Of a stretch of 64,000 bases of DNA, positions 1 through 64,000 are shown piece by piece; position 1 is the first letter of the stretch, and every line of letters starts with the position of its first letter. This DNA is from Ignavibacteriales bacterium. Lineage in GTDB: Bacteria; Bacteroidota; Ignavibacteria; UBA10030; UBA8401. Both the position numbers and the translations under genes were made by a program. Under the pieces are notes generated by a model, which made no database searches, was not told the DNA's origin, and was given only the letters and a program-made list of their open reading frames with translations. The stretch is from positions 11,950 through 75,949 of the forward strand of contig JBBINR010000003.1 in NCBI GenBank assembly GCA_037443785.1. The letters run 5' to 3'.

Positions 1-558
1 GTCCGCAACAAACACATCACCAACTTCAAGGCGAGCAGCATCACGTTCGACGTAGGGAAGAAATTTATCCTTCAGCGCTTTGTCACCTTCACGCATCCGA
101 GTCCACACGAGACGGTTCTGTTCGTAAAAGTCTGCAGCATATCTGCGATACGTCATATCGGATGATGAAACAGGAATGCCGTGCATCGACAATCTGTATT
201 TTGTGTGCGCAATGCATTTGCCGATGTCGAGCGCACGCGGGTCGAGAAGTAGATCGACAAAAACTTTCATTTCGATCTCGGACAATTTGCGCTGACTGAT
301 ATTTTTGTATTTATAGTTAGGTGCAAGCGCGTCAACATCGCCGCCTGTATCGGTCAATTGTTTTTTCCATCGCTCTGCAGTTTTGAATGAAACCGAACCA
401 AGAACTTTGAAAATGTCCGGCAGCAGCTTACCGAGATTATATGCGTCGATAAACATTTGCTTTGCCGGGAGCTTCAACGCTGCAGATTCGTACGACTTAC
501 TGTAATTGGCAAGAAAGTCCGACTTGGCAAGTGCAATATTTTTTTGTTTGTCGTTCAT
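1..558 (-). CDS. Hypothetical phage protein (3' end truncated by window edge)
   Basis: Open minus-strand frame starting at ATG 558-556 (MNDKQKNIALAKSDFLANYSK...). It lies downstream of the portal and morphogenesis genes. Confidence 0.45.
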   Translation of the reverse strand, partial: MNDKQKNIALAKSDFLANYSKSYESAALKLPAKQMFIDAYNLGKLLPDIFKVLGSVSFKTAERWKKQLTDTGGDVDALAPNYKYKNISQRKLSEIEMKVFVDLLLDPRALDIGKCIAHTKYRLSMHGIPVSSSDMTYRRYAADFYEQNRLVWTRMREGDKALKDKFLPYVERDAARLEVGDVFVAD

Positions 559-756
559 TTCATCGTTCCTTTTGTGATTCGTTTTCCGCTTGATCTAAAA
601 TTCGTTGATGCGTCAAGCGGTCGATTCTTTTCAGCAGATTTTTTTTATTGCAGAGAGGATTTCCTGTTTTGAAAATGTTCAATTGAGAAATCCGTGCTAT
701 CCTGTCGGGATGATGTGAAACGTCCTTCATTGTGTAAACCATAAAGCCTCCGATTG

Positions 757-1314
757 TTATTTTACAGTCTGTAATTTTGCAGCAAGTTCGTTTGCAACTT
801 CCTTCGTTACATCAGGCGTCATCTTTATTGCAAGTTGGTTCTTTTGTTCGTTCGACAATCCAAAAAATTTCCACAGCTTCCGGCTTCGACCCGCTCCGCT
901 GATATTCAGATAAAACGCTTTGTCGGAATTTTCTTTTGTCCAAAATCCAAGTATCACTCCGTTGTCTGTATAGTTGACAATCTTCATGTCGCGCAGCATC
1001 TTGCCGGTTGCTTCAAGAAAGTTGTTGATCATGTCAGGATAGACTTTCAATTTGAAGTCTGCATAGCCGCCAAGAATAATCATTCCAAGTTTCCCGGACT
1101 TCTTACTGTGAACGATGTCATACAATTTTCCTTCGCCAGATTTTCCGCCGAGCCGAGAAACAATTTTTTTGTTGTATGGCATAAAGAACGGCTTCGTGGA
1201 ATACTTGTATGCTTTGCCGTTCACATCAACGCCTTTGGCGATATTTTCTTCAATCATGCCGAGTGCAATCGTTCCGGCTTTCGTTAAAACTTTTTCAGAC
1301 AGCTTCAATTGCAT
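757..1314 (-). CDS. Hypothetical phage head-morphogenesis-region protein
   Basis: 185-aa ORF co-oriented with and downstream of the portal; no recognisable motif. Confidence 0.45.
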   Translation of the reverse strand: MQLKLSEKVLTKAGTIALGMIEENIAKGVDVNGKAYKYSTKPFFMPYNKKIVSRLGGKSGEGKLYDIVHSKKSGKLGMIILGGYADFKLKVYPDMINNFLEATGKMLRDMKIVNYTDNGVILGFWTKENSDKAFYLNISGAGRSRKLWKFFGLSNEQKNQLAIKMTPDVTKEVANELAAKLQTVK

Positions 1315-1499
1315 TTCTCCTGTTGTGCGAACGGCGCTTCAAATAATAAAATGGTTACAACAACTCTCCCTGTTGTGTTGCACCGTCCGCACGGTTTCGA
1401 TTTCGTTTCCGAGTCGTGACCTGACGTTCTTTCGGAATAGCGAATCATACCTTCACCTTTACAATCGCTGCAGACTTCGATGAAAGAAATTTTATTCAC
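1305..1499 (-). CDS. Small zinc-ribbon protein (CxxC...CxxC)
   Basis: 64 aa with CSDCKGEG ... CGRCNTTG. Overlaps the portal stop by 4 nt, i.e. translationally coupled. Confidence 0.4.
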   Translation of the reverse strand: MNKISFIEVCSDCKGEGMIRYSERTSGHDSETKSKPCGRCNTTGRVVVTILLFEAPFAQQEKCN

Positions 1500-2650
1500 G
1501 GTAACTCACTTGCATTGATCGGCGTAAACAGTTTGTCACCTTGCTGAGGCGGAGTGAATCCAGCCTTTTTATAAACTTCATCTTCACGCATCGGAAGAAA
1601 TTTGTGCAGCACATCGATTGCCGCTGCATTCTTTTCTATATCCTGTTCTTCGGCAATGTTGAATTCAAACTTTACCGGAAGGTCATCGATTGCTGCGTCG
1701 GATTTATAATTCAACTTGTAATCGATCAGCAGCAATTGTTTCATCAGTGCTTCAACGCGGTTCATGTCCGTATAAAAAATATCGGCACTGACAAGTTTTA
1801 AGATTTCGATTGCCGCACGGCTGCCGCCGTTGTTCGGAAGTTCCGACGTATTCGCCTGCCCTAACATGGCAATAGAAATTTCTGCCTTGCGTTCATCGTT
1901 GAAATCTTTGAACTGCGTTCCGCCGCCTGCAGCTGCGATCTGATTCAATTTGAATTCGATCATGTCGTCAGTAACGAGGTAGTTATTCTTTACCGCATTC
2001 GCTGCCGCTGTTTCCGCTGCCGCTTGATTGTCGTCGGAGGTCCCTTTATTGATGATCTGCAAAATGCCTTTCAACTTTTTCAAATAGTTCGCATTCTCAA
2101 GCACCATGTCCCACCGCAAGATTTCAGGAATCATAACCGTGCGAAGCACACCGCCGCGCGGCAATGTTGTATAGGCATCAAAAATATATTCCGCTTGAAA
2201 TTCTGTTCTGCTGATTGCAGTGACAGTTCTGTCGGTTTTATTTTTAATGAGGAAGTGTGTGTTGCTGTAATCGAATTCATCCGGTTCAAAAAATTTTTCG
2301 ACAGAAAGGATATTACTGTCTTTTGCAGAAATAGTTTGCAGTTTTACAAGGAACGCACCATACAAGACCGTATTCAATTGTTTTTGAAGTATCGCATTGA
2401 TAGCCGGAGACAATCGTGTCTTCATCTCTTCCGCTTTTTTCTGAAACGTTGCGTCGCTCACGGTGAGATTCCACGAGAATGATGACAGCGCGCTATTGCG
2501 AGTTGTTGCATGACCGCTGATGCGAGGATTGGCAAAAAGCTGTTTGAGATATTTGAACATCACTTCCGTTGACCGCACCTTGTCGTTCGGTTCATCGGCG
2601 TTCTTGCATGCTGCGAAAAATTGGTCAAGCGTTGGGTAGAGTCGAGCCAT
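1496..2650 (-). CDS. Phage portal protein, Mu gp29-like (DUF935)
   Basis: About 385 aa immediately downstream of TerL. Start MARLYPTLDQFF at 2650 avoids overlap with the terminase. Overall similarity pattern matches the DUF935 portal family. Confidence 0.75.
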   Translation of the reverse strand: MARLYPTLDQFFAACKNADEPNDKVRSTEVMFKYLKQLFANPRISGHATTRNSALSSFSWNLTVSDATFQKKAEEMKTRLSPAINAILQKQLNTVLYGAFLVKLQTISAKDSNILSVEKFFEPDEFDYSNTHFLIKNKTDRTVTAISRTEFQAEYIFDAYTTLPRGGVLRTVMIPEILRWDMVLENANYLKKLKGILQIINKGTSDDNQAAAETAAANAVKNNYLVTDDMIEFKLNQIAAAGGGTQFKDFNDERKAEISIAMLGQANTSELPNNGGSRAAIEILKLVSADIFYTDMNRVEALMKQLLLIDYKLNYKSDAAIDDLPVKFEFNIAEEQDIEKNAAAIDVLHKFLPMREDEVYKKAGFTPPQQGDKLFTPINASELP

Positions 2651-2661
2651 GATAAAATTCC

Positions 2662-4350
2662 TTAATTGGTATAGACATCGTTGACCGGAACAGGCGGCGT
2701 TGATTTGCGTCCCGTAATTTTCCGGTCGTGAATAAATTCGTGCGCACAAATAATTGAATCCGGAGCGTCATCTTTTTTGTTTAACTTCACACCGGTGAAA
2801 GAAAAAAACTGAGCAAGGAACTTTTCGCCTTCCGGTGTCTTCGCAAATCCGGCAGGAAAAAAAACTTTGTCAGCTGCATACGCGCTTTGAAAATTTTTTG
2901 CAAGCTCGTCAACATTGTATCTTTTATATTCGATGTGCGGGAATGGCAACTTCTTTATTAAGCACCAGTTCCGAACATTGTTTGTCCAGTTGCTCTCTTG
3001 GTTCACGTTGCCGTCGAATCCGATATTCTTTACGTCGTGCGCTTTGCGCATGCGGAACACTTCATCCAATAATTTGTTGCTGTCCGCAAACGATCTGCAT
3101 AACGCTTCGGTGATGAAATAAGAATCCGTTGAGACAGAATATTTATAGACCGGCATCGCTGTCGTATCACCTTTCGATTTTTTTGAGAGGTTCGGGTCAA
3201 CCCACAACACACCGCGTGCATCGTTCGGTATCGATGTATATTCGTGATAGTGATCGCGCGTGAAGAAATCGCCTTCCGGAGGAATTGGATTTTGTTGGAA
3301 GTTCGCCTGCCAGTCACTTCCAGATTTCGGCTTCAACATTTCCTTCAGTTCGTTCTCGCTCATTGCAGAATATTTTTTGAACCATAACGAGAAGCCGTCG
3401 TATTGTTCTAACCGTGACACAGAATCTTTACTGAAGCTGACAACTTTAGAAAGTGTGGTGAATGTTTCGCGGTCAATCCATGCTTTGAACGATGTCACAG
3501 TCCATGAACGTGCAAGAATGCCTTGCTCTTGTTCAAGCGATAAACGATGCAGCGCGCCGGCTGTTGTAAAGTCGTTGCCAAGAATTAAGAATGTGCCGCC
3601 ATCGGAAAGAGATTGGAACGCTTCGGAAATTTTATCGATGCGTAGCTGCACTGCGTCGTTGCTGAATGACGATTCAAGTGTTTCGATGTCATCACCGAGA
3701 AGGAATTGCGGCCTGCCGAACAAACGAGTGTAACCGCGTAACGAACGACCTTCTGAAAATGATGCGATGTATTTCCATTCGTTCAATGCAGAAATTTTCG
3801 TCGAAGCCGATTTCTTTTTCTTTTTTCCATCGTTCATAAAAGAAAAATCTGCTGTTGCACGGAATCGGCATTGATCTGAGTTAGCTTCGGCGAATTCAAT
3901 TTTGAAATCTTCGCGGATGCGTTCATTGTCGGCGAGCAGCATAATGCAATCGCGCAAAATGTTTGCGGACTTCAAAATCGTTTCTGCATACGTTCCGGCA
4001 ATTTTTATTTTACCGCACAGCAGCATCCATAACAGCGTTGTTTTTCCTTTTGCCGTCTTACCGTGTTTTCGAGGTCCGAAAATTGTGTGCACGCCGGCAA
4101 CCTGCGCAACTTCACCGATGTAACCGTGCAACTCGCACGGCGGCGCGTAACTTTCATACATCGACGGCGGAAAATAATATTTATCGAACGCTTCATGCGA
4201 TGCGAACGCTTCTCGCAATCTTTTTTCCCGCGCTTGCGGTGTTCGTTCTGCATCGGTGAATGGCTGTACCTGCGACAACATCGCTGCAAGTTCTGCGTTC
4301 GCTTCAAACTGCGGGAAGGTATGCTGTATGTGTGAAAAAGTATTTTCCAT
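2662..4350 (-). CDS. Phage terminase large subunit
   Basis: Walker A GPRKHGKTAKGKTT, Walker B-like LLGDDIE, and C-terminal nuclease-like acidic motifs (WVDPN..GDTTAM, GFDGN); 562 aa. Confidence 0.9.
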   Translation of the reverse strand: MENTFSHIQHTFPQFEANAELAAMLSQVQPFTDAERTPQAREKRLREAFASHEAFDKYYFPPSMYESYAPPCELHGYIGEVAQVAGVHTIFGPRKHGKTAKGKTTLLWMLLCGKIKIAGTYAETILKSANILRDCIMLLADNERIREDFKIEFAEANSDQCRFRATADFSFMNDGKKKKKSASTKISALNEWKYIASFSEGRSLRGYTRLFGRPQFLLGDDIETLESSFSNDAVQLRIDKISEAFQSLSDGGTFLILGNDFTTAGALHRLSLEQEQGILARSWTVTSFKAWIDRETFTTLSKVVSFSKDSVSRLEQYDGFSLWFKKYSAMSENELKEMLKPKSGSDWQANFQQNPIPPEGDFFTRDHYHEYTSIPNDARGVLWVDPNLSKKSKGDTTAMPVYKYSVSTDSYFITEALCRSFADSNKLLDEVFRMRKAHDVKNIGFDGNVNQESNWTNNVRNWCLIKKLPFPHIEYKRYNVDELAKNFQSAYAADKVFFPAGFAKTPEGEKFLAQFFSFTGVKLNKKDDAPDSIICAHEFIHDRKITGRKSTPPVPVNDVYTN

Positions 4351-4535
4351 TAGTCGTTCACCGGATTGTTTGAATCGAACTCATCGTCTGAAAAAATATT
4401 GTCAGTCTTGCGCTTCGGAATTTTTCCGCTGAGTTTTTCCTGCGGCTGTATAAACTGGCACTCGCATTGCGCAAGAGTCTTGTTGCATCGTTCACAAATT
4501 TTTGTAAAGTCAGTTTCAATTATTATTTCTTCCAT
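4350..4535 (-). CDS. Small Cys-rich phage protein (zinc-ribbon-like)
   Basis: MEEIIIETDFTKICERCNKTLAQCECQF. Its TAA overlaps the TerL ATG (TAATG). Confidence 0.4.
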   Translation of the reverse strand: MEEIIIETDFTKICERCNKTLAQCECQFIQPQEKLSGKIPKRKTDNIFSDDEFDSNNPVND

Positions 4536-4595
4536 GTTGACCTTTGATTGAATAGAGCCTGCTGCGTGCGCAAACATGCAGCAGGCGTTGCAACG

Positions 4596-4856
4596 TTACG
4601 CGAAACTACGACCGCCTTCTGCGACACCGCCCTCTCTAAAATGACTTACTTCCGGAAGCATTGCGTTGATCACTTGATGAGTAATATTTCGCAGTCCGGA
4701 ACAGATGATACGTTGATTGCGAAGTTCCTGTGTGCATGCCAGCAACAATAAGCCTTGATGTTCCGCAGATGTTTCCGCCGCGACAAGCTGCGCTTGAAGC
4801 ATCGTGAGTTCATCACGCAAAATTATTCGAGCGATTGCTTTCAAAATATTTTTCAT
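4596..4856 (-). CDS. Hypothetical phage protein
   Basis: 86-aa ORF in the co-directional early-gene string; its start overlaps the stop of the next gene. Confidence 0.4.
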   Translation of the reverse strand: MKNILKAIARIILRDELTMLQAQLVAAETSAEHQGLLLLACTQELRNQRIICSGLRNITHQVINAMLPEVSHFREGGVAEGGRSFA

Positions 4857-5119
4857 AGTGCGCCCTCCGATAAATATTTTTCCGGTATCTCTTCTTTGTG
4901 CAGCGCATAGTGCAAACGGATTGCATAGTCGATCATTGCAGTGAGCGATGAGAATGTTTCCACATCGTTACCATAGACAGTTCCGTTCAATATGAAACAC
5001 CAACCGCACAGCACATCGTCATACCAAAAATTTTCGATGAAAGGATATTGCTCTGCAAGTTCTTCGTACAGACGTTCGATGCTGATAAGAAGCGACTGAC
5101 GTTTCTCTTCGATGTTCAT
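4853..5119 (-). CDS. Hypothetical phage protein
   Basis: 88-aa ORF, 4-nt overlap coupling with the downstream gene. Confidence 0.4.
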   Translation of the reverse strand: MNIEEKRQSLLISIERLYEELAEQYPFIENFWYDDVLCGWCFILNGTVYGNDVETFSSLTAMIDYAIRLHYALHKEEIPEKYLSEGAL

Positions 5120-5282
5120 TTGCGTTGCCCTTCCATTTTACTGAATGCACGTTCAAGAATTGCTTTCGCTCGTGGGTTGTATGATTCTGCGAAGCGTGAC
5201 AGTTGATGCTTTGGAATAAAATCTTTTCCGTTATCAATTTTGCTTTGTTGCGGAACTTGCTGCATTGCCATTTTTTGATTCT

Positions 5283-5480
5283 TCATTTTTGTTCCTCCGA
5301 AGTATGTTGATGAAGTTCAGTTTCTTCTAATTCACCGTATGCAAAATTCAACGATTCAATGTCTTGCTCGGCAATTTGCAATAAGTAACCGCTGCTCAAT
5401 ACAACCGCATTGCCTTCAACGCGAACGATCTTTCTACCTATCAATGCTTCTTTGGCTCCATCGCAAAGTTTTGTTGCCAT
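5283..5480 (-). CDS. Hypothetical phage protein
   Basis: 65-aa ORF, co-oriented early gene. Confidence 0.3.
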   Translation of the reverse strand: MATKLCDGAKEALIGRKIVRVEGNAVVLSSGYLLQIAEQDIESLNFAYGELEETELHQHTSEEQK

Positions 5481-5512
5481 AAATATTTTCTCCGATTAGT
5501 TAGTGATGAAAA

Positions 5513-5917
5513 TTATTTTGAAAACTTACTTGCAGGGAAAATGTAAATTCCCTTTTTGTCAGAATATTGTTTCTCTGTTAAACCATATCTCAATTTCTCA
5601 TTCAAAAATTCAACAGCGTCTTGTTTCGAGTTGAACTTCTTTACATATCCGCGTTGCGTTAAAACAAATTCATAACCGTTGAGAGAAATTCCGTGCGGGT
5701 TCCGAGCGATAATAAATTTTTCTTTTGGCACTCGCGGAGTGATCAGACCTTGTTCGATGCAGAATTGTTTTAGTGCCGCAACTTTTTTCTTTGAGATGTA
5801 GTCGAATCGTTTGTTGATGAAGTTTGATACATCGGCGCGGGTAATTTCTTTGCCGGTTTTTGAAAAAACGAAATCTTTCAAATTTGCGTTATAAGCGATT
5901 TTCATTGTTTTTTCCAA
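5513..5917 (-). CDS. Hypothetical phage early protein
   Basis: 134-aa ORF directly downstream of the cro/ner-like gene. Confidence 0.45.
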   Translation of the reverse strand: MEKTMKIAYNANLKDFVFSKTGKEITRADVSNFINKRFDYISKKKVAALKQFCIEQGLITPRVPKEKFIIARNPHGISLNGYEFVLTQRGYVKKFNSKQDAVEFLNEKLRYGLTEKQYSDKKGIYIFPASKFSK

Positions 5918-5972
5918 TAGTTAGTGGTAGTAATGTTTGGGAATTCCCAAAATCATGTTTGGAACGCGATTT

Positions 5973-6150
5973 TTACGCAGCCTTCTCGAACCGCTCGACC
6001 TCTTTTTTCATGATTTTGGCAATTCTCTTTCTATGCTTTAGTCCGGGGCGCTGTCCGGACAAAATCATGTGTGCGTAAACTTCGCTCACTCCGAGCCGCC
6101 TTCCGATCTCCGCAGAATTAAATAGCTTTGCAACGTTGTTGACTTTCATT
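5973..6150 (-). CDS. Cro/Ner-like HTH DNA-binding protein
   Basis: About 59 aa. The segment AEIGRRLGVSEVYAHMILSGQRPGLKHRKRIAKIM is helix-turn-helix-like. The gene is divergent from the cI-like repressor. Confidence 0.55.
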
Positions 6151-6171
6151 TAATTGTCTCCTATGTTTGTT

Positions 6172-6251
6172 TAGTGTTAAAAACGTTTATTACTCTAAAC
6201 CAATATAGTGAAACTCGCTACTTTTGTCAAGCAGAAAATAGTGATTATCGA
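6172..6251. promoter_or_regulatory. Candidate operator region of the prophage switch, with ATAGTGA-N3-TCG direct repeats
   Basis: TAGTG motif at 6172, 6206 and 6239, about 33 bp apart. Copies two and three share ATAGTGAnnnTCG. The region sits between divergent cro-like and cI-like genes. Confidence 0.35.
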
Positions 6252-6260
6252 AACTTTTTT

Positions 6261-6680
6261 ATGAGCGATATAACCCCTGAAAAATTAGAAGCGTTCGGTC
6301 ATTCTCTTGTGGGGAAAGGTCACGGCTGGCAAAAAAAATTTGCTGATAAACTTAAAATTCGTTCAACGCAAGTATCAAAGATGTTATTGGGTCTTGAACC
6401 GATTGGTTCTAAGATGCAGCTGCGATTGTATGAACTTGGCTACGCTGATGAAGAAGAGTTGATTGCGCGCGACGCAATCGCACATTATTCCTCTCAAAAA
6501 ATAAAAACTGCATCAGAGTGGCTTGAGCGTGAAGCGATACGTTCAAGGAATACAGAAATCTCAGAACAGATTCGCTTACTTTGCGACATCGTAAAAATTT
6601 TAGAGGTGAAACCGAAAGAGGAACTTAAACGTGCAAAAGAATTATTGCGTGCCGGAGGATTTCAAAACTCAAACCACTAA
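6261..6680 (+). CDS. cI-like prophage repressor (HTH; no S24 peptidase domain)
   Basis: N-terminal HTH-like GHGWQKKFADKLKIRSTQVSKMLLG. Divergent from the cro-like gene. No Ser-Lys autocleavage motifs. Confidence 0.55.
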   Translation: MSDITPEKLEAFGHSLVGKGHGWQKKFADKLKIRSTQVSKMLLGLEPIGSKMQLRLYELGYADEEELIARDAIAHYSSQKIKTASEWLEREAIRSRNTEISEQIRLLCDIVKILEVKPKEELKRAKELLRAGGFQNSNH

Positions 6681-6686
6681 CATACT

Positions 6687-7073
6687 ATGGAAGAAAAAAT
6701 AATTTATGAACACCGCGATATTAAAGTTTCAAATGTTCGCGCTGTTTTCGGCGATAAAACTTTTTCTATGTCGAATATAACTTCGGTGATGTTTATAAAA
6801 ATTCCGAAGGTAATACGGTTGTATGGTGTGACAATAATATTTTTTGCCATTACAATATACTACGTCTCGAAAGACAGCAGCGCAACATGGCAAATACCGA
6901 CCGCAATCTTTTTAGCTCTCATCGGCGCATTACTGATTATTTTTGATCGACAAAAATACGCAGTGAGAATTGGAACTGCAGGCGGTGAAATTAACGCGAT
7001 CATTTTGAAAAGCGAATCAGAAATAAAATCCATCGTTGATTCACTCAATGAAGCAATCATAAAGCGTGGCTAA
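6687..7073 (+). CDS. Small two-TM membrane protein co-transcribed with the repressor (candidate superinfection-exclusion or abortive-infection protein)
   Basis: Starts 7 nt after the repressor stop. Two hydrophobic helices (VIRLYGVTIIFFAITIYYV and AIFLALIGALLIIF) are flanked by soluble ends. Confidence 0.5.
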   Translation: MEEKIIYEHRDIKVSNVRAVFGDKTFSMSNITSVMFIKIPKVIRLYGVTIIFFAITIYYVSKDSSATWQIPTAIFLALIGALLIIFDRQKYAVRIGTAGGEINAIILKSESEIKSIVDSLNEAIIKRG

Positions 7074-7207
7074 TTTACCGTCACATCAAAATTATAAACT
7101 TCGTAAGATAATCGTCTTCACCGTTCTAAGTCTCAGCTGCGTCATCGTGTGGCTCTCAGTGATCTTTGATTGGTGAAGAAATGTAAATTGTCAAAGAACA
7201 AAAATTT

Positions 7208-7615
7208 TTATTGCTGCGTTGAATCGTACACAACATTGAATTCGACATACGCCGCCGCAAAGTCTGAGTAGTAACCGTCGAACTTCACCGGCTCCGCATT
7301 CTGCTGAATCATTACATCGGAAATTTCATTTACGATCTTTTCAACCTTCTCGCATAACTCAATCGCATCGAGCGCGCTGTAGATTGGATTGTCTTCACCG
7401 CCTGCGCAGGCAAAGAATGTGAACTTCGATTTTCTGATCACACTTCCTTTTTGTGAAGTTGTCCCGGGTTCCGGGTCAATATAAATCCACACGCACGGTG
7501 TCATACTCGGCATCGTACCGAATTTTCCAAAGTCAACATCAACCTTTGCAGCGGTCATCAATGCATGCTGCTGCAGTGCCGTTCGTATCGCGCTTGCCGC
7601 TTCTCGCAGTATCAT
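7208..7615 (-). CDS. Hypothetical phage protein (possible head-tail joining protein)
   Basis: 135 aa. It is the last gene of a 3-gene minus-strand cassette whose members overlap by 4 nt. Confidence 0.45.
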   Translation of the reverse strand: MILREAASAIRTALQQHALMTAAKVDVDFGKFGTMPSMTPCVWIYIDPEPGTTSQKGSVIRKSKFTFFACAGGEDNPIYSALDAIELCEKVEKIVNEISDVMIQQNAEPVKFDGYYSDFAAAYVEFNVVYDSTQQ

Positions 7616-8112
7616 CGTTTTTTCTCCATCTTGATTTTCGCAATTTCCTCATTGTAAATTTTTATCACGTCATCATTGGTTGCACCCGGTGCATAACGCC
7701 GGATGATGCGCGCGATGATTTCAGCGTCTGCTCGGTTCATGTGCGCTTCAAGTTCAACGCTTTGCAGGAACTGCCGAATGCGCGACATCTTGTAAAGAAT
7801 GCTGACCCGCGAATTCAATTTCATTTTTGGATTCATCTCAAGCATTCCGGCACAGAGCGAGAGCTGCGATTTCATCAAGCCGAGATCGTCATTTTCATCA
7901 CGCATCATTTGTGCTGCGTTTAACTGTCCCTTCGATGTGTTTTTCAGGAGTTCGGATTTTTCAGCGTGCTTCTGCAGCGCGTAACGCGCTTGGTGAATCT
8001 TCACGTGAAATTTTTTAGAAAGGTCCTGCAGCGTCGCTTCAGGATGATTGCTTTTCCAAATGGATATTTTACTCTGCAGTTGATCGGAAATAAAAATTCT
8101 TTTCTTATTCAT
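7612..8112 (-). CDS. Hypothetical phage protein with HTH-like N-terminus
   Basis: Start at MNKKRIFISDQ (ATG at 8112), 5 nt after the upstream stop. The N-terminal region HPEATLQDLSKKFHVKIHQARYAL is HTH-like. Confidence 0.45.
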   Translation of the reverse strand: MNKKRIFISDQLQSKISIWKSNHPEATLQDLSKKFHVKIHQARYALQKHAEKSELLKNTSKGQLNAAQMMRDENDDLGLMKSQLSLCAGMLEMNPKMKLNSRVSILYKMSRIRQFLQSVELEAHMNRADAEIIARIIRRYAPGATNDDVIKIYNEEIAKIKMEKKR

Positions 8113-8563
8113 TCTCGTAGAGTCCTCCCATCGTTCCAACTTTCGCCGGAGTTGTTGATGTTGAACCGCCTGCATGTTGCGCAAGAGTTTTCATTGCATT
8201 ATCATAATTCTTGGTGATGCGAGAATTATATTCCGGCGAGGTTGCTTCTAATTTTACGCTTGCAAGATATTCAAGAATCCATGCATACGGCTGTTGCATC
8301 CAATCCGGCGCTGTCGTAAACGTTCCGCACTTATCAATAATCATCGTCTCAGTATTTGCAGCGAACTTTCCAAAGTTCGTTTCATCGGCAAGAACTTTTG
8401 CGGCAGACTTGCTGAGCAGTTCTTTGATGTCGTTGTAGGTATAGAGCATGACGTCCTTTCTAAAATGATAATGCAAACATACCGCACGCAGAAAAAAAAA
8501 GTCGGGTATATGCGGATATACTCTATAATAATTTTCCCGCGTGATTAAATTTGCATCGTTCAT
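8105..8563 (-). CDS. Hypothetical phage protein
   Basis: 152-aa ORF, first gene of the divergent cassette. Confidence 0.45.
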   Translation of the reverse strand: MNDANLITRENYYRVYPHIPDFFFLRAVCLHYHFRKDVMLYTYNDIKELLSKSAAKVLADETNFGKFAANTETMIIDKCGTFTTAPDWMQQPYAWILEYLASVKLEATSPEYNSRITKNYDNAMKTLAQHAGGSTSTTPAKVGTMGGLYENE

Positions 8564-8593
8564 TTAGCAACCACATACACAGGAGAAAATTTT

Positions 8594-9121
8594 ATGAAGT
8601 TAAAAGATTTTGTTGCGCTGTTGAAAAAACTTTTGCCGGACAAGGTGAAAGAGATCGAGGAAGTTGAAAAAACAATTTCCGATGAACCGCCGACACCTCC
8701 AACTCCGAAAAAGGAACCGGAGACGGAAACGATTCCGCCAGCGCTGCAGCGGTTCATCGATTCTCAAACGGAAGCAATAAAGAATTTGTCGCAGCAGGTG
8801 AAAGACCTGAATGAGAAATCACAGTCGAATGAAAAAAATCAGCTGCAGGAAAAAATCGACACCGTGATTACGAAGGCAAAAGCTGATAAAAAAATTGCAG
8901 CGAAAGATGACGTGTCTGAAAAAATGTATCGCACGTTACTTGAAGCCAACTTCGATAATGCAAAAAAAGTGATCGAAGTATTGCCGGTCATCGGTGAAGC
9001 TGCAGCAACAAAGACGAATGTCCAAACCGCCGTGTCTCGCGGTACGCTCGGTGCAACGCAGACGGAACTCGGCAAAAAAATTGCAGAGTTCAGCGGCACT
9101 GCACAGACAAAAACTGAATAA
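8594..9121 (+). CDS. Phage scaffolding protein (putative)
   Basis: AGGAGA RBS upstream. Charged, helix-rich, with a Pro-rich linker (PPTPPTPKKEPETE). Sits immediately upstream of the major capsid gene. Confidence 0.5.
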   Translation: MKLKDFVALLKKLLPDKVKEIEEVEKTISDEPPTPPTPKKEPETETIPPALQRFIDSQTEAIKNLSQQVKDLNEKSQSNEKNQLQEKIDTVITKAKADKKIAAKDDVSEKMYRTLLEANFDNAKKVIEVLPVIGEAAATKTNVQTAVSRGTLGATQTELGKKIAEFSGTAQTKTE

Positions 9122-9154
9122 CCATTTTTTCATTATCACATAAAGGAGTAACAC

Positions 9155-10120
9155 ATGAATATAGCTCAAGTGTCATCGCTCAGCGGTCGCGGTCAAGGTT
9201 TACTGGAAGTCATGATTCAGGAAGCCCCGCTTCTGCAAACAGCGGAGTTCAAGCTGGAAGGAAGTTCGCATCTTGTTGTCACCGGTCGAAGCAAAACGAC
9301 CGACAGTGCTGCGCGCAAAGAAGGTGATCCCGGCGCAAAAAATACACCGACACCAAATACCACTGCGCGCAATCTCGCGCTCTACACACGCAACGTGTAT
9401 ATCGACGATGTCCGTCGTAACGACGTTGCTGCCGGTCTGCAGTCTGTTGAAGGATTGCGCTCGTTCGGCGATACACAGCTTCGCGTTGAAGCGAAAGGTC
9501 TCGCGTCTGAACTTGCGAATGAAATCATTAACGGTATCGATGCAAACGACGTCGGCGGTGTGTATCACATGCTCGGCATCAATCAGTTTGTAAAGGATGC
9601 TGCTGCTGCCGGACAAACAGCGCGCTTCGGTTTTACCGCTGCGCAAATTGCCGCGTTGAACAAAGAGGTAACACTGCAGCTAAATACCGCTGCAAACCAA
9701 GATGCATTTGTTGAATTGCTGGAACAAGAGATCGTGAATGTTCCGGGTGCGAATGCACTTATCATGAGCGGTCCGCTTTTCGCGCGTCTTGGAACAATTG
9801 CGCGACGGCTCGGCGCTGCAGGCGAAACACGAAACAGCTTCGGCGTTTCGGTGAAGACGTTTGCAAACGTTCCGATGATTCCGGTTGCAGGATTGGCAAT
9901 GGATGAAACATACGATGCCGTTGTCAACGCAGGCTCTATCTTCATCGTTCGCTTTGCTGAAGATACCGGCGTGCAGATCGACACGAACAGCGGTATCGCA
10001 TTCAAAGACTTCGACGAAGTCGAATCGATTCCTGCCGGCATGTCGCGCATTCAATCGTTCGTCAACCTGTCAATCCGTGAATTGAATTCTATTCGCCGAT
10101 TGTCACGCATTACGCTGTAA
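9155..10120 (+). CDS. Major capsid protein
   Basis: 321 aa, follows the scaffold, AGGAG RBS, and is followed by a strong hairpin. Confidence 0.65.
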   Translation: MNIAQVSSLSGRGQGLLEVMIQEAPLLQTAEFKLEGSSHLVVTGRSKTTDSAARKEGDPGAKNTPTPNTTARNLALYTRNVYIDDVRRNDVAAGLQSVEGLRSFGDTQLRVEAKGLASELANEIINGIDANDVGGVYHMLGINQFVKDAAAAGQTARFGFTAAQIAALNKEVTLQLNTAANQDAFVELLEQEIVNVPGANALIMSGPLFARLGTIARRLGAAGETRNSFGVSVKTFANVPMIPVAGLAMDETYDAVVNAGSIFIVRFAEDTGVQIDTNSGIAFKDFDEVESIPAGMSRIQSFVNLSIRELNSIRRLSRITL

Positions 10121-10165
10121 AATTATTCTCCACACGCTCGCGTCGTCTCCTGCTGCATTATTCTT

Positions 10166-10196
10166 GTCCCGTTGTTGACTCCGACAACAACGGGAC
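10166..10196 (+). terminator. Perfect 12-bp stem-loop directly after the major capsid gene (terminator or attenuator)
   Basis: GTCCCGTTGTTG-actccga-CAACAACGGGAC; no U-tract. Confidence 0.4.
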
Positions 10197-10231
10197 GGGA
10201 TAGTGCGGTGAGAACGAAGAAAGGAAACTTT

Positions 10232-10450
10232 TTGGAACAAGAACTAACGGTTTTAGGAGTTGCTGCAACATCAATCACGCTCATCTACGGCGGCATACGT
10301 GTTATCTCATTTGTTTCCGATAGACCGAAACGTGAGGAAGTGACAAAGATGATCGAAGACAAACTTGAAGTGGTGAATGTAAAAATTGACGGCGTTGCGC
10401 GTGATGTAAAACGTATCGCCGATGCTTTTGACAAAAAAACAAAACGCTAA
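10232..10450 (+). CDS. Small membrane protein (TTG start proposed)
   Basis: TM helix LTVLGVAATSITLIYGGIRVISFV. The track's upstream TTG start at 10172 lies inside the hairpin. AAAGGA RBS precedes the TTG at 10232. Confidence 0.3.
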   Translation: MEQELTVLGVAATSITLIYGGIRVISFVSDRPKREEVTKMIEDKLEVVNVKIDGVARDVKRIADAFDKKTKR

Positions 10451-10471
10451 TTATTTTTTGAAGGAGTAATC

Positions 10472-10927
10472 ATGTCATATTTTAGAATGCAAGTGAAGTC
10501 AATTAAGATCGTCCAGGCTGCGGATACGACAGACTTCACAACCGCCGCTGCATTCGCAGCAGGCACAGACCTCGGCGATCTAAAAGGTACGCCGTTCGCA
10601 AAAGTCAACATCGACCCGAAAACAGTTGATACACAGGCTGGTAAGAAAACGCTCGGCAAAACAGCAAAGGTTGAAGTTAACGTTGTGATGCCGGTCGATG
10701 AAACACTTCAAACGACACTTCTTGGCTTTGAAGGGAAAAACGTTGCGCTGCTTTGCACGCCAAAAGGTGCAGTGAGTGCTGATAATCCTTATCTGGTTAT
10801 CAAAAACTTTCCGTTGCAACACGGCACCGAAGTCCTTGTCGGTGATGCTTCAACGGTAAAATTGATGGGCGAAGTTCCGGTATATGATGAAACGGATATT
10901 ATCGACCGCCTCGCTGCATTGGTATAA
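10472..10927 (+). CDS. Major tail (tail tube) protein, putative
   Basis: 151 aa; position between capsid and the G/GT chaperone-tape measure block. Confidence 0.45.
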   Translation: MSYFRMQVKSIKIVQAADTTDFTTAAAFAAGTDLGDLKGTPFAKVNIDPKTVDTQAGKKTLGKTAKVEVNVVMPVDETLQTTLLGFEGKNVALLCTPKGAVSADNPYLVIKNFPLQHGTEVLVGDASTVKLMGEVPVYDETDIIDRLAALV

Positions 10928-11004
10928 AAATTCAAACACCCCAACAGAGAAAATAGCCGTGTCCGGTGCATCGGCGCGGCTCTTGAGTTTAACAGGAGAA
11001 CTCG

Positions 11005-11373
11005 ATGAGCAAACAAAAACAGAATATCGTTCACATCAACGGTAAACAATTCACTATTGCGCAAACGGCAAGCAGCAAGCGATTACTCAAAGTCGCAAAA
11101 GTCTTCGGCGCGAAAACTCTCACAGAAGCACATACAATGTTCATCGGTGTATCGAATGATGAAGCACAAAAAATCTTCGACGCACTGCTTCTTAATATTA
11201 TTACTGACGATGAACGGCTTACTATTCTACTCGGCGCTCTTATTATAGAACCGCTTAGCCCGGATGATATTGAAAAGTTTGATGATGTCTTTCAATTAGG
11301 AGAAATGCTTACAAATTTTTTTACGAACTACACTCCCGGTTCGAAGAACTTGCAGAGTGTTACGCAGGAATAG
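11005..11373 (+). CDS. Tail assembly chaperone (G-like)
   Basis: 122 aa immediately upstream of the tape measure. The -1 frame stays open to 11636. Confidence 0.55.
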   Translation: MSKQKQNIVHINGKQFTIAQTASSKRLLKVAKVFGAKTLTEAHTMFIGVSNDEAQKIFDALLLNIITDDERLTILLGALIIEPLSPDDIEKFDDVFQLGEMLTNFFTNYTPGSKNLQSVTQE

Positions 11374-11636
11374 CAGGCGATGCAAACGGCGAATCGGTTA
11401 TTGAACAACCGATTGAAGAATCACTGAGAGAGATCGTAAATTTTTGTGCTAATGGAATTTTTACCGAGTGGGAAAAATGTTGGAATGAACGAAGCGTCGG
11501 TGATCTGCTTGCGTTCTACATTGAACAGAACCAATTCATCAAAGAATCATTCTCGCATGTAACATCAGGCGGGAAAAAAGAATTCAAGGAATTACTCATC
11601 GACCTTTTTGAAGTGCTTATACGACGCAGATTTTAA
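11005..11636 (+). CDS. Frameshift-extended chaperone isoform (GT-like), predicted
   Basis: Fusion of the 11005 frame with the -1 frame 11316-11636 (…AGDANGESVIEQPIEES…LIRRRF). Confidence 0.35.
11316..11322 (+). promoter_or_regulatory. Candidate -1 programmed ribosomal frameshift slippery site (T TTT TTT)
   Basis: A run of 7 T (X XXY YYZ) in the zero frame, 50 nt before the chaperone stop. The -1 frame is open from 11286 to the TAA at 11634-11636, two nt before the tape-measure ATG. Confidence 0.45.
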
Positions 11637-11639
11637 TTC

Positions 11640-13973
11640 ATGGAAACGATAAAAATAAAAATAGACATCGACGGCACGCAAGTCAATGGAACACTTGCGC
11701 TGACAACGGATAATTTGAAACGGCTTGTGCAGCAATCCGATTCACTTTCGTCTTCCGGAAAATCTGCGTTCAAAAGCTACAGAGATAATATCGCCAACAT
11801 CGGCTTTGCAATTGACGGCGCTCGAAGAATATTTGATGTCATCAATGGAACACTCGGCGACAGCGTTCGCGCGTATCAAGAATCTGAAAATGCTTCAACG
11901 AAATTGACACAGGCGTTGAAGTCGCAAGGTATTTACAGCGAGATACTTATTGATGACTTGAAAAAGTTTGCTGCAGAGCGTCAACGTCTTACCGGAATTG
12001 ATGATGATGCGATCGTTTCCATTATGGGACAGCTCACAGCGATGGGTTTACAGGGGAAGGCGTTGAAAGATGCGGTTGTCGCCGTTCAAGATTTAAGCAC
12101 GTTGATGGACGGCGACATGCAAGGTGCTGTTCGCGTTATTGCCGATGCGTTCGACGGCAACGCCGGAATGTTGAAACGATACATAAAAGGTTTAGATGAA
12201 GCGGACATCAAAGAGCGTGGAACGATCTCAATCATTGAGCAGCTGACAAAAGCTGTCGGCGGACAAGCGGAGGCGATGGGAAATACCGGAGCCGGTGCAA
12301 TTAAAAAATTTGAAGCTGACTTAGGCGATGCAAAAGAATCTGTCGGCGAAATGATTTCACTCGCACTTATTCCGCTTGTGAATGTTGTTGATTCAATGGC
12401 ACGTGCATTTAACGGCCTTGAACCTCCGGTAAAGAATACTGCGATTGCGATTGGCTTTGTTGCCGCCGCTGCATACGCTCTTCAATCGGTCGGCATTATT
12501 GCATTCTTAGGCAAAGTTACAGTTGCCGTAAAAGGTATTTCGTTTGCGTGGACTGGATTAAGCGCTGCAATTGCGATTACCAATGCTCTTATCGGTGGTG
12601 TTGCCATTGCCGCATTATCCGTTTTCGGATTGCTTATTGAAAAGTTTTATCTCGACTGGAAATTGAAACAGAAAGAGATTGAACACATTGCAAGTTCATC
12701 TGCAGCGATGACTCAGGAAACAATCGATAAAATCAATAAGCTGCCGTCGATAAAACTCAAAATTCAAAGCCTTGATTTTGAGATTAAGGAATCGAAGGCA
12801 CGGCTTCAGGAACTTTACGACTATGCAGAAAAACTTCGTGCCGATAGTGCGAGCGATCAAGACATTGCAAAAGCCGATGCAGCGCGAGATGCAGAAGTTG
12901 AGCGATTGAAGCGATACGAAGATACAAAGACATCGATCATTACCGATTCTGAAAAGAAGCGCAAGGCAAATGCCGGAGTGATTGCTACTGAACTTGAAGA
13001 GCTTCGTGTTAAAACGATGCAGGATGGTTACGCAAAGCACAAAGCACAAGCTGAACTGGAATATGCTGAGGCTCTTAAAAAACTTAATGAGCGTTTGAAG
13101 AAAGAAGAAATCCTGCAGGAAGACTATACAAAGTTTCTTGCGCTCGAACAAAAGAAACGTGATGACATCGTCGCACCGCCGCTCAAGAAAGTAAAAATAA
13201 AATCGACTGCCGATGCCGAAGCTGAGGAGACCGAGAGAAACAAAAAAGCACTCGACAAACGCGTGAAGGATACTGGCGGCGCGTTAAAAAAAATTGATGA
13301 AGCGAAACTCGACGCACTTGATAACAGTGCCGCTATCGACAAAAAAAATGCTGAAGACGATGATGCAAATAAGGAAGCGCAGCAGAAGGCAACGGAACAA
13401 AACATCCTTGCTGCAACTCAGCAATATGATACGAGCAAATCGTTTGCTGAAAACATGAAAGATATATCGCGCGCGAACATTAAACGCATCATCGCCGAAG
13501 CTGTTGCAACGCAACTGGCGAAAGTCATTTCGATGATTCCCTTTCCGCTTAATATCGTTGCTGCACCTGCTGCCGGTATTGCCGTTCAAGCGATGATTGA
13601 AAAGATCGTACCGAAATTTGCTATTGGCGGATTGATCGGCGGACAGAGACACGCCCAAGGCGGAACACTCATTGAAGCTGAAGAGGGTGAATTCATTATG
13701 AACCGTGTCGTTACTCAAAAGCATTTCAATTTTCTCTCAGCTCTCAACGCAGGTAAAATTACGCTGCCAAAATTTTCCACCGGCGGCGTTGTTGGAAGTG
13801 TTGTTGCGACGGTATCGAATGCGGGAACTGATTTGAAAAGAGAATTTAAGACTCTCACAAAAGCTATCATTAACAATCCGCCGATTGTTAAAAATAGTTT
13901 TGATACCGACTGGACGCGGATGCGCAAGGGTGAACGAAAACTTCAACGCGTGAAAGCAGCATACGCATTATGA
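11640..13973 (+). CDS. Tail tape measure protein
   Basis: 777 aa with long coiled-coil and charged repeats, central hydrophobic segments, and C-terminal GG-rich region. Position after G/GT. Confidence 0.85.
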   Translation: METIKIKIDIDGTQVNGTLALTTDNLKRLVQQSDSLSSSGKSAFKSYRDNIANIGFAIDGARRIFDVINGTLGDSVRAYQESENASTKLTQALKSQGIYSEILIDDLKKFAAERQRLTGIDDDAIVSIMGQLTAMGLQGKALKDAVVAVQDLSTLMDGDMQGAVRVIADAFDGNAGMLKRYIKGLDEADIKERGTISIIEQLTKAVGGQAEAMGNTGAGAIKKFEADLGDAKESVGEMISLALIPLVNVVDSMARAFNGLEPPVKNTAIAIGFVAAAAYALQSVGIIAFLGKVTVAVKGISFAWTGLSAAIAITNALIGGVAIAALSVFGLLIEKFYLDWKLKQKEIEHIASSSAAMTQETIDKINKLPSIKLKIQSLDFEIKESKARLQELYDYAEKLRADSASDQDIAKADAARDAEVERLKRYEDTKTSIITDSEKKRKANAGVIATELEELRVKTMQDGYAKHKAQAELEYAEALKKLNERLKKEEILQEDYTKFLALEQKKRDDIVAPPLKKVKIKSTADAEAEETERNKKALDKRVKDTGGALKKIDEAKLDALDNSAAIDKKNAEDDDANKEAQQKATEQNILAATQQYDTSKSFAENMKDISRANIKRIIAEAVATQLAKVISMIPFPLNIVAAPAAGIAVQAMIEKIVPKFAIGGLIGGQRHAQGGTLIEAEEGEFIMNRVVTQKHFNFLSALNAGKITLPKFSTGGVVGSVVATVSNAGTDLKREFKTLTKAIINNPPIVKNSFDTDWTRMRKGERKLQRVKAAYAL

Positions 13974-15094
13974 AATCGGTTCTTGCCTATAGCAAAACGC
14001 ACACATTTCAACTCTTCGTGAAGGAAGCGAAAGTAACGCGTCGTTATGAAGAAAAGGATTATGATTTTGTGGCGAGCGATCTGCAGCTTGATCTGACGGA
14101 CGGAAAAGAGTTGTATGATCTTGTTAACGCCGGCGAAGAAATATTTATCGCAATCAAAGATGGTGACGTGACAAAGTTTTACGGTACAATTCAATTTGAA
14201 GGGTCCGGTTACAATCCCGAAACAGAAATTTATTCGTTCACCGCGCTTCATATTTCTAAAAAAGTTTTTGGTTTGCTGAAAGACGCACTACATAATACAC
14301 AATGGTATTCCGACATCGAAATCATCCAAGATGTGAGTCTTGAATTTGTTCGATTCAATATGGCGCTCTATGATGCCGGTTTCGCGCCATATGCCAACGA
14401 CCAAAAATATACGATGCGAGATAGATTAATCGATATAGCAAAACAATATCGGTTTGTCATGGGAGTGTTGGATGATTTATCTGCAATCGGAAAATATCAA
14501 TTGACGTTTCAAAAGAAAGCCGATCTAAAATCTATTGTACATACCGGTTATGATGAACTCATCTCCGAGTATAATGAAGAAGATTGCAACGCTGAATATG
14601 AATATGTTTTATTCCCCTGCCGTATTAATGAAGCTGGCGAAATCTTTTCAGCGTATGCGATTCACTCATTGAAAGAAACAAAAGTGATTGTGACGAGCAG
14701 TGATAATTTTGAACCGCGAGATTATCATGGTGTCAGAATGGAATTTATCAAGGTCGGTGATAAGCTGAATATCCCTGATAATTGTTTAGACTTGAGAGTT
14801 CCATCTGAAGTATATGGTGACGTTGTGAAAGAGAAGCATCCGTTCATCGATCTGCCTATGTTCACATTTATTTTTCTCACCGACGAGTGGACTGAAACGC
14901 CTGAGGCATATTGTTTGCGTGAATTTCAAACAGCAATTTCACCATATAAAGAAATCACAACTTTATTTTCAGAAATGCTTCCGGTAAATCCGTGCGAGAC
15001 AATTAATATCGTCGGTGGAAACAGCACAATTCACGAGATCGAAGATGATCACGTTAATGAAACGACAAAAACTATTTCAAGGAAATATTTGTGA
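13970..15094 (+). CDS. Distal tail protein (putative)
   Basis: 374 aa, 4-nt overlap with the tape measure stop. Confidence 0.45.
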   Translation: MKSVLAYSKTHTFQLFVKEAKVTRRYEEKDYDFVASDLQLDLTDGKELYDLVNAGEEIFIAIKDGDVTKFYGTIQFEGSGYNPETEIYSFTALHISKKVFGLLKDALHNTQWYSDIEIIQDVSLEFVRFNMALYDAGFAPYANDQKYTMRDRLIDIAKQYRFVMGVLDDLSAIGKYQLTFQKKADLKSIVHTGYDELISEYNEEDCNAEYEYVLFPCRINEAGEIFSAYAIHSLKETKVIVTSSDNFEPRDYHGVRMEFIKVGDKLNIPDNCLDLRVPSEVYGDVVKEKHPFIDLPMFTFIFLTDEWTETPEAYCLREFQTAISPYKEITTLFSEMLPVNPCETINIVGGNSTIHEIEDDHVNETTKTISRKYL

Positions 15095-15564
15095 CTCCAA
15101 AAGTTGTTTACACTCTTAATGGTGTTGAGAAAACGGTTCTGCTGCTGCCATCAGATTTTACATTGATGTCGCAACGCTGGGAAAAGGATTATGTTGAATA
15201 TAAAAATCCATTTACCGGAGACATGAAGCGAAAAAATCGCGGCTATTATTATACAGCGACAATACAATATGAAGGTGTATTTTATGATTTGATGAACACG
15301 ACGTATCGAGATTTGTTCAATGTGAAAATTTCCGACATGAAGTTTTTCCCGAACATCGATTCACAAGAGCACTACGACGTTGATACGAATGACACACTTG
15401 AACATGATGACAATGACGTGGCGATGGCGTATGAAAATTTCCAATTAGTTTTCACTTCAAAGAAACGCTATGAGTCTCCGTTGAATTATCCGGTCGGTTA
15501 TTGGGGAGCGCGGCGAACGACATTTACAGACATCGGCAGCACAACATTTGATTCATATATTTAG
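15091..15564 (+). CDS. Hypothetical tail protein
   Basis: 157 aa, translationally coupled. Confidence 0.45.
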   Translation: MTPKVVYTLNGVEKTVLLLPSDFTLMSQRWEKDYVEYKNPFTGDMKRKNRGYYYTATIQYEGVFYDLMNTTYRDLFNVKISDMKFFPNIDSQEHYDVDTNDTLEHDDNDVAMAYENFQLVFTSKKRYESPLNYPVGYWGARRTTFTDIGSTTFDSYI

Positions 15565-15578
15565 AAAGAAATAATTCT

Positions 15579-16586
15579 ATGCCAACCAATATACAGACGG
15601 TTGCAGCATCCGATACATTGGACGCAGGACGACAAAAATTTAATGCGAACGACGAAGCATTGAAAGCCACTGCAGATGCTAATACCGCTCAGCAAGCGCA
15701 GCATGTTACAGATGGTCATCCGACGTTGTATTACACAAGGGCTCAGATCGATGCGGCACAAACGACGCAGGATAATGCGCTTGTGACTCACAAGGCAAGC
15801 GGCGATCATGATGCACGGTATTTATCATCATCGCTTCTTGCCAATTTGATGCGATTAACACTCGATCAAATTATCGACGGGATAAAAACATTCGTGCAAA
15901 ATATAAAGGTGAAAAAAGCGCAGCCGGCAATTGAACTGCAGCACTCCGATGGGACACCAATTGGTAACTTCTCCGGAGACGTTGTTGCTGGAAAGACTGT
16001 TGTGCGTACGCAAATTGTTGAGGCTGGTAATAATGTAAAGACGATATGCGAAGTGAATGAAGGTGGAACAATAGTAGATTTCCCAAACCATGATGTGGGT
16101 GCAAAAGGATTAAAGCTCGCTACTGAGGAATATGTTTCAAGCAAATTTATCAACGGACAAGTTAGTGGTTCGTTCTCCGTGCAAGAACAGTTACATGCTG
16201 CGAATTATTCAATCGCCGATCCAATTTATTCGAAGATTGAAGGAAATAGAAAATTCAATGGATTGCCGAATTGTAAATTGATTCGTGTCTGCATCCATAG
16301 AGTTATTACCGGCAGTATTTACGTCGGTGAATCATTCGAGTTGAATTTTGATTTTACATTGAACGTAAGCCAGAATCAATGTTGTTTTGTCTATGTCGCA
16401 CGGGGTATTGACTATGGTGGAGGAACTTATAAACCGCAATTAAAAATCGTCCGCCGCACGTACACAATCAATGCTGTTGTTGATGAAGAGATTGTATCGA
16501 CGTATGGCGGATTTGGCAGCGGAAGCACCGTGAGCAGCAGTGCAACCGATGATTGGTTTGTCACTTTACTATTTCAGATGGCTTAA
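15579..16586 (+). CDS. Tail fibre protein
   Basis: 335 aa. N-terminal motif GHPTLYYTRAQIDAAQ...HKASGDHDARYL is shared with the next gene. Gly/Ser-rich C-terminus. Confidence 0.55.
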   Translation: MPTNIQTVAASDTLDAGRQKFNANDEALKATADANTAQQAQHVTDGHPTLYYTRAQIDAAQTTQDNALVTHKASGDHDARYLSSSLLANLMRLTLDQIIDGIKTFVQNIKVKKAQPAIELQHSDGTPIGNFSGDVVAGKTVVRTQIVEAGNNVKTICEVNEGGTIVDFPNHDVGAKGLKLATEEYVSSKFINGQVSGSFSVQEQLHAANYSIADPIYSKIEGNRKFNGLPNCKLIRVCIHRVITGSIYVGESFELNFDFTLNVSQNQCCFVYVARGIDYGGGTYKPQLKIVRRTYTINAVVDEEIVSTYGGFGSGSTVSSSATDDWFVTLLFQMA

Positions 16587-16948
16587 TGATTGAAGAGATA
16601 AAACATACCGATTCCGATTTTCATCGTTTGCGTCAAGCAATCAATAAAAACGATAAAGCTCTGCAGAAGGATGTTGACGAGCTGCGAAACGCCGATGACA
16701 AACACGCGGCGACCGGTCATCCTGACTTGTATGATATGAATGGAGCGGCGGCTGCTGTGCAGATAAGTCTTAATTCACATAAATCTGGCGGAGATCACGA
16801 TACACATAATGATGTATTATACGCCGCAAAAAATAAATTCGATCAATTCACAAATTTTCTTTTGACCGGCGACTATGATGTGAGCACGGCGTTATTTGAT
16901 ATTGATGTTGCTCGGTTACCAATTGCAATTGATATGGGAGTTATCTGA
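16586..16948 (+). CDS. Tail fibre-associated protein sharing the N-terminal GHPxLY/SGDHD module
   Basis: TAATG overlap with the upstream gene. Motif GHPDLYDMNGAAAAV...HKSGGDHDTHNDVLYA. Confidence 0.45.
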   Translation: MIEEIKHTDSDFHRLRQAINKNDKALQKDVDELRNADDKHAATGHPDLYDMNGAAAAVQISLNSHKSGGDHDTHNDVLYAAKNKFDQFTNFLLTGDYDVSTALFDIDVARLPIAIDMGVI

Positions 16949-18528
16949 TGGGAAAATTACAAACATTGCGCGGTTCTGTTCTACCAGCGTTTGATGCGAA
17001 TCTTTATCCTGAGAGTGTGCAATTTACTGTTATCGTTGGCGGGGTTGTTACCGGTGTATACATCAGCAATGGAGTTTCGTGGGGTGATAATTTAATTTTA
17101 GTGAAAAGAATTAACGATAAAATTGTTCCAACAAACTCAAGGATATATGAACAAAATTATGGAGCGTTTGAGACAGGAATAAGAATAGTCTCATCTCAGC
17201 AGAATGTATTGCAAGGTTTGTTCGATGCCGTCGAGCCGGATGGAGTTGTTATTGATAACGACGCGGCTTTTACCACCGACCTTCTCGGTAAGACAATAAT
17301 GCAATTAACGTCAAACGATAATACTAATACTGATGGCACCGTCACGCGAGCTCCCAATTTTCCCAACGGGAATTGGGAACACATATCTGCAAGGATTATA
17401 GAGGTTATTAGCTCTACAAAACTTCGTCTTTCAAACGACATATTTAGACCGGGCAAATCATATTATTATGCAATTGATAATCATACCGGTAAAATAATTG
17501 AATCGCTAAAAGGGTTTATTACTACGGACACCGCAAGCAAGCTGATTGATAATAATGCAGTTTTTACAGGAGCCGTCGTTGGAAACTATGTTCTTGTTTA
17601 TAATGGTTTTTACTGGTACAGGTCAATTATTACCGCACTTGATAGTGCAACACAACTATCGCTCGACGTTGATATACCAACGATCGTGGGTCGGCAATAC
17701 ATTATCATCATATCGGACGATGCTTACAGATTCATACAATCAGCGGCTGACGATGTTTCAAATAATTCTTTTGGTTACAATCCTTTTGTCGTGGCTATTA
17801 AAAATGGCGTTTATCGAGAGTCCGTATTTGTTGGTACGCGAAGCTCGGAATACAATCACGTTGGGTCCGATCATATAATTTTCACGGGGGATAATCGCCA
17901 AAATTCATCCGTTGTAATAAAAGGCTCATTTGCAACGACTCCAACAACCATTTCTTCTACATTTGGTCTTCGTTGCAGTGGCTCTCTTCGGATTGTCTCT
18001 ATCGGTATTAGTTATAATTATACAATCGCCGCATTGTCATCCTCATATTCGGGGAGTATAGTCATTGAAAAATCAACAATCTCAAATGTAATTTCCGCCG
18101 CCGTTGGTGTCGGTTTAATTAAAATGGGTGATTGTATATTCAACAATGTGTCGTTAAGCATATTTTCCACTCAATCACAAGGTGGTGAGGGTTATTTTTA
18201 TGGTTCAATCGAAATACAGACTAACATGAATCTTGTCAGCCACTACTCACAAGGTGTTATAGCCGTTTTTGTAGACGGCGCGACAATCTCCGGAGCTGGC
18301 ACGCTAAGCGGAGGAGATCCTTTTGTACCGTATATAGGAGCAAAAGTGAGTGGAACATCGTTGCCAAAATTAACAGACGGTTCGAGTGTATGGGAACGAT
18401 ATTTTCAAACAACAAAGACTGCTGCAACAGCAACGGCAGGCGTTGGCGCTTTGCCGGCAACACCAGAAGGATTTATTATTGTTTACGTTAACGGAGCACA
18501 GAAAAAAATACCTTATTACAACGCATAG
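16948..18528 (+). CDS. Tailspike or receptor-binding protein with predicted right-handed beta-helix
   Basis: 526 aa with periodic short hydrophobic and Asn/Ser/Thr-rich repeats (VFVGTRSSEYNHVGSDHIIFTGDNRQNSSVVIKGS...ISNVISAAVGVGLIKMGDCIFNNVSLSIF). Confidence 0.5.
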   Translation: MGKLQTLRGSVLPAFDANLYPESVQFTVIVGGVVTGVYISNGVSWGDNLILVKRINDKIVPTNSRIYEQNYGAFETGIRIVSSQQNVLQGLFDAVEPDGVVIDNDAAFTTDLLGKTIMQLTSNDNTNTDGTVTRAPNFPNGNWEHISARIIEVISSTKLRLSNDIFRPGKSYYYAIDNHTGKIIESLKGFITTDTASKLIDNNAVFTGAVVGNYVLVYNGFYWYRSIITALDSATQLSLDVDIPTIVGRQYIIIISDDAYRFIQSAADDVSNNSFGYNPFVVAIKNGVYRESVFVGTRSSEYNHVGSDHIIFTGDNRQNSSVVIKGSFATTPTTISSTFGLRCSGSLRIVSIGISYNYTIAALSSSYSGSIVIEKSTISNVISAAVGVGLIKMGDCIFNNVSLSIFSTQSQGGEGYFYGSIEIQTNMNLVSHYSQGVIAVFVDGATISGAGTLSGGDPFVPYIGAKVSGTSLPKLTDGSSVWERYFQTTKTAATATAGVGALPATPEGFIIVYVNGAQKKIPYYNA

Positions 18529-18536
18529 GAGAATTT

Positions 18537-18815
18537 ATGAAACTAAATATTATACCAGTAGCAATAGATCTGCAAATGGCAGATATAATCGAAATACAAA
18601 TAAATGCGCTGCGGCTGAATGACAGCGCAGAGATTCACGTCGATTTTTTTAAGGATAAGGGATTGATTATTATTAACGGTGCTAGTGTACCAAATTATGA
18701 GCGCATTGCGCAGAAACAATTTGTCATCGCCGGTGCAGACTATCAAGCATGGAACGACGACCAATATGTGATTGATTATGTTATGAATAAATTTGGATTG
18801 ACGCTTGCTCAATGA
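18537..18815 (+). CDS. Hypothetical tail protein
   Basis: 92-aa ORF, coupled to the next gene. Confidence 0.4.
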   Translation: MKLNIIPVAIDLQMADIIEIQINALRLNDSAEIHVDFFKDKGLIIINGASVPNYERIAQKQFVIAGADYQAWNDDQYVIDYVMNKFGLTLAQ

Positions 18816-19693
18816 TTATTCAAGAGAATTATATTGAGATTGACTTTGATGCGGTGAAGAAATTTCGTTCACTCACTATAACATCCACGGCTGAAATTAC
18901 ACTCAGCAAGTTAATGCTAAAGAATCAGAACACCGGAACGTATGAGAGCGTTGATGCTGCTATTTATGTTGATGGCAATGAGGCGCACCTCCCTTTTTAT
19001 TTTCACACTGGCACGATTGAGATTATTCCCGATCTGCTCGGAAGCGGATTGATGATTGAGGGTGTCGGGTTAAATAATATTAGCAATGTTGTTGTTGATG
19101 ATCTACCGGTTCAGGACGTTGATTATTCCGGTGTTGTCGCCGGTGAAGCAAAGGAACGCGCTGACGGTGATGAAGCCTTGCTATCGGCGATTAATGCAGA
19201 AGCTACAGCGCGGTCAGTTGCGGATATAAATGAAGCGTCTGCTCGTGCTGCGGCGGATTCTACCCTTCAATCCGCTATCGATGCAAAGATTAATTACTGC
19301 CAACTTCCGATGGCATTTGAAAGCGGGTTCGGTGCGAGTGTAACGCGCTATGTTACTCCGGCATATTATAATGTTTCTTCGGTGAGCGGTGATATGCGTT
19401 ATCCTGTTGGTGACCGTGATATTACAATTCATGCTTTCACAATTTTAGGAAGACCAGCAACGTCGCCGGCACAGAATTATACGCACACATTTACTTTGCG
19501 AGTGAACGGTGTTGATACTGCAATGTCCGGGACAATTACAGTAACGCCGGCAGGTGGAATTGGTTATTATGAATTGACGGTAACTACCGGTGCACCCATT
19601 ACTGTTGCAGCTGGTTCATGGATAGATATTAAATGTGTCATCGCTGGTAATGGATTTATTAAGTTCAGCGGTAATATTTTGATAGGGATTTAA
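18812..19693 (+). CDS. Tail fibre or collar protein
   Basis: 293 aa with an Ala-rich coiled segment (EATARSVADINEASARAAADSTLQSAIDAKI). Last phage gene. Confidence 0.45.
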   Translation: MIIQENYIEIDFDAVKKFRSLTITSTAEITLSKLMLKNQNTGTYESVDAAIYVDGNEAHLPFYFHTGTIEIIPDLLGSGLMIEGVGLNNISNVVVDDLPVQDVDYSGVVAGEAKERADGDEALLSAINAEATARSVADINEASARAAADSTLQSAIDAKINYCQLPMAFESGFGASVTRYVTPAYYNVSSVSGDMRYPVGDRDITIHAFTILGRPATSPAQNYTHTFTLRVNGVDTAMSGTITVTPAGGIGYYELTVTTGAPITVAAGSWIDIKCVIAGNGFIKFSGNILIGI

Positions 19694-19788
19694 AGAGGGT
19701 TTGAATGATTACCCAAAATGATTTAGGAATAAAAAAAAATCTTAAAGCTGACAAATTAGCAGAGAAAAAAATAATGGGAAAATGCTAT

Positions 19789-19826
19789 TCCTCATTTAAA
19801 GTGACCTCAATCCTCATTTAAAGTGA
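19789..19826. repeat. Two copies of 16-bp direct repeat TCCTCATTTAAAGTGA, 22 bp apart, at the prophage-host junction
   Basis: Seen directly at 19789-19804 and 19811-19826. Confidence 0.6.
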
Positions 19827-19975
19827 TCGCATACAGAACAAGTGAAAAGCGATAATACGACTATCAAGAAAACGATTGGCAATCTTCACGTTGCTTCACT
19901 TCTTTTCTTTCGCTACTTTTCTGTCGTCATTTTTTCAAGCCGTCATTTATCAATAACAATCACTCCGCTTACACC

Positions 19976-21325
19976 ATGAAAAAAATATTGCTCCTGCTCG
20001 TTGTAACGTCGTTTCTTTATTCGCAAACACCAACTCAATACGCAAAAGAAAACGCCCGTCATTCCGAAAAATGGGTAACGAATGGAATTATTTACGAAGT
20101 ATTTCCACGAGTTTTTTCCAAAGAGGGAAATTTTGCCGGCGTTGAAAAGAAAATTCCTGAAATTAAAAAACTTGGTGCAACAATTCTCTGGCTGATGCCG
20201 ATTCAACCTGTCGGAATTGAAAAGAGAAAAGGGACGCTTGGAAGTCCATACTCCATTAAAGATTACTATGGCATCAATCCTGAATACGGAACGCTTGACG
20301 ATTTCAAGAAATTAGTCAGCGTAGCACACGACAACGGTTTGAAAATTATTATCGATCTCGTGGCGAATCACACATCGTGGGACAGCAAATTATTTACGGA
20401 ACATCCCGAATGGTTTACAAAAGACAGCGCGGGAAAATTTATTCCGCCGGTTGCCGATTGGAGTGATGTTGTCGATCTGGATTATTCACAGCCTGGATTG
20501 CGTCGTTACATGATTGAGATGTTGAAATACTGGGTGAGAGATATTGGTATTGACGGATATCGATGCGATGTTGCCGAAATGGTGCCGACAGATTTCTGGA
20601 ATGAGGCGCGCGCTGCGCTGGATTCTTTGAAACCAATCGTAATGCTTGCCGAAGGACAATATCCTGAACAACATCTGAAAGCATTCGATCTCACATATTC
20701 ATGGAATTTTTATCACGACATGGGTGATGTCATCAAAGGAAGCAAAACCGCAGCCGAAATGGATTCGATCCTTTATCGCGAATCGTTGGCATATCCGAAA
20801 GGATCTCTGCGCATGCGTTTCAGCTCCAATCACGATGAGAATGCGTGGGATAATCCCGATGTGGTAAAATTTGGCGAGGATGGAGCGAAACTTGCGGCTG
20901 TTCTTACGAACACATTTCCCGGAGTTCCGCTTCTCTATAACGGGCAAGAAATCGGCAACGACAAGAAATTAGGATTATTTGAAAAATTTGAAATTGATTG
21001 GACAAAAGGAAAAGCGTGGAGAGAATTTTATACAAAATTATTTTCGATCAGAAAAAATAATTCGTCGCTTGCAACAGACGACTATCAATGTGTAAAAAAC
21101 AATCGGCCAGATCAGGTGTATGCATTTATCCGCACAAACGGAAAAAATACAATTCTTGCGGCATTTAATTTCTCCAGCAGCGAGCGAACAGTACATCTTA
21201 AACTTCCGAAAGCATTTCCGTCATTACGATTTGTCAACGCCTTTACAGGGAAAAAAATAGCATATAAAAATATTGAAAAAATCACTCTGCCGAAATTCGG
21301 CTACAGAGTATTTGTTGTGGAATAA
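19976..21325 (+). CDS. Secreted alpha-amylase family GH13 enzyme
   Basis: Signal peptide; GH13 regions DLVANH, GIDGYRCDVAEM, MLAEG, FSSNHDE. Confidence 0.85.
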   Translation: MKKILLLLVVTSFLYSQTPTQYAKENARHSEKWVTNGIIYEVFPRVFSKEGNFAGVEKKIPEIKKLGATILWLMPIQPVGIEKRKGTLGSPYSIKDYYGINPEYGTLDDFKKLVSVAHDNGLKIIIDLVANHTSWDSKLFTEHPEWFTKDSAGKFIPPVADWSDVVDLDYSQPGLRRYMIEMLKYWVRDIGIDGYRCDVAEMVPTDFWNEARAALDSLKPIVMLAEGQYPEQHLKAFDLTYSWNFYHDMGDVIKGSKTAAEMDSILYRESLAYPKGSLRMRFSSNHDENAWDNPDVVKFGEDGAKLAAVLTNTFPGVPLLYNGQEIGNDKKLGLFEKFEIDWTKGKAWREFYTKLFSIRKNNSSLATDDYQCVKNNRPDQVYAFIRTNGKNTILAAFNFSSSERTVHLKLPKAFPSLRFVNAFTGKKIAYKNIEKITLPKFGYRVFVVE

Positions 21326-21369
21326 CCCCCCCTGTCCTTCGGACATCTCCCCCCTTGAAGGGGGGGGAG
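21326..21369 (+). terminator. GC-rich double hairpin (C7 ... TGTCC-ttc-GGACA ... CTCCCCCC-loop-GGGGGGAG) after the amylase gene
   Basis: Complementary arms seen directly; no U-tract. Confidence 0.4.
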
Positions 21370-21400
21370 AATTAAAGCGGGAGTCGTATAGGAGTCTGCT

Positions 21401-22549
21401 ATGAAACACGAACGTCTTCTTTCTCTTGATGCATTCCGCGGATTTACGATTGCCGGAATGATTCTTGTCAACAATCCCGGTTCTTGGTCACACATCTATC
21501 CGCAATTAGAGCATGCTGAGTGGAGCGGGTGGACATTTACGGATTGGATTTTTCCTTTCTTTCTGTGGATCGTCGGTGTGGCGATGACGTTTTCTTTTGC
21601 CGTCCGCGCTGCGAAAGGAGATTCGAAGCAAAAACTTTTGTTGAATGTATTTCGACGTTCAGCGATCATTTTTGCTCTTGGACTTTTTCTCGCAGGATTT
21701 CCATTCGGTTTATTGTGGGGACATCATTTCAGCTGGGCAGCAATTCGCATTCCCGGTGTTCTTCAGCGTATTGCTGTTTGTTACTTTATTTCGTCACTTA
21801 TTTATCTCTATACAAACACACGCGGACAAATTTTTGCCATCGGGGCTTTATTCGTTTTGTACTGGGTGATGATGTTCTACATTCCAATTCCAGAATTTGG
21901 CACAGGATTGTTTGAAAAAGGAAGAAACTTCGCCGCATATATTGATTCTCTCTTTTTAAACGGGCACATGTGGAGCGCGACAAAAACATGGGATCCGGAA
22001 GGAATTATCAGCACCATTCCGGCAATTGCAACAACATTGTTTGGTGCGTTAACGGGGGATTATCTTCGTCAGTCGGAACATTCCAAGATCGAAAAATCGG
22101 CGTGGATGTTTGTGTTCGGTGCGGTGATGTTGTTGATTGGAGCAGCACTTGATATGTGGATGCCGATCAACAAAAGTTTGTGGACCGTGTCGTATTCAAT
22201 TTTCATGGCAGGCTGGGCGTCGTGTATTTTCGGAATTTTTTATTTTTTGATCGACGCAAAAGGAATAAAAAAATGGGCGTACCCGTTCATTGTGTATGGC
22301 ATGAATGCAATTTTTATTTTTGTCCTTTCCGGCGTTGTCGGGCGTACGATGGGATTGTGGAAATTTAATGTGCAATTGAGTGATGGAACGCGCGCTGATG
22401 TAGCGATGAAAACCATCATCACCCAAAATCTTTTTGATCCATATTTTTCTCCGCTGAACGCCTCGCTCATGCACGCGATCATCTGGATATCCGTGATGTA
22501 TCTTATTGTGTGGGTGATGTATAAAAAGAAATGGTTTGTGAAGGTGTAA
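21401..22549 (+). CDS. Membrane acyltransferase, DUF1624 / HGSNAT-like
   Basis: N-terminus LSLDAFRGFTIAGMILVNNPGSW is the family hallmark; about 10 TM segments. Confidence 0.7.
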   Translation: MKHERLLSLDAFRGFTIAGMILVNNPGSWSHIYPQLEHAEWSGWTFTDWIFPFFLWIVGVAMTFSFAVRAAKGDSKQKLLLNVFRRSAIIFALGLFLAGFPFGLLWGHHFSWAAIRIPGVLQRIAVCYFISSLIYLYTNTRGQIFAIGALFVLYWVMMFYIPIPEFGTGLFEKGRNFAAYIDSLFLNGHMWSATKTWDPEGIISTIPAIATTLFGALTGDYLRQSEHSKIEKSAWMFVFGAVMLLIGAALDMWMPINKSLWTVSYSIFMAGWASCIFGIFYFLIDAKGIKKWAYPFIVYGMNAIFIFVLSGVVGRTMGLWKFNVQLSDGTRADVAMKTIITQNLFDPYFSPLNASLMHAIIWISVMYLIVWVMYKKKWFVKV

Positions 22550-22576
22550 AAAAAATAATTTTACTTCTTTTCTGTT

Positions 22577-22604
22577 TTGAACTTTGAAAACACCTTGGTA
22601 TAAT
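22577..22604 (+). promoter_or_regulatory. Sigma70-like promoter candidate (TTGAAC-16-TATAAT) upstream of the GH2 gene
   Basis: Hexamers seen at 22577-22582 and 22599-22604. May not apply if the host uses FCB-type promoters. Confidence 0.3.
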
Positions 22605-22665
22605 GTTGTTATGCCCTCGGGGTTAAAATATCCTGATTTATACACTATGGTGAAAAATTGTTATT

Positions 22666-24723
22666 ATGAAAGCATTTAGATATACACCTCTATTCATTTT
22701 TCTATTCACTTCCTTCTCGCTTTTTGCATTTCAACGGACTGAAATCAACTTCAACGATTCATGGAAATTCTATAAATCCAATGCGGCCGATGCTGAGAAT
22801 GCTGTGTTCGATGATTCCAAATGGGAATCTATAACTCTTCCTCACACATGGAATAATCTCGATGGGCAGGATGGCGGGAACGATTATTATCGCGGGCCGG
22901 CATGGTACAGAAAGCATTTCACTATTCCGGCTGAATACGGAGGGAAGAAAATCTTCATGAAGTTCGGTGCAGCAAATATGATCACAGATGTGTATCTCAA
23001 TGGAAAACAGATCGGCGAACATAAAGGCGGCTATGCGGCGTTCACATTTGATATTACCGACGGCATTCTCCTTGGAAAAGAAAATGTGCTTGCAGTGAAA
23101 GTTGATAACACGTCGTATCTCACATCGACTGAATTTCATCTTGCACCGCTTCGTGCAGATTTCACGATGTGCGGCGGTATTCATCGTTCTGTGGAATTGA
23201 TCGTAACAGACAAAGTCCATATCACACCGCTCGATTACGGTTCGCCCGGCGTTTATATAAAACAAACCAACGTCAGCAGTGCATCGGCGAATATTCAGGT
23301 CACAACAAAAGTGAAGAATGATGACAATGCGCAGAAAAATATTTCTGTGGAATCTATTATCGTTGATCGTGAAGGAAATGAAGTTAAAAAATTGAATTCA
23401 ACAATTGTGTTGAAGAAAACTCAAAGCGCCGATGTTGTCCAGCAAACAATTATTCAACAACCACATTTGTGGAATGGACGGATTGATCCTTATTTGTATT
23501 CTGTTAAAGTCACGTTGAAAGAAAAAGAAAAAAATATTGATGCAATAACTCAGCCGCTTGGCATTCGGTATTTTTCCATCGATCCCGAAAAAGGATTTTT
23601 CCTTAATGGACAGCCGTACGATCTTCATGGTTTTAATCGGCATGAAGACAAAAAAGATAAAGGTCGAGCCGTCAGCGACAATGACCGCGAGGAAGATATG
23701 CATGCAATTCTCGATATTGGCTCAACCGTTGTACGATTGGCTCACTATCAGCATGCAGATAAAATGTACGAGTTATGCGATAAGAACGGCATTGTAGCGT
23801 GGGCGGAAATTCCTCTTGTCGATCGCATCAGCACGGAAAAAATATTTGGGGAGAATGCGAAATCGCAGCTAATCGAACTGATACGTCAGAACTACAATCA
23901 TCCTTCAGTTTGTTTTTGGAGTTTGTTCAATGAAATCTATCTCCAGGACGGCCCCGATCCTGCTCCACTCATTCGAGAATTGAATGCTCTGGCGCAATCA
24001 GAAGATTCAACACGCCCGACTGTTGGTGCTCTCAATGCCGATGCTCCTGCCATGACGATACCCAACGCTATTGCGATCAATAAATATTTTGGGTGGTATG
24101 AGGGAAATGTTTCCGACTTCGGACCATTTCTTGATAATCTTCATAAAAAATATCCGAACACGACAATTGGTGTGAGTGAATATGGAGCCGGAGGAAGTAT
24201 CTTCCATCACCAGGAGAAGCTAGAAAAAACAGTACACAACGCGATGTGGCATCCCGAAGAATATCAAATGTATATGCACGAAGAGACATGGAAACAATTG
24301 AAAGCGCGTCCATATCTCTGGATTAAAGCACTTTGGAATGGATTTGATTTTTCCGTTGACCAACGAACAGAAGGATTTTCAGCGGGTGTCAATGATAAAG
24401 GATTAGTGACACACGACCACCTCACAAAAAAAGATTCGTATTATTGGTACAAAGCGAATTGGAACAGCGAGCCGATGGTCTTCATCACCGGAAAACATTT
24501 TGCGGCTCGAGATACGAACCAAATCTCTGTTAAAGTATATTCCAATGCGAACGAAGTTGAGCTATTTGTCAATGAAAAATCGCTGGGAACGATGAAGAGC
24601 GAAGATCATATTTTCACTTGGAACAGTGTTGAACTAAATGCGCATCAATCAAACAAGGTGAATGCTGTTATCCATGTCGCCGGAAAAGAGTTAATGGATC
24701 AATGCTGGTGGTATTGTAAATAA
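22666..24723 (+). CDS. Glycoside hydrolase family 2 (beta-galactosidase / beta-glucuronidase-like), secreted
   Basis: Signal peptide; GH2 N-terminal sugar-binding signature NDSWKF...WESITLPHTWN; catalytic WSLFNE. Confidence 0.85.
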   Translation: MKAFRYTPLFIFLFTSFSLFAFQRTEINFNDSWKFYKSNAADAENAVFDDSKWESITLPHTWNNLDGQDGGNDYYRGPAWYRKHFTIPAEYGGKKIFMKFGAANMITDVYLNGKQIGEHKGGYAAFTFDITDGILLGKENVLAVKVDNTSYLTSTEFHLAPLRADFTMCGGIHRSVELIVTDKVHITPLDYGSPGVYIKQTNVSSASANIQVTTKVKNDDNAQKNISVESIIVDREGNEVKKLNSTIVLKKTQSADVVQQTIIQQPHLWNGRIDPYLYSVKVTLKEKEKNIDAITQPLGIRYFSIDPEKGFFLNGQPYDLHGFNRHEDKKDKGRAVSDNDREEDMHAILDIGSTVVRLAHYQHADKMYELCDKNGIVAWAEIPLVDRISTEKIFGENAKSQLIELIRQNYNHPSVCFWSLFNEIYLQDGPDPAPLIRELNALAQSEDSTRPTVGALNADAPAMTIPNAIAINKYFGWYEGNVSDFGPFLDNLHKKYPNTTIGVSEYGAGGSIFHHQEKLEKTVHNAMWHPEEYQMYMHEETWKQLKARPYLWIKALWNGFDFSVDQRTEGFSAGVNDKGLVTHDHLTKKDSYYWYKANWNSEPMVFITGKHFAARDTNQISVKVYSNANEVELFVNEKSLGTMKSEDHIFTWNSVELNAHQSNKVNAVIHVAGKELMDQCWWYCK

Positions 24724-24729
24724 TTCTGC

Positions 24730-25536
24730 ATGAGAAAATATTTTCAGCTTTTTCTTTTTGTTCTTTGTGTATCCGCTCAATCACAAATTCAATTTCATTC
24801 TCCGCTTGAAGAGCATTTGGCACTGGGAAATCCCAGTGCTGCGGTTGTCGATATTTCTGTTGGAAGCAATTATTTAATGATAAAACCGCAATATGTGTTG
24901 TCGTACAGCCGCTTTGCTGGAATTCCGAACTGGGTTGCATGGCATGTGGACAGCATATGGCTTGGCGAAATGCATCGAAGCAATAATTTTCGCGCGGACA
25001 GCACGCTTCCGGAAAAATGGTATCATGTTACCGAATCCAGTTATCGCCGAAGCGGGTACGACCGCGGACATATGTGTCCTTCCGGCGACAGAACGAATAC
25101 GCAGGAAAATAATTCCGCAACATTTCTGATGACTAACATGATTCCGCAAGTGGCAAATAATAATCGAGGACCATGGGCAACGTTGGAAATTTATTGCCGC
25201 GACTTAGTAAAGCAGGGAAAAGAATTATACATCTACTCCGGCGGATACGGATCAAAGGGATTTCTCGACAGCGGGCGGGTCAATATACCGGAGCGGACTT
25301 GGAAAGTAATTGTTGTGCTCGATGCGGGTAATAACGATCTGCAAAGAGTGACGACATCGACACGGACCATTGCCGTCGATATGCCGAACGACAATAGTTT
25401 GATACGCAACCACGATGACTGGAAAATATTTCGAACAACAATTGATGCAATAGAGAAGAAAACTGGATTCAATTTTCTTTCGAAGGTCTCAAATTCAATT
25501 CAGGCAACAATTGAAGCGAAGGTTGATACACAGTAG
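24730..25536 (+). CDS. Secreted DNA/RNA non-specific endonuclease (NUC / Serratia nuclease family)
   Basis: Signal peptide; active-site motif DRGHMCP. Confidence 0.85.
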   Translation: MRKYFQLFLFVLCVSAQSQIQFHSPLEEHLALGNPSAAVVDISVGSNYLMIKPQYVLSYSRFAGIPNWVAWHVDSIWLGEMHRSNNFRADSTLPEKWYHVTESSYRRSGYDRGHMCPSGDRTNTQENNSATFLMTNMIPQVANNNRGPWATLEIYCRDLVKQGKELYIYSGGYGSKGFLDSGRVNIPERTWKVIVVLDAGNNDLQRVTTSTRTIAVDMPNDNSLIRNHDDWKIFRTTIDAIEKKTGFNFLSKVSNSIQATIEAKVDTQ

Positions 25537-25574
25537 CAGTGGAAAATTTTTTCTTTTATCGTAGTCTTGGTTGT

Positions 25575-26843
25575 TTAATTCTCTAACGGCAGTTTCAGAA
25601 TGTAAACAGGTTTCAGCTTTTCTTCAGGGAATATCTTCCCATCCTGCGTAAAACTCTCCAATTGACTGTCCGCAATGTAATAAAAATCATCACCGACAAT
25701 TACACCGGTCGTTGGAATGTTGTGATTCGGGTGATTTGATTCTAAAATTGTTGCTTTCATTACCGCGTCGAAATTATTGTTCAATTCAAATTTCATGATG
25801 CGTGATTGCGGACCGGCACTGTTTTGTACACCAACCAAATTGTTATCATAAAAATACAAGCCGTCTATTCCGGTCAATGTTGTTTTGGCTTTTGTTGAAA
25901 TCAAAATTGTTTGCGTATCCGCGATAGAAATCCTGCTGATGCCTTGCCAGTGCGCAACAAACAGATATTTTTGATCAGGAGAAACAGTAATACCGTTGGG
26001 ATAAATCATTTTGGCGTCTTTATACCAGCGATGCAAGCTTTTATTCTTTGCATCAATGGTGTACACGGCTCCTTCTTTGCTATCGGTGAGATAAACATCG
26101 CCGTTCGAAAGGATGGTTAAATCGTTGAACATGTGCTGTAGTGTATCGCTTGGCGCATACGTACGAATCAATTTTTTCGTTTCGAGATCGTATTGATGCA
26201 CGATCGATTTGCCAATCTCTTCCTTTGCGACGATCTTTGCATTTCCTGATTGCATGGTGCTCAGCACCCACAGTTGATTTCGTGCCGCATCAACACGCAT
26301 TCCCAATGTGCTCAGCAACCCATTGCTTGCTTCCCCTGCAAAATCGAATGTTGAACCGTCGGGAAGAAGACCAACAATTTTTCGTTTGTAAATACTGCTG
26401 AGGTAGAAAATATTTTTACGAGGATCGTACGTTATTCCTTCAGGAATCAAATCTTTTTCGTAAATGGTAAACGCGAGTCCGCTGGCAACCACTGATGAGA
26501 TTTTCTTTGCCCGTGCAGAAATTTCTTTCAACAGGGAATGTTTCCACACTTTCATGAATCCGCTGTCGGCTTCAATGTGGTAATCAAATCCAATTACCGC
26601 AATATCATCCAGCAGTTCGATACACTTTGTTTTTTGCCCGTTCATGGCATAGGCTTTGGCAAGATTGACCCTCAATGAAAGATCGAAAGGAGCAAGAGTA
26701 TGCGCTTGCTGTGCGTGCTTCAGAAATCCGGTCGTGTCATGTTCGGCGAGTTTCTGCTGAGAAAGGGAATATACCTCAGACACATTTTGCGCACGCAATG
26801 TGGAAGAAAATAAGAGCAGTGCAAGAAAAATGTTTCGTTTCAT
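25575..26843 (-). CDS. Secreted TPR-like plus SMP-30/gluconolactonase-like beta-propeller protein
   Basis: Start at MKRNIFLALLLFSSTLRAQ (signal peptide). C-terminal repeats typical of SGL lactonase-like propellers. Confidence 0.55.
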   Translation of the reverse strand: MKRNIFLALLLFSSTLRAQNVSEVYSLSQQKLAEHDTTGFLKHAQQAHTLAPFDLSLRVNLAKAYAMNGQKTKCIELLDDIAVIGFDYHIEADSGFMKVWKHSLLKEISARAKKISSVVASGLAFTIYEKDLIPEGITYDPRKNIFYLSSIYKRKIVGLLPDGSTFDFAGEASNGLLSTLGMRVDAARNQLWVLSTMQSGNAKIVAKEEIGKSIVHQYDLETKKLIRTYAPSDTLQHMFNDLTILSNGDVYLTDSKEGAVYTIDAKNKSLHRWYKDAKMIYPNGITVSPDQKYLFVAHWQGISRISIADTQTILISTKAKTTLTGIDGLYFYDNNLVGVQNSAGPQSRIMKFELNNNFDAVMKATILESNHPNHNIPTTGVIVGDDFYYIADSQLESFTQDGKIFPEEKLKPVYILKLPLEN

Positions 26844-26892
26844 ATTTTCTTTAGTGATGTGAAATTGTTTAAAATATTTTACCATTCTGTTT

Positions 26893-28551
26893 TTATCGCC
26901 ACAATGCCGTGACCAAAATTTGCGCGAGAACAATTTTCGTGATCATTGATGCAGGATAAACCATGGCATAATGAATATTTGGCTGATCGTTTTGTGCCTG
27001 CTGATTTGCATAGGCAAGATACGCCGGCTGTGTTCCTAAGCCGCTCATCACTCCCATCACTGCTGACATTGGCAAACGAAGATACTTATATCCGAGGATG
27101 ATTGTCAACACCGTGGCAACCGTTGTAATGATTGCACCGGCGGCAAGATACTCAAATCCACCTGAGCGAAATGTTGCGCCGAATCCATCTCCCGCCTTTG
27201 TACCAATGCCCGCAAGGAAGAAAACAAGTCCGATTTGTCGCAGCACGAGGTTTGCGCTGTAGGGCATTGTCCATGTAATTGAACCGGTGCGCTGCAACCG
27301 CCCAAGAATGAGGGACACAACCAGCGGACCTCCGGCAAATCCTAATTTAAATGTTGAACCGTTCGGAAGGGGAATCGGCATCATGCCGATGAAAACGCCG
27401 ATGACGATGCCGAGCGAGATCGAAAGAAAATCTGTTTCGGAAATTGCTTTCATCGAATCGCCGAAAAATTTTGTAATCCGTTGAATATTTTCGTGACGAG
27501 AGACGACACGCACACGATCGCCGAGTTCAAGCCGCGTATCGGGTGACGGAACAAAATCAATGTCGCCGCGGCGAATGCGTGTAATTGTGGCACCGAACTC
27601 TTTTTCTAAATGCAATTCACTGATTAGCTTGCCGACGGCCTCCTCGCTTGACACAAACATGCGGCGGTATTCGAATCCTGCATGGTCAAGTGAGACCGGT
27701 TCATCAGACAATTCGCCAATGAAAACACGTGCTCGTTCTAATTCATCCGGTGTGCCGACGGCAACGAGCTGATCTCCCTGCTGGAAAATCGTTTCAGGAA
27801 GCACGATGTTGATTTCGCTCCCCCGTTTGTATCGGCTGAGCACGAAGCGACGCTGTACGATCAGCTTCAATACATCGTTTGCGGATTTGCCGACAATAGC
27901 AGGATTGGTTACGCGAAATGTCTGTGCTTGAATCGATCCGGCGCCCGTTTCCTTCATGCGATCTGATTCTTCTTTTATAAAATCCACTTTATATATTTTG
28001 ATAAAAAGATATGTCCACAAAATCACGCCGAGCACGCCGAATGGATAGGTGAGTCCGTATGTGATGACGGGGGCGTTGATCAATTGATTGCGCAATTCTT
28101 CGGGATGCTGTGCGGTGAACGATTTTACCGCTTCCACAGAAGCAGCAAGTGCTGGAGTGTTAGTGAGTGCGCCGCAAAATAATCCTGCCGCATATGGCGC
28201 GCCAAGGGAAAAGATATGCGCAAAAATGGCCGTCGCTCCCGCGGAAATAATCAGCACGGCAATAACAAACAGATTTGATTTGAGGCTTTTTTGATTGAAC
28301 GATGAAAAAAAACTTGGCCCCGATTGCAAGCCAACGGAGTAAACAAAAAGGACGAGGCCGATCACATAGATTTCGTCCGAAAGAGCAAGCTGTTTATCCA
28401 ACGCTCCGAAAGCGATGCCGACAAACAGAACAGCGGCTACGCCAAGACTGAATCCGTAAATTTTAATTTGGCCGAGAAGATAACCGATGCCGATAACCGA
28501 AAATAGCAGAAGTAATTTATTATGAGCAAGAAGAGCGATAAATGATTCCAT
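26893..28551 (-). CDS. AAE-family transporter (YidE/YbjL/AspT-like) with two TrkA-C domains
   Basis: 552 aa with duplicated membrane halves flanking two RCK_C-like soluble domains. Confidence 0.75.
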   Translation of the reverse strand: MESFIALLAHNKLLLLFSVIGIGYLLGQIKIYGFSLGVAAVLFVGIAFGALDKQLALSDEIYVIGLVLFVYSVGLQSGPSFFSSFNQKSLKSNLFVIAVLIISAGATAIFAHIFSLGAPYAAGLFCGALTNTPALAASVEAVKSFTAQHPEELRNQLINAPVITYGLTYPFGVLGVILWTYLFIKIYKVDFIKEESDRMKETGAGSIQAQTFRVTNPAIVGKSANDVLKLIVQRRFVLSRYKRGSEINIVLPETIFQQGDQLVAVGTPDELERARVFIGELSDEPVSLDHAGFEYRRMFVSSEEAVGKLISELHLEKEFGATITRIRRGDIDFVPSPDTRLELGDRVRVVSRHENIQRITKFFGDSMKAISETDFLSISLGIVIGVFIGMMPIPLPNGSTFKLGFAGGPLVVSLILGRLQRTGSITWTMPYSANLVLRQIGLVFFLAGIGTKAGDGFGATFRSGGFEYLAAGAIITTVATVLTIILGYKYLRLPMSAVMGVMSGLGTQPAYLAYANQQAQNDQPNIHYAMVYPASMITKIVLAQILVTALWR

Positions 28552-28686
28552 ACGTAGTCAATAAACAAGTGAAGATATTACTATTATACGAACTAAAGGT
28601 ACGGAGAAATGAAGTGAAATGACAGAAGGAATTGAGGTGTTTGTATCTTGCATTTTCAAAAGGTGAACGATACATTGAAATAAAAA

Positions 28687-29103
28687 ATGAAGATTCATAC
28701 AACAAATTATGCCGATACATTTATTGAAGCGGCAGGAGACTGTCCTGTGAGGAACGCCGAAGTTCCGCCCGAAAAAAATGGAGAGAAAACGGCGGCGAAT
28801 ATTCAATTTGAAATGATCAAAAAGAATCCGTATAAATTTACTTCTGACGATATTCTCTTTGCCGTCTATACTATAAAGAATAAGATTCCAGCGGAAAAGA
28901 AAACGACAGAAAAAGAAAAATTTTTTTCGAAGGCACAGCCGTGCTTTCGTTCTTCACCATTAACAAAACGATACGGCTGGGGAGTTCACAGCAATGCGGA
29001 AGGGAAAATTGCTATTTATGAAATTGAATCGGCTGAATACAAAAAGTTATCCCAAGATAAAAATTTACGACATCTCGGCGCGATGCGTTCAAAACGTATT
29101 TAA
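28687..29103 (+). CDS. Hypothetical protein
   Basis: 138-aa ORF upstream of the MBL gene. Confidence 0.45.
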   Translation: MKIHTTNYADTFIEAAGDCPVRNAEVPPEKNGEKTAANIQFEMIKKNPYKFTSDDILFAVYTIKNKIPAEKKTTEKEKFFSKAQPCFRSSPLTKRYGWGVHSNAEGKIAIYEIESAEYKKLSQDKNLRHLGAMRSKRI

Positions 29104-29117
29104 CAGGTGAGTATTCT

Positions 29118-29858
29118 ATGAAAACTTCGTCAATTATACTGTCAATTGTCATTATAATTTATTCTTCAACAAAACTTTTCGGGCAAGAACAAACGTCGAA
29201 TCTGGAGATTTCACATTTGACCGGGGATTTTTACGTTTACACCACATATAAGGAATACGGAGGAAAACTATTTCCCTCCAACAGTATGTATGTTGTCACC
29301 GATAAAGGTGTGGTATTGTTCGATACGCCATGGGATTCGACAGAATTTCAACCACTGCTCGACAGTCTTCTATTAAAACACAATAAAAAAGTTGTGCTGC
29401 TGATCGCAACGCATTATCATGACGACAGAACTGCCGGAATTAATTTTTTCAAACGAAGGGGCGCTGCAACCTATACTTCCAAGCAGACGTTTGATTTGTG
29501 TAAGATGTACAACAAACAGCCATCGGACTATTATTTTACAAAAGACACAACATTCGTCATCGGCAATCATACCTTCCAAACTTACTACCCCGGCGAAGGA
29601 CATACAAAAGACAACATTGTCATTTGGTGTGATGATGAAAAAATTCTTTACGGCGGGTGTTTGGTGAAAAGTACGGAGAACTTTTCACTCGGCAATATCG
29701 AAGATGCTAATCTTTCACAATGGCCGTTAACGATACGAAATGTACTCGATCGTTTTTCGCACCCGAAGTATGTAATTCCCGGCCACTTTAACTGGGGCAG
29801 TAACAAAAGTCTTGAACACACACTGCAGCTTTTACAAGAGAACGAGAAGAAAAAATAA
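29118..29858 (+). CDS. Subclass B1-like metallo-beta-lactamase (secreted)
   Basis: Signal peptide; HYHDD (HxHxD), GGCLVKS and PGHFNWG are equivalent to B1 zinc-ligand motifs. Confidence 0.7.
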   Translation: MKTSSIILSIVIIIYSSTKLFGQEQTSNLEISHLTGDFYVYTTYKEYGGKLFPSNSMYVVTDKGVVLFDTPWDSTEFQPLLDSLLLKHNKKVVLLIATHYHDDRTAGINFFKRRGAATYTSKQTFDLCKMYNKQPSDYYFTKDTTFVIGNHTFQTYYPGEGHTKDNIVIWCDDEKILYGGCLVKSTENFSLGNIEDANLSQWPLTIRNVLDRFSHPKYVIPGHFNWGSNKSLEHTLQLLQENEKKK

Positions 29859-29915
29859 TTACTAGTCTGAGAACGGTGATAACTTCTCTGTTGCTATTAA
29901 TCCTTTGTTCCTATT

Positions 29916-30392
29916 ATGGTAAGAATACTTAGAACCAACTCAGACAATATTAGTTTTCGCGGGTTGGTCGCTCTTCTTGATGCAGACCTTGCGCAAAGGG
30001 ATGGTGATGACCATCCCTTCTATGCCCAGTACAACAAGATCGATAAGATCAAACATGCTGTCGTTGCGTATGTTAATGAAAAACCCGCCGGCTGCGGAGC
30101 GATAAAAGAATATGAAAAAGATACTGCTGAAGTAAAACGAATGTTTGTCTGCGCAGACCATCGCAGAAAAGGAATCGCACGGCGTATCCTATCGGAATTA
30201 GAGCAATGGGCTGAAGAACTTCATTATTCTTGCTGTATCTTAGAAACTGGAAAAAAGCAGCCGGAAGCAATCGCGTTGTATCAAAATTCAGGATATACAC
30301 TTATACCTAACTATGGGCAATATGCAAATATTGATAACAGCATTTGTATGAAAAAGGTTATCACCACAAGACAAAAAAGGAGAATCGTATGA
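29916..30392 (+). CDS. GNAT family N-acetyltransferase
   Basis: Acetyl-CoA-binding motif RRKGIARRIL; 158 aa. Confidence 0.8.
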   Translation: MVRILRTNSDNISFRGLVALLDADLAQRDGDDHPFYAQYNKIDKIKHAVVAYVNEKPAGCGAIKEYEKDTAEVKRMFVCADHRRKGIARRILSELEQWAEELHYSCCILETGKKQPEAIALYQNSGYTLIPNYGQYANIDNSICMKKVITTRQKRRIV

Positions 30393-30946
30393 GTTTCCTT
30401 CGCGTTCCGGTATTCAAATATAAAGGTCTCTTCGTTTGTTTTTGTATTATGACTTTACTTGCAGCTAATCACCTTTTCGGACAAAGCTCGTTGAAAAATG
30501 TACGATGGCAAGGTTGGCAATTTTTGCTCGGCGAATGGGTCGGTGAAGGTGGGGGCGAACCGGGACAAGGTATTGGTTCGTTTTCATTTAAAGAAGATCT
30601 TCAGGGTACAGTCATTGTTAGAAAAAATTATTCTGACTATCCCGCGACAAAAGATCGTCCCGCGTTTTCACACGACGATCTCATGATCATTAATCAAGAA
30701 ACCGGCAAGCAAACAACGGCAATGTATTTCGATAATGAAGGACATGTGATTCATTATACGGTTGAGTTCTCCAAAGATTCAAACTCAGTTATCTTCATCA
30801 GTGGAATCAATACTAATGCGCCTCGATTTCGTTTGACGTACGAGAAAAAAGCTGAAGGTCAAATCAAAATAAAATTTGCGATCGCACCCCCAGGAAAACC
30901 GGAAGAATTCAAGCAATACATCGAAGCTTCTGCGCGCAGAAAATAA
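30389..30946 (+). CDS. Secreted hypothetical protein (DUF1579-like?)
   Basis: Signal peptide ...HLFGQ; LLGEWVGEG motif. Confidence 0.45.
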   Translation: MSFLRVPVFKYKGLFVCFCIMTLLAANHLFGQSSLKNVRWQGWQFLLGEWVGEGGGEPGQGIGSFSFKEDLQGTVIVRKNYSDYPATKDRPAFSHDDLMIINQETGKQTTAMYFDNEGHVIHYTVEFSKDSNSVIFISGINTNAPRFRLTYEKKAEGQIKIKFAIAPPGKPEEFKQYIEASARRK

Positions 30947-31083
30947 TTATTCATGAAGTAGTGCCGATTGTGCATTGAATATAAGGTTAAATGAATCGTA
31001 CATTACAATATGATTTATTCCCTTCATTCTTTTATCTATTCATGATTTTCCACTAAACTTCTTTTTTCATCAATCAAGAGGGG

Positions 31084-31794
31084 GTGCGCATGAATGCAGA
31101 TTCATCTTCCGACTCTTCCCTAGACCTTTCATTATTACGGCGAACGTTGTTTATTCGAGGGGGCAGTCTCGTGCTTGCAGCAGGCATCATTTTATTTTTG
31201 CCGGCAGGGACATTTAATTATATCGAAGCGTGGATATGGATTGCGATGTGGCTTATTCCGGCGGTATTTGTTGTTCGTCATTTTTGGAAGAACGATCCCG
31301 ATTTTTTAGCACACAGGATGAAGGTTAAGGAAAAAGAGAAAGAACAACGCTACATCCAGCAATATGGTGCTTTAATTTTTATTGCTGGTTTTTTAATTCC
31401 TGGATTTGATAAACGATATGGATGGTCATCCGTTCCTTTTGAAATTGTTATCGTCTCCGATATAATCGTTTGTCTTGCGTACATGATGGTCGTTCGCGTC
31501 TTCATAGAAAATCGGTACGCTTCTCATGTTGTTGAAGTGCAAAAGGATCAAAAGGTTATTTCCACCGGACCATATTCGATTGTGCGCCATCCGATGTACG
31601 TTGGTTCAATGGTAATGTTTCTTTTCAGCCCGTTAGCGTTGGGATCGTACTGGGCGCTGATCTTTTCGCTATTATATTCGATAATGATTATTGCAAGAAT
31701 TATTGGCGAAGAAAAGGTGCTCTTGAAAGAACTCAATGGATATGAGGAATATACTCACAAGGTAAGGTTTCGATTAATTCCCGGGATATGGTAA
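31084..31794 (+). CDS. Membrane methyltransferase, ICMT/PEMT family
   Basis: VRHPMYVGSMVMF motif; multiple TM helices. Confidence 0.65.
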   Translation: MRMNADSSSDSSLDLSLLRRTLFIRGGSLVLAAGIILFLPAGTFNYIEAWIWIAMWLIPAVFVVRHFWKNDPDFLAHRMKVKEKEKEQRYIQQYGALIFIAGFLIPGFDKRYGWSSVPFEIVIVSDIIVCLAYMMVVRVFIENRYASHVVEVQKDQKVISTGPYSIVRHPMYVGSMVMFLFSPLALGSYWALIFSLLYSIMIIARIIGEEKVLLKELNGYEEYTHKVRFRLIPGIW

Positions 31795-31844
31795 ATAAAT
31801 AATTTCGGGAAAAAATCGATGTTCCATCAACGAGGAAGCCGGAA

Positions 31845-32654
31845 TTATTTTTTCTCCGCGGCGACCAATAACCCCGTTCCCGTTTTATTGTCTGAAACAT
31901 AATCAATCCACATTAATATCAATGCAAACCATAACGTGAGAATGTAATAGAAGGGAAGAAGAAGAAAGAAAACTTTGCTCTTGTTGAGCATCAGCATCGG
32001 ATATTTAATTGCGAACCGCCACGAAATACTTCCGATTGGACCATACGTGTATCGCACGGAAACAGAATTAAATCCCGCCGATTTTAATTTTTCTGTTATC
32101 TCATCAGCACCGTACCCGTTGCGCGCATGCTCACCGATAAAACTCTCGTCACTATCGGAATCCGCATCCGATCCGCCAAGGTTCGATGGTGTATTGATGA
32201 GAACTGTTCCTGTGCTCTTTAATGCCGCATAAAAATTTTTGAACACCTGCACATCGTTTTCAATATGTTCCATTACATCGACCGATAAGATAAAATCGAA
32301 TTTGTTTGTGTGCGTTGGAACGGTAAGATCTTCAACGCCAAAATTCACATTTGTAATACCGACCTTTGTGAAGAACTCTTTGCAGTCGGCAATATAATCT
32401 TCTTTAACATCGATGGCATGGATCGATGCATTTGGAAAATTCTTTGCGATAAAATATGAATACTGCCCGAACCCGCTTCCCGCATCAAATAATTCGAATT
32501 TTTCCTTCTTCGATGAAAGCAATTGACGGAGTGCGCGCTTGACATGCCATGTGCGAAGGAACATCATTCCAAGCACAAAATAAAATATCTTCCGAAATAT
32601 TGGTTTTTTTTTTGCAACGTTGCCAATAACATCTTTGATAGGATCGTAATGCAT
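31845..32654 (-). CDS. Class I SAM-dependent methyltransferase with C-terminal TM segment
   Basis: Motif I LFDAGSGFGQY; DVKEDYI. Confidence 0.7.
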   Translation of the reverse strand: MHYDPIKDVIGNVAKKKPIFRKIFYFVLGMMFLRTWHVKRALRQLLSSKKEKFELFDAGSGFGQYSYFIAKNFPNASIHAIDVKEDYIADCKEFFTKVGITNVNFGVEDLTVPTHTNKFDFILSVDVMEHIENDVQVFKNFYAALKSTGTVLINTPSNLGGSDADSDSDESFIGEHARNGYGADEITEKLKSAGFNSVSVRYTYGPIGSISWRFAIKYPMLMLNKSKVFFLLLPFYYILTLWFALILMWIDYVSDNKTGTGLLVAAEKK

Positions 32655-32660
32655 AGCGTT

Positions 32661-33788
32661 CTATTGTTGTGTTGAGACAATTTTTTGAATATGTGAGAAC
32701 ATGAATTCCGGCGTGAGCGAATTCATGCAGTTCGGTTGAAAATCGCACCGCATTTTGTAACAGCAGAGGCAATCAAGATCGGCATGAATTTTTGTGATTT
32801 GTCCGTTATATGATTCAATTTCTGCAACCGATGTCGGTCCGAAATAGGCGATAACTTTTTTCTCCAATGCTGTTGCCGCATGTAGTGCCAGCGTATCGCC
32901 GGTAACGAATACATCGCACAATGTGATGAGACTGAAAAATTCGCGTAGAGAATTATTTGTTCCCATATTAATCACACGTGCAGGGTTGATTGCCGCAAGT
33001 TTTGTGTTTCGTTCTTCTTCAAACGGCCCGCCGTACAACAAAACGATGTAGTTCGTTTTTTCCAAAATCATTGTGATAAGTGCAACAAATCCATCGAACG
33101 TCCATTGTTTGTACTGCCAACGGTCGCTTGCACCGGTATTCAATCCGATTTTTTTTACGGAAGGATTAAATTGATGCGATGCGGCAAATGATGCAGCAAT
33201 TTTTTTTTCAGCGTCGGACAACGTGATAACGATATCTTTTTTTGTTGTAGAAATTTTTGCCAGCGCAAGCATGTGGTCTTGATACGTTCGCGTGTTATTT
33301 TTCTTTGCATCATCGAACGCGCCCATCTCAAACCATTGCTCTGCTTCTTTGTTGAACGGATAAACATTTCCCTTCTTGTCCACACCGAAGCCAAGTTTTG
33401 TTGTTCCACTTGCTTTCGTTGCCAGCACTGCGCTGGAAAACGCCGCATCAAAATTATAAACAATATCAAAATGTTCAACATCGACAACACATTGTGCTTC
33501 AGTTGACTCGTAAATAATCACGCGATCAACTGACGCGTTGTTGTTAAAAATTGGCTGCGCTGCTTTTCGAGTGATCCATGTTATTTCGGAAGAAGGGTAT
33601 TGCTCTTTGATCCCGTGCAGCACCGCAGTGGTTCGAAGAACATCGCCTGTTGCATCAAGCTTAACAATAAGAATACGAATTGCCGCAACTTCATAATGCG
33701 GACACGAATCGCACTTCACGCCTTCTGTTTTATGAAATTTACAGGGGCGGTCACCAAAAAAATATTTGCAATCGTATTTAAGAATCAT
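32661..33788 (-). CDS. Glycosyltransferase family 9 (heptosyltransferase-like) with Cys-rich termini
   Basis: ILIVKLDATGDVL GT9 signature; N-terminal CKYFFGDRPCKF..CDSCPH and C-terminal CLCCYKMRCDFQPNC clusters. Confidence 0.7.
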   Translation of the reverse strand: MILKYDCKYFFGDRPCKFHKTEGVKCDSCPHYEVAAIRILIVKLDATGDVLRTTAVLHGIKEQYPSSEITWITRKAAQPIFNNNASVDRVIIYESTEAQCVVDVEHFDIVYNFDAAFSSAVLATKASGTTKLGFGVDKKGNVYPFNKEAEQWFEMGAFDDAKKNNTRTYQDHMLALAKISTTKKDIVITLSDAEKKIAASFAASHQFNPSVKKIGLNTGASDRWQYKQWTFDGFVALITMILEKTNYIVLLYGGPFEEERNTKLAAINPARVINMGTNNSLREFFSLITLCDVFVTGDTLALHAATALEKKVIAYFGPTSVAEIESYNGQITKIHADLDCLCCYKMRCDFQPNCMNSLTPEFMFSHIQKIVSTQQ

Positions 33789-33802
33789 GGTATCGAGGAA
33801 AA

Positions 33803-34954
33803 TTATTTTCTGGATGAATGCGGTAACGCTGTGATTTCATCAAAAATATCGGCGATGGTGTTGAAGCTGTTAGCGTCACGCCGTTGTTGAATCTCCGCCG
33901 AAAATCCAGCTTCTTTGTTCTCGTTAAAATATTTGACGATGGTTTCAGCAAGTGCGGCAACATTTCGCGACGGCACCACAAAACCGGTAACGTTATCAAT
34001 GACAAGTTCCGCCAATCCGCCGACATTTGTAACGATTGCCGGAGTTGCAAATGATTGTGCTATGCTTAAAATTCCGCTCTGTGTCGCTTCATTATATGGC
34101 AGCACGACAACGTTCGATGTCGTAAAGTATTTGTGGACATCTTCGTTAGCGACATACTCAGCAACAACAGTAACATCATTACGAATGTCAAGCCGATCAA
34201 TTGCATCGTAATATTCTTTAGGATTGCCATAAAACTCACCGACGATAAGCAGATGAGCATTCGAAATATTTTTTTTGACAATCGGAAATGCCTCGAGGAG
34301 ATTCATCAATCCTTTGTATTCACGAATGTATCCGAAAAATAATACGACATTTTTTCCATCCAACTTTAAACGCTTTTTCGCTTCATCGTGGTTCACCAAT
34401 TCGTTTGATTGATAACAATCATACACAGGAAGTGTTGAACGAAACAGCGGAACAGCGGGATAAAATTTCTTTACGGTATCTTCAACAACTTTTGAAAGAA
34501 CAAGGAATCGATCGGCTGTATTTAGCGCAAGTTTTGTCAGAAAAAGATCGATCCATCGTCCTTCGTGGGAGATAACATTTTCTGCAACAATCACAATCGA
34601 AACGCCGATTTTCTTTTTAATCGACGATGCAACAGTTCGCACCAGCGGGCCAAAAAATGGATTCCACCATGTAAAGACCACAAGATCAGGTTTTTGTTGA
34701 ACGATGTATCGTGCAGTTGAAAACCACGTTAACGGATTAACGCTGTCGAGAATGTGTTTTGCAGGATGTTTTTTCATCGGTGTGCCGCTGATATCGTTTT
34801 GGCGGACACCGGGAAAAAGAAGCGAAGGATACAATCGTGAAAACGAAACCACTTCAACAGAATGTTTTTTGTTAAGTGCCTCGTACAGATGTGCTACAAA
34901 CAATGCGTTGCCGCCGCGAAGTGGGTATGCAGGACCAATAAGAATAATGTTCAT
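33803..34954 (-). CDS. Glycosyltransferase family 4
   Basis: GT-B fold signatures and EX7E-type region. Confidence 0.75.
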   Translation of the reverse strand: MNIILIGPAYPLRGGNALFVAHLYEALNKKHSVEVVSFSRLYPSLLFPGVRQNDISGTPMKKHPAKHILDSVNPLTWFSTARYIVQQKPDLVVFTWWNPFFGPLVRTVASSIKKKIGVSIVIVAENVISHEGRWIDLFLTKLALNTADRFLVLSKVVEDTVKKFYPAVPLFRSTLPVYDCYQSNELVNHDEAKKRLKLDGKNVVLFFGYIREYKGLMNLLEAFPIVKKNISNAHLLIVGEFYGNPKEYYDAIDRLDIRNDVTVVAEYVANEDVHKYFTTSNVVVLPYNEATQSGILSIAQSFATPAIVTNVGGLAELVIDNVTGFVVPSRNVAALAETIVKYFNENKEAGFSAEIQQRRDANSFNTIADIFDEITALPHSSRK

Positions 34955-34959
34955 TACGC

Positions 34960-36150
34960 TTAATTGATTTCTTCGCGGATGGAATATTCACGTTCGATCT
35001 GGCGGTTTCGAGTGGTCAGCTCTGCAATCAATCCCATCGAAATGAATTGAACACCGACAATGATCATGATTAAACTGACGAGAAACAACGGGCGATTGCT
35101 TAACGGTTCGCCATTTACAAATTTTTCATATGTCAGCCATGCACCGGTGATAATTCCTATCAATGCCGAAAAAATTCCCCAGCCGCCAAACAAATGCAGC
35201 GGGCGAGTAATATAACGCGTGGTGAACACGACCGTAACGAGATCTAAAAATCCGCGGGTAAAGCGGGCCATGCCGAATTTTGTTTTTCCGAATCGCCGCG
35301 GACGATGATTGACCACCGTCTCGCCGACTTTAAATCCAAGCCAGCTTGCAAGCGCGGGAATATACCGATGCAATTCTCCGTACACATGAACGCTTTTTAC
35401 AACTTCATTTTTATATCCCTTCAATCCGCAGTTAAAGTCATGAATCTTTACGCCGGTAACTTTTCCTGTGACAAAATTGAAAAACTTCGAGGGAAGAGTT
35501 TTAGAAATCGGATCGCGGCGTTTTTTCTTCCAACCGGAAACGACATCCAATCCGTTTTTCATTTCGCGGATTAAGTTTGGAATTTCTGCCGGATCATCTT
35601 GCAAATCGGCATCCATCGTAATAACAAATTCGCCCTGTGCTTTTTGGAAGCCAACTGCAAGAGCGGCGCTCTTTCCGTAATTTCTTCTGAAGCGAATTGC
35701 CTTCACACGATTATTCCGCTGACGAAGTTCGCGCAGCACATTAAATGATCGATCGGTTGAACCATCATCAATAAAGATGAGTTCATAATTGCCGCCGACT
35801 TTGTTCAACGCATTTTTTAATTGCTCATGAAGTTCGCGCAATGATTCTTCTTCATTTAGAAGCGGAATGATAACAGAAACATACGGACGATTTCGATGCT
35901 GCGGCTGTTTCGGTTGCGGCCTTTGCTGCGGCGCATGATGCTCGTGCGGCTTGTGCTGTTTTGGTTCAGCTTCTTCGCCGACAATTGCCGATGGTAATTC
36001 TGGTTGTTGTTCTAATGACGGAAATTCAGAGTCCGGATTTGTCTTTTTTTGAGGCCGAGGGAATTTTCCCTTAAAGTTTCTTCTGCGGAATGGATTTTCC
36101 CGTCTCTGCTCTCTGGGTTCATTTTGCTGATCGTGTGTTTCTTCTGCCAT
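34960..36150 (-). CDS. Glycosyltransferase family 2 (DPM1/ArnC-like) with about 90-aa low-complexity N-terminal extension
   Basis: VSVIIPLLNEEESL, FIDDGSTDRS, MDADLQDDP; C-terminal TM helices; N-terminal P/Q/H/R-rich tail. Confidence 0.8.
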   Translation of the reverse strand: MAEETHDQQNEPREQRRENPFRRRNFKGKFPRPQKKTNPDSEFPSLEQQPELPSAIVGEEAEPKQHKPHEHHAPQQRPQPKQPQHRNRPYVSVIIPLLNEEESLRELHEQLKNALNKVGGNYELIFIDDGSTDRSFNVLRELRQRNNRVKAIRFRRNYGKSAALAVGFQKAQGEFVITMDADLQDDPAEIPNLIREMKNGLDVVSGWKKKRRDPISKTLPSKFFNFVTGKVTGVKIHDFNCGLKGYKNEVVKSVHVYGELHRYIPALASWLGFKVGETVVNHRPRRFGKTKFGMARFTRGFLDLVTVVFTTRYITRPLHLFGGWGIFSALIGIITGAWLTYEKFVNGEPLSNRPLFLVSLIMIIVGVQFISMGLIAELTTRNRQIEREYSIREEIN

Positions 36151-36295
36151 AAATTGCGGGTTTCGTTAAGACAGGAACTTATCGTGATTTCGGTGATAAA
36201 TACTTCCTCATCTTCTAAATTTAGGAACAAAGTAGCACAAATAGGGGTGAAATGCAATGAAGAGGATTATAGAATGATTTTTTGCAGAATAAAAT

Positions 36296-36332
36296 TAAAA
36301 ACCCCATCCCGAAAAAATCGGAATGGGGTTAC
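36296..36332 (-). terminator. Rho-independent terminator of the cold-shock gene
   Basis: Minus-strand stem AACCCCATTCCG/CGGGATGGGGTT followed by a U-run. Confidence 0.6.
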
Positions 36333-36356
36333 GATGTTTCGAATAAACGTTACTGT

Positions 36357-36557
36357 TTAGATAACGGTAACGTTTGCAGCTTGAAGTCCTTTTGGACCGG
36401 TCTGCACTTCGAATTCAACTTTGTCACCTTCGTTCAGGTTTTTATAACCTTCGCTGGTAATAGCTTTGTAATGTACGAATACATCTTCGCCATTTGCGCG
36501 TGAAATAAAACCGAAACCTTTAGCTCCGTTGAACCATTTGACTGTTCCTTTTTCCAT
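36357..36557 (-). CDS. Cold-shock protein (CspA family)
   Basis: [18 protein letters not shown]1 motif; a long upstream untranslated region, about 200 bp. Confidence 0.9.
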
Positions 36558-36908
36558 GGAACACATCCTTTCAATATTGTCCGGCAAAACCTCCGGACGC
36601 GGTGTACTCCGAGAAAATCCGTCTGTACTACCTGATGGTGTGTTCTAAAAAAGAAACAAAACGATCCATCGAAAACAGGTAACAAAAGCGGCTCTTGCAA
36701 CTCTACTGAGCGGAAAAACTCCCAACTGTTGGGAGGTAACACGGTGTACGATTAACAGTATAAAGATACCACAACTAACCATCACTTCCTACACAATTAA
36801 TGTGAATTAATAATCCATTTCCTTATGTATCTTCTTTATGAAATTTTGGCAAAAAACGTTACATTTCACTAATCCAATAACAAATTATTTCATTTTTTAA
36901 GAACAATC

Positions 36909-38585
36909 ATGGACAACGAACGAAGTAAAATTATCACCGAAGGAATTAACCGCACTCCGAACCGTGCAATGTTGCGTGCAATGGGATATCAGGATGGCGA
37001 TTTTGCAAAACCGATCATCGGTGTGGCAAACGGATATTCCACCATTACTCCTTGTAATATGGGATTGAATATCTTAACCACGGCAGCGGAAAAAGGAATT
37101 AAAGAAAAAGGCGGAATGCCGCAAACATTTGGAACCATTACTGCGAGCGATGGTATTGCCATGGGAACAGAAGGAATGAAATTCTCTCTTGTTTCGCGGG
37201 AAGTGATTGCTGATTCCATTGAAACTGCGTGTAATGGGCAGTGTATGGACGCCGTTATTGCTATCGGCGGATGCGATAAAAATATGCCGGGCGGAATGAT
37301 TGCGATGATGCGCATGAACATTCCTGCTCTCTATGTATATGGCGGAACGATTAAACCGGGACATCATCCGAAAGATGGAAGAGATTTGAATCTTGTCAGT
37401 GCATTTGAAGCAGTGGGAGAATACAGTGTCGGAAAAATTACGGAAGCGGAATTGAAAGAAGTCGAATGTTTTGCTTGCCCCGGTGCCGGCTCCTGCGGCG
37501 GAATGTACACGGCAAACACAATGTCATCCGCATTTGAAGCACTCGGAATGAGCCTTCCCCACTCGTCGACAATGGCGGCAGAAGATCAGGAAAAATCTGA
37601 CAGCGCGTACGAATCCGGAAAAGTATTGATGAATGCGTTAAAGAAAAAAATTCGCCCTCGGGATGTCGTAACACGAAAATCAATCGAAAATGCAATCACA
37701 GTTGTTAATGCGATCGGCGGATCGACGAATGCCGTCCTTCATTTCCTTGCGATCGCACATGCAGCAAATATTCCGTTTACCATCGACGATTTCGAAACAA
37801 TCCGCAAACGCGTTCCTGTCCTGTGCGATTTGAAACCGAGCGGAAAATATTTAACGGTAGATTTCCATAAAGCCGGCGGCGTTCCGCAGGTAATGAAAAT
37901 GTTGTTGGCAAACGGACTTCTTCACGGAGATTGTTTAACCGTTACCGGACAAACCATTGCGGAAGTATTAAAAAATATTCCTGCAGAACCGCGCGCAGAT
38001 CAGCAAGTGATTCGACCGTTCAATAAGCCGCTCTATAAAGAAGGGCATCTCATTATCTTAAAAGGAAATCTCGCCACCGAAGGCGCTGTTGCAAAAGTAA
38101 CCGGTGTAAAAAACCCTGTTATCACCGGACCGGCGCGTATATTTGAATCAGAAGAAGAAGCAATGACGGCAATTACCGGAAATAAAATTAAAGCAGGTGA
38201 TATTGTGGTAATCCGCTACGAAGGACCAAAGGGCGGACCGGGGATGCGCGAAATGTTGGCGCCCACTTCTGCTATTATCGGACAAGGGCTCGGCGATAAA
38301 GTCGGATTGATTACCGACGGAAGATTTTCCGGCGGAACCTACGGAATGGTTGTCGGTCACGTTGCACCCGAAGCGGCAGTCGGTGGAACAATTGCACTCA
38401 TTAAAGAGCACGATTCAATTACAATTGATGCAACAAAAAATCTTTTGCAGTTGAATATCGATGAAAAAGAAATTGCAAAGAGAAGATCTGAATGGAAACC
38501 GCGCCCGATGAAATATACACGCGGGGTAATGGCAAAGTACGCAAAATTGGTATCGACCAGTTCGCTTGGCGCAGTAACTGACTAA
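36909..38585 (+). CDS. ilvD: Dihydroxy-acid dehydratase
   Basis: [16 protein letters not shown] Fe-S motif; 558 aa. Confidence 0.95.
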
Positions 38586-38608
38586 GGCGGTTGTCGTATT
38601 TACTCTGA

Positions 38609-39613
38609 TCAGGACGGAAAATATTCAATCGAATAATTTTTATGTTCTATGGGAGTAACGAATTCGCACGATTTTTTTTGAGTTCGTTGCTCCAATAGTG
38701 CAATATCTGCAAGCACTCTCTCTTCTTCTCCCCAATCACTCCAATACACATCGGTGATCGGAAGGACAGAAAGACAATCGATGCTGTGCTGGAGTACGGC
38801 ATCCGAAAAATTGATGTGTGGCATCGTTTCGAAAGCATCATTTATTATTTCTGTATCGTCGTCATTACCGATGGCGTATTTCAATGACTGCAGTGTGTAA
38901 TACAAATCGGGAGTGTGTGTACGGAACAATTTTAAAAACGTCGCTGCTTTCCCCACAAGCACCATTGTGTTGATCAAGCATCCTTCCGAGAAAAATTTTT
39001 GGAGCTTGCGATCGCTTGGTTTCTCGCAAAATTTTTTCACTGCAAAAATTTTTTCATCTCCGCGTCCGTATAATTTTTTTCCGGAATGAATCCATCCGTA
39101 CCCAGGCTGTGCTTTTTCGGGGAATATACCAAGAAGAACAATGCGCTCTTGTTCTTCTTCAGTGAACTCATAAGCGAATCGAACATGATCCATGAACCGT
39201 TGTTTTTCGATGACGAAATGATCGGAAGGAAATATTCCTACGGTAGCGTCCCGGTCGCATTCATAGATGTGCAAAAGAGGAAGAAGCATGCTCGGAGCTG
39301 TTTCACGATTGAATGGTGCTACCAGTACTGTTTCTGCATCTCTGTCGTGAATATCGTCGAGTGCATATTGATAGTGATTACCGCTGATGACAGAAAGAAG
39401 CTGCTTATCTTGGATAAGTAATTGCACTCTTTCAATGGTGTGCCGAAACAGCGATCGTGTTCCCCAAAAAGTGCAAAATTGTTTCGGATGTTTTTTCCCA
39501 AACTTTCGTTTGATGAAATCCTGCATTCTTTTTCCTTCACCACCGGCAAGAATGATTGCCCAGCGTTGGTCAGTCACATACGGTAATGAAGAAATATTAA
39601 GTTCGATTGCCAT
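38609..39613 (-). CDS. Sugar-phosphate nucleotidyltransferase (mannose-1-phosphate guanylyltransferase-like, no cupin domain)
   Basis: WAIILAGGEGKRM N-terminal motif. Confidence 0.6.
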   Translation of the reverse strand: MAIELNISSLPYVTDQRWAIILAGGEGKRMQDFIKRKFGKKHPKQFCTFWGTRSLFRHTIERVQLLIQDKQLLSVISGNHYQYALDDIHDRDAETVLVAPFNRETAPSMLLPLLHIYECDRDATVGIFPSDHFVIEKQRFMDHVRFAYEFTEEEQERIVLLGIFPEKAQPGYGWIHSGKKLYGRGDEKIFAVKKFCEKPSDRKLQKFFSEGCLINTMVLVGKAATFLKLFRTHTPDLYYTLQSLKYAIGNDDDTEIINDAFETMPHINFSDAVLQHSIDCLSVLPITDVYWSDWGEEERVLADIALLEQRTQKKSCEFVTPIEHKNYSIEYFPS

Positions 39614-39945
39614 TCCTGCCTCCGTAAATATTTCGGTGAAATATTTATTACAGAACAGAATGTTCGACTTTATGAATTAAAGACAAGGCTTCTGGAAAAA
39701 TGAGAAGGAACAGTAAATCAGAAAGAAACTTTCCTGTACAAACATATTAACGAGGAAAGGAACAGTCAACAAAAAAACTCTTTTTTTCACCGCTTTTTGA
39801 GTTCACAATTTGCATGCCACTTAAATACTTGTGTTTTGCTGGCAATAAGAAAAAAAGATTTTTTTATCTTGATAAGATAGAACCCTTGTTTAACTCCGTT
39901 GAGATATTTATCTTAACAGTATTATTTTAATACCTTTTTGAGCGA

Positions 39946-41088
39946 ATGAGCAAAATTTTATATTCATTTTCGTTTGTTTTAATTGGATTGTCAGCAACGT
40001 TTCTTGTTTCTGCCAACAACAATTCAAAGGAGAGTAACAGCTCTTCTATCGAAAAAGTTGTTGTCTCTCATGAAGTACGTGCGGTTCAAATTGATTCACT
40101 TTTCTCATATTTATCTCAGAAAAGAGGATTTAATGGAAATGTCCTCGTTGCGGTTCACGATAGTGTGATCTATAAAAATACTTTTGGGTATTCTGATCTC
40201 TCAAAAAAAGAGCCGTTGAACATCAAATCTGTTTTTCAACTTGCATCGGTCAGCAAACAGTTTACCGCCGTGGCAATGATGATGCTTCACGAACGCGGGC
40301 TTGTCAATTACGAAGATACTCTCCAAAAATTTATTCCCGAACTTCCCTATAAAAATATCACCATTCGCGAATTGCTTTCCCATCGTTCAGGCTTGCCGAA
40401 TTACATGTATTTCTCAGGAAAATATTGGCATAACAAAAAAGAATTTTTAACCAATAACGATGTGCTTGATATCCTGATAAAACACAAGCCGGCACCGGAA
40501 TTTTTGCCGGATAAACGATATAAATACAGCAATACCGGTTATGCATTGTTAGCATTGATTGTCGAACGCGCATCTGGTCTCTCGTTCGATGAATTTATGG
40601 AACAAAATATTTTTGCACCATTAGCCATGCACAACACGTTTGTGTATAACCCAAAAAATAAGAAAACGATTGAATACGAAACGAATGGATATAACAAAAA
40701 CCGCCGTCGGGCTGTCGATGATTTCCTGAGCGGGGTAGTTGGAGACAAAGGCATTTTTTCTACCGTTGATGATCTTTTTTTATGGGACCAAGCATTATAC
40801 ACCGAAAAAATCGTGAAACAGGCAACGCTTGAAGAAGCATTCACGCCAATGAGTTATGATTTTAAACGGAACAACAATTATGGCTTTGGCTGGAGAATAA
40901 CGACGTTTGACGACGGACGAAAAATTGTATATCATGGCGGATGGTGGAGAGGGTATAACAGTTTATTTGCTCGTCGATTGGATGATCATGCAACCGTCAT
41001 CATTCTTACCAACAAAGTGAATTGGAGTTTTGGTGATATTCACCACCTTATGGGGCTCATTACTTCTACATCTTCCGCTTCGCTGTAA
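39946..41088 (+). CDS. Secreted serine hydrolase of the class C beta-lactamase / PBP4* family
   Basis: Signal peptide; SVSK (SxxK), YSNTGY (YxN), HGG. Confidence 0.75.
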   Translation: MSKILYSFSFVLIGLSATFLVSANNNSKESNSSSIEKVVVSHEVRAVQIDSLFSYLSQKRGFNGNVLVAVHDSVIYKNTFGYSDLSKKEPLNIKSVFQLASVSKQFTAVAMMMLHERGLVNYEDTLQKFIPELPYKNITIRELLSHRSGLPNYMYFSGKYWHNKKEFLTNNDVLDILIKHKPAPEFLPDKRYKYSNTGYALLALIVERASGLSFDEFMEQNIFAPLAMHNTFVYNPKNKKTIEYETNGYNKNRRRAVDDFLSGVVGDKGIFSTVDDLFLWDQALYTEKIVKQATLEEAFTPMSYDFKRNNNYGFGWRITTFDDGRKIVYHGGWWRGYNSLFARRLDDHATVIILTNKVNWSFGDIHHLMGLITSTSSASL

Positions 41089-41187
41089 ATTTTCTCTTTA
41101 TAAAATCGTTCCTTGACTTTCAGCTAAGAAATAACCAAATTTTCACAGTTTATTTTTACATCACACCATTATCATAGGAGTTTTTGC

Positions 41188-41979
41188 ATGACTACAGAAA
41201 CGACCACCTCCAAAGGTCTGGAGTGGAAGTGGATCATTATCGGTGTTATTGCCGGTACGACTCTTTGCCTTTCTCTTCATCAAATGATCTCTCAAACATT
41301 TCACATTCCACTTATTCCTACGTTTATGAGCTTGTTGGGATTTGTCGTGATGGGAATTGTTATCGGATATAAATCAGAAGGATATACCATTAAAGAACCT
41401 GCGATTGGCGGAGCAATTACAATGCTTCTCGTCGCTATCATTCTTATTTATGGATTCAATTACCAATTCAGCGGCTGGGAATTGGTAGCCGGCGCAGTAC
41501 TCGGATTACTCCTCGGATTACTCGGCGGATGGGTCGGAGAGCAAATCCAGGTAACGCCCGAAGAAATGGCAAAAGAACTGGAAGATGATAAACAAGGCAA
41601 GCTGCAGTGGGGATGGATTTTAGCAGGGACGGTTGTTGCGTTTACCTTGAACTCCTTTTTTGTCATTGGCGGTTTTGCTCTTCTTAAATTTTCTTTTGTT
41701 GGAATTTTATCTGCCCTTGGAGCAAGTTTTCTGCTCGGCGGCTTGCTGATTGGATATTTTTCACCGGGTGTTACTATTAAAGAGGCTGCGATTGCCGGAG
41801 CATTGAGCGTTATCCTTAACGGAATATTTCTTTATTCGTTCTCTTTGTTGATGACGAATGAACTTGTGTATGTCGGCGAAGGTTTAGTCGGCGGGTTCAT
41901 CCTTTCGCTTCTCGGCGGATGGCTTGGAGAAAAATTGCAGTCATTCGTGGAAAGTGGCTCCAAGACAGAAGAAGATTGA
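41188..41979 (+). CDS. Membrane protein with internally duplicated GGWxGE repeats
   Basis: Two homologous halves each ending LLGGWVGEQIQ / LLGGWLGEKLQ. Confidence 0.5.
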   Translation: MTTETTTSKGLEWKWIIIGVIAGTTLCLSLHQMISQTFHIPLIPTFMSLLGFVVMGIVIGYKSEGYTIKEPAIGGAITMLLVAIILIYGFNYQFSGWELVAGAVLGLLLGLLGGWVGEQIQVTPEEMAKELEDDKQGKLQWGWILAGTVVAFTLNSFFVIGGFALLKFSFVGILSALGASFLLGGLLIGYFSPGVTIKEAAIAGALSVILNGIFLYSFSLLMTNELVYVGEGLVGGFILSLLGGWLGEKLQSFVESGSKTEED

Positions 41980-42083
41980 TGAATTGATCGTAAAAAATAA
42001 AAGGGAACTTCTCGGAGTTCCCTTTTTAGTTTTAAAGCATCTTGTTATTGCAGAAATAGAGAATTACTTTTACAAAGGAAACA

Positions 42084-42938
42084 ATGAAAATTCTTGTCAC
42101 CGGCGGCAGCGGCACTGTCGGAAAATATATTGTTGATGAACTTCTTTCGCATCATCACACCGTCGGCGTGTTGGATATTGCTGCGCCGAAACGAAAAGAT
42201 ATTCGGTTTCATCATGTCGATGTTCTCCAGCTTGATGATGTGATTGATGCAGCGGAAGGATACGATTGCATCATCCATGCTGCGGGGATTCCTCATCCAT
42301 TAAACGATCCGCCGGAAAAAGTGTTCACCGTAAATGTGAATGGAACATTTCACGTATTGGAAGCCGCCGCAAGAAATTCAATTAAGAAAGTTGTTTTTAC
42401 TTCCAGTGAATCGACACTTGGATTTGCATTTATGACCAATCGCATGGTTCCGGAATACATTCCAATCGACGAACATCACCCGATGCGCCCGCAAGATGTC
42501 TATGGATTAAGCAAAGTTATATGCGAACAAATGTGCAGGACGTACTCGGCACGATATGGAATGCGAACAGTCTGCTTGCGTGAACCGTGGATTTGGGTTC
42601 CGGAAGACTCAATGGTCCCGTTTTACAAAACATTGATTGCTGAATATCAACATTGGCATAAGAACCTCTGGACGTATGTTCATGTCTTCGATGTTGCGGA
42701 AGCTCACCGATTGGCTGCAGAAACCGATCTTGAAAACCTTCACGAGATATTTTTTATTACCGCACAAGAAAACTGGACAGGACGCGATTCGAAAGAACTG
42801 CTCTCCGTCTTTTACCCCGAAGTAAAAACATTTGCCGGTACGTTTTCAGGAAAAGATGCGATCATTTCTCATGCGAAAGCGTCGGCACTCCTCGGATATC
42901 AGCCTCACTTTTCATTACACAATATTGTGCTGAAGTGA
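42084..42938 (+). CDS. NAD-dependent epimerase/dehydratase (SDR)
   Basis: ILVTGGSGTVGKYIV Rossmann motif; YxxxK. Confidence 0.8.
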   Translation: MKILVTGGSGTVGKYIVDELLSHHHTVGVLDIAAPKRKDIRFHHVDVLQLDDVIDAAEGYDCIIHAAGIPHPLNDPPEKVFTVNVNGTFHVLEAAARNSIKKVVFTSSESTLGFAFMTNRMVPEYIPIDEHHPMRPQDVYGLSKVICEQMCRTYSARYGMRTVCLREPWIWVPEDSMVPFYKTLIAEYQHWHKNLWTYVHVFDVAEAHRLAAETDLENLHEIFFITAQENWTGRDSKELLSVFYPEVKTFAGTFSGKDAIISHAKASALLGYQPHFSLHNIVLK

Positions 42939-44839
42939 ATCGGCTTTCCATAATAGGTATCGTGCTGTTTCTCACTATCGCGCATGGATTTGCACAAACC
43001 GATATATTCCGTTCGCTGCCTGTGATGTCGTCGGATTCTAATAAAGCAAATCTTAGGATTGAACGAAATATTTCCACCTATGTTTGGAATCTTAATTCGG
43101 CTGTCATGCATATGGATTCTCTTTTTTCCTTCCGTGCAGCAGATCAATTTACCTCATCCTTGATCCATAAAAATTTTAACTCATTTCGTGATGAAAATAC
43201 ATTGGGCATGGATATAGCGTACACAATGACCGAGCAAATTTCACTCAACGGTGAAACGCATTCGTTTGTTGCATCGGATAATCAATCGCTAGGAGTGAGC
43301 AAAGCAGCAATTCATTCTTTACTTGGTGGAATATCGTATCGGCCGTTTCGTAATACTTCTCTCACCCCGCTGATTGGACTTCGGTACGATAAGCAGCAAG
43401 GAGAAGAAGATGAAGGAGCACAGTATAGAATTGTTCTCTATGCAGACTCGCTTGATTTCAGCGGTTACAGCGCAAATTTTTCCGGTGAGTTCAATCAAAG
43501 CGATCTCCATCCCAGAAAATTTAACAACAACGGTGCCGACCTCACGATTGCTTCTACATTTTCCGAAGGAGCGAGTGACAGCATTCATCTTCACTGGTAC
43601 AGCAACCGATGGGATTTTTATATTCCTGCGGATGTCAATATCAAAGAAGTCTATGGCGTGCAATCAAATATTCGGTCACGCAACGAGCAAATGTATACTA
43701 TCCAGAATATTTTGGACTATAATTTTGGCTATGGTTTTTCAACGGAATTCGTCACGTCAATTGAATCCCGTATCATCGATAATAAGTACCGGTACAAGAT
43801 CCTTTTCGATCCGCAGTCAATTTTATTTAATACGAATGTCCAGGAATTTCGTCTTGGAGGCGGCATCGATATTAGGTATCGTTCAGAAGTTTTTTCGTCA
43901 TTGATAGGACTGCATGTCAGCGAGCGGGATGAAAAGCATTCTATCGAAAAAATTGACAATACGAATCACGCTTTGCAAGAAACACGAGCGAGGCAGGAAA
44001 GTCAACTTGATAACACAGCGTTGAAAACGACGCTGAGCGAAACAACAACCGCCCGGTTGTCATCAGCCGATGACGCTGTTTTTGACGGCTCCATCAGTAT
44101 ACTTCGGTACGATACGCCCGACTCGAACAATACTGATGATCGCGATGAGCTTCTGATCAATCTTTCCTTGAAGGAACGTCATACGTTTAATCATGTGTTT
44201 GAAGGAAGAATCTCAGCAGAGGCGATATTGTCCCACATCGTGTATCTTCATGGGGAGAAGAGTGCAAATAACAATTGGAACAGAATTTTCCGCTTGTCAC
44301 CGGAGGTGGAATACCGTCCGTCGGATCGATTCAGGATGTTTAATTCATTTGAAGTTCTGGCCAATTATACCGTTTTTGATTTTGAGACACTGGTTCCGAG
44401 CGTGAAGAGCTACTCGTACCGCCAGGTTGCTTTTCTTGATTCAACCTCGTATGATATATCACGAACCCTCGGGTTGGATATGTTTGGACATCTTCGCATC
44501 TATGAGCGTGGTGAATTTTCATGGAAAGATTTTTCAGAACGCCCGCAGCAATATGTCGAGGAAATAACTTTTTCCCCGCAAGTGCGGTATCACTATACGG
44601 AGCGCTGGCTGTTTGCGATAGGGTTTCGTTCGTTTGCCCAAAAACGATTTCGCTACGAGAAAAATATTCGACGATTTGAAAATACGTACCTCAGCGCGGG
44701 GCCGACAGCACGGATCAGTATTCATCTTTCACCGGATTCGCTGATCGAGATCAACGGGTGGAAAGAATTTCAGCGGAACTCCGGCGAGAACATTAGAGAC
44801 TATTCAAACGTAATGATGAATATTAAATATTTTTTTTAA
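42935..44839 (+). CDS. Outer-membrane beta-barrel protein (putative)
   Basis: Signal peptide ...GFAQ, alternating amphipathic strands, C-terminal ...NIKYFF. Confidence 0.55.
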   Translation: MNRLSIIGIVLFLTIAHGFAQTDIFRSLPVMSSDSNKANLRIERNISTYVWNLNSAVMHMDSLFSFRAADQFTSSLIHKNFNSFRDENTLGMDIAYTMTEQISLNGETHSFVASDNQSLGVSKAAIHSLLGGISYRPFRNTSLTPLIGLRYDKQQGEEDEGAQYRIVLYADSLDFSGYSANFSGEFNQSDLHPRKFNNNGADLTIASTFSEGASDSIHLHWYSNRWDFYIPADVNIKEVYGVQSNIRSRNEQMYTIQNILDYNFGYGFSTEFVTSIESRIIDNKYRYKILFDPQSILFNTNVQEFRLGGGIDIRYRSEVFSSLIGLHVSERDEKHSIEKIDNTNHALQETRARQESQLDNTALKTTLSETTTARLSSADDAVFDGSISILRYDTPDSNNTDDRDELLINLSLKERHTFNHVFEGRISAEAILSHIVYLHGEKSANNNWNRIFRLSPEVEYRPSDRFRMFNSFEVLANYTVFDFETLVPSVKSYSYRQVAFLDSTSYDISRTLGLDMFGHLRIYERGEFSWKDFSERPQQYVEEITFSPQVRYHYTERWLFAIGFRSFAQKRFRYEKNIRRFENTYLSAGPTARISIHLSPDSLIEINGWKEFQRNSGENIRDYSNVMMNIKYFF

Positions 44840-44843
44840 GACA

Positions 44844-45251
44844 ATGACGCCGCGAAAAGAATTCCAACTTGTTATTCCCAGCAACAGGAAAAATATTCAC
44901 CGCGTTGAAGATTTTTTTCATTCCATCAACGACGCGCTTCGCCTGCCCGACGAAAAACTTCACGCCGTTCTCGTTGCTGTTACGGAAGCGGTGAACAACG
45001 GCATTATACACGGGAATAAAAATGACGAAACAAAAAATGTAACAGTAACATGTTCAAAAGGGAATGACATTATTAAAATTTTTGTGCGTGATGAAGGGGA
45101 AGGATTTAAGCCGGGCGAAATCGCCAATCCGTTGAGTGAAGAAAACTTAATGCGTGTCGGCGGGCGAGGCGTTTTTTTGATGAAGGCTTTTATGCAATCG
45201 GTGGAATATAATGAGAAGGGAAATGAAGTAACAATGACAATAAAGTTGTGA
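44844..45251 (+). CDS. Anti-sigma regulatory factor-like Ser/Thr kinase (RsbW/SpoIIAB-type HATPase)
   Basis: N-box VTEAVNNGIIHGN; G-box DEGEGF...GGRGVFLM. Confidence 0.65.
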   Translation: MTPRKEFQLVIPSNRKNIHRVEDFFHSINDALRLPDEKLHAVLVAVTEAVNNGIIHGNKNDETKNVTVTCSKGNDIIKIFVRDEGEGFKPGEIANPLSEENLMRVGGRGVFLMKAFMQSVEYNEKGNEVTMTIKL

Positions 45252-45254
45252 TAA

Positions 45255-45286
45255 TAAAAAAGGCTGATCGTTGATCAGCCTTTTTT
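45255..45286. terminator. Bidirectional rho-independent terminator
   Basis: AAAAAA-GGCTGATC-gtt-GATCAGCC-TTTTTT between convergent genes. Confidence 0.8.
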
Positions 45287-45306
45287 ATTTACAGCTTCTT
45301 TCAAGT

Positions 45307-46239
<933 letters not shown>

Positions 46240-46252
46240 CTAAAAGTTTCTG

Positions 46253-46286
46253 AAAATAAAAAAGCGCCCGCCTGAGGCGGACGCTT
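46253..46286 (-). terminator. Rho-independent terminator downstream of rpmA
   Basis: Minus-strand AAGCGTCCGCC-tca-GGCGGGCGCTT followed by TTTTTTATTTT. Confidence 0.7.
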
Positions 46287-46318
46287 AATGTAAAAAAATA
46301 ATTCTGATAATTTCAGAT

Positions 46319-46573
46319 TTATTGTGCGATGATCGAGACAGCTTGACGTGTCTTGCTGATCATGTGAAACTTTACGCGTCCGGTCTTTAAAGCGAACAAT
46401 GTATCGTCGCCGCCGCGTCCGACATTATCGCCGGGGTGGAATTTTGTTCCACGCTGACGAACGAGAATTTCTCCGGCATTGACCAATTCTCCGCCAAAGC
46501 GTTTTACGCCGAGGCGCTGCGCATTACTGTCGCGTCCGTTTTTGGTACTTCCCGCACCTTTTTTATGTGCCAT
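46319..46573 (-). CDS. rpmA: 50S ribosomal protein L27
   Basis: [16 protein letters not shown]... Confidence 0.95.
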
Positions 46574-46597
46574 GCTACGTAACTCCTTACTAAAATC

Positions 46598-46906
46598 TTA
46601 ATTAATGGACGTAATTTCAATTTGTGTGTACTGTTGACGGTGTCCCCGTTTTACGCGGTATCCTTTGCGTTTTTTCTTTTTGAAAACGATGACCTTATCA
46701 TCCTTCACGTGTGCAAGCACTTTTGCTGCAACCGATGCTCCTGCAACGACCGGATTTCCGACCTTCACAGATTTATCATCAGCAAGCAAAAGGACTTTAT
46801 CAAACTTTACAACGCTGTCAACAGCGCCTTCTAATCTGGGGACATAGAGCTTTTCCGTCGGGTTTACTCTGTATTGCTGTCCGGCAATTTCTACTACTGC
46901 ATACAT
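46598..46906 (-). CDS. rplU: 50S ribosomal protein L21
   Basis: [14 protein letters not shown]... Confidence 0.95.
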
Positions 46907-47041
46907 GCTTTCAATCCTTCTTTCTGTTCAATTTTGGAGTAATAAAATAGGAAAAATGCAGTCGAAAGTCAATGTCTGGTATAAGAAATTTTTTTCATTT
47001 TTGGCATTGCGAAAGCGAAATATTCTGGCGAATTTTATATA

Positions 47042-47650
47042 ATGATTTCCGAAGATATTTTACGAACTTTTCATGCGTCGCTGGCTACTCTGGAAAAAGG
47101 TGAAACTCTTTTCCACTACGGTGATTCTGCAGTCTATTTTTACATTGTTCATCATGGGAAAATTAAAATGGCAAATTACAGCGATGACGGACGTGAATTT
47201 GTTCAGGGATATTTTACCGATGGGCAAAGTTTTGGCGAACCCCCCTTCTTTCAAAAAAGTGCGTATCCTGCTTCTGCAATTGCCGTAGAGAAAAGCTCGG
47301 TGTGGAAAATCTCACGCGAGAATTTTTTAAAATTGTTGAAAAATAATTTCGATATTCATCTTGAATTGACAGCAACGCTTTCCAGTCGTTTGATCTACAA
47401 ATCGACCATGCTGTCGGAGCTGGCGATCGAAGAAGCAGAACATCGACTTATAACATTTATGCAATACTTTGTCGGAAACAACAAAACGGAATCTTCTAAA
47501 CCGTACAAAATTCCTCTTACACGCCAACAGCTTGCAGATATGACAGGGCTTCGTGTTGAAACGGTTATTCGATGTATAAAATCGCTCGAGCAAAAAAAAT
47601 TCCTCACGATAAATAGTGATGGAAAAATTCTTTGGAAAGTTTTTCAGTAA
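47042..47650 (+). CDS. Crp/Fnr-family transcriptional regulator (candidate NO-responsive regulator)
   Basis: cNMP-binding fold plus C-terminal HTH RQQLADMTGLRVETVIRCIKSLE. Confidence 0.85.
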   Translation: MISEDILRTFHASLATLEKGETLFHYGDSAVYFYIVHHGKIKMANYSDDGREFVQGYFTDGQSFGEPPFFQKSAYPASAIAVEKSSVWKISRENFLKLLKNNFDIHLELTATLSSRLIYKSTMLSELAIEEAEHRLITFMQYFVGNNKTESSKPYKIPLTRQQLADMTGLRVETVIRCIKSLEQKKFLTINSDGKILWKVFQ

Positions 47651-47681
47651 TTTTTTTCCATTCGCCATAAGTGTATTTCTC

Positions 47682-47699
47682 TTATGATGTACATCATAA
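47682..47699. promoter_or_regulatory. Perfect 18-bp palindrome TTATGATGTACATCATAA, 73 bp upstream of the hemerythrin gene
   Basis: Self-complementary, seen directly. Confidence 0.55.
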
Positions 47700-47771
47700 T
47701 CTTCATGGTAAATTTTGCTGTACGTTTATTCATGATTGATTTTACAAATCCTTTGAAAGAATGAAAAAAAA

Positions 47772-48281
47772 ATGAGAAGACCGCTCCACAGTTTTTTCAC
47801 GGAAGATCATCGAAGGTTGGACAATCTTCTTAACCAGGCAACAAAAGATCCGCACAATGTTGAAATGACTTCGTATAGCCGTTTTCGCACTGGTCTGTTG
47901 AAGCATATTAAAATGGAAGAAACTATTCTTTTCACTGCTGCTCAAAAACACAACGGTTCTCAATTTGCCCTTATACCAAAATTACGATTGGATCATGGCG
48001 CCTTAACAGCGTTAATGGTTCCATCACCTTCTCCCAAAGTTATACGTGCGCTACGGTTTATTTTGGAAAAGCACGATCTTCTTGAAGAAGAAACCGGCGG
48101 TCTTTATGATGCTTGTGATGCTCTCTCCGCCGCTGATGTTGAAACGATACTGCACGCAATAAAAAATACATCTGAAGTTCCGGTTCACGCTCATCGTGAT
48201 GAGCCATATATTTTAGAAGCGACTCATCGCGCTCTCGCCAGAGCCGGATATAATTTCAACGATTTCAACGACCCCAAGTGA
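47772..48281 (+). CDS. Hemerythrin-like (HHE cation-binding) domain protein
   Basis: H/E-rich helical motifs (EDHRRLD, KHIKMEE, LDHGAL, EKHDLLEE). Confidence 0.6.
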   Translation: MRRPLHSFFTEDHRRLDNLLNQATKDPHNVEMTSYSRFRTGLLKHIKMEETILFTAAQKHNGSQFALIPKLRLDHGALTALMVPSPSPKVIRALRFILEKHDLLEEETGGLYDACDALSAADVETILHAIKNTSEVPVHAHRDEPYILEATHRALARAGYNFNDFNDPK

Positions 48282-48301
48282 GTTTTTAGAAAATTTTATC
48301 T

Positions 48302-48319
48302 TTATGACATATATCATAA
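48302..48319. promoter_or_regulatory. Near-perfect 18-bp palindrome TTATGACATATATCATAA, 71 bp upstream of the RIC gene
   Basis: Same TTATGA-N6-TCATAA architecture as 47682-47699. Confidence 0.55.
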
Positions 48320-48389
48320 ACTTTGCTATTTTAAATTAAGATATATTACTCCGAATTAAATATCTTATCTCATCACAAAGGAGTCATAT

Positions 48390-49124
48390 ATGCTTATCAA
48401 CAATATTACATCGCAAACGATTAAAGAGATTGTTACGAATAATTTCCAAACTGCATCTGTTTTTGAAAAATATTCTCTCGATTTCTGCTGTCGCGGAGGA
48501 AAAACAATTAATGAAGCGTGCGTTGAAAAAGGAATTTCAATTGATGCTGTTCTTAACGATTTAGCATCGCTTGGAGGATCGCAAGATAATTCAGGTATGC
48601 ATTTTTCTGAATGGAGTCTCGATTTTCTTATCGACTACATTGTGAAGAATCATCATGAGTATGTTAAACGAATGATTCCGGTTCTGTACACACATACGCA
48701 AAAAGTTGCAACTGTCCATGGTTCACACCATCCCGAAGTAATTAAAATTGCCGAAGCTTTTGAGTCTGTCGCTGCAGAATTTCAGCAGCACATGCAGAAG
48801 GAAGAACAAATATTATTTCCCTATATCATTTCATTGGTTGAAGCAAAGAAAACAGGTTCTCCATCAGGCCGTTCACCATTTGGTTCCGTACAAAATCCAA
48901 TTCGCATGATGGAACAGGAACATCAAACGGCAGGAGATGAAATGTATGGAATTCGTTCACTCAGCAATTCATATACTCCGCCTGAAGATGCGTGCACGAC
49001 ATTTCGAGTTTCATATCAAGAACTCCAAGAATTTGAAAAAGATTTACATCAGCATGTGCATTTGGAAAATAACATTCTCTTTCCCAAAGCAATTGCATTA
49101 GAACAACAACTACTCTCAAAATAA
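48390..49124 (+). CDS. Iron-sulfur cluster repair di-iron protein (RIC / ScdA / YtfE family)
   Basis: N-terminal ScdA_N motif DFCCRGG plus hemerythrin-like H/E motifs. Confidence 0.8.
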   Translation: MLINNITSQTIKEIVTNNFQTASVFEKYSLDFCCRGGKTINEACVEKGISIDAVLNDLASLGGSQDNSGMHFSEWSLDFLIDYIVKNHHEYVKRMIPVLYTHTQKVATVHGSHHPEVIKIAEAFESVAAEFQQHMQKEEQILFPYIISLVEAKKTGSPSGRSPFGSVQNPIRMMEQEHQTAGDEMYGIRSLSNSYTPPEDACTTFRVSYQELQEFEKDLHQHVHLENNILFPKAIALEQQLLSK

Positions 49125-49146
49125 AATACATGAAAGGAATTTTCTT

Positions 49147-51363
49147 GTGAAGAAATATTGGATAGGATTCGCTTCGGTTATTGTCTTTTCGTTTGCGGTG
49201 CTGGGGTGGGTTGGAACACGCATTTATCACCAAGCACCGCCAATCCCGGATAAAGTTGTTACGAGTGATGGAGTAGTTGTGATTCCATCAGGTGATATTT
49301 CAATCGGTCAAAATGTTTGGCAGGCATTGGGAGGAATGGAAGTCGGCTCGGTGTGGGGACATGGAAGCTATGTTGCGCCGGACTGGTCAGCTGATTGGCT
49401 TCACCGTGAATTGATGTTCATTCTGAATGAATGGTCACAACAAGAACATCAAAAATCATTTGAAGCATTAACGAATGAAGAGCAAGCACAATTGAAAGCG
49501 CGGTTAACTGCACTGATTCGAAACAATACGTATGATCCGAACACGAATACTATTACCGTCGATCCGGTTCGCGCTCGTGCTTTCGAATCAAACCTACGGC
49601 ATTACAGCGATGTGTTTTCAAATGGAAAAACTGAATATGCAATTCGTAAAAATACGCAAAGCGATCCGGTAAAACTCCGACAGCTTGCGGCATTTATTTT
49701 TTGGTCATCATGGGCTGCATCAACAAATCGCCCCGGCGATAACATTACCTACACAAGCAACTGGCCTCATGAAGAACTCATCGGTAATCGTCCGACAGGA
49801 GATGCGGTCGTATGGACGGGCGTGAGCATTATTGTGCTTCTGGCGGGAATTGGCGGAATGATTTGGTTCCGTGCATCGCAAAAAACTGAGGAGATTCATG
49901 ATGACATTCCATCATCCGATCCACTTCTCAATTCAGTGGCAACGCCGTCGCAAAAAGCCACACTTAAATATTTTTGGACCGTGCTCGGATTGCTTCTTCT
50001 CCAAATGGGAATGGGAATGGTCACAGCACACTATGGAGTTGAAGGGGATGGATTCTACGGAATTCCACTCGCAAAATTTCTTCCGTATTCGATTGCCCGC
50101 ACATGGCACACGCAGCTCGGCATTTTCTGGATTGCAACAGCGTGGCTTGCCGCAGGATTATACATCGGGCCCGCCGTCAGCGGTGTTGAACCGAAAGGGC
50201 AACGTCTTGGTGTGAATGTGTTGTTCGGTGCATTGCTTGTTGTCGTGCTTGGTTCAATGGCAGGCGAGTGGATGAGTGTGATGAATCTTCTTCCGGATAA
50301 TCTTTGGTTCTTCTTCGGTCACAGCGGATATGAATATATCGACCTCGGCCGTTTCTTCCAGATTGCCTTGCTCATCGGATTATTTTTATGGTTTTGGCTG
50401 ATGTTCCGTTCGATTCGTCCTGCACTGCAGAAAAAAGATGAACAAAAACCAATCCTCACATTATTTCTCATTTCAAGCGCAGCCATCGCCTCATTCTATG
50501 CATCGGCATTGATGTACGGCAAACACACAAATCTTGCCGTCACGGAATACTGGCGCTGGTGGGTTGTGCATCTGTGGGTTGAAGGATTCTTCGAGGTTTT
50601 CGCGACTGTGGTGATTGCCTTTCTTTTTGCGCGGCTAAAATTAATAAGTTTGAAAACAGCCGGAGCCGCAACAATATTTTCCTCAACAATTTTTCTTTCC
50701 GGCGGAATCATCGGCACACTGCATCATCTCTATTTTTCGGGAACGCCGACTTTTGTGCTGGCGCTCGGTTCGGTCTTCAGCGCGCTGGAAGTTGTTCCGC
50801 TGGTGTTTGTGGGATATGAAGCGTGGGAAAATATCAAAATCTCCAGAGCAAAAGAGTGGGTGCAGAATTATAAATGGCCTATCTACTTCTTCGTCTCCGT
50901 TGCGTTTTGGAATCTTGTCGGCGCGGGCTTGTTCGGATTCATGATCAATCCGCCGATTGCATTGTATTACATGCAGGGATTGAACACCACGCCGGTGCAC
51001 GGACATGCGGCATTGTTTGGCGTGTACGGAATGCTTGGCATCGGATTGCTTCTGTTCTGTCTCCGCGCAATGAATCCGAGGTTGCAATGGAACGGAAAGC
51101 TCATCGGATTTTCTTTCTGGACGATCAATGCAGGATTGTTTGCGATGGTAACATTCAGTTTGCTTCCGGTCGGGTTAATGCAAACATGGGCTTCGGTTGA
51201 GTATGGATATTGGTATGCACGAAGCGCAGAATTTTTGCAGACAGGAATTATGTCCACACTGCGATGGATGCGCGTTCCGGGCGATACGATTTTTGCCATC
51301 GGAATTCTTGCGCTGGTCGTTTTTGTGGTGAACGTAACGTTGAAAGGAACTTCGGAAAAATAA
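49147..51363 (+). CDS. Quinol-dependent nitric oxide reductase large subunit (qNOR, NorB/NorZ)
   Basis: 738-aa heme-copper oxidase-type 12+ TM core with N-terminal periplasmic extension; conserved His ligands. Confidence 0.85.
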   Translation: MKKYWIGFASVIVFSFAVLGWVGTRIYHQAPPIPDKVVTSDGVVVIPSGDISIGQNVWQALGGMEVGSVWGHGSYVAPDWSADWLHRELMFILNEWSQQEHQKSFEALTNEEQAQLKARLTALIRNNTYDPNTNTITVDPVRARAFESNLRHYSDVFSNGKTEYAIRKNTQSDPVKLRQLAAFIFWSSWAASTNRPGDNITYTSNWPHEELIGNRPTGDAVVWTGVSIIVLLAGIGGMIWFRASQKTEEIHDDIPSSDPLLNSVATPSQKATLKYFWTVLGLLLLQMGMGMVTAHYGVEGDGFYGIPLAKFLPYSIARTWHTQLGIFWIATAWLAAGLYIGPAVSGVEPKGQRLGVNVLFGALLVVVLGSMAGEWMSVMNLLPDNLWFFFGHSGYEYIDLGRFFQIALLIGLFLWFWLMFRSIRPALQKKDEQKPILTLFLISSAAIASFYASALMYGKHTNLAVTEYWRWWVVHLWVEGFFEVFATVVIAFLFARLKLISLKTAGAATIFSSTIFLSGGIIGTLHHLYFSGTPTFVLALGSVFSALEVVPLVFVGYEAWENIKISRAKEWVQNYKWPIYFFVSVAFWNLVGAGLFGFMINPPIALYYMQGLNTTPVHGHAALFGVYGMLGIGLLLFCLRAMNPRLQWNGKLIGFSFWTINAGLFAMVTFSLLPVGLMQTWASVEYGYWYARSAEFLQTGIMSTLRWMRVPGDTIFAIGILALVVFVVNVTLKGTSEK

Positions 51364-51380
51364 ATTGCGGTATTACAATT

Positions 51381-51423
51381 AAACTGTCAGGCATCGAAAA
51401 AAATGTCTGACAGTTTTTATTTT
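51381..51423 (+). terminator. Rho-independent terminator after the qNOR gene
   Basis: AAACTGTCAGGCAT-cgaaaaaa-ATGTCTGACAGTTT followed by TTTTATTTT. Confidence 0.75.
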
Positions 51424-51805
51424 AAATCGCTGCGATCACTCGCTCTAACCGTGCTTTTACTTCATCGGCGATCGGTTTCAGCGCGGGATTTTCGACAAGT
51501 TTTTCCATGATACCCGGATTGAAGGCAGAGACAACGATTGAATCGTTTTTTTCGTATACAATAATATTGCAGGGGAGAAGCAATCCGATCTCTTTCTCAG
51601 CATGTAGCGATTTATTGGCAAACTGAGGATTGCATGCGCCGAGAATGATGTAGCGTGGAATATCAACATCGATTTTTTTCTTCAGCGTCTCTTTCATGTC
51701 AATTGTCGTGAGAACGCCAAAGCCTTCCTTTTTTAATTCTTCGGTGACTTTTTCGATCGCTTGTTCGTACGAAAGGGAAACCCTTTTTGAAATTCCGTAA
51801 TTCAT
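51422..51805 (-). CDS. DUF302 domain protein
   Basis: Start MNYGISKRV (ATG 51805); typical DUF302 length and pattern. Confidence 0.65.
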   Translation of the reverse strand: MNYGISKRVSLSYEQAIEKVTEELKKEGFGVLTTIDMKETLKKKIDVDIPRYIILGACNPQFANKSLHAEKEIGLLLPCNIIVYEKNDSIVVSAFNPGIMEKLVENPALKPIADEVKARLERVIAAI

Positions 51806-51809
51806 GTTT

Positions 51810-52271
51810 TTACTCTGTGATAATAGTTGGTTCAATAATGACTTTTGCTGTCAATGAATTGGCGATCAAGCAATTTTCATGCGCTTGATGAACAATTTCT
51901 TCAACCTGTTCTTTCGTCCATGATTGCTCAACAACAATTTCCGGTTTCACAATCACTTTTGTGAACTTATATTTTCCTTCAACATTTTCCAGCAATCCTT
52001 CTGCTGAGCTTTTGTAGGACTTGAGCGGAATTCCTTTTCGTGTTCCGAACGCTAAAAAGGTTGACATCGTGCAAATTTCAACTGCGGCGACAAGAAAATC
52101 TTCCGGAGTCCACACGCCGGGAATCCCTTTAAATTCCGGCGGACTAGAAATTGCAATCTCCGGCTTGCCTTCGGAGTTTAAAGTGCCCTGGCGTTCAGAT
52201 TTCCATGCAACGGAAGTGCGATAGGTGAACGATTTATATTTCTTTATCGGTTGAGGCGCTGTCGTTTCCAT
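51810..52271 (-). CDS. OsmC/Ohr family protein (start at METTAPQ; overlaps upstream small gene by 38 nt)
   Basis: OsmC-like core with conserved Cys in VEICTMSTF. Confidence 0.7.
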   Translation of the reverse strand: METTAPQPIKKYKSFTYRTSVAWKSERQGTLNSEGKPEIAISSPPEFKGIPGVWTPEDFLVAAVEICTMSTFLAFGTRKGIPLKSYKSSAEGLLENVEGKYKFTKVIVKPEIVVEQSWTKEQVEEIVHQAHENCLIANSLTAKVIIEPTIITE

Positions 52272-52482
52272 GTTCAATTTCTTTCTTTTCTTTTTTCGGT
52301 TTATCAACAAGAAACGCGCCGGCAAGAATTCCATATCCCGTAGAAATGTACGGATTGCTTGTAATGGGACACGTACCGCTGGCGCATCCGATAAAATGAT
52401 AATAGGCGTAGCCCGCAGTCCCGCCGATACATGCGGCAACGGCGCGCTTCTGCCAGAGTGTTAACGATTTGAAAAATTCCAT
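52234..52482 (-). CDS. Small membrane protein with CASGTCP motif
   Basis: 82 aa; hydrophobic core AVAACIGGTAGYAYYHFIGCASGTCPI. Confidence 0.5.
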   Translation of the reverse strand: MEFFKSLTLWQKRAVAACIGGTAGYAYYHFIGCASGTCPITSNPYISTGYGILAGAFLVDKPKKEKKEIEHGNDSASTDKEI

Positions 52483-52841
52483 GATGCAATTCCACCTTGT
52501 AAATTCCCGACTGTGAATCCAGCTTTTTTTAGTTTCAATGCCGCGTTGATGCTTCGGCTTCCGCTTGCGCAGTAGCAGATGATTTCTTTGCTGCGGTGTT
52601 TTTCAAGATCTTTAATTCGTGAACCAAGTTCGTGAAGCGGAATGTGGAGCGACGATGCAATCGAACGTGAGCTTCGTTCGGCGGCGGTGCGGACATCGAG
52701 CATCACGCTACTGGATTTCATCCGCTCTTTTGCTTCGGCGGCAGAATATTGAGTAACGCCGCGCATGCGAAATTGTTTTCTGAGATAGAGGAGTACAATA
52801 AGTCCAAGAATTACGTAAAAAATAATTTGATCCGATGTCAT
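52461..52841 (-). CDS. Membrane-anchored rhodanese-domain sulfurtransferase
   Basis: N-terminal TM helix; active-site loop CYCASGSRS. Confidence 0.8.
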   Translation of the reverse strand: MTSDQIIFYVILGLIVLLYLRKQFRMRGVTQYSAAEAKERMKSSSVMLDVRTAAERSSRSIASSLHIPLHELGSRIKDLEKHRSKEIICYCASGSRSINAALKLKKAGFTVGNLQGGIASWNFSNR

Positions 52842-53245
52842 TCGCCATTTCCTTTAAGTGTAGAATATCCTTCTGCTTTCCATTGATTGATTCCTCCTGT
52901 CATGCTCACTGCATTGAATCCTTTGCTCCGAAGCAGTTCTGTCGCAATGCCGCTGCGATGTCCTGAACGACAGTACACAATGATTTTTTTATTTTTGTAA
53001 GACCGCAGTTCGTCAATGCGCGATCTCAATTCTTGCAGCGGAATCAGCGGCGTATCGGCAATCCGTTCGGTGGAATTTTCCTGCGGCGTTCTCACATCAA
53101 GCAGCACAATTGTTGAATCGTTGTTCAACGCATTGCGAGTTTCTTGAACAGAAATAACAGCAGAATCATTCTGTTGGGCAATAATAAAACCTGCTGCAGC
53201 AAGAACAATTGCCGTAGCAATTATTTTTCGAGAATGTTTTTTCAT
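52838..53245 (-). CDS. Secreted rhodanese-domain sulfurtransferase
   Basis: Signal peptide from MKKHSRKIIATAIVLAAAGF; active-site CRSGHRS. Confidence 0.8.
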   Translation of the reverse strand: MKKHSRKIIATAIVLAAAGFIIAQQNDSAVISVQETRNALNNDSTIVLLDVRTPQENSTERIADTPLIPLQELRSRIDELRSYKNKKIIVYCRSGHRSGIATELLRSKGFNAVSMTGGINQWKAEGYSTLKGNGE

Positions 53246-53246
53246 A

Positions 53247-53480
53247 TTAATTGACTCCGCAGGAACCGCCGCAGCACGAACCTGATTCGCATGACGAAGA
53301 AGAAGAATCGTACGATGACGACGAATCATTTCCCATGGACATCATGGTCAGCGACATCACTTTTCGATGTTGCGCTGATCCGCAGGAAGGGCAGACGACA
53401 TCGTCTTCTACTTCGCGCACTTTGTGGAACACATCATATTTCTTTTTGCAGTCTGTACAGATATACTCGTAGGTCGGCAT
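53247..53480 (-). CDS. FmdB-family zinc-ribbon protein with Ser/Cys-rich C-terminal tail
   Basis: CTDC...CPSC plus SSSSYDSSSSSCESGSCCGGSCG. Confidence 0.65.
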   Translation of the reverse strand: MPTYEYICTDCKKKYDVFHKVREVEDDVVCPSCGSAQHRKVMSLTMMSMGNDSSSSYDSSSSSCESGSCCGGSCGVN

Positions 53481-53491
53481 TGCGCTGTCTC

Positions 53492-53866
53492 TTATGATAA
53501 TGTGATAATTTTTTTCTCAAGTAATTTTTCGTTGATGATCTTTTGCAGCTCTGCTTTCGGCAAAGCGCCCATTGCCATCATCGGCTGCTTGTCTTTTGGA
53601 ATGAACAACAATGACGGAATGCTTTGAATGCCGAACACGCCGGCGAGTTCCTGCTCTTCGTCCGTATTCACTTTGTAGAAGTTCACCTGCCCCTTCATTT
53701 CTTCGGACAGCTCATCGATGAGCGGACTTAAGAAACGGCACGGTCCGCACCACGGCGCCCAGAAATCGACGACGGCGGGAAGTTCGCCGGTGAATTTCCA
53801 TTCTTTGTTTTTTTCGTAATCAAAAATTTTTGTTAAGAAGGTGTCTTTTGTGAGCACTTCTGTCAT
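53492..53866 (-). CDS. trxA: Thioredoxin
   Basis: WAPWCGPCR active site; start at MTEVLTKD. Confidence 0.85.
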   Translation of the reverse strand: MTEVLTKDTFLTKIFDYEKNKEWKFTGELPAVVDFWAPWCGPCRFLSPLIDELSEEMKGQVNFYKVNTDEEQELAGVFGIQSIPSLLFIPKDKQPMMAMGALPKAELQKIINEKLLEKKIITLS

Positions 53867-53903
53867 ACATACTCCATTGAAAATCTTTTTGTGAATTATC
53901 TTT

Positions 53904-54107
53904 TTATATTTTTTTGACGTCAATTTTTTTGTTTGTATCGACGCCGATTGCGTGCCAAATTGGACAGTACTTAATAAACCCCGTTACAACGAAAATCAAT
54001 CCCACATACGCCCACGGGGTTTCAGGTCCCCAAAACGCAAGTGATGTAATCAATAATCCTAATAAAATTCGAATTGGCCGTTCAATAGCACCGATGTTTG
54101 TTTTCAT
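53904..54107 (-). CDS. DUF2892 (YgaP-like TM domain) small membrane protein
   Basis: 67 aa; conserved GFIKYCPIW. Confidence 0.6.
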   Translation of the reverse strand: MKTNIGAIERPIRILLGLLITSLAFWGPETPWAYVGLIFVVTGFIKYCPIWHAIGVDTNKKIDVKKI

Positions 54108-54189
54108 GATGACTTTCCTTTGTCTGAGTTGTAAAGAGAATCGTTAATGAACTATTCTTCTTGTATGATGCAATCGGACAGAAAAGGAT

Positions 54190-54471
54190 TCAGCGGCGCG
54201 TTCTCTTTTTCGGATGCTGTTTATCCAATCGGACAACAGCAAATAGTTCGGTTTTGATTTTGGTCGGAAGTTTAGGAGTTGGGTATTTCCGGTACAGATA
54301 CACTGTTTTTTTGAGCGAATCGAGCAGTGCCGTACAATTTTCACATCCGGCAAGATGTGCTTTAATTTGACGGCACGATTCAGAGTCAATTTGTTCATCT
54401 AAATTATCACACAAATGCTCGTACACTTCCGGGCAGGAAAGAATATGCTTATGTGAATGATGATGTTTCAT
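54190..54471 (-). CDS. Zinc-binding anti-sigma factor (ZAS, RsrA-like)
   Basis: HxxxCxxC motif AHLAGCENC plus extra N-terminal Cys. 4-nt overlap with the sigma gene. Confidence 0.7.
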   Translation of the reverse strand: MKHHHSHKHILSCPEVYEHLCDNLDEQIDSESCRQIKAHLAGCENCTALLDSLKKTVYLYRKYPTPKLPTKIKTELFAVVRLDKQHPKKRTRR

Positions 54472-55061
54472 GATGTCATGAACCCGTGTAATTGTTGTCG
54501 TAAAAATATTCGTGATCGTCTCAGCCTGGATTTTACTGCTGGCACAGTGAGTCCGGTAATTTTTGATGTCTCTTCTGCTGTTCGATGTTCAAGATCGCGC
54601 AGCACAAACACAACTTTGTATTCGTCGGGCAATTTCATGATCGCGTCATCCAATTGGTTTCGCAGTTCACTGTTCAGCATTTTTTCCATCGGAGTATCAT
54701 CCCACGTCGTGAGCTGCCTTTGCACTTTTTCATCCTCAACATCCGGCGCATCATCATACGATTCGAGAAGATCTTCAAGCTTCCTTCTGCGCCGTTTCAT
54801 TAAACAATTGTTGGCAACGATCGTGTACAGCCATGTTGAAAATTTTGAACGTCCGTCAAACTGATCAATCTTCCGAAAGACATTGACGAACGTATCTTGA
54901 AACGATTCTTCCGCTTTTTCTTTGTCGCGGCACAGCTTAAATGCGAATCCCCAGACTGTTTGTTCGTACCGCTGCACAAGTTTAGAAAATGCCCGCTCAT
55001 CGCCAGATTTTATTTTGGCGATAAGATCATGATCGGCGGCGGTGTCGTGAAGTTCTTTCAT
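54468..55061 (-). CDS. ECF-type RNA polymerase sigma-70 factor
   Basis: Region 2 (FQDTFVNVF) and region 4 HTH (ETSKITGLTVPAVKSRLRRSR). Confidence 0.85.
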   Translation of the reverse strand: MKELHDTAADHDLIAKIKSGDERAFSKLVQRYEQTVWGFAFKLCRDKEKAEESFQDTFVNVFRKIDQFDGRSKFSTWLYTIVANNCLMKRRRRKLEDLLESYDDAPDVEDEKVQRQLTTWDDTPMEKMLNSELRNQLDDAIMKLPDEYKVVFVLRDLEHRTAEETSKITGLTVPAVKSRLRRSRIFLRQQLHGFMTS

Positions 55062-55301
55062 TCAGTACGATGCAATGAATTCGGAAAAAGGTTCTTTGTC
55101 ATGCATGAAAGATAAAAATAAATTATGAAGGAAGAAAATATTGAGAGGTGTCTCAATTTGAAATTTACTCAAATGCAAATGTTATTCCCGCACGCTTTTG
55201 GTGGGAATCCATTGATGGATGCCCGACAGAAACATTCGGGCATGACGAATCTTAGTTAAACTAAGACGCTACAAAATGTTGCGGAAATATTTACGACTCG
55301 A

Positions 55302-55742
55302 TCAATGAAAATACTCCATATGCATTTCTTCCGCACATTTCGGGCAGAGTCCGTGACTGAACGTTGTTCCAGTGTGTTTGTTGATGTAGGTTTCAAACGG
55401 TGTCCACGAATCCTGCAGTTTCGGATCAGATTCAGGTTCACGAATTCGTTTGCATCGAGCGCAGATAGAAAGGAGTGACTCAAGCGTCTTTATTTTTGAA
55501 AGAGCGCTTTCAAGATTTTTTGAATAGAAGTGAGTGAGACCAAAAGCAATTATGCACACTACCGCTGTACACCCGCCGACGAGAAGATGTTCATCGTCAA
55601 AGTAAGGGATCTCCGGATGGAGAACAAAATCAACCAATGCATTCAAATTGGCAATAAACGCAATAATAAAAATAGAAAAAACAGCACGATAGATTGGGGA
55701 GATTAAAACAAGGCGATTGTTTTGCAGAATTGAACCGACCAT
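55302..55742 (-). CDS. Two-TM membrane protein with C-terminal CxxC...CxxC zinc-ribbon
   Basis: CARCKRIR ... GLCPKC after two hydrophobic helices. Confidence 0.45.
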   Translation of the reverse strand: MVGSILQNNRLVLISPIYRAVFSIFIIAFIANLNALVDFVLHPEIPYFDDEHLLVGGCTAVVCIIAFGLTHFYSKNLESALSKIKTLESLLSICARCKRIREPESDPKLQDSWTPFETYINKHTGTTFSHGLCPKCAEEMHMEYFH

Positions 55743-55995
55743 ACATATTCCTTCACGAATTATTTGTCTTTAAAAAATATGAACTTCTCAAAGAGAGATT
55801 ACTGAGAAAGTTGAAAAGAAGCAATTTTCTTGCAATCCGTTTTCCGATTTGGATACAACGCCCTAATTTTCACCATTTATTGGATTTTTTGCAACAAATC
55901 CGTTCTCTCTCCGTTAATGAGAAGGCATTCATCTTATGCTGCATCAAATTTTCAATGATAAAGTTTTGTAAATAATTTGTTCGTATGTTCAAACG

Positions 55996-57036
55996 ATGAA
56001 ACGCCGTTCAGCACTTATATCGCTCGTCTATCTTCCCGCTATGTTGAATTCGGGAAAATTATTTGCACAGGATCGAACATCTCTTCCTGCTCATCACAGT
56101 GATAACGGATTCATTAACACCGATCCCGATTTTGAAGAAGCGCCGATTACCGAAATGGCTCCGTGGGTTATGGAAAAATTCGGAAACATTTTTTCCAAAA
56201 CACCGAAAGTAGATATTCCGCGTTTCTATAATGACGGCTCGATTTTTAAGGAACAAAAGCCGTACACCGTTACATGGATTGGTCACTCTACTGTTTTAAT
56301 TCAAATGGAAGGAAAAAATATTCTCACCGATCCGGTGTGGGCTGAATCTGCCGGACCGTTTCGCTGGGGCGGTTCTCCGCGAATTTCGGATCCAGGATTG
56401 GACTTTTCAAAACTTCCGCCGCTTGATGCCGTGTTGATTTCTCACAATCATTACGACCATCTCGATCAATCGACAATTGAAAACATTGCCGACAATCATC
56501 CCAACGTAAAATTTTTTGTTCCTCTCCGCGTGCGCGATTGGTTTGAAGATAAAGGGATTCAAAATGTCGAAGAATTAGATTGGTGGGAAGGGGTGACATT
56601 CAACGGATTGAAGATCATCTGCATGCCGGCACAGCATTTTTCCGGACGATGGATCAACGACAAGAATCAAACGCTCTGGTGCTCATGGGCGGTCCTCGGC
56701 AAAAAGAAATTATATTTTACCGGCGATTCGGGATACTGCTCTCATTTTAAACATATCGGGAAAAATTTTGGTCCGTTCGATCTCACCATGATTCCCATTG
56801 GCGCTTACGAACCGAGAAAATTGATGAAACCCGTTCATATGAATCCCGCCGAAGCGGTACAAACATCGATGGATCTGCGCGGAAAGAAAATGCTCGGCAT
56901 TCATTGGGGAACATTTGTGATGACCGATGAGCCGATGGACGAACCTCCTCAGAAATTATATGAAGCCGTTGATGCGCAAAAATTTCCGCATGACGATTTT
57001 TGGATATTTAAGCTGGGTGAAACAAGAGAGTGGTAG
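55996..57036 (+). CDS. Secreted MBL-fold Zn-dependent hydrolase (NAPE-PLD-like)
   Basis: Signal peptide; ISHNHYDHLD motif. Confidence 0.7.
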   Translation: MKRRSALISLVYLPAMLNSGKLFAQDRTSLPAHHSDNGFINTDPDFEEAPITEMAPWVMEKFGNIFSKTPKVDIPRFYNDGSIFKEQKPYTVTWIGHSTVLIQMEGKNILTDPVWAESAGPFRWGGSPRISDPGLDFSKLPPLDAVLISHNHYDHLDQSTIENIADNHPNVKFFVPLRVRDWFEDKGIQNVEELDWWEGVTFNGLKIICMPAQHFSGRWINDKNQTLWCSWAVLGKKKLYFTGDSGYCSHFKHIGKNFGPFDLTMIPIGAYEPRKLMKPVHMNPAEAVQTSMDLRGKKMLGIHWGTFVMTDEPMDEPPQKLYEAVDAQKFPHDDFWIFKLGETREW

Positions 57037-57045
57037 AGGAAAACG

Positions 57046-57441
57046 TCATTTCGGGATGTGAAATTTTCCTGCCGCAACGGAAAGTGATCCCACAATCAGA
57101 CCGTATATCCCGCCAATGATAGGACTTAAACCGACGATGTAAATTTGTGGATTTTGATCGCCGAATATTTTTTGAAAGCCGGCAGATGCTGCCGGATTGT
57201 GCTCAAGAAAAGTTTGAAAGAATATAATCTGCACGAGTGAAAAATTAATTCCCATTCCTATGCCGGAGTACACCCCGTGTAAAAATATTTTGTGAGTGGT
57301 TTGCTTGGAAAGAATGTAAGCAGACAGAAGCGCAATGACGACCCATTCATATAATTCTCTTGATGCTGTCAAACCGAAGATCGACGCTGTCCCCATAGCA
57401 ATTCCAAAAAGCGACAAAAGCAATATCACATTCCATTTCAT
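57046..57441 (-). CDS. Integral membrane protein, unknown function
   Basis: 131 aa, about 4 TM helices. Confidence 0.45.
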   Translation of the reverse strand: MKWNVILLLSLFGIAMGTASIFGLTASRELYEWVVIALLSAYILSKQTTHKIFLHGVYSGIGMGINFSLVQIIFFQTFLEHNPAASAGFQKIFGDQNPQIYIVGLSPIIGGIYGLIVGSLSVAAGKFHIPK

Positions 57442-57521
57442 TATTGAATTTCCTCTGATAGAAAAATGAAACGCAGAATGAAAACAGAAACATCAGGGTC
57501 AATCGTTACTGCCAGCCAAAA

Positions 57522-57752
57522 TTACACAATTGCTTCGTCAAGTTCAAAGTGATCGTTCAAATCTTCCAATTCATGTTCAAGACTCGCACGGTGATCTTTT
57601 TTTTCTTCAATTAGACGGTGAAGAAGAGGCGAAATGACGCTTTCCCCTGTTTCCCGCAGAATGTTTTCATAGATAGCGATCGTTTCGTTCTCATGCTCGA
57701 TCAATTTTTCAATCACTGTCGTGATCGTCGAGTATTCATCAAGATGTTTCAT
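57522..57752 (-). CDS. Small acidic helical protein co-transcribed with korAB
   Basis: ATGA overlap with korB stop; 76 aa. Confidence 0.4.
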   Translation of the reverse strand: MKHLDEYSTITTVIEKLIEHENETIAIYENILRETGESVISPLLHRLIEEKKDHRASLEHELEDLNDHFELDEAIV

Positions 57753-59101
57753 TGATTTTTCTCCATGGCCTCTGTGAGTAACGGAATTATTTTCCCGATA
57801 TCAGATTGATATAGCGAAATTTTATCACCGTATTTTTCTCGGATGACGCTCGCAATAGATTCTGGCGGAAGTAATTTTTCAATTGTCATCCACGCCGCAA
57901 CAGCACTTACCGCTGCTCGCTGCGGCGTGCAGATTGCCCGCATTGGAATCCGGAGAATGCGGCCGGCGGCTGAAAATTCCGAAAGTGTTTCTTCAGCAAT
58001 GATTATTGACGACAGGGTGCAGCGTGCAAGTGTTCCATTTGAGGAAACTTCTTTTAATCCATCCGCTGAAGAAATAATAACGATATCGGGAATTTCGATG
58101 CCGGTGTAAAAAATATCAGTATCGCTGATACATACTTCTGAAAGTGAAAAACCAGAACCTTGTGTTACCGGATTGTCGTTTTTCTGCGTGGCATGGAGCC
58201 CGCAGGTGATTGCCGCACGCATCAACAAATACGAGGCTAATTGAACTTTTTCTCCTGCCGTTCCGGCAAGTACCCATTGTTGTTTTCCGCGAAGCGACGA
58301 AGTAAATTGCCGTTTGATGGTATCATCCTGCGACGGTTTTTGATTCCCAAGGATTTTGGATTTATACACCTCAGAAAATTCAATTCGTTTAAATCCATCT
58401 TTCAGCACATCAATGTTTTGATTTCGTTCATCAACCATTTGCTGCAGTGTTTTTCCATTGATGGCGTTTTTACCAACGGCAAACTCTGTACAGAGCTCCA
58501 TGATTTCCACCAAAGCAAACCCGGGATGATTGATTGCTGCCGCAATGATCGATGAGAGATGTTTATCCGTTGAAGAAACTCTCGAAACATATTCTGCGCC
58601 GCAACTTTTTACAATGGAACAAATATCCATCGGTGGAACGATATTCCCCCCGGGGGTCGTTGGCGTGATAAATTCAAGGGGAGAAAAACCGGAATTTTGC
58701 CCGCCGGTCATGCCATAGAGCATATTGTTGGCAACAAGAACAGTGACGTCAGCATTCATCAACGCCGCATTGACAATATGAAGCAATCCGATTGTTGCAC
58801 CTCCGTCACCGATTACGACAACCGATTTTAATTTTGAATCGTACAAAATTCCGTCAGCAAGTTCGACGCCTGTTGCAAATGCGGTCGATCGTCCGTGCGT
58901 CGTGTGAAATGTATGCGGAGTTGAAAAAAGGGAGTCGAGCACGCCGATACATCCGATATCGCTGACAATACAAATTTTTGAAGGATCCAGTTTTAACTGT
59001 GCAAACGCTTCCTCCAAATGGTTGACATAATGATGATGTCCGCATCCTTTGCAGAATGGGAATGCTGCCGATTCTTTCAAGTAGGGTGTTGACGTATTCA
59101 T
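57749..59101 (-). CDS. korB: 2-oxoacid:ferredoxin oxidoreductase beta subunit fused to gamma domain
   Basis: TPP-binding FCKGCGHH.., GDGG; C-terminal POR-gamma-like half. Confidence 0.8.
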   Translation of the reverse strand: MNTSTPYLKESAAFPFCKGCGHHHYVNHLEEAFAQLKLDPSKICIVSDIGCIGVLDSLFSTPHTFHTTHGRSTAFATGVELADGILYDSKLKSVVVIGDGGATIGLLHIVNAALMNADVTVLVANNMLYGMTGGQNSGFSPLEFITPTTPGGNIVPPMDICSIVKSCGAEYVSRVSSTDKHLSSIIAAAINHPGFALVEIMELCTEFAVGKNAINGKTLQQMVDERNQNIDVLKDGFKRIEFSEVYKSKILGNQKPSQDDTIKRQFTSSLRGKQQWVLAGTAGEKVQLASYLLMRAAITCGLHATQKNDNPVTQGSGFSLSEVCISDTDIFYTGIEIPDIVIISSADGLKEVSSNGTLARCTLSSIIIAEETLSEFSAAGRILRIPMRAICTPQRAAVSAVAAWMTIEKLLPPESIASVIREKYGDKISLYQSDIGKIIPLLTEAMEKNQ

Positions 59102-60237
59102 GGCAGTGACTCCAGGATGTCTTTCGGTGTAATCATTTTACCGAAAGAATTGATGCCGCGAATTTCTTTGCCGTCAAACAGATGCCGAATCATCGATCGA
59201 TATTGCCCGGAAAAATTTTCTTCCGCGAGAAGAACGGTTTGAACCCCCTCAGCCAGTTTTCGTAATTGCATTTCTGGGATTGGAAAGAGTGAAATCACAT
59301 TGACAAAACGAATGCGCTTTCCATTCTTCCGCGCCTCGGCAACTGCTTCGAGCGCCGTCCGGGCAGTAATTCCAAAACTGATAAGCAGCATTGTTGCATT
59401 CGGATCGTCGTCAATTTTTACCATTGCCATATCGTTTGCACGTGCTTCAATCTTTTGCTGAAGATGACGAAGCACATCAATTGTTTCGGGGGAATTTTTT
59501 TGCAATGATCCTTTTTTATCATGAGCCGATCCGGTTAACGTCGTCTTATATTTTCCTCCGACAGGAGAAAAAAGCGGAACATCGTTTGGCAATGAAAAAT
59601 CGTACGAACGATAAGGAGCAGAGTTCAGAGAACCGTTCACGAACGCCGCTCGTTCTATTGATGGAAAACTTTTTAATGAATTGAAATCAATATCTTCCGC
59701 CGTCATGCCAATTTCTTTATCTGATAGGACAACAACCGGAGTTCGGAGTGTTTCAGCCCAAAACATTGCGGCAGTGGTAACTTCAAAACATTCTTGCGGC
59801 GTACTTGGCGCAAAAATTGGAATCGTGTATCCGCCGGAAGTACAGAATTCAGTGAACAAGAGATCACCTTGTGCACTTTGGGTTGCGCCTCCGGTGCTTG
59901 GTCCCAAACGTTGAACCATTGCAATGACGACGGGAAGTTCAGTCATCAATGCATACTGTACCGTTTCGATCATCAGTGACCAGCCCGGACCTGAAGTTGC
60001 CGTCATCGCTTTTACTCCGCGTGCCGATGCGCCGACGCAGTACGCCAGCGCTGAAATTTCATCCGGTGAACTGATCGCAACGCCGTTTCGTTTTGGCAGT
60101 TCTTCAATCATTGTTTTATAAATTCCCGATGCGGGCGTAATGGGGTATCCGGCAAAGAAACGGCATCCTGCATGAAGAGCTCCTTCGGCAATCATTTGAT
60201 TGCCGGTTCGAATCTTATATTGCGGCTGAAGTGACAT
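59098..60237 (-). CDS. korA: 2-oxoacid:ferredoxin oxidoreductase alpha subunit
   Basis: N-terminal GNQMIAEGALHAGCRFFAGYPITPAS signature. Confidence 0.85.
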   Translation of the reverse strand: MSLQPQYKIRTGNQMIAEGALHAGCRFFAGYPITPASGIYKTMIEELPKRNGVAISSPDEISALAYCVGASARGVKAMTATSGPGWSLMIETVQYALMTELPVVIAMVQRLGPSTGGATQSAQGDLLFTEFCTSGGYTIPIFAPSTPQECFEVTTAAMFWAETLRTPVVVLSDKEIGMTAEDIDFNSLKSFPSIERAAFVNGSLNSAPYRSYDFSLPNDVPLFSPVGGKYKTTLTGSAHDKKGSLQKNSPETIDVLRHLQQKIEARANDMAMVKIDDDPNATMLLISFGITARTALEAVAEARKNGKRIRFVNVISLFPIPEMQLRKLAEGVQTVLLAEENFSGQYRSMIRHLFDGKEIRGINSFGKMITPKDILESLP

Positions 60238-60390
60238 AATTTTTTATTTCGAAGATGTAGATTTTTTCCTCTTATGCCTCAAAAATCGTGCTACATGAGA
60301 ATAAAGAAAATGCGGAGATTTTAGCAGATCAGTTATTGAAGATAAGAAATGAAAAAGAGAGTTTGCGAGTTCGGGAAGAAAACAGATAAG

Positions 60391-61611
60391 TTAGTATTCT
60401 TTTCTGTTTGCATACACGTTCATCAATAATCCGGCAATCATCATATATGAGATGAGCGATGAACCGCCGTAGCTTAAAAAGGGAAGCGGAATTCCGATGA
60501 CAGGCATTAATCCGACAGACATGCCGATGTTGACGAAGATGTGAAATGCGAGGAGGGAAGAGAAACCGATTGCGATCAGGCTTCCGAATTTATTCTTTGT
60601 GATCGATGCAAGCCGAATTCCATGGAACAAAATTATAGCAAACAATCCGAGCACAACAACGCCGCCGAAAAATCCGAATTCTTCGCCGGGGACGCAAAAA
60701 ATAAAATCAGTCCATTGTTTCGGAATAAAATTTAACTGTGTCTGCGTCCCTTTTAAAAATCCTTTCCCGAATAATCCGCCGGAACCGATTGCGACTTTTG
60801 CCTGAATTACATTGTATCCGGCACCGAGCGGATCATTGTTTGGATCAAGAAATGTCGCAATACGTTTTTGTTGATACGCGGGAAGTTTATTGTAAATCAT
60901 CTGTACTAAAAACCCAATAACCACGTTTGTGCCGAACACGAGCGATGCAATGAATTGGTTCTCACGGCGCAGCATCCACAATCCTACACCGAGCAAGATG
61001 AGGGCAATGAGAAAAGGAGTTGTACCGATAATGGATGCCGTGGCAATGATTGCCGGAGCGATGATGATAATGACAAGAAATTTTGACGCTCCGGCCCAAT
61101 ACAGCACAGGAATGAACATTGCAAGGAATGTCAGTGCCGTACCAAAATCAGGTTGAAGCATAATCAGAATAATTGGAAGTGCAACAATCAGGCTTGCTTT
61201 GATAAGATCGTTTAAGTCGGTTGCTTTCACATCACTTTTACTGAGGAATGATGCAACAGCCAGCATCGTTGTAATCTTGACAAACTCAGATGGTTGAATC
61301 CCGAGTCCTGCAATGCCCAGCCAACTTTGCGATCCGTATACGCGTCTGCCCATAACAAGAACAAGGATTAATAAACCGAGGGAGGCAAAAAAGATTGGAA
61401 GCGCTGACCGTTGCAGCCATCGCAACGGAAGCAGCATCATCGATAACATCGCAAATAAACCAAGAACCGCCCACTGCAATTGACGAAAGAAGTCGCGTCC
61501 TTCGTACGCATCGAACGTTGCACTGTAGATCGAAAGAAGTCCAACACACATCAGTCCGAGGACGGCGAAGAAAATTGTTCGATCAAAATATTCTTTAAAA
61601 AAGGAATTCAT
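60391..61611 (-). CDS. mrdB: Rod shape-determining protein RodA (SEDS family)
   Basis: FtsW/RodA 10-TM pattern; immediately downstream of PBP2. Confidence 0.85.
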
Positions 61612-61641
61612 TATTTGTTTGAATGAAGTGCTTTACATTTT

Positions 61642-63450
61642 TCAGTTTACAGCTATCGGACGAACTTCACCCGATAGTTTTATTCTGTTATACCGGATAA
61701 TTTCTCCGTATAAATATTTCTCCATGCACAATCCGGCAATTGGTGCTGCAAATGCTCCACCGTACCCCGCATTTTCTACTAGAACGCAAATTGCAATTTT
61801 CGGATCTTCGTACGGAGCAAATCCCATAAACCATGCATGCGATTTGCCGTGTGGATTTTGAGCTGTTCCTGTTTTTCCTGCAACCTGAATTCCGGGAATG
61901 CGTGCTGCCGTTCCTGTTCCGTGCGGTTCCATGACCGCACGCCTCATGCCCTCCCGCACAAGGTCCCACGTATGATCAGACAGCTTAATTGTGTGCTCAT
62001 CACTTTTCACATCGATTTTATTTTTTGAATACTTCGTGTAAATCGAATTTACAATGTGAGGCTGAAAGGCATGTCCTTTGTTCGCAAGAATTGCTGCATA
62101 ATTTGCCATTTGTACCGGCGATACGCCGACTTCTCCCTGGCCGATTCCGAGACTGATCAAATATCCCTGCGTCCATTTTCCTTTTCCGTGAACTCGGTCA
62201 TAATAATCACGGTCGGGAAGCAGGCCGGTATCTTCTTCTTTGATATCAATTTTCGTTAGTCGTCCGAATCCAAGCTCTCTTCCCATTTCTGCCCAATTAT
62301 CCAGACCAACTTTCAGCATTAACTGATAGAAAAAAACGTTGCACGATTTGTGGATTGCATCCACAACATTGACGGTCCCATGAACATGTTCACAGTCGAA
62401 AGTTTTATTTCCGTACCGGAAATATCCAGGACAGGTTACTTTCCAATTTTCATCGATGATTCCTTTTTCCAGCGCTTCCAGCGCGAGAAGCATTTTAAAA
62501 GTGGAACCCGGGGGATATCGTGTTAATGTTGCGCGATTGAAGAGCGGTTTATCAGGATCGTTGTTGAGAGCATGCCATTCGTCGGGAGGAGTAACACCGC
62601 TGAACGTCGCAAGGTCATAATCGGGTTTGCTCACTAATGCAATTACTCCGCCGTTTCGTGGATCGATAGCAACGACAGCACCGCGCTTGTCGGCAAGCAG
62701 TGATTCTGCCATTGCCTGCACATCGCCATCGATTGCGAGATGAAGATCGAGTCCCGCTTCGGGAGGGATATCATGTTTACCGTTGTCGAACGTCCCGATG
62801 ATTTGCCCTTTCGCATTCTGCGAAATAAATTCCCATCCCTTTTCACCGCGGAGATATTCTTCATACTTCGCTTCCAATCCTGCATTGCCGATGAGATCGC
62901 CGGGTTGATAATAATTTTTATTTTTTTCAAGCTGTGCGTCACTGATTTCTTTTGCGTATCCAAACATATGGCTTCCGCGTGCGGCTGAAGCGTAATGTCT
63001 TTTTGATTCCATCTGGATTTCTACACCGCGAAGCTTGTCCTTGTATTCTTCAATGAGCGAAAGTTCTGCAAAAGAAATATCGCGCTTGATACGAGCAGGA
63101 ACGAACGAATTGTACTTCTTCGCCTGTTTGATCCGCGCTATGATCTCTTCACTGGCCATGCCGAGAATCTTGGAAAGGAATTTGATTTTTGTCGTATCAA
63201 AATCAATCGGTGTCAGCATCACCGTATAGGCCGGCTGATTTTCGACGAGCAATTTTCCTTTTCGATCGTAAATATACCCGCGGATCGGAATCTTTGAAAC
63301 GTTGCGGATCGAATTCGCTTCTGCTTCTTTCCCGTACAAATCGCCGTAGATATACTGCAATTGGAACAGCCGTCCGAACAGGATGAGAAATCCTGCAGCA
63401 ATAACGATCTTGATTACTACGCGTCGCTCCGATGAACCAAATTCATCCAT
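61642..63450 (-). CDS. mrdA: Penicillin-binding protein 2
   Basis: STFK, SCN, KTG motifs; N-terminal TM anchor. Confidence 0.9.
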   Translation of the reverse strand: MDEFGSSERRVVIKIVIAAGFLILFGRLFQLQYIYGDLYGKEAEANSIRNVSKIPIRGYIYDRKGKLLVENQPAYTVMLTPIDFDTTKIKFLSKILGMASEEIIARIKQAKKYNSFVPARIKRDISFAELSLIEEYKDKLRGVEIQMESKRHYASAARGSHMFGYAKEISDAQLEKNKNYYQPGDLIGNAGLEAKYEEYLRGEKGWEFISQNAKGQIIGTFDNGKHDIPPEAGLDLHLAIDGDVQAMAESLLADKRGAVVAIDPRNGGVIALVSKPDYDLATFSGVTPPDEWHALNNDPDKPLFNRATLTRYPPGSTFKMLLALEALEKGIIDENWKVTCPGYFRYGNKTFDCEHVHGTVNVVDAIHKSCNVFFYQLMLKVGLDNWAEMGRELGFGRLTKIDIKEEDTGLLPDRDYYDRVHGKGKWTQGYLISLGIGQGEVGVSPVQMANYAAILANKGHAFQPHIVNSIYTKYSKNKIDVKSDEHTIKLSDHTWDLVREGMRRAVMEPHGTGTAARIPGIQVAGKTGTAQNPHGKSHAWFMGFAPYEDPKIAICVLVENAGYGGAFAAPIAGLCMEKYLYGEIIRYNRIKLSGEVRPIAVN

Positions 63451-63459
63451 AAAAAGATT

Positions 63460-63948
63460 TTATCGTAATTGATGTTTTCGTGACGCAATAAACATCGGGA
63501 TCATGGCAATAATTGTCGTATACATTGTTGACAGCAGGCCCAACTCTCCAAGCGCGGATAAAAGTCCGATTCCGCTTCCCTGTGTGAAGATAGCGAAGTA
63601 AATAACATTGTGTACCAGCGATACAATTGCGACAATCACGATAAATTGATAATTGCCAAGTGTGATATCGATTTTATTTTCGTGATAAAAATATCCTGCA
63701 AGAAATCCGGCGACAGTTTTTGTTAACGCTGATAATCCGAGAAACTGTCCACTGACAAGATCCATCGTGATGCCGATGAAAAAGCCAAAAACGGTGGCCG
63801 GAATCTGTCCTTCGGTGACGGCAACATACACGATCCAAATTAACAGGATATCCGGAATAATATTTCCTATTGAGGTAAACGTAACAACCGTTGTTTGCAG
63901 CGCCAGCAGTACAATGGAGATTAAAACTAATCGAAGATTTTTTTGCAT
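63460..63948 (-). CDS. mreD: Rod shape-determining protein MreD
   Basis: 162-aa polytopic membrane protein directly upstream of mrdA. Confidence 0.75.
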   Translation of the reverse strand: MQKNLRLVLISIVLLALQTTVVTFTSIGNIIPDILLIWIVYVAVTEGQIPATVFGFFIGITMDLVSGQFLGLSALTKTVAGFLAGYFYHENKIDITLGNYQFIVIVAIVSLVHNVIYFAIFTQGSGIGLLSALGELGLLSTMYTTIIAMIPMFIASRKHQLR

Positions 63949-64000
63949 GAAAGAATTTTTGGTGCCAATAAATGATACGGATTCTGAAATAAAGTAGCGG

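Follow-up and report, generated by a model that had tools for sequence, protein, structure and literature searches.

A probable Mu/B3-type transposable prophage with packaging genes pointing away from its capsid and tail genes

The left end of the window (the whole stretch of 64,000 nucleotides analysed here) carries phage genes whose arrangement raises the question of what kind of element they belong to, and whether they form one element or two. TerL and a Mu-type portal are read leftward, scaffold-to-fibre genes are read rightward, and divergent regulators lie between them. The initial annotation described a prophage split into two divergent modules and departing from the canonical Mu layout, all of which is upheld here. 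In our reading, with a probability of about 0.85, positions 1 to ~19835 are the right three quarters of one transposable siphophage prophage of the Mu/B3 type, the left quarter of which lies outside the window. The prophage is a known virus type with an odd gene order, not a new type, and it belongs to a little-studied, environmental clade, in which packaging genes always point away from the capsid and tail genes. The leftward arm runs from a Ner-like gene through six small ORFs, TerL, the portal, g185 and a 60-aa ORF to a MuA-type transposase, and the rightward arm from scaffold through capsid, G/GT, tape measure and fibres to two 22-bp tandem repeats at its end. Between the arms lie a candidate repressor and a DUF6232 gene, read rightward, and a three-gene leftward block including a putative TerS (Table 1).

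Table 1. Features of the prophage within the window
Feature	Position	Strand	Basis or remark
MuA-type DDE transposase, N-terminal 186 codons	1..558	-	Translation; gene leaves the window at its left edge
60-aa ORF, directly upstream of transposase	560..742	-	ORF list; also called as a gene on L008
g185	757..1314	-	Conserved, always after portal
CxxCxGxG zinc-finger ORF (64 aa), uncertain gene	1305..1499	-	Between portal and g185
Portal, Mu gp29 type (384 aa)	1496..2650	-	PF06074 Portal_Mu, E 7.8e-24; PHROG 113
Large terminase subunit TerL (562 aa)	2662..4350	-	PHROG 38, E 9.6e-41
Six small ORFs (75, 86, 88, 56, 65, 130 aa)	4350..5905	-	Tightly packed between Ner-like gene and TerL
Ner/Cro-like small HTH regulator	5973..6149	-	PHROG 1468 transcriptional repressor, E 1.3e-4; first gene of leftward operon
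Switch region	6150..6260		Sigma-70-like leftward promoter and two 24-nt direct repeats
139-aa gene (candidate repressor)	6261..6680	+	Divergent from Ner-like gene
DUF6232 membrane protein	6687..7073	+	PF19744, E 1.9e-14; PHROG 23009; two predicted TM segments
Leftward block: g152 (114 aa, 8449..8105), g190 (166 aa, 8112..7612), g135 (7615..7208)	7208..8449	-	Starts from Logan calls and P0005
Divergent intergenic region	8450..8593		Between g152 block and scaffold gene
Scaffold-like protein	8594-9121	+	PHROG 328, C-terminal part only, E 2.7e-5
Major head protein	9155-10120	+	PHROG 212, E 1e-12
g92 and G/GT region, including tail tube candidate	10172..11633	+	g92 with one TM segment
Tail tube candidate (151 aa)	10472-10927	+	Position only
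G of G/GT-type chaperone pair	11005-11373	+	Reading frames; -1 frame open from 11301 to 11633
Tape measure (777 aa)	11640..13973	+	PHROG 27166, 1293, 1533; three TM-like segments
Distal tail, tail-spike and fibre genes (374, 157, 335, ~120, 526, 92, 293 aa)	13970..19693	+	ORFs
Right end, two tandem 21-22-bp repeats	19789..19835	+	Repeats at 19789 and 19811

The leftward arm and its continuation beyond the window

The initial annotation noted that no transposase A/B followed the ner-like gene, an apparent lack that results from where the window begins. Positions 558..1 of the minus strand encode the N-terminus of a MuA-type transposase, and the public contig L008, which is 100% identical to window 4505..1, goes 6560 bp further left through phage genes, so that the element does not begin at position 1. 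The full-length protein on L008 has 560 aa and contains PF09299 (Mu-transpos_C); the part inside the window shares 66% identity over 186 aa with a 556-aa protein of the related contig L001, which also bears the Pfam Mu-transpos_C domain, and the family-invariant residues D186 (the last codon inside the window), N254 (in the DNG motif) and E299 are present. Beyond the transposase, L008 encodes a MazG-like protein, a MuB-like AAA ATPase (6589-7482, 297 aa, AAA_22, 0.96 kb downstream of tnpA; its L001 orthologue also matches TniB), DUF3164, GemA (PF06252), a zinc-finger ORF and a MuF-like protein with a CdiA_C toxin domain. Gam is absent from the window phage and present in L001; no Mor/C was found in the window phage, and an 85-aa zinc-finger ORF occupies the place that mor has in Mu. 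The MuA-type transposase at the window edge, together with the transposition genes on the identical contig, identifies the element as a transposable phage cut by that edge. The left flank holds the transposition module of the same element, and neither a second prophage nor a host junction.

Mu-like ancestry, proposed earlier from the portal type, is borne out by a PF06074 match well over the cut-off (85 bits against 23.9; the 384-aa gene call on L008 agrees with that in the window) and by the Mu-type transposition genes in the same arm. TerL has 167 representative relatives among 1.84 billion proteins and no tblastn match in 50,697 deposited phage records, and the portal has one weak match among deposited phages. 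The suggestion of an undescribed lineage therefore stands as regards deposited phage relatives and falls as regards virus type. Wherever a related locus extends far enough, g185 comes downstream of the portal in the same orientation; neither Pfam nor PHROG gives a match to it, and it is probably a virion-morphogenesis or neck protein, judging from its position and a sequence pattern assessed by eye. The 64-aa zinc-finger ORF beside it matches DnaJ_CXXCXGXG (E 6.8e-6, below the gathering score), is uncalled on L008 and is absent in L001, and the 60-aa ORF shares 30% identity with its positional equivalent in L001. The six small ORFs, the last of which overlaps the TerL start codon, are called as genes on L060, and two have homologues in the same place in L001; none has a family match in Pfam or PHROG.

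Regulators, rightward arm and right end

As had been annotated, a cro/ner-like HTH gene heads the leftward arm. It has a GGAG Shine-Dalgarno sequence 8 nt upstream, and its product shares 49% identity with the L001 equivalent and 39% with that of an L011 gene lying between repressor and tnpA, as ner does in Mu. The adjoining switch region contains the best promoter candidate of the 11.7 kb scanned, the leftward TTGACA-17-TATATT (6230..6202), which fits at 11 of 12 positions. Two direct repeats of 24 nt (6202-6225 and 6235-6258) are, from their sequence, candidate operators. The 139-aa gene is by position a candidate immunity repressor, and the genes in the equivalent place in L061, L032 and L011 encode XRE-type HTH proteins. 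Searches for families, PDB structures and relatives gave no match to the 139-aa protein itself, the AF2 model of which has a pLDDT of 49. Of the cI-like repressor annotated here, the rightward divergent gene is confirmed, and the cI identity is positional. The DUF6232 gene, co-oriented with the candidate repressor, is probably an accessory gene expressed in lysogeny.

The rightward arm was thought to start beyond the repressor, but the leftward block of three morphogenesis-type genes intervenes. Within this block, g190 is a putative small terminase (TerS), found in 23 related loci always upstream of TerL on the same strand, and directly upstream in the majority layout described below. It has an N-terminal HTH-like region; since a fold search with its AF2 model (pLDDT 67) gave no significant match, the TerS call rests on position. 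The divergent region upstream of the scaffold gene is presumed to hold late promoters; the scan of the 11.7-kb region demonstrated no promoter at 8450..8593, and terminator and promoter counts showed no excess over shuffled sequence.

From this region, the scaffold, capsid, G/GT, tape measure and fibre genes follow rightward, as the initial annotation stated. The tail tube candidate has no match in family searches. The G/GT pair carries a -1 frameshift signal, with the slippery run AAATTTTTTT at 11314-11323 and a T7 run at 11317-11323. A sheath gene would not fit between capsid and tape measure, and the siphovirus-like, non-contractile tail type is upheld. The distal tail genes show partial homology to tail genes of the relative L016, and the 526-aa protein has a weak beta-helix (pectinesterase) match; no further family matches were found for the distal tail and fibre genes.

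The phage had been taken to end at 19700; the tandem repeats (TCCTCATTTAAAGTGAnCnCA), a CA dinucleotide and the host-side Logan contig L009, which begins exactly at 19836, place its end near 19831-19835. The terminus is the CA at 19830-31 or that at 19834-35, and a host alpha-amylase gene starts at 19976. The repeats are candidate transposase-binding sites, and their 15-mer has no other copy in the phage part of the window at up to two mismatches. Transposable phages have TG...CA termini flanked by a target duplication of 5-6 bp; the left terminus would be expected to start with TG, to carry TCCTCATTTAAAGTGA in inverted orientation and to be flanked by a short repeat of the bases right of 19831 or 19835.

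Related loci and alternative explanations

Among the related loci, 31 of 31 have the capsid gene upstream of TerL and on the other strand, so the split is a hallmark of the clade and not a one-off mosaic accident. The majority layout, type A (26 loci), has TerS-TerL-portal-g185 as a single unit that diverges from the capsid genes and converges on an early region in Mu order; L011, for example, has the canonical order repressor / ner ... tnpA-MuB, and L032 is intermediate. In type C, found in the window phage and two relatives only, early region and packaging block are read in the same direction, and the immunity switch and early ORFs have the putative TerS block on one side and TerL on the other, with the result that TerL and the portal run on into the transposase operon. 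This adjacency of packaging arm and transposition module recurs in the two other phages: the junctions portal-g185-small ORF-tnpA and g135 / repressor / ner ... TerL are found in L001/L013 (TerL 68% identical) and in L061 (g190 72% identical). As a tentative scenario, which we consider possible rather than likely, the immunity switch and early ORFs were put inside an ancestral late packaging operon in the type C sub-lineage (window phage, L001/L013 and L061), cutting the putative terS from terL and leaving TerL and the portal promoter-proximal in an early Ner-transposase operon. If TerL and portal are indeed transcribed early with the transposase, packaging and transposition genes would be coupled in their regulation in a way not described before, and the clade would be a record of repeated changes from Mu-type to B3-type architecture or back, by block inversion, in a single TerL lineage.

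The opposite transcription of the two arms could also suggest two elements, adjoining or nested, with a Mu-like one contributing the TerL-portal-transposase arm and an unrelated siphophage the capsid-tail arm. Transposable phages such as Mu insert almost anywhere, and this near-random insertion, together with a candidate repressor lacking any detectable relative, fits such a juxtaposition. It is nevertheless very improbable and largely refuted by the relatives, in which both arms and all junctions are kept together (L001/L013 and L061) and the capsid gene is invariably paired with this TerL clade; moreover, the right-end repeat motif recurs neither inside the window nor in L008, and the capsid-tail arm itself contains neither a terminase nor a portal gene. 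Still less credible, and already refuted, is a mosaic temperate phage that does not transpose and belongs to a new lineage, with the integrase and att sites upstream of the window where the initial annotation sought them. The window does lack an integrase, as that annotation said, and the layout is unlike canonical Mu, but the upstream genes on L008 are those for the MuA-type transposase, MuB-like ATPase, DUF3164 and GemA, with no integrase among them, and in the relatives L013 and L059 host genes begin straight after the MuF-like gene. An integrase-type (lambdoid) temperate phage was likewise rejected, no integrase domain being present in any phage ORF of the window or L008, nor before the host genes in relatives. 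In a single transposable prophage the missing integrase is explained, because integration by transposition requires neither integrase nor att site.

A less remote, although still unlikely, alternative is that the prophage is transposable by descent but a defective, lysis-deficient remnant unable to make or release virions. In the 26.4 kb of phage sequence read, nothing was recognised as an endolysin, holin, spanin or capsid protease, which agrees with the lysis cassette noted as missing from the window. The last fibre gene and the end repeats are just 138 bp apart, whereas in L016 this place is taken by lysis genes and a Dam methylase, the genes after its fibres being SLT-like, lipoprotein and Dam. 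The window copy may therefore be defective, and its estimated size of ~27-28 kb is below the literature size of 37-39 kb for transposable phages. Against this, every recognisable gene is intact and the packing is tight, the G/GT frameshift signal persists, the end repeats are exact, and the many unannotated ORFs could encode novel lysis proteins; the whole clade, moreover, has small genomes, the L003 provirus contig having 33 kb including a 1.6-kb IS.

Comparison with known phages and a proposed transcription scheme

In Mu, all genes but c run in one direction, the tail is contractile, and terminase-portal-F-G-protease-capsid form one block. The window phage shares with Mu a MuA-type transposase with Mu-transpos_C, an adjoining MuB-like ATPase, GemA, the gp29-type portal, a Ner-like gene opposite the repressor and the CA terminus, and the type A relatives keep the Mu order repressor / ner-A-B-...-gemA. 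By contrast, the packaging block is inverted in the whole clade, and no Mor/C, Gam, protease or lysis gene is recognised in the window phage.

B3-type genomes have arms in opposite directions, regulatory genes between them and gemA near one end (PMC8705779), and this is also the arrangement of the window phage. Further likenesses to Pseudomonas phage B3 (PMC8705779) are the transposase, ATPase and gam/SEE-like small genes in an arm read away from the regulators, a long tail without sheath, and a tail module at the end opposite gemA. B3-type phages have all head and tail genes in the late arm, whereas the early arm of the window phage contains TerL, portal and g185 upstream and the MuF-like gene downstream of the transposase, and the three-gene leftward block with the putative TerS forms a third, separate unit between regulators and capsid arm. 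Its transposase is only 22-28% identical (tblastn) to those of D3112/B3-like Pseudomonas phages, Ralstonia phages, HS6 and phiRTG5, and its structural proteins have no detectable B3 relatives. A separated TerS-TerL-portal block is known from Leptospira TG1 prophages (PMC8705779), which, compared by description only, differ in their contractile tails (sheath and baseplate) and spirochaete host; the window phage keeps its putative TerS in the late block and has TerL and portal displaced, a split that PMC8705779 does not describe.

We propose that in the lysogen the repressor would bind the 24-nt repeats overlapping the leftward promoter. Upon induction, one long leftward transcript, suggested by the tight gene spacing and the lack of convincing terminators, would start with the Ner-like gene and run through the early genes, TerL and portal to the transposition genes. 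Replication of the genome, by transposition from the end-binding repeats, would then be the task of the transposase and MuB-like ATPase, and the divergent late region (8450-8593) would drive the putative TerS block and the capsid-tail arm.

P0003 (368 aa), the product of the last large gene in the left arm, has a MuF-like N-terminal region and the CdiA_C toxin domain. The MuF assignment relies on weak profile matches, all below the gathering score (PF04233 Phage_Mu_F in 1 of 11 family members, 0.0075; PF06152 Phage_min_cap2 in 2 of 11, 0.045), and on a conserved C..H...C.H motif. In relatives a small ORF follows the gene, as is typical for toxin-immunity pairs, and the MuF-like N-terminus, toxin domain and small ORF together resemble the MuF polymorphic toxins of Jamet et al. 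2017 (PMC5576092). The muf genes of temperate phages normally sit immediately downstream of the portal (PMC5576092), whereas in the window phage ~8 kb lie between portal and gene, the latter being at the distal end of the early arm; in type A relatives it lies within 1-2 kb of the portal and convergent with it.

Transposition genes beyond the window edge

The initial annotation described a prophage with neither transposase A/B genes nor an integrase. The first of these statements was wrong: window bases 1-558 encode, on the minus strand, 186 residues (the last being '...RLEVGDVFVAD') of a MuA-type N-terminus. They are 66% identical to the N-terminus of a 556-aa protein with a Pfam Mu-transpos_C domain, encoded on a related IMG/VR contig. 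When TerL was looked up by exact protein match, the Logan contig L008 was recovered, which is 100% identical to window positions 4505..1 and extends 6560 bp further to the left. The complete transposase, MuB-like ATPase, DUF3164 and GemA genes on L008 (see table) indicate that the window element is a Mu-like transposable phage truncated by the window edge, in which the missing integrase is therefore expected. The transposase shares 22-28% identity with its counterparts in D3112/B3-like Pseudomonas phages, Ralstonia phages, HS6 and phiRTG5, and a PDB sequence search with it returned nothing useful. For annotation, the lesson is that a window edge concealed the transposase, making a transposable phage look like an 'integrase-less mosaic'. 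Also on L008, lying between the genes for the transposase and the MuB-like ATPase, are those for a MazG-like pyrophosphatase and a predicted lipoprotein whose signal ends in GFVAC.

Near position 1, the left flank was examined for a second prophage or a host junction, either of which would have assigned the two modules to different elements; neither is present. Two junctions, portal-g185-small ORF-tnpA-MuB-...-GemA-MuF and g135/repressor/ner-small ORFs-TerL, both recur in the same two other phages, one represented by contigs L001, L013 and L016 (TerL 68% identical to that of the window) and the other by L061 (g190 72% identical).

Some 6.5 kb to the left of position 1 lies the final large gene of the left arm; it is MuF-like, and L008 encodes its first 224 residues. 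P0003, the full-length form (368 aa), has a CdiA_C toxin domain at its C-terminus, and its family shows weak Phage_Mu_F and Phage_min_cap2 matches and an invariant C..H...C.H motif, which fits the MuF polymorphic toxins known from temperate phages (PMC5576092). Contigs break inside this gene both in L008 and in the IMG/VR contig of the relative L001, which confusion of assemblers by a polymorphic C-terminus would explain. In L013 and L059, host genes lie directly beyond the MuF-like gene and one small ORF, indicating that the MuF side is a true phage end in the type C layout described below. The 79-aa ORF following the MuF-like gene in L013 could encode an immunity protein.

Features of the prophage in the window and on the overlapping Logan contig L008
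Feature	Position	Strand or direction	Size	Match or remark
Transposase N-terminus	window 558..1	-	186 residues	MuA-type
DnaJ-type zinc-finger ORF	window 1305-1499	-	64 aa	CxxCxGxG motif
Portal	window 2650..1496	-		Mu gp29-type; PF06074, 85 bits
TerL	window 4350..2662	-		PHROG 38, E 1e-40
Six small ORFs	upstream of TerL and portal	-		ORF listing
Ner-like HTH protein	window 6149..5973	-	58 aa	PHROG 1468
Leftward promoter	window 6230..6202	leftward		TTGACA-17-TATATT
Direct repeats	window 6202-6225, 6235-6258		24 nt each	
Candidate repressor	window 6261-6680	divergent from Ner-like gene	139 aa	start agrees with Logan gene call
DUF6232 protein	window 6687-7073	+		two predicted transmembrane segments
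Scaffold-like protein	window 8594-9121	+		
Major head protein	window 9155-10120	+		
G/GT gene	window 11005-11373	+	122 aa	open -1 frame to 11633; classic G/GT arrangement
T7 slippery run	window 11317-11323			precedes open -1 frame
Tape measure	window 11640-13973	+	777 aa	
Seven tail and fibre ORFs	last ending window 19693	+		
Right-end repeat 1	window 19789			TCCTCATTTAAAGTGACCTCA; CA at end
Right-end repeat 2	window 19811			TCCTCATTTAAAGTGATCGCA; CA at end
Host chromosome	from window 19976			begins with alpha-amylase
Complete transposase	L008	as TerL arm	560 aa	PF09299
Lipoprotein and MazG-like protein	L008 5899-6562	as TerL arm (MazG)	111 aa; 103 aa	
MuB-like ATPase	L008	as TerL arm	297 aa	AAA_22
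DUF3164	L008	as TerL arm		
GemA	L008	as TerL arm		
Several small ORFs	L008	as TerL arm		
MuF-like gene	L008 10393-11064	as TerL arm	224 residues	

Gene order in the clade

TerL-based scans gave 4 loci in IMG/VR, 3 in genomes (one of these a Melioribacteraceae MAG) and 42 in metagenomes; an initial metagenome scan with the L016 fibre protein gave no match. In all 31 related loci in which both are visible, TerL and the capsid gene are on opposite strands, with the capsid gene upstream of TerL. The split of the morphogenesis genes, previously reported as unusual, is real, and is therefore a hallmark of the clade, not a one-off.

Three arrangements were distinguished. In the majority, type A (26 loci), tail, capsid and scaffold are transcribed leftward and meet, back to back, a rightward block of g152, g135, g190, TerL, portal and g185; beyond it a leftward series runs from MuF through GemA, MuB and tnpA to ner, which diverges from a rightward repressor. 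This differs from the Mu order in the inversion of the packaging block. In type B (L032), early region and packaging block point the same way, separated by the switch. Type C, which comprises the window phage, L001/L013 and L061, resembles type B, with the switch and early ORFs additionally placed between the g152-g190-g135 block and TerL. Placement of the immunity switch 'inside' the packaging operon is confined to the type C sub-lineage. The three arrangements of a constant gene set offer a natural series on the importance of gene order for the Mu early-to-late programme.

The gene for the phage protein g190 was found in 23 loci; in each it precedes TerL on the same strand, immediately so in type A. 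This constant place, together with an N-terminal HTH-like region, suggests that g190 is probably TerS. Profile searches of the PDB retrieved HTH regulators only, PHROGs gave weak HTH matches only, and an AF2 model (pLDDT 67) had no fold match at E <= 0.001.

Individual loci show further variation. In L006 (1607-4139) the portal precedes TerL on the same strand, and in L024 (10001-13444) TerL and the portal are separated by homologues of g152 and g135. In L011, a type A locus of an IMG isolate genome, an inserted IS element (1700-3286), whose 528-aa DDE transposase is encoded on the opposite strand, separates the ner region from the phage transposase gene and may have disabled the early operon of that copy.

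Immunity switch and leftward arm

The TerL and portal calls were borne out by family matches. The genes of the leftward unit overlap or are at most ~55 bp apart, and a scan of the unit for terminators found none convincing. The 64-aa zinc-finger ORF, which fills the 180 bp separating portal from g185, is missing from L001 and has no gene call on the Logan contig. Exact look-ups of the g185 and g293 proteins gave no match, probably because of differing start codons.

A GGAG ribosome-binding site precedes the Ner-like gene, whose product is homologous to that of a small L011 gene between an XRE-type repressor and tnpA, the place that ner likewise occupies in Mu. The leftward promoter matches at 11/12 positions, the top match in the 11.7-kb region scanned, and is flanked and overlapped by the two direct repeats. 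The divergent 139-aa protein is a candidate repressor by its position; it had no match in family profile or PDB searches and does not resemble the XRE repressors that occupy the equivalent place in L061 or L011, and its AF2 single-sequence model (pLDDT 49) was too poor to use. The DUF6232 protein, co-transcribed with it, may be the product of an exclusion or accessory gene expressed in the lysogen.

In the proposed scheme, the repressor would silence the leftward promoter in the lysogen. Upon induction, one long leftward unit would express Ner, the early ORFs, TerL, portal, g185, transposase, MuB-like ATPase, GemA and MuF, and the divergent region 8450-8593 would drive late genes both ways. 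Internal late promoters ahead of TerL are possible.

Late arm, right end and relatives

ORF listing and family scans bore out most of the initial gene calls, in the rightward arm those for the scaffold-like protein, major head protein, G/GT, tape measure, tail and fibres, with the slippery run located by inspection of frame and sequence. The interval from capsid to tape measure contains only three small genes, and the reported lack of a sheath thus also stands. PDB sequence searches with the 151-aa tube candidate, capsid and portal returned nothing useful. Endolysin, holin, spanin and capsid protease genes were sought in the 26.4 kb of readable phage and none was recognised; the window copy may be defective in lysis or may rely on lysis genes that went unrecognised. 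After the fibres, the window phage has 138 bp (19694-19831) containing no lysis cassette or Dam methylase, and L016 (18003-20178) has an SLT-like gene, a spanin-like lipoprotein and a D12-class Dam methylase that continues to the contig edge.

The stretch from the last fibre stop to the amylase gene contains two repeats in tandem, their period being 22 bp. Such spacing and a CA terminus are expected of Mu-type transposase-binding sites, for which the repeats are candidates; the TG-CA rule for the termini is given in PMC8705779. The right end is placed at 19831 or 19835, followed by TACAG or GAACA, respectively. The left terminus would begin with TG, bear inverted copies of TCCTCATTTAAAGTGA and be flanked by a 5-6-bp duplication. 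A same-sample Logan contig with the amylase gene begins exactly at 19836, which is weak support for the phage end because the same assembly also breaks inside a fibre gene. The right-end motif did not recur elsewhere within the phage or in L008, and the double repeat had no match in IMG/VR. A comparison of the L013 early end with the L016 tail side for terminal inverted repeats gave noise only, L016 stopping short of the tail-side end. Two or three copies of a different motif, AATTTCTCAAnCTGTGTG, lie near the phage-host junction at the type C early-side ends of L013 (11507-11525) and L059 (1757-1860) and are likely the transposase-binding sites of those phages.

In the host chromosome, the genes after alpha-amylase include ilvD, mrdA, rodA, qNor and a heptosyltransferase. 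By gene content, the host is Gram-negative. Rfam and tRNA scans across the window were empty. The host flank past the early-side end of L013 (11700-12200) is GC-rich with many short palindromes, and resembles REP-like repeats of hosts.

The initial annotation had also suggested a possibly undescribed lineage. In support, tblastn with TerL found no match in 50,697 deposited phage records; the portal had one weak match among deposited records, and a search of 1.84 billion representative proteins detected only 167 relatives of TerL. The kind of phage is nevertheless known: B3 already has a two-arm genome with regulators mid-genome and gemA near one end (PMC8705779), as does the window phage, which is thus a variant within the transposable phages, not a new kind. 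The transposable phages thereby gain an uncultured, mostly metagenomic clade with a highly divergent terminase. As for the hosts of its members, besides the Melioribacteraceae locus, another relative adjoins a host gene whose product has a type IX secretion sorting domain (Por_Secre_tail).

Follow-up and report, generated by a model that had tools for sequence, protein, structure and literature searches.

A DUF6232-family membrane protein with a predicted hairpin-interrupted PH-like domain, encoded next to a putative prophage repressor: a candidate superinfection-exclusion factor

Most prophage genes that are co-expressed with a repressor have no assigned function, and many have proved to be defence or exclusion genes. 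Lambda cI-rexA-rexB, P22 sieB and HK97 gp15 are well-known prophage-expressed exclusion genes; RexB has four transmembrane (TM) helices, and gp15 is the product of a single-pass moron located in the tail region. A different type of protein is found in the lysogeny modules of lactococcal phages, where Orf2 of bIL285 and of TP901-1 is a bPH_3 protein encoded between repressor and integrase. In bIL285, Orf2 matches bPH_3 at 6.9e-23 and SHOCT at 1.3e-7, and Orf3 is a Peptidase_M78 protein. Superinfection-exclusion (Sie) activity, with resistance to superinfecting phages, is reported for the lactococcal Orf2 proteins (PMC6127208, PMC7693887). TP901-1 Orf2 is the membrane-associated component of a two-part SieF7/2AB-type system, and the bIL285 protein is known as sie285. 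An equivalent repressor-to-integrase layout with a PH-domain protein is present in Staphylococcus, Streptococcus, Lactobacillus and Gordonia phages. Among cellular proteins, the membrane-anchored families bPH_2/DUF304 (YdbS, YdbT), DUF1200, DUF2244 and YcxB were described as combining two TM helices with a cytoplasmic PH-like domain, while crystals of soluble bacterial PH domains contain pentameric and dodecameric rings and the TM-anchored proteins were proposed to form pores or transporters (Xu et al. 2010).

Here, we analysed a small gene in a 64,000-nt stretch of DNA (the window) that carries part of a prophage. The features that concern us are the following.

5973..6149, minus strand: cro-like HTH gene, 58 aa, divergent (phrog_1468, 1.3e-4; HTH_3, 0.024)
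6150..6260, no strand: intergenic candidate switch region, 111 nt (face-to-face promoter-like hexamers and repeats; consensus matches only)
6261..6680, plus strand: putative XRE-like HTH regulator, 139 aa, positional equivalent of the cI repressor (sub-threshold HTH matches)
6687..7073, plus strand: DUF6232-family gene, 128 aa, ATG start, predicted membrane-anchored split PH-like protein
6687..6806, plus strand: N-terminal half of the predicted PH-like domain (residues 1-40, strands b1-b5; AF2)
6813..6941, plus strand: TM hairpin between b5 and b6 (Kyte-Doolittle windows and AF2 helices)
6954..7067, plus strand: C-terminal half of the predicted PH-like domain (b6 and b7 at residues 90-107, capping helix 110-127; AF2)
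7066..7176, plus strand: possible single-TM peptide ORF, 36 aa, uncertain (GTG start, 8-nt overlap with the DUF6232 stop)

Searching Pfam with hmmscan revealed that the 128-aa product matches PF19744 (DUF6232) over its full length, with 54.5 bits against a gathering cut-off of 27.4 (E=1.9e-14, model positions 1-117 of 117, protein residues 12-124). The same family is assigned by precomputed annotation, and phrog_23009 is likewise matched, so that an earlier statement that the protein has no recognisable motif can be corrected. A search of 1.84 billion cluster representatives yields 977 relatives at E<=1e-3. Owing to the whole-model match and these relatives, the ORF, which lies on the plus strand with an ATG start, can be taken as a genuine gene rather than a chance reading frame. 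Its start 7 nt after the upstream stop was read correctly in the preliminary description, the TAA at 6678-6680 being followed by a 6-nt spacer. We conclude with high confidence that 6687..7073 encodes an inner-membrane protein of the DUF6232 family. A literature search on DUF6232 and PF19744 found no paper, the family being without a described function or fold, and a profile search of PDB sequences gave chance matches to importins only (E ~0.2).

Within the family, the 128-aa protein is divergent. Its identity to the best 150 of the 977 representatives is at most 45%, it forms a singleton when clustered at 90% identity, and a word-indexed homologue search recovers the protein itself alone; the same type of search with the family alignment recovers 29 proteins. 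The conserved positions are nevertheless well kept. R18 and V34, invariant across the family, are both present, as are all of the positions conserved at 90% or more (E3, T25, S33, V93, G100, E101, V117, N121, A123 and I124). The conserved A119 is replaced by S, and the segment that reads IGSASGE in the family reads IGTAGGE here. Conservation is concentrated in the soluble halves of the protein, and the sequence of the hairpin varies.

The AF2 model of the 128-aa protein has a pLDDT of 96.1 and displays a seven-stranded beta-sandwich with a C-terminal capping helix, that is, a predicted PH-like fold. The N-terminal half, which bears the family motif V.ITN.RAV.G.KTYAM.NITSV, contributes strands at residues 5-9, 12-15, 18-21, 24-27 and 31-39, and the C-terminal half bears the motif Y.V.IGSASGE...IV.A.N.AI..RG. 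Between them lies a hairpin composed in the model of TM1 (residues 43-63), a short loop (64-68) and TM2 (69-85). The two TM segments claimed previously are thus confirmed, Kyte-Doolittle windows placing strongly hydrophobic segments at ~43-60 and ~68-86. Since the hairpin falls within the domain, after strand 5 and before strand 6, the domain must assemble from both termini, and the model gives us high confidence in the prediction that the N-terminal 40 and C-terminal 40 residues form a single PH-like beta-sandwich. The preliminary description had proposed soluble N- and C-terminal domains: the ends are soluble, but they are halves of one predicted domain rather than separate domains.

The same architecture appears to hold throughout the family, both hydrophobic windows averaging a Kyte-Doolittle value of 2.48 in 50 DUF6232 members. 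The hairpin loop has a median length of 7 residues with 0.3 K/R, compared to 1.8 and 1.6 K/R in the flanks (47 of the 50 members). Because of the positive-inside rule, these family-wide counts indicate that the PH-like domain would face the cytoplasm, with only about 5-7 residues reaching the periplasm. An N-terminal zinc-ribbon motif, present in 24 of the 33 longer DUF6232 members, was also counted in favour of this topology. Two TM helices and a cytoplasmic PH-like domain are shared with bPH_2/DUF304, DUF1200, DUF2244 and YcxB. In those families, however, the hairpin precedes the domain, whereas in DUF6232 it interrupts it; we know of no bacterial PH family with its hairpin inside the domain. 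At the sequence level, no bPH_1-6 or YcxB model is matched by the 128-aa protein at E<=1 (hmmscan).

The DUF6232 gene is the last of a two-gene rightward unit that diverges from the 58-aa cro-like gene. The latter matches a PHROG of transcriptional repressors (phrog_1468), heads a leftward operon reaching the terminase and portal genes, and has a homologue with 49% identity in a sister phage (L084). In the intergenic region, a 27-nt palindrome (6161-6208) and two direct copies of a 24-nt sequence, at 6202-6225 and 6235-6258, accompany the promoter-like hexamers, so that 6150..6260 may act as the switch region. The first gene of the rightward unit had been called a repressor, and here only part of the claim stands: its position opposite the cro-like gene is that of a repressor, but its identity as one is not established by its sequence. 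The 139-aa protein is an orphan with no homologue among 5.8 billion proteins and no significant match in Pfam, NCBIfam or PDB sequences. Its HTH signals, all at residues 24-66, are sub-threshold (HigA 0.066, phrog_1381 0.27), and BLASTP against the HTH_3 protein of locus L010 and the XRE-like protein of L084 shows no similarity. AF2 run on the single sequence gives a poor model (pLDDT 49), with helices at residues 6-17, 22-30, 36-43 and 50-58, a pattern compatible with an XRE-type HTH. An independent (Logan) assembly carries an identical call for this gene.

Comparison with the sister phage, which is syntenic and whose TerL is 68% identical, reveals a different XRE-like gene and different small ORFs in the equivalent slot. 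The slot opposite the cro-like gene is therefore variable, within a novel prophage; TerL has no relative in INPHARED. The GC3 of both rightward genes is ~35%, compared to ~50% in the flanking phage genes, so that the two genes look like a moron cassette. No integrase was found in the window's part of the prophage, and scanning the window for Rfam families and tRNAs gave no match. The divergent cro-like gene, the variable slot, the distinct GC3 and the presence of PH proteins at the equivalent position in other phages all support the earlier suggestion that the gene occupies a position typical of exclusion genes.

The lactococcal Orf2 proteins and their relatives resemble the 128-aa protein in several respects: they too are small and have a bacterial PH-like fold, and their genes follow the repressor, on its strand, within the lysogeny module. 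The window layout matches this location, with the provisos that the upstream gene is a putative repressor only and that no integrase lies in the window's part of the prophage. Aligning the DUF6232 profile with a bPH_3 Sie285-like alignment using hhalign gave E=1.4e-3 and a probability of 17% with the hairpin included. With the hairpin spliced out, a weak in-register similarity emerged (probability 61%, E=8.2e-5), compared to 1% and 0.05 for the reversed control. The lactococcal-type proteins consist of bPH_3 and SHOCT with no TM helix in their sequence, whereas the window protein has an integral hairpin within the domain and matches neither bPH_3 nor SHOCT by hmmscan. Their genes are usually paired with one for an ImmA/IrrE-like metalloprotease, whereas the window gene has no ImmA neighbour, Peptidase_M78 being matched by none of six neighbouring window proteins. 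Membership of the Sie285/SieF7/2A-type family was considered and ruled out, as bPH_3, SHOCT and an ImmA partner are all missing. With lambda rexAB, P22 sieB and HK97 gp15 the analogy is one of position and logic, a membrane-protein gene placed directly after the immunity repressor or within its operon; these proteins differ in topology and share no sequence or fold similarity with the 128-aa protein. No PADLOC-DB 2.0 family is matched at E<=1 by either the 128-aa or the 139-aa protein.

As the gene lies in a prophage slot where exclusion genes are often found, a role against superinfecting phages is plausible, and our best guess, held tentatively, is that the DUF6232 protein is a superinfection-exclusion factor. 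The cassette would be transcribed in the lysogen, like cI-rexAB, and the protein would act at the inner membrane. With almost nothing exposed to the periplasm, it cannot mask a receptor. Instead, the membrane-tethered PH domain, which may form a ring-shaped oligomer like its soluble bacterial counterparts, would attach to the inner leaflet or to some component of the inner membrane needed by incoming phage or plasmid DNA, thereby blocking genome entry without killing the cell. A confirmed exclusion phenotype would suggest membrane-associated PH domains as a general exclusion device; should exclusion fail, the gene would be a further prophage moron with no assigned role. In either case, DUF6232 gains a predicted fold, in which a hairpin splits a PH-like domain, and a predicted topology with the domain in the cytoplasm. 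It also becomes linked to PH-domain proteins from the lysogeny modules of lactococcal and staphylococcal phages, for one type of which Sie activity is reported.

The wider family was surveyed in genomes with a hand-made degenerate DNA pattern, which gave 59 matches in 185,579 species genomes at a sensitivity of ~44%. DUF6232 is also present on five distinct IMG/VR contigs, while tblastn of two members against INPHARED (50,697 curated phage genomes) found no relative, and no fold relative was found in BFVD. An integrase or recombinase lies next to the gene in 16 of ~62 unique loci (a tyrosine integrase within ~1 kb in 14, a serine recombinase in two), and this proportion of about a quarter would be far above that of random genes, judging from typical integrase density. 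A tRNA-int-DUF6232 arrangement is observed in L022 and L024, and a tRNA or tmRNA is adjacent in L046, L055 and L074. Members are also found next to par and hok on a conjugative plasmid and on Klebsiella plasmids of ~110 kb, and several neighbours match defence-candidate models. The family thus gains a genomic habit, beside integrases, at tRNA-flanked element ends, in cro/cI-type switches and on plasmids. That DUF6232 as a whole is an unrecognised, phylum-spanning exclusion or defence family of mobile elements, whose PH domain, built from both termini, would form a membrane-embedded ring that blocks or senses foreign DNA at the cytoplasmic face, is a more speculative proposal that we regard as rather unlikely. 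On that proposal, PH-domain proteins (bPH_3 in Firmicutes phages, DUF6232 elsewhere) would represent a recurrent exclusion solution in lysogeny modules.

The pairing with the upstream gene does not extend to the family. A cro-like / HTH_3 / DUF6232 layout recurs in L010-L012, but HTH_3 accounts for two of 96 upstream neighbours, and beside the other members neither the 139-aa nor the 58-aa protein was found to have a homologue. For the closest relatives, further context is confined to contigs of 2.3 kb or less. Homologues outside phages occur on chromosomes and plasmids, and none has an assigned housekeeping role, so the observation that the preliminary description would have taken as refuting exclusion was not made. 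Counted against exclusion were the lack of a characterised homologue or PADLOC match, the scarcity of relatives in the phage collections (five IMG/VR contigs, none in INPHARED or BFVD), the many loci with no mobile-element marker, the zinc-ribbon or TPR fusions of some members, the minimal periplasmic exposure, the non-conserved HTH partner, the putative nature of the repressor and the apparently chromosomal location of some loci.

In another explanation, the protein has nothing to do with phage defence and is an accessory membrane protein, such as an envelope-stress or membrane-organisation factor hitch-hiking on mobile elements. Its PH-like domain would then recognise lipids of the inner leaflet, or a membrane protein of the host, and help the host or lysogen in some other way. 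Of the 59 genome loci, about two thirds are free of integrase, tRNA and defence markers in the sequence examined; the neighbour counts are approximate, coming from a crude home-made ORF caller and 8-kb blocks not centred on the gene, and a missing marker is therefore weak evidence. Some loci look chromosomal, with L008 lying among TonB-receptor and transport genes, and members fused to zinc ribbons or TPR repeats are seen among sequences of Chloroflexota, Verrucomicrobiota and Planctomycetota type. Soluble bacterial PH proteins have been linked to cell-envelope stress regulons (Xu et al. 2010), and the PH protein of bIL285 was suggested to alter sensitivity to lysozyme and nisin (PMC6127208). 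The very patchy distribution of the pattern matches, even at their limited sensitivity, implies an accessory rather than a core role; together with the frequent integrase adjacency and the location of the window gene within a prophage switch cassette, it counts against a function unrelated to phage defence, which we consider unlikely.

An abortive-infection or pore-type effector is a less probable explanation still. A PH ring would gather the hairpins into a gated pore, and an infection cue would trigger membrane depolarisation, a mode of action recalling RexB or Cap15, a CBASS effector with two TM helices and a beta-barrel. The two-TM hairpin combined with a small beta-rich domain of ligand-binding type, the PH rings and proposed pores or transporters cited above, the rexAB-like position after a putative repressor, the plasmid copies adjoining hok/gef and the PIN toxin gene next to the DUF6232 gene of L002 would all fit. 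However, no conserved sensor partner lies beside the gene, constitutive co-expression with the repressor would demand a harmless resting state, and the protein is similar neither to RexB nor to Cap15 nor to any PADLOC effector.

We find it quite improbable that the protein is a regulatory accessory of the lysis-lysogeny switch, a membrane sensor that would modulate the adjacent HTH protein by sequestration or by coupling envelope signals to induction. The tight 6-nt spacing and the unusual composition common to both genes are compatible with such a role, and in Gram-positive phages the PH-domain gene adjoins that of an ImmA/IrrE protease controlling repressor cleavage. Against it, the window has no adjacent ImmA-like gene, the sister phage retains its switch without a DUF6232 protein, most family members have no HTH neighbour, and many lie beside integrases, on plasmids or alone. 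Finally, a toxin-antitoxin or addiction module of two genes, in which the HTH protein would neutralise a toxic small membrane protein, and which the close gene spacing, the small membrane product and the weak matches of the 139-aa protein to HigA-type antitoxins and a "plasmid antitoxin with HTH domain" PHROG could suggest, is most improbable, as these matches are far below threshold, the gene pairing is conserved nowhere else in the family and most members are solitary genes.

The 36-aa ORF that overlaps the stop codon of the DUF6232 gene has a maximum hydrophobicity of 2.53; it is absent from the gene calls of the Logan assembly and was rejected as a conserved partner, a comparable ORF following the gene at one of 64 other family loci examined.

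The 128-aa product of 6687-7073 (+) matches the DUF6232 family (PF19744) across the whole 117-position model (E=1.9e-14, 54.5 bits versus a gathering score of 27.4), which identifies a real gene and not a chance ORF. Together with a match to phrog_23009 (function unknown; 2.7e-11), this makes the statement of the preliminary description that the protein has "no recognisable motif" wrong, whereas its underlying observation is largely right. An ATG-started ORF with two hydrophobic segments (residues ~43-60 and ~68-86 in Kyte-Doolittle windows) is present, and it starts 7 nt past the upstream stop as described, the TAA at 6678-6680 being followed by the 6-base spacer CATACT. No Shine-Dalgarno-like sequence lies 5' of this gene or of the upstream 139-aa gene, and such motifs are missing from the window genes. 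An independent Logan assembly of SRR11582159 has the genes for the 58-aa, 139-aa and 128-aa products called identically. A 36-aa GTG-start ORF (7066-7176, +), overlapping the DUF6232 stop by 8 nt, would encode a peptide with one TM segment, MANLPSHQNYKLRKIIVFTVLSLSCVIVWLSVIFDW; the DUF6232 gene is followed by a comparable ORF in only 1 of 64 other family loci examined, and the 36-aa ORF is absent from the Logan gene calls.

When 1.84 billion cluster representatives were searched exhaustively with phmmer, 977 relatives came up at E<=1e-3, of which 100 reach E<=1e-10; none is more than 45% identical to the window protein, which is a singleton at 90% identity clustering. One hit, a repeat protein of 1027 aa (P0003, 3e-16), consists of 10 short stretches matching residues 57-107 only; this pattern suggests an artefact of composition or repeats rather than a family member, and the protein was therefore left out of the counts. 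Most representatives (116/149) are stand-alone proteins of <=150 aa, and among the 33 longer ones 24 have a CxxC...CxxC zinc-ribbon motif at the N-terminus; TPR-like repeats occur in some, and P0002 is a tandem duplication. In A1, our alignment of 76 members, conservation is concentrated in two soluble pieces, with a hydrophobic middle that varies in sequence and length. The N-terminal piece has the motif V.ITN.RAV.G.KTYAM.NITSV (R18 and V34 invariant) and the C-terminal piece Y.V.IGSASGE..AL.S.D..I..IV.A.N.AI..RG (G100, E101 and N121 near-invariant). A literature search found no paper naming DUF6232 or PF19744.

Using A1 as input alignment, AlphaFold2 generated a high-confidence model of the window protein with a mean pLDDT of 96.1 and a pTM of 0.79, with the following elements:

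residues 5-9, 12-15, 18-21, 24-27 and 31-39: predicted strands
residues 43-63 and 69-85: predicted helices
residues 90-97 and 100-107: predicted strands
residues 110-127: predicted C-terminal helix

The two pieces, previously read as separate soluble N- and C-terminal domains, are thus strongly predicted to be halves of a single PH-like domain that a two-TM membrane hairpin interrupts after strand 5. Among 50 parsable members, the loop between the helices has a median length of 7 residues and 0.3 K/R, compared to 1.8 and 1.6 K/R in the flanks, and 47 of the 50 obey the positive-inside rule. This K/R distribution and the N-terminal zinc-ribbon fusions point to a cytoplasmic PH-like domain, with almost nothing exposed outside.

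The gene resides in a prophage that occupies the window from 1 to ~19,700, with host-type genes (amylase, GH2, endonuclease and others) from 19,976 on. The relevant features are:

1496-2749, minus strand: portal
2662-4350, minus strand: large terminase (TerL)
5973-6149, minus strand: 58-aa cro-like HTH gene
6261-6680, plus strand: 139-aa gene
6687-7073, plus strand: DUF6232 gene
7208-7615, minus strand: gene convergent with the 3' end of the cassette
9155-10120, plus strand: major head protein
11640-13973, plus strand: tape measure

The 58-aa product matches phrog_1468 ("transcriptional repressor", 1.3e-4), and its gene is the first of a leftward operon in which six small genes precede those for terminase and portal. 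This layout, with head and tail genes on the opposite strand, is unusual. The part of the prophage covered by the window shows no recognisable integrase or replication gene, Pfam gives no match for three large ORFs at 15579-19693, and tRNA and Rfam scans returned nothing in the 64 kb. The genome is very novel, host-type window proteins also being singletons at 90% identity and carrying no names.

The 139-aa and DUF6232 genes diverge from the 58-aa gene across 111 nt (6150-6260), which contain overlapping, face-to-face divergent promoter-like hexamers (11/12 and 9/12 matches), a 27-nt palindrome at 6161-6208 and a direct repeat whose 24-nt copies, 33 nt apart and 75% identical, lie at 6202-6225 and 6235-6258. 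These are sequence matches of a kind typical of a switch, and they are candidate operators. The position of the 139-aa gene fits the repressor role assigned to it, but its product gives only sub-threshold HTH signals at residues 24-66 (HigA 0.066, Cdd1 0.068, an "antitoxin with HTH" PHROG 0.27), has no PDB sequence match and no homologue that we found, and yields a poor AF2 model (pLDDT 49) whose helix pattern would fit an XRE fold; the name "repressor" therefore derives from position. Both cassette genes have a GC3 of ~35% (GC 36.4% and 40.7%) versus ~50% in flanking phage genes, a shared low-GC3 signature that is moron-like. In the lysogen, the DUF6232 gene is presumably co-transcribed with the HTH gene.

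INPHARED contains no relative of the window TerL, and four IMG/VR contigs are related through it. In the sister phage L084 (IMG/VR 3300047643_000076; TerL 68% identical), synteny extends to both sides of the slot: one flank has homologues of the window genes 8105, 7612 and 7208, and the opposite flank those of the cro-like gene (49%), 5513, TerL, portal and 757. The slot itself, 6540-7890 (1.35 kb) and equivalent to window 6150-7207, holds different genes on the repressor strand:

XRE-like ORF: listed as 142 aa, 119 aa from the likely start, ISKAEFARRMNIFPQDVNKYFTG...WLATGKGEM
single-TM peptide: 41 aa
two further ORFs: 96 and 94 aa

In answer to the check suggested in the preliminary description, related prophages thus do not keep the gene pair, although they keep the architecture, and the 41-aa peptide indicates that small membrane peptides past the repressor recur with unrelated sequences. 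Two more distant contigs (L085 and L086, TerL 47%) are without the entire cro-like/early-gene/HTH/DUF6232 block, and at 9953-10001 the terminase gene is immediately adjacent to their homologue of window 7612-8184, so that the regulatory block appears to have been inserted into a conserved morphogenesis cluster. The comparison of L084-L086 identifies the slot as a variable immunity-plus-cargo position, the pattern expected for heteroimmune relatives with different morons.

To survey the family more widely, we used a degenerate DNA pattern for the N-terminal motif, which at the protein level matched 66 of 150 representatives (44%). Across 185,579 species genomes it returned 59 loci, spread over Verrucomicrobiota, Betaproteobacteria (Duganella, Janthinobacterium, Massilia), Chloroflexota, Planctomycetota, Acidobacteriota and others; in IMG/VR, three contigs were found by the DNA pattern and three by a protein pattern, one in common (5 distinct). 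Nearly all loci contain a true family member. Among two genes on each side (crude ORF caller and Pfam scans), the commonest neighbour family is Phage_integrase (9 upstream, 2-3 downstream), besides two resolvase/serine recombinases, and HTH_3 occurs only twice. With a locally built integrase HMM, a tyrosine integrase lies within ~1 kb at 14 unique loci (at least 8 size classes); adding the 2 serine recombinases gives 16 of ~62 loci, a quarter, which judged from typical integrase densities would be far above background.

The gene is immediately 3' of the integrase in a phage (L006), immediately 5' of a large serine recombinase in L002, beside a tRNA or tmRNA gene in L046, L055 and L074, and between parA and hok/gef on a Shewanella conjugative plasmid. 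L010-L012 have exactly the layout of the window (cro-like HTH, divergent 120-aa HTH_3, then zinc-ribbon-DUF6232). A recurrent order of (tRNA), tyrosine integrase, zinc-ribbon-DUF6232 (171-179 aa) and a small PUR-alpha-like protein is seen in L016, L022, L024, L025, L034, L036, L037, L053, L058, L060, L066 and L070, all MAGs labelled Verrucomicrobiota or Limisphaerales except L016 ('bacterium'). The tRNA/integrase/DUF6232 order is present in L022 and L024, PF04845 (PUR-alpha-like) is found in five neighbours, and L036 has two tandem DUF6232 paralogues; the arrangement probably represents a family of integrative elements. On the Klebsiella pneumoniae plasmid NZ_CP065827.1 (L075, 19840-20220), the gene is near metallophosphoesterase/AAA (SbcCD-like) genes and nrdA. 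Two more Klebsiella plasmids match the L075 protein, and all three are ~110 kb and non-mobilizable; the L075 gene content is reminiscent of phage-plasmids.

Some neighbours match defence or defence-candidate models (SIR2, PDC-S65, S13, S12, S01, type I RM specificity subunit), and the window protein has no match among PADLOC models. In Oxalobacteraceae (L017, Pseudoduganella danionis 603-2504; L042; L067), a 120-aa DUF6232 gene precedes one for a ~600-aa protein; in L017 this protein contains SIR2_2 and is matched by SIR2/pAgo-associated PADLOC models, which may reflect a defence-island context. Many loci contain hypothetical or ordinary chromosomal genes only (e.g. L008).

Bacterial PH domains were defined by Xu et al. 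2010 (PMC2817789), who noted them in phage lysogeny modules (bIL285 ORF2, ul36 ORF124, Staphylococcus phage X2 ORF15), found ring-shaped oligomers in crystal structures, and described several families whose cytoplasmic PH domain is anchored by two TM helices at the N-terminus and for which they proposed a pore or transporter role. The window protein differs from all these membrane-anchored families in having the hairpin inside the domain. According to PMC6127208, bIL285 orf2 is sie285, one of four formally identified IL1403 prophage sie genes, in a constitutively expressed lysogeny module and with a PH domain. PMC7693887 describes TP901-1 orf2 and orf3 as identical to the SieF7/2AB pair, whose co-expression reduced skunavirus plaque size. 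In our analysis, bIL285 Orf2 comprises bPH_3 (6.9e-23) and SHOCT, with no hydrophobic helix in its sequence, and Orf3 is an ImmA/IrrE-type peptidase. Relatives of Orf2 in 48 phage records follow the order repressor, (ImmA), PH protein, integrase; Moraxella and Gordonia variants are positioned elsewhere. Since the window protein lacks bPH_3, SHOCT and the ImmA partner, it is not a member of the Sie285 family, although its fold and its genomic niche are similar. Comparing the DUF6232 profile with that of Orf2-type proteins gave E=1.4e-3 (probability 17%), and E=8.2e-5 (61%, 60 columns in structural register) once the hairpin columns were removed, against 0.05 (1%) for the reversed control of the spliced comparison, which is suggestive of remote homology.

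Novelty lies in the architecture, a membrane hairpin interrupting a PH domain, and in the mobile-element habit of a literature-free DUF, and not in the broader concept of a membrane moron linked to a repressor. The exclusion reading proposed earlier is a reasonable hypothesis, now with a structural and comparative footing. Our tentative best guess is that the window protein would cause a Sie-like block on the cytoplasmic side of the inner membrane. It is predicted to expose almost nothing outside, its niche and fold resemble those of PH-type Sie proteins, and DUF6232 travels with integrases, switches and plasmid maintenance regions. An accessory, non-defence membrane function is nearly as likely. 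It is unlikely that the protein is an Abi or pore effector in which PH domains form rings, and less likely still that it is a sensor regulating the lysis-lysogeny switch. A toxin-antitoxin pair with the HTH gene is very improbable, because the HTH/DUF6232 pairing is not conserved in the family.

Follow-up and report, generated by a model that had tools for sequence, protein, structure and literature searches.

A probable G/GT tail-assembly-chaperone pair with a proposed U_UUU_UUU -1 shift site in a candidate Bacteroidota prophage

Gene G, the overlapping -1 frame and the proposed shift site

The window, i.e. the whole stretch of 64,000 nucleotides that was analysed, carries on its + strand two overlapping reading frames directly upstream of a tail tape-measure gene. 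The first, gene G, is a putative tail assembly chaperone of 122 aa that extends from 11005 to 11373 (ATG at 11005, TAG at 11371-73) and is preceded by the Shine-Dalgarno (SD) sequence AGGAGA (10994-10999, +), located 5 nt 5' of the start codon. The second ORF (11286-11636, +) lies in the -1 frame relative to G. It is open after a TGA at 11283-85, comprises 116 sense codons up to a TAA at 11634-36 and overlaps the last 29 codons of G. It is practically startless: ATG, GTG and TTG are absent from its first 109 sense codons, and the earliest such codon is codon 110 (GTG at 11613). Three nucleotides (TTC, 11637-39) separate its stop from the tape-measure ATG at 11640. The end of G and the limits of the -1 frame agree with those given in an earlier note on this DNA, except that the note had counted 2 nt in front of the tape-measure start.

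Within the overlap we found the heptamer T_TTT_TTT (U_UUU_UUU in the mRNA; 11316-11322, +), the proposed -1 shift site, which sits at a conserved N/D-F-F. The zero-frame codons AAT (11314-16), TTT (11317-19), TTT (11320-22) and ACG place it in the X_XXY_YYZ phase, just as had been claimed. A second in-phase heptamer, A_AAT_TTT (11313-19), overlaps with it. A shift at the T run would join 11005-11322 to 11322-11636 (+) and provide a predicted GT fusion of 210 aa and about 24 kDa, in which the residues ...EMLTNFF are followed at the junction by YELHSR.... The post-shift part, called T segment in the following, has a length of 104 aa (11322-11633, +). For the fusion a junction-spanning, GT-only tryptic peptide is predicted (FDDVFQLGEMLTNFFYELHSR), and for the unshifted product a G-only peptide (FDDVFQLGEMLTNFFTNYTPGSK).

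The downstream gene (11640-13973, +; 777 aa) is in the same frame as T and has no recognisable SD. Its identification as a tape measure, taken for granted previously, is well founded: it matches phrog_27166 (tail length tape measure) with E = 1.1e-15 and annotated tape measures in tblastn with E = 4e-11, and its homologs at two related loci (L001 and L005, see below) carry the TMP_3 Pfam domain. Upstream, G is adjoined by a 151-aa ORF with its own SD (GAAGGAG; 10472-10927, +), which from gene order is a candidate for the major tail (tube) protein and as such would be the expected partner of the T domain. This protein had no Pfam or PHROG match, and a word-indexed homolog search returned only the protein itself. 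Further neighbours of the pair include a major head protein and a Mu-type portal. We consider it likely that the pair belongs to a siphovirus-type prophage with a Mu-type portal in an uncultured Bacteroidota host, the placement of the host being based on IlvD similarity. The host lineage shows clear SD sequences, which is unusual within the phylum. Scans of the window against Rfam and for tRNAs returned nothing.

How much of this anatomy could arise by chance? In the most sceptical reading the -1 ORF codes for nothing and is a spacer in which stop codons are missing by accident. The AT content is high, and with 0.64% in-phase XXXYYYZ heptamers per codon, ~0.18 of them are expected in the 29-codon overlap. 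Because of this expectation the T7 heptamer by itself is not significant. Against a chance ORF stands the frequency of -1-frame stops in the genes of the window (5.75% per codon), from which a probability of ~0.001 follows for 116 open codons. It is their conservation in relatives that makes the shift site and the -1 ORF significant.

Relatives of the locus

Relatives were reached by an exhaustive HMM search with a G profile, followed by a profile search and contig look-ups. The family of G homologs comprises 14 proteins. We obtained 10 related loci from independent assemblies that represent 6 independent sequence types with G identities of about 18-47%; two of the loci are L001 assembled anew, and two others are cut off 3' of the shift site. 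The assemblies span different samples and pipelines (NCBI, JGI, ENA, Logan and IMG/VR). Scans with the GT alignment gave no confirmed relative among genome contigs and metagenome contigs and nothing beyond a duplicate of L001 among viral contigs. Against cultured phages, a DNA search with the tail module gave no match and tblastn with GT only a spurious one (E = 0.1), i.e. no homolog of GT.

In all 10 loci, wherever the contig is long enough, the -1 frame is free of stops over ~105-145 codons. For loci whose contig reaches the tape-measure start, the end of the T frame ranges from an ATGA overlap with this start to a position 178 nt upstream of it. For the 7 relatives in which neither the G start nor the T end is missing, the complete GT products have lengths of 202-210 aa. 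An in-phase T run is kept in 8 of the 10 loci, as T7 in L001 and L005 and as T9, in the same phase, in L007, L008, L010, L011, L012 and L013 (the T9 clade). Apart from the lineage of the window, three lineages thus share the run and its position at the D/N-F-F codons (T7 in two, T9 in one). L006 and L009 form a clade with T5 (GAT TTT TGG, read as T_TTT_TGG), in which the -1 frame is still conserved. Since this clade is devoid of a canonical heptamer, the exact shift-site rules are not uniform across this G/GT family.

The relatives also bear on a trivial explanation, according to which a sequencing or assembly indel in the homopolymer (true T8 or T6) splits a single G-T ORF, or the locus is a decaying pseudogene. 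Homopolymer runs are error-prone in some sequencing chemistries, and a continuous ORF in homologs had been named beforehand as the sign of such an error. However, the two-frame arrangement is present at all 11 loci including the window, from different samples and pipelines, and none of them has a fused ORF. An independent assembly (L003) reproduces the window exactly across the shift site, and L001 was recovered from 3 samples. Purifying selection on both frames (see below) speaks against an indel as well as against a pseudogene, and we regard either as extremely improbable.

Conservation of the -1 frame

Whether the -1 frame is conserved had been left by the earlier note to a comparison with homologs; it is conserved as protein. 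The T segment of the window alone matches that of L001 with a BLASTP E value of 6e-20, and this conservation is specific for the -1 frame: the cognate frame pair scores 155, all other frame combinations 45 or less. The conserved T motif reads FCxxG..W..LW..W.(Y/F)(G/S)(D/E). For the closer relatives of the T9 clade we obtained pN/pS values of 0.36-0.67 in the T frame compared to 0.8-2.0 in the other two frames, i.e. values staying below 1 in the -1 frame only. Both the G and the T frame are under purifying selection. A chance origin of the -1 ORF, whose probability we put close to nil, is refuted by this frame-specific protein conservation together with the pN/pS values.

The shift site itself is retained under conditions where synonymous positions are not. 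Between the window and L001 synonymous sites are saturated (pS 0.75-0.80), yet T_TTT_TTT is kept; with respect to codon usage, TTT, AAT and GAT are each chosen only ~65% of the time. Within the T9 clade, identity amounts to 85% in the G/T overlap and to 63-69% in the flanks. Such an elevated identity of the overlap is what translation in two frames, up to the G stop, would lead one to expect.

This latter point matters for another explanation, in which T would be a protein of its own, arising from termination-reinitiation or from a non-canonical start near the G stop, with no frameshift involved. Here L006 provides some support, as an 87-aa ORF was gene-called in it whose ATG overlaps the G stop as ATGA, and the window has an ATA (11370-72) at the position of this ATG. 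However, L009, a close relative of L006, has CTG and L001 has GTA at this position, and the -1 ORF of the window is without ATG, GTG or TTG before the late codon mentioned above. Moreover, the -1 frame is open far upstream of the G stop at every locus and reaches back to the T run in each case. Conservation is higher in the overlap than in the flank on either side, and the length of GT is conserved. We thus consider separate initiation of T very improbable. Judged from these alignments, the conserved -1 architecture excludes a sequencing indel and a chance ORF, and largely also independent initiation, because the relatives conserve the -1 frame and the site and none of them is fused.

Candidate stimulatory elements

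Sequences flanking the heptamer were inspected for elements that could stimulate a shift; in dnaX-like and IS-like cassettes these are a conserved stem-loop or pseudoknot 5-9 nt 3' of the site or an SD-like element 9-14 nt 5' of it. Inside gene G an SD-like AGGAG (11298-11302, +) lies 13 nt 5' of the heptamer and is a candidate 5' stimulator. SD-like elements 9-14 nt upstream have been reported to be stimulatory for -1 shifts (PMC5009743). Similar motifs are found near the shift site in L001 and in 5 of the 6 T9-clade loci and are absent from L005, L007, L006 and L009. SD-like matches of at least 5 nt at such a spacing occur at 5.6% of background positions, and the internal AGGAG is only suggestive as a stimulator.

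On the 3' side, a pseudoknot or stem had been put forward as something to look for, and we detected none that is statistically supported or conserved. In the window an 8-bp stem (CCGGUUCG/CGAAUCGG; 11336-11395, +) with a loop of ~44 nt is predicted to start 13 nt after the heptamer; its z-score of -0.9 provides no statistical support, and it is not conserved. Consensus folds of two clade alignments gave no supported 3' structure, one of them having a folding energy of -5.2 kcal/mol. Taken over single-sequence and consensus folds, the z-scores ranged from -0.8 to -2.2 and were mostly not significant. The predicted stems begin at differing distances of 4-14 nt from the site, and their paired columns are invariant, i.e. 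show no covariation. An Rfam scan had no match for a downstream RNA structure. Because of the mostly insignificant z-scores, the differing stem positions and the invariant paired columns we do not claim a 3' stimulator.

Protein family and predicted structures

G and GT of the window had no Pfam or PHROG match at E values up to 1 and no match among PDB sequences. Among the relatives there was a single weak match, of one member to phrog_1613 (E = 0.009). Fold matches of G and GT to known chaperones were weak. The designation as chaperone, used from the beginning for this ORF, is backed by position, gene architecture and a weak fold resemblance, and no sequence match of G to a named chaperone family was found. 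Going by these searches, the G and T domains make up a putative chaperone family with no entry in Pfam or PHROGs.

The AlphaFold model of G consists of a beta-hairpin and six helices (pLDDT 80, pTM 0.71). The 16 zero-frame residues after the shift site are predicted to be disordered. In the GT model the junction lies within a helix that extends into the -1-encoded residues; the T domain was modelled from a single sequence, with low confidence (pLDDT 44-72).

Proposed mechanism

Taken together, the data suggest that this G/GT tail-assembly-chaperone pair is probably produced by a ribosomal -1 frameshift on U_UUU_UUU. The majority of ribosomes would translate G from the ATG at 11005 to the TAG ending at 11373 and release the 122-aa chaperone. 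A minority would slip back by one base with two tRNA-Phe on UUU UUU within U_UUU_UUU (11316-11322), where the slipped tRNAs could re-pair with identical triplets one base upstream. These ribosomes would read UAC (11322-24) as their first -1 codon and terminate at the UAA at 11634-36, such that the 210-aa product would carry the N-terminal G domain and a C-terminal T domain of 104 aa. We infer that the slip is ribosomal and that it occurs with some fixed efficiency, to which the internal AGGAG may contribute.

By analogy with lambda, many copies of G and few of GT would coat the tape-measure protein encoded just downstream, and the T domain would recruit the major tail protein. Because of this proposed recruitment, a fixed slip frequency would set the G:GT ratio needed in tail assembly. 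In E. coli, U_UUU_UUU is known to promote -1 shifts, though with modest efficiency only (PMC5009743). This modest efficiency fits the low G:GT ratio of lambda, which is ~30:1 (PMC5009743).

The same T run could also act at the level of the mRNA. In case of transcriptional slippage the RNA polymerase would stutter on T7 and insert an extra U into some of the mRNAs, from which GT would be made by standard translation. The protein products are identical under transcriptional slippage and ribosomal frameshifting. The run consists of T only, T9 is present in the largest related clade, and a downstream ribosomal stimulator was not detected, all of which would be compatible with a slipping polymerase. 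Runs of 9 nt allow efficient slippage of the bacterial RNA polymerase in vivo and are exploited by Thermus dnaX (PMC5009743). The window, however, has only T7 and stays below the A/T run of about 9 or more for which efficient slippage is documented. Also, L006 and L009 keep the conserved -1 frame with only T5, whereas T5C5 without context features showed no detectable slippage (PMC5009743). Furthermore, the run is always found in the X_XXY_YYZ phase, which matters to ribosomes but not to the polymerase, although the conserved F-F codons dictate this phase as well. Transcriptional slippage as the source of GT is therefore rather improbable in our view.

An extension that combines both mechanisms is that the T run drifts between T5, T7 and T9 at a fixed D/N-F-F, and that sister clades might use different mechanisms for the same G/GT output. 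T5 would then correspond to P-site-only or near-cognate ribosomal slippage, T7 to tandem ribosomal slippage and T9 largely to RNA polymerase slippage, and the internal SD-like element might assist. If this were true, the T7 of the window would be an intermediate to which both mechanisms contribute. We put this forward as a tentative and, on balance, unlikely proposal. The T5/T7/T9 series might be used as a natural experiment, on a small scale, in which ribosomal and transcriptional slippage are compared.

Comparison with known recoding systems

The closest counterpart of the proposed ribosomal -1 frameshift is G/GT of lambda, in which a programmed -1 frameshift occurs at G_GGA_AAG (Levin, Hendrix and Casjens 1993; Xu, Hendrix and Duda 2004, 2013, 2014; summarised in PMC5009743). 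As in lambda, the tape-measure gene is directly preceded by two overlapping ORFs, the second one being startless and in the -1 frame. The product sizes are alike (about 120 aa for G and about 210 aa for GT), and the arrangement persists where sequence similarity is very low. In contrast to lambda, the window has U_UUU_UUU as its proposed site, both tRNAs there being tRNA-Phe; the pair is known from sequence alone and belongs to a host from an uncultured Bacteroidota lineage. There is also no detectable sequence homology to annotated G/GT families. Four features that characterize G/GT pairs are nonetheless all found here, namely adjacency to the tape measure, a startless -1 overlap, an in-phase heptamer and conservation in homologous phages. 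The class is further marked by a location 3' of the major tail protein gene, for which the 151-aa ORF is the positional candidate here, and by G and GT proteins that are made in a fixed ratio, are both needed to assemble the tail and are both missing from the virion. The assignment to the G/GT arrangement made in the earlier note is supported by the sequence and by conservation in relatives.

The T-run site is more reminiscent of the E/E+E' tail chaperone genes of P2, which undergo a -1 frameshift at T_TTT_TTG with no downstream structure (PMC3091744). In both cases the site is a T run decoded by tRNA-Phe; downstream RNA structure is neither needed nor found in P2, and none is supported in the window. 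The T9-clade relatives even carry exactly T_TTT_TTG as second in-phase heptamer. P2 differs in being a myovirus with products of 91 and 142 aa; moreover, T_TTT_TTT is followed by ACG in the window, and no sequence similarity was detected.

E. coli dnaX uses A_AAA_AAG together with a 5' SD-like element and a 3' stem-loop. Like the proposed site it involves a -1 shift on a homopolymeric heptamer, and the AGGAG of the window, at 13 nt upstream, falls within the range of 9-14 nt. Unlike in dnaX, the SD-like element of the window is putative and not universal in the family, a supported 3' stem-loop is absent and the biological role differs. Slippage in Thermus thermophilus dnaX and in IS elements takes place on runs of 9 A/T. 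The window shares with these systems a homopolymeric recoding site, and its relatives carry T9, but the run is limited to T7 in the window itself and to T5 in one clade of the family.

The -1 frameshift in G/GT described here is very probably the ordinary, widely conserved arrangement of long-tailed phages, in this case within a chaperone family that is unannotated in databases. The current understanding of tail assembly is unchanged by it. Through it the phages retaining a G/GT frameshift gain a lineage that infects Bacteroidota and carries a Mu-type portal. The U_UUU_UUU site is a natural one, and its codon position is taken by T5 and T9 variants in relatives. In practice the finding is of value for annotation: a gap of ~270 nt is left by gene callers, which miss the 210-aa GT in the prophage as well as GT in every relative found.

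Candidate slippery site in overlapping reading frames

The candidate tail assembly chaperone ORF in the zero frame (G) comprises 122 codons on the plus strand, from ATG 11005 to TAG 11371-11373, and is preceded by a Shine-Dalgarno (SD) sequence AGGAGA (10994-10999) 5 nt upstream of the start. The -1 frame of the same strand opens after TGA 11283-11285 and runs over 116 sense codons to TAA 11634-11636. Within the overlap lies a run of seven T (11316-11322) that is read in the zero frame as AAT TTT TTT ACG (N F F T), such that T_TTT_TTT has the X_XXY_YYZ phase required for tandem -1 slippage. The next large plus-strand ORF, encoding a tape measure protein of 777 aa, starts at ATG 11640. The earlier note had placed the end of the chaperone ORF at 11373 and the open -1 frame at 11286-11636, with the T7 run in phase in the overlap, all of which agrees with the sequence. 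Only the distance from the -1 stop to the tape-measure ATG, given there as 2 nt, had to be corrected to 3 bases (TTC).

The stop of the -1 frame segment past the shift site (T) and the tape-measure ATG thereby share one frame with a single codon in between, which is probably a coincidence since the related locus L001 differs. The tape-measure start in the window has no recognisable SD, and in relatives with a run of nine T (T9 clade) an ATGA combines the T stop with the ATG of the tape measure. T-frame termination and the start of tape-measure translation may be coupled.

In the genes of the window stops account for 5.75% of the codons in the -1 frame, from which a 116-codon open run has a probability of ~0.001. 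With in-phase XXXYYYZ heptamers at 0.64% of codons, the overlap of 29 codons should contain ~0.18 of them. The heptamer by itself is thus unconvincing and the case must rest on context and comparison. The first ATG, GTG or TTG of the -1 ORF is its codon 110 (GTG at 11613), so that the ORF lacks a plausible start of its own.

Conservation of the -1 frame in related loci

A word-indexed search with the predicted G-T fusion (GT) returned the window's own protein and one homolog only (47% identity). With a profile of two G sequences an exhaustive HMM search provided three further homologs and a subsequent profile search yielded 14 family members, for ten of which the DNA was fetched. L001, L002 and L004 represent one phage recovered from three samples, and L003 is an independent assembly that is identical to the window across the shift site. 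The other loci group as L005, a clade of L006 and L009, and the six-member T9 clade (L007, L008, L010-L013). In cultured phages no relatives of G/GT were found by DNA search or by tblastn with GT.

The architecture was common to every locus examined. G homologs measure 96-122 aa. Where the contig is long enough, the -1 frame stays open over 105-145 codons, and its stop either lies up to 178 nt before the tape-measure start codon or overlaps this codon as ATGA. Seven relatives are complete at both the G start and the T end, and their conceptual GT is 202-210 aa long; in L013, whose called G starts later, it has 192 aa. In nearly all relatives gene callers missed the T region. None of the loci examined carries a single fused G-T ORF, the arrangement by which the earlier note would have recognised a sequencing indel. 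Given this and the identical site in L003, a homopolymer sequencing error is highly improbable.

The T segments of the window and L001 share 34% identity (E = 6e-20), and among the nine frame combinations of these two loci only the cognate pair scored high (155 vs at most 45). In the multiple alignment T contains the motif FCxxG….W..LW..W.(Y/F)(G/S)(D/E)(V/L), of which the core F..W…W is invariant, and the C-terminus of T is conserved, basic or hydrophobic. For the closer T9 clade we obtained a pN/pS of 0.36-0.67 in the T frame vs 0.8-2.0 in the two alternative frames. By these values the -1 frame is conserved in relatives, as the proposal in the earlier note demanded. A chance ORF, already disfavoured by its probability of ~0.001, is practically negligible in view of the T-frame E value and of a pN/pS that is lowered in this frame only.

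Within the T9 clade the nucleotide identity was 85% in the G/T overlap (36 nt after the run) vs 63-69% in the G body and the T-only region. This is the signature that two frames constrained together would leave, and a doubly constrained overlap argues that -1 translation starts upstream of the G stop, i.e. for a frameshift and not for reinitiation. At the position overlapping the G stop L006 has an ATG but L009 a CTG, such that a separate T start is not a conserved feature. Together with the conserved overlap and the lack of an early start codon this makes an independent initiation of T very unlikely.

The proposed shift site in relatives

The run comprises seven T in L001 and L005 and nine T in the T9 clade, where it is invariant across the six loci. 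In all of these the first in-phase heptamer is T_TTT_TTT at conserved D/N-F-F codons, which form the end of the last G helix. Neutral retention of T at all three synonymous positions amounts to ~0.27 per lineage. Since synonymous sites between window and L001 are saturated (pS 0.75-0.80) and TTT, AAT and GAT are each used at only ~65% in the window's phage, neutrality appears unlikely for the retention in four deep lineages.

An exception is the L006/L009 clade (GATTTTTGG; L006 4306-4312) with a T5 run in GAT TTT TGG, i.e. T_TTT_TGG. The -1 frame is conserved from this site onward (…F LDRLRAEC…), and the T5 run points to a non-canonical shift site (e.g. a P-site slip on U_UUU) or another way of expressing T. 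In the T9 clade (e.g. L010 3897-3905) the run is followed by G, such that both T_TTT_TTT and the P2-type T_TTT_TTG are in phase. Runs of T5, T7 and T9 at one and the same codon position make a modest curiosity.

The best explanation, and quite a probable one, is a programmed -1 ribosomal frameshift on U_UUU_UUU. In E. coli this heptamer is a recognised but only moderately efficient shifter (PMC5009743), in keeping with the small share of GT that systems of this kind require. Transcriptional slippage, from which an identical protein would result, is the main rival. RNA-polymerase slippage is efficient on nine-T runs (PMC5009743), so that the run of the T9 relatives is long enough and slippage could well operate there. 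The T7 run of the window and the T5 clade argue for at least a partial role of ribosomal slippage in this family, and we consider transcriptional slippage rather unlikely.

Candidate stimulators of the proposed ribosomal frameshift

A downstream pseudoknot or stem, which the earlier note had suggested looking for, found no support in single-sequence folds (z -0.8 to -2.2; stems begin 4-14 nt past the site, varying by locus), in consensus folds (negligible energy in one alignment, non-varying pairs in another) or in an Rfam scan, which gave no match. This does not speak against a frameshift, since P2 E/E+E' shift at TTTTTTG with no structure downstream, and frameshifts in phage tail genes are described as seldom having one (PMC3091744).

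On the plus strand an SD-like AGGAG (11298-11302) is located 13 nt before the heptamer, within the 9-14 nt spacing reported to be stimulatory for -1 shifts (PMC5009743). The background frequency of SD-like matches of at least 5 nt with this spacing is 5.6% of positions. L001 and five of the six T9 loci have comparable motifs, and L005, L007, L006 and L009 have none. As a possible stimulator the internal AGGAG is a lead and nothing more. Many Bacteroidota make little use of SD sequences. In this host, placed in the Bacteroidota by its IlvD, clear AGGAG-type SD sequences precede both G (10994-10999) and the 151-aa gene upstream of it (10462-10468); SD use by the host bears on whether the internal AGGAG could stimulate frameshifting.

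Predicted products and comparison with known systems

A -1 slip on U_UUU_UUU would yield two products, G (122 aa) and GT (210 aa), with the GT junction at …EMLTNFF/YELHSR…. By analogy with lambda (PMC5009743), binding of the tape measure would fall to G and to the G part of GT, and recruitment of the major tail protein to the T domain. The AlphaFold model of G (14-sequence alignment; pLDDT 80, pTM 0.71) consists of an N-terminal beta-hairpin followed by six helices, with 12-16 residues past F-F disordered. In the GT model a long helix continues past the junction into residues encoded by the -1 frame; T was modelled from a single sequence and is of low confidence.

Pfam and PHROG searches matched no family to G or to the conceptual GT fusion, and by sequence G/GT falls into none of the annotated chaperone families. 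Judged from its genes, it belongs to a well-known kind of system and would work like lambda G/GT and P2 E/E+E'. In sequence it displays the features of the tail-chaperone frameshift conserved in long-tailed phages (Xu, Hendrix and Duda 2004, via PMC5009743), with a candidate major tail protein gene upstream. The in-phase site, the -1 frame and architecture kept in relatives and the tape measure downstream support the conserved G/GT arrangement that the earlier note had proposed. Its main value is for annotation, as it adds a 210-aa protein that had been missed and, in Bacteroidota phages, a G/T domain family not described before.

Genomic context

The 777-aa protein is a tape measure according to its phrog_27166 match (E = 1.1e-15), and annotated tape measures of Rhodobacter and Dinoroseobacter phages matched it in tblastn at ~4e-11. 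Upstream of G are a major head protein (phrog_212) and, on the opposite strand, a Mu-type portal (PF06074). Rightward of ~19.97 kb follows ordinary chromosome with alpha-amylase, GH2, ilvD, mrdA and rodA, the IlvD being 83-87% identical to proteins of uncultured Bacteroidota and 'Chitinophagaceae' MAGs. From phage genes beside ordinary chromosome and the IlvD similarity it follows that the element is a prophage or prophage remnant in an uncultured Bacteroidota genome.

The head module (1496-10120) is divided between the strands. The minus strand carries the Mu-type portal, a putative terminase and three small genes (7208-8563), the plus strand a scaffold-like protein and the major capsid as well as all of the tail genes. 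The layout in L001 (1-9200) matches. Directly upstream of G the window has only a 151-aa ORF (10472-10927), a candidate tube protein by position. Five T9-clade loci (L007, L008, L010, L011, L012) have a ~397-aa Laminin_G_3 protein two genes upstream of G, followed by a small ORF of 77-115 aa. The tail-tube region therefore varies between clades though G/GT is homologous.

A perfect 12-bp inverted repeat (GTCCCGTTGTTG ... CAACAACGGGAC; 10167-10198) without T tail is found ~47 nt past the major-capsid stop (10120) and could be an attenuator or RNA-stability hairpin between head and tail genes. Two identical 15-nt copies of CCTCATTTAAAGTGA, in direct orientation and 22 nt apart (19790-19826; chance expectation 0.25 matches), lie past the last phage-like ORF (ending at 19693) and ahead of the host alpha-amylase gene (19976). 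The copies may mark the prophage end or binding sites of a recombinase or transposase, the latter being relevant because the portal is Mu-type. Right after the alpha-amylase ORF (ending at 21325), C7, C6 and G8 runs within ~40 nt (21326-21367) probably form a GC-rich terminator hairpin.

Follow-up and report, generated by a model that had tools for sequence, protein, structure and literature searches.

Two palindromes of the form TTATGA-N6-TCATAA are very probably binding sites of the Crp/Fnr-family regulator encoded next to them, and this regulator very probably switches on nitric oxide (NO) defense genes here and those for nitrous-oxide reductase in relatives, as judged from motif, promoter, and gene content. 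For the window (the whole 64-kb stretch of DNA analyzed) the result is a modest one, a small NO-defense regulon with two promoters, built from these features:

47042..47650, + strand: Crp/Fnr-family transcription regulator, 202 aa (Pfam cNMP_binding and HTH_Crp_2)
47682..47699, unstranded: predicted operator 1, TTATGATGTACATCATAA, a perfect 18-bp palindrome
47721..47726, + strand: candidate -10-like hexamer TACGTT (TAnnnT), starting 22 nt after operator 1
47772..48281, + strand: hemerythrin-like protein, 169 aa (weak PF01814 match, below the Pfam cut-off)
48302..48319, unstranded: predicted operator 2, TTATGACATATATCATAA, both 6-bp half-sites perfect and a single spacer pair non-symmetric
48342..48347, + strand: candidate -10 hexamer TATATT, starting 23 nt after operator 2
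48390..49124, + strand: RIC/YtfE-type di-iron protein for iron-sulfur cluster repair (ScdA_N and Hemerythrin; TIGR03652)
49147..51363, + strand: quinol-dependent nitric oxide reductase (qNOR), 738 aa (NorB_cytochrome_c-like 2.4e-67, COX1 8.7e-59)
51381..51416, + strand: intrinsic terminator, a 14-bp stem followed by a T-run, closing the RIC-qNOR unit

The first-pass annotation had reported both palindromes, and their sequences and their distances to the downstream genes are correct: operator 1 is 73 bp upstream of the hemerythrin-like start (47772-47699), and operator 2 is 71 bp upstream of the start of RIC (48390-48319). Operator 1 also lies 32 bp past the regulator stop codon. The window contains exactly two exact matches to TTATGA-N6-TCATAA, both intergenic, against none in 100 dinucleotide shuffles, and it has no one-mismatch match. 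Five two-mismatch matches, all within ORFs, are at chance level (7 found vs. 4.95 expected). With a position weight matrix built from the sites of other genomes, the operators score 22.6 and 21.1 bits and nothing else in the 64 kb reaches 8 bits, the information content of the matrix core being circular because its sites were chosen by pattern. We found no description of this regulator's DNA motif in the literature searched.

The gene identities proposed earlier were borne out by Pfam and NCBIfam searches, the hemerythrin match being weak, and the shared direction is correct too, all four genes (regulator, hemerythrin-like, RIC, and qNOR) lying on the + strand. Most homologues listed for the hemerythrin-like protein carry PF01814, in a large family of ~168-aa "hemerythrin domain-containing" proteins; no PDB relative was found for it by sequence. 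RIC scores 251.9 bits with TIGR03652 (cut-off 204.7), and because the 22-bp gap between RIC and qNOR holds no site, the two genes are probably cotranscribed. The earlier description of the region as an island is misleading: its GC content equals that of its surroundings, the location beside mdh-rpmA-rplU is common to relatives, and it is not a horizontally acquired island.

The regulator has the architecture of the Crp/Fnr superfamily, with a β-barrel N-terminal domain, a long dimerization helix, and a C-terminal HTH_Crp domain (PF00027, 9.4e-23; PF13545, 1e-08; Pfam profile search), and no NCBIfam model scores above its own cut-off. Its AlphaFold model has the CRP fold (pLDDT 89.7, helix 103-146, winged HTH), with CRP-family structures as top fold matches (E 1e-15), and the N-terminus extends only ~12 residues ahead of the first strand. 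More than 1600 homologues occur in Ignavibacteria, Bacteroidota, and some Acidobacteriota; the subfamily is large and uncurated. The recognition helix reads RVETVIR in all of 25 aligned sequences, and a single T-to-A change is the only departure from the HTH segment TRQQLADMTGLRVETVIR. Met43, Met123, Met167, and His134 are also invariant, and the alignment has no invariant or near-invariant Cys.

Outside the window, we examined 80 genome loci (900,673 bp in all) chosen solely for encoding a relative of the regulator. These loci contain 42 exact matches (0.25 in shuffles) and 81 matches with at most one mismatch (6.6 in shuffles). An intergenic site is present in 62 loci, within 300 bp of the regulator gene in 56, and none was found in the other 18 over the ~12 kb examined in each. 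An unbiased count of all palindromes consisting of a 5-mer, a gap, and its reverse complement ranked TATGA-N6-TCATA first upstream of the target families, where it occurred at 49 of 70 loci while the best unrelated palindrome reached at most 4. The half-site sequence is conserved across genomes (position 5 is A at a frequency of 0.95) and the spacer is free to vary. That an invariant recognition helix accompanies a conserved half-site counts in favor of a regulator-operator pairing, the physical binding itself being inferred.

The genes behind the sites belong to NO- and N2O-related families: RIC, qNOR or cupredoxin-qNOR, a DUF2249/DUF1858 operon, cytochrome c with Sec-type (clade II) NosZ, NosD, NosF, and NosY, and a group III truncated hemoglobin whose best PDB match is Campylobacter jejuni Ctb (2ig3). 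The truncated hemoglobin is the commonest target in Flavobacteriia; overall, RIC, qNOR, and the Ctb-like hemoglobin are the commonest. Behind the sites, no nir gene was identified, and hcp was absent among the site-adjacent families scanned. The closest relative (L201, regulator 82% identical) carries three exact sites, which precede the hemerythrin-like gene, RIC, and qNOR. An exact site stands 67-75 bp ahead of the orthologous RIC gene in L001, L002, L004, L005, L006, and L201; an Ignavibacterium homologue of the hemerythrin-like gene is without one. In the reverse test, metagenomes were scanned with nothing but the motif, and of 15 intergenic matches lying in coding-dense contigs, 4 adjoin the same families.

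The distance from site to promoter box is fixed as well. Of 49 target promoters, 40 have TAnnTTTG after the site when one mismatch is allowed, at 21-22 nt in 39 and at 23 nt in one (shuffle mean 2.3), and TAnnTTTG or TAnnnT starts 21-22 nt past the site end in 40-42 of the 49 promoters, all from other genomes. The 22 nt between operator 1 and its candidate hexamer agrees with this spacing. The TATATT hexamer of the RIC promoter is kept at equal offset in L001, L002, L004, L005, and L201. TACGTT in the hemerythrin-like promoter is a weak -10-like element. This spacing places the site center ~30 bp upstream of the -10/-7 box, which, if the boxes are indeed -7/-10 elements, would put it near -41.5 to -43.5. 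In class II CRP/FNR promoters the activator site is centered near -41.5 and overlaps the -35 region. Together with the motif accompanying regulator orthologues in 62 of 80 genomes, and with sites before RIC, qNOR, nosZ clusters, and truncated hemoglobin, this fixed distance supports the first-pass proposal that regulator, motif, and targets make up a compact NO-detoxification regulon.

We therefore favor, with good though not full confidence, a reading in which the palindromes are operators of the adjacent regulator, activation is of class II, and the signal is most likely linked to NO. A regulator dimer would bind TTATGA(Y)-N4-(R)TCATAA with its center ~41-43 bp upstream of the transcription start, overlap the -35 region, and activate RNA polymerase as a class II CRP/FNR activator does. 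The first promoter would drive the hemerythrin-like gene and the second the RIC-qNOR operon up to its terminator. The signal would most likely be NO, or else a closely linked N-oxide or low-oxygen cue, and sensing may take place in the N-terminal β-barrel domain, possibly via a cofactor such as heme, as in DNR and HcpR. Because the known ligand signatures that we checked are absent, the argument for NO comes entirely from the target genes, by guilt by association.

The most serious competitor, which we consider unlikely but worth keeping in view, accepts the operators as described and changes the signal: the protein might be a general low-oxygen/redox regulator or a nitrite or N2O sensor, a functional FNR analogue of Bacteroidota and Ignavibacteria that switches on anaerobic and denitrification functions. 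In some relatives a site precedes anaerobic ribonucleotide reductase genes or adjoins nadAB, which a general low-oxygen signal would fit too; in Pedobacter loci the site-led operon runs on into NrdD/NrdG. Sites before nosZ clusters point the same way, as do the Usp and Cu-ATPase genes adjoining a paralogue and a sensor domain with no recognizable NO-sensing residues. Against it, the lack of a conserved Cys excludes an FNR-type oxygen-labile [4Fe-4S] cluster, and the three commonest targets are NO-specific defense genes in the NssR, NsrR, and DNR regulons.

Repression is a good deal less probable. The palindromes could be repression operators, of this regulator or of another protein, relieved by NO as with NsrR; operator 1 follows the regulator gene closely, and with no terminator found between the regulator stop codon and operator 1, a roadblock to read-through is conceivable. 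The fixed spacing to the -10/-7 box is, however, the one expected for class II activation, with the site clear of both the -10 element and +1. Moreover, the -10 elements depart from consensus and a -35 is not evident, as is typical of activator-dependent promoters, and the motif has a Crp/Fnr architecture unlike the Rrf2/NsrR box. It is scarcely credible that the sites are AT-rich palindromes arisen by chance, hairpins in the RNA (terminator or attenuator) with no protein partner, or targets of an unrelated factor: the window is AT-rich (~37-39% GC near the sites) and, in metagenomes of terabase scale, chance alone yields many copies of a 14-base version of the motif (of 120 matches sampled, 86 fell within ORFs), but the counts in the window and in related loci, the palindrome ranking, and the promoter spacing effectively refute this explanation, the predicted hairpins reach merely -2 to -3 kcal/mol without a T-run, the conserved half-site and free spacer show that sequence and not pairing is conserved, and the motif keeps its position relative to regulator gene and promoter box across phyla.

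The regulator is an ordinary kind of switch and the regulon signature is real. How NO detoxification and clade II nosZ are controlled outside Proteobacteria is poorly known, a point made outright by one of the few papers on the subject, which records no more than an occasional "NnrR-like" gene beside nosZ in CFB scaffolds (PMC6264515). Bacteroidota and Ignavibacteria account for much of the clade II nosZ in the environment. We raise, tentatively and with rather more doubt than conviction, the idea that this Cys-less subfamily (RVETVIR, TTATGAY-N4-RTCATAA) is the principal N-oxide-responsive activator, hitherto undescribed, of NO detoxification and clade II nosZ in Ignavibacteria, Bacteroidota, and some Acidobacteriota, with a sensing chemistry unlike that of FNR, CRP, and DNR. 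In that case, the motif would help to predict from sequence when abundant non-denitrifying N2O reducers start N2O reduction. The sharp motif and fixed promoter geometry make regulon membership predictable from genomes and MAGs, and the regulator gives EMSA, DAP-seq, and ligand work a concrete protein to start from. It also offers a natural specificity variant, a position-5 A in the half-site paired with a recognition-helix Ile, that informs DNA read-out by Crp/Fnr proteins.

Compared with known systems, the regulator is neither a CRP nor an FNR by model score (NF008732, 73.6 bits vs. cut-off 266; NF008365, 52.6 bits vs. cut-off 228). The cAMP-contacting Arg82/Ser83 of CRP are Tyr/Pro here, and CRP Arg180, in the R-E-x-x-x-R helix that reads TGTGA, is Val. 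The regulator shares the V-E-x-x-x-R helix, the TGA-N6-TCA core, and a putative class II promoter geometry with FNR of E. coli and its relatives, but lacks the four cluster cysteines (three N-terminal, one central). FNR Ser212 reads the T at half-site position 5, and the aligned residue here is Ile.

The C. jejuni NssR box is reportedly TTAAC-N4-GTTAA (attributed to Elvers et al. 2005), a half-site unlike the present one. NssR is likewise a positive Crp-family regulator of a compact NO-defense regulon, and its sensing mechanism is not known either (PMC4601167). Its target Ctb is the best PDB match of the truncated hemoglobin behind sites of the present family, whose regulon also takes in RIC, qNOR, and nosZ.

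HcpR (Desulfovibrio, Clostridia, Bacteroides, and Porphyromonas) is also a nitrosative-stress-responsive Crp/Fnr family without an FNR cluster. The first-pass annotation had likened the palindromes to HcpR/DNR-type FNR-box variants, a likeness that reduces to the family-wide TGA-N6-TCA core. All three published HcpR motifs (TGTGA-N6-TCACA, TTGAC-N4-GTCAA, and GTAAC-N4-GTTAC; PMC1274295) differ from TTATGA-N6-TCATAA, and the cluster of four genes here is without hcp. Porphyromonas gingivalis HcpR is a heme-based NO sensor with ligands Met68 and possibly His149 (PMC12750200; structure PDB 9DAY); no chain of that name is among the best 60 PDB sequence matches of the regulator. One may speculate that some of the invariant Met43, Met123, Met167, and His134 act like the HcpR heme ligands.

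The best PDB sequence match is DNR of Pseudomonas aeruginosa (3dkw, E 2.5e-15), barely ahead of CRP (3.5e-14) and only ~23% identical. DNR and NnrR are Crp/Fnr activators that respond to NO through heme and turn on nir, nor, and nos. DNR resembles the regulator in having the Crp/Fnr fold without the FNR cysteine cluster and in the recognition-helix Glu and Arg (PETFSR in DNR, VETVIR here), and its activation of nor and nos through a palindrome built on TGA-N6-TCA parallels the role predicted here. The helix Ser common to DNR and FNR is Ile in the regulator, however, the DNR/FNR box TTGAT-N4-ATCAA has T where TTATGA-N6-TCATAA has A, and DNR His139 and His187 align to Ile118 and Met167. DNR belongs to Proteobacteria, whereas the present family is found in Ignavibacteria, Bacteroidota, and Acidobacteriota and has Sec-type clade II nosZ clusters under its predicted control. 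With putative sites preceding RIC-qNOR in the window and qNOR and clade II nosZ in relatives, the arrangement is consistent with DNR/NnrR-type control of denitrification genes.

We analyzed a cluster of four co-directional genes, all on the + strand, that carries two palindromes of the form TTATGA-N6-TCATAA. The cluster is laid out as follows.

47042-47650, + strand: Crp/Fnr regulator
47682-47699: palindrome TTATGATGTACATCATAA, ending 73 bp before the hemerythrin-like start codon
47772-48281, + strand: hemerythrin-like protein
48302-48319: palindrome TTATGACATATATCATAA, ending 71 bp before the RIC start codon
48390-49124, + strand: RIC/YtfE protein, a YtfE-type di-iron repair protein (TIGR03652, 251.9 bits, exceeding the cut-off)
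49147-51363, + strand: qNOR, quinol-dependent nitric oxide reductase (NorB cytochrome-c-like domain and COX1)
51381-51416: strong intrinsic terminator, 3′ of qNOR

The positions of the palindromes and their distances from the two start codons, as proposed in the first-pass annotation, were reproduced. With just 22 bp between them, RIC and qNOR probably belong to a single operon. Apart from the two palindromes, nothing in the 64 kb matches TTATGA-N6-TCATAA exactly (0 in 100 shuffles), and the window holds no match with one mismatch. Five matches with two mismatches occur at chance frequency; they were rejected as weaker sites because all lie within ORFs and score <8 bits. A matrix scan for a site of autoregulation found none 5′ of 47042 in the window; in 20 related loci, a site is present in the upstream or divergent region of the regulator gene.

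A reading of the palindromes as RNA hairpins or terminators was rejected, since predicted folding is weak (-2 to -3 kcal/mol), there is no T-run behind the stems, and the spacer is variable; what is conserved in the sites across loci is sequence, not pairing. The cluster had also been described as an island, and flat composition and conserved synteny speak against this. GC content (0.37-0.48) is like that of the flanks, and the cluster adjoins mdh-rpmA-rplU here as in five related loci (L001-L003, L005, and L201, the last being the closest relative of the window), so we rejected horizontal acquisition. Directly past the qNOR terminator, on the - strand (51422-55061), lies what looks like a separate redox/sulfur-stress unit with its own sigma factor. 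Pfam identifies DUF302 and OsmC in it, and two rhodanese-like ORFs, a thioredoxin-like ORF (WCGPC), a small membrane ORF, a zinc-finger anti-sigma-like ORF, and an ECF-sigma-like ORF are assigned by reading of the translations only; TTATGA-N6-TCATAA is absent from this stretch.

More than 1600 proteins are homologous to the regulator at E ≤ 1e-10; their sources call them only 'Crp/Fnr family transcriptional regulator', and no NCBIfam model reaches its cut-off against the regulator. Across a 25-member alignment (to 57% identity), the helix-turn-helix segment TRQQLADMTGLRVETVIR is kept except for one T-to-A change in one sequence, and there is no conserved cysteine. The AlphaFold model (pLDDT 89.7) returned only generic CRP-family structure matches (19-26% identity) in a fold search, with no ligand indicated. 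Scanning a single genome from each species gave at least 580 encoding loci, the best 80 of which were analyzed. These come from Ignavibacteriota/'Chlorobi' MAGs, many Bacteroidota (Chitinophagaceae, Flavobacteriaceae, Pedobacter, Cyclobacteriaceae, and Prolixibacteraceae), and some Acidobacteriota MAGs.

The 80 loci (900,673 bp in total, ~12 kb per genome) were picked by the regulator protein alone, not by the motif. In 42 of the 80, all 12 specified bases are matched exactly, almost without exception right next to the regulator gene; the total was 42 exact matches and 81 with at most one mismatch (shuffles: 0.25 and 6.6, respectively). With an intergenic site defined by at most one mismatch or an exact 10-bp core, 62/80 loci have such a site, and 56/80 have one no more than 300 bp from the regulator gene. 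As a guard against circularity, we counted every palindrome consisting of a 5-mer, a gap, and its reverse complement in the 200 bp upstream of recurrent neighbour families; TATGA-N6-TCATA ranked top (49 of 70 loci), and the best unrelated palindrome occurred in at most four loci. The consensus of 60 sites is tTTATGAY-N4-RTCATAAa, its spacer being free to vary except for a Y/R preference beside the half-sites. In the GC-rich Acidobacteriota/Kapaibacteria loci (L010-L018), TTATGA-type sites are few or absent and some yATGAy-N4-rTCATr variants occur; gene context there is unreliable, the simple ORF caller having put an antisense ORF over the regulator, and the lack of sites in these loci is given no weight.

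At terabase scale the motif is not unique to the regulon. When a 14-base version was matched to metagenomes, 86 of 120 sampled matches fell inside ORFs; these are mostly chance hits, so that metagenome matches are informative through the intergenic subset only. Among intergenic matches on coding-dense contigs, 4/15 adjoin regulon-type genes, namely cytochrome c-NosZ, RIC, a membrane ORF with truncated haemoglobin (plus the regulator), and nadAB-RIC; two further short contigs have the same neighbour families beside the motif.

In the related loci, a site precedes the target genes by 33-90 bp. In Flavobacteriia (L020-L077), the two genes most often preceded by the motif are an unannotated 95-aa membrane ORF and, after it, the gene for a 130-aa protein. 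This pair lies immediately downstream of the regulator or is divergent from it, and stands behind a site in 23 loci. The 130-aa protein has no Pfam or NCBIfam match; its best match in the PDB is Ctb, the group III truncated haemoglobin of C. jejuni (2ig3, E = 8e-10). RIC follows a site in 10 loci, and clusters of cytochrome c, Sec-dependent (clade II) NosZ (TIGR04246, 942 bits), NosD, NosF, and NosY do so in eight. Also found behind sites are qNOR or cupredoxin-qNOR, a DUF2249/DUF1858 operon, a 412-aa membrane protein, often the regulator gene itself or its divergent partner, and, on one metagenomic contig, nadA-nadB-RIC. In Pedobacter and related genomes (L027, L029, and L038), NrdD and its radical-SAM activase (NrdG) come after cupredoxin-qNOR behind the site, and these anaerobic ribonucleotide reductase genes hint at a regulon reaching past NO detoxification. 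In three loci (L047, L066, and L079), the regulator-nosZ unit is preceded, at a distance of a few genes, by a second Crp/Fnr paralogue that is longer (239 aa) and adjoins Usp and Cu-ATPase genes.

The closest relative of the window, L201 (GCA_028749215.1; regulator 82% identical), has the order regulator, hemerythrin-like gene, RIC, COX2/COX1/SCO1, and qNOR, with exact sites at three places, one each ahead of the hemerythrin-like gene, RIC, and qNOR. The COX2-like, COX1, and SCO1 genes form an insertion (8209-10916) that separates RIC from qNOR, the latter having its own third site; the inserted genes may code for an alternative haem-copper oxidase of NOR type. In an Ignavibacterium, a homologue of the hemerythrin-like gene is solitary and has no site, which makes this gene a lineage-specific regulon member.

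Taking the site as reference for orientation, we then scanned the upstream regions of 49 targets for the Bacteroidetes-type box TAnnTTTG, allowing one mismatch. The box starts 21-22 nt past the end of the site in 39 of the 49 and at +20 to +24 in 40 (shuffle mean 2.3); a TAnnnT element is present at +20 to +24 in 42/49. Ignavibacteria-like loci and the RIC promoter of the window (48342-48347) have TATATT at the same offset, and the hemerythrin-like promoter has TACGTT (47721-47726). This fixed spacing would put the centre of the site ~30 bp 5′ of the presumed -10/-7 element, at a predicted -41.5 to -43.5 or so. A centre around -41.5 is the class II activator position in CRP and FNR promoters, and the sites would, by this geometry, occupy that position.

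The palindromes very likely serve the adjacent regulator as its cognate operators, and they probably mediate activation; that NO is the signal is only somewhat favoured. Comparative genomics supports the NO-detoxification regulon of regulator, motif, and targets that the first-pass annotation proposed, with the corrections made here. In the full-text literature we found no description of the motif or the regulator-operator pair (most subscription journals and RegPrecise-type databases were outside the scope), nor of a Crp/Fnr-nosZ link in Bacteroidetes, Flavobacteria, or Cloacibacterium. A metagenomic study reported an 'NnrR-like' Crp/Fnr gene adjoining atypical nosZ on a CFB scaffold and stressed that little is known of such regulation outside Proteobacteria (PMC6264515). 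The specificity, lineage, and clade II nosZ link of the regulator appear undescribed; its predicted mechanism is that of an ordinary Crp/Fnr class II activator. To a specialist, a Crp/Fnr box beside NO genes would be no surprise. What nevertheless makes this a useful, directly testable lead is how broad the family is, how sharply motif and geometry are defined, and the connection with environmental N2O reducers.

The box had been likened to HcpR- or DNR-type variants, from which it differs. Published HcpR boxes are wTGTGA-N6-TCACAw, TTGAC-N4-GTCAA, and GTAAC-N4-GTTAC, and the DNR/FNR box is TTGAT-N4-ATCAA (PMC1274295); the present box has only the family-wide TGA-N6-TCA core in common with them. 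The base before the TGA core is A here, in contrast to G in CRP-type and T in FNR-type boxes. The recognition helix reads R-V-E-T-V-I-R, compared with S-R-E-T-V-G-R in CRP, Q-P-E-T-F-S-R in DNR, and T-V-E-T-I-S-R in FNR, so that the new base coincides with Ile at the Ser/Gly position. Membership in HcpR was rejected because motif, gene context, and sequence all differ. The best PDB sequence match of the regulator is DNR (E = 2.5e-15), CRP being scarcely worse (3.5e-14), and no HcpR-named chain is among the best 60 PDB matches, though a P. gingivalis HcpR structure is deposited (9DAY). The regulator lacks the FNR cysteines, has Tyr/Pro for Arg82/Ser83 of CRP, and has Ile and Met for His139 and His187 of DNR. 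Its nearest functional analogues would be C. jejuni NssR, whose sensing mechanism is unknown and whose small nitrosative-stress regulon includes Ctb (PMC4601167), and DNR/NnrR, which activate nor and nos.
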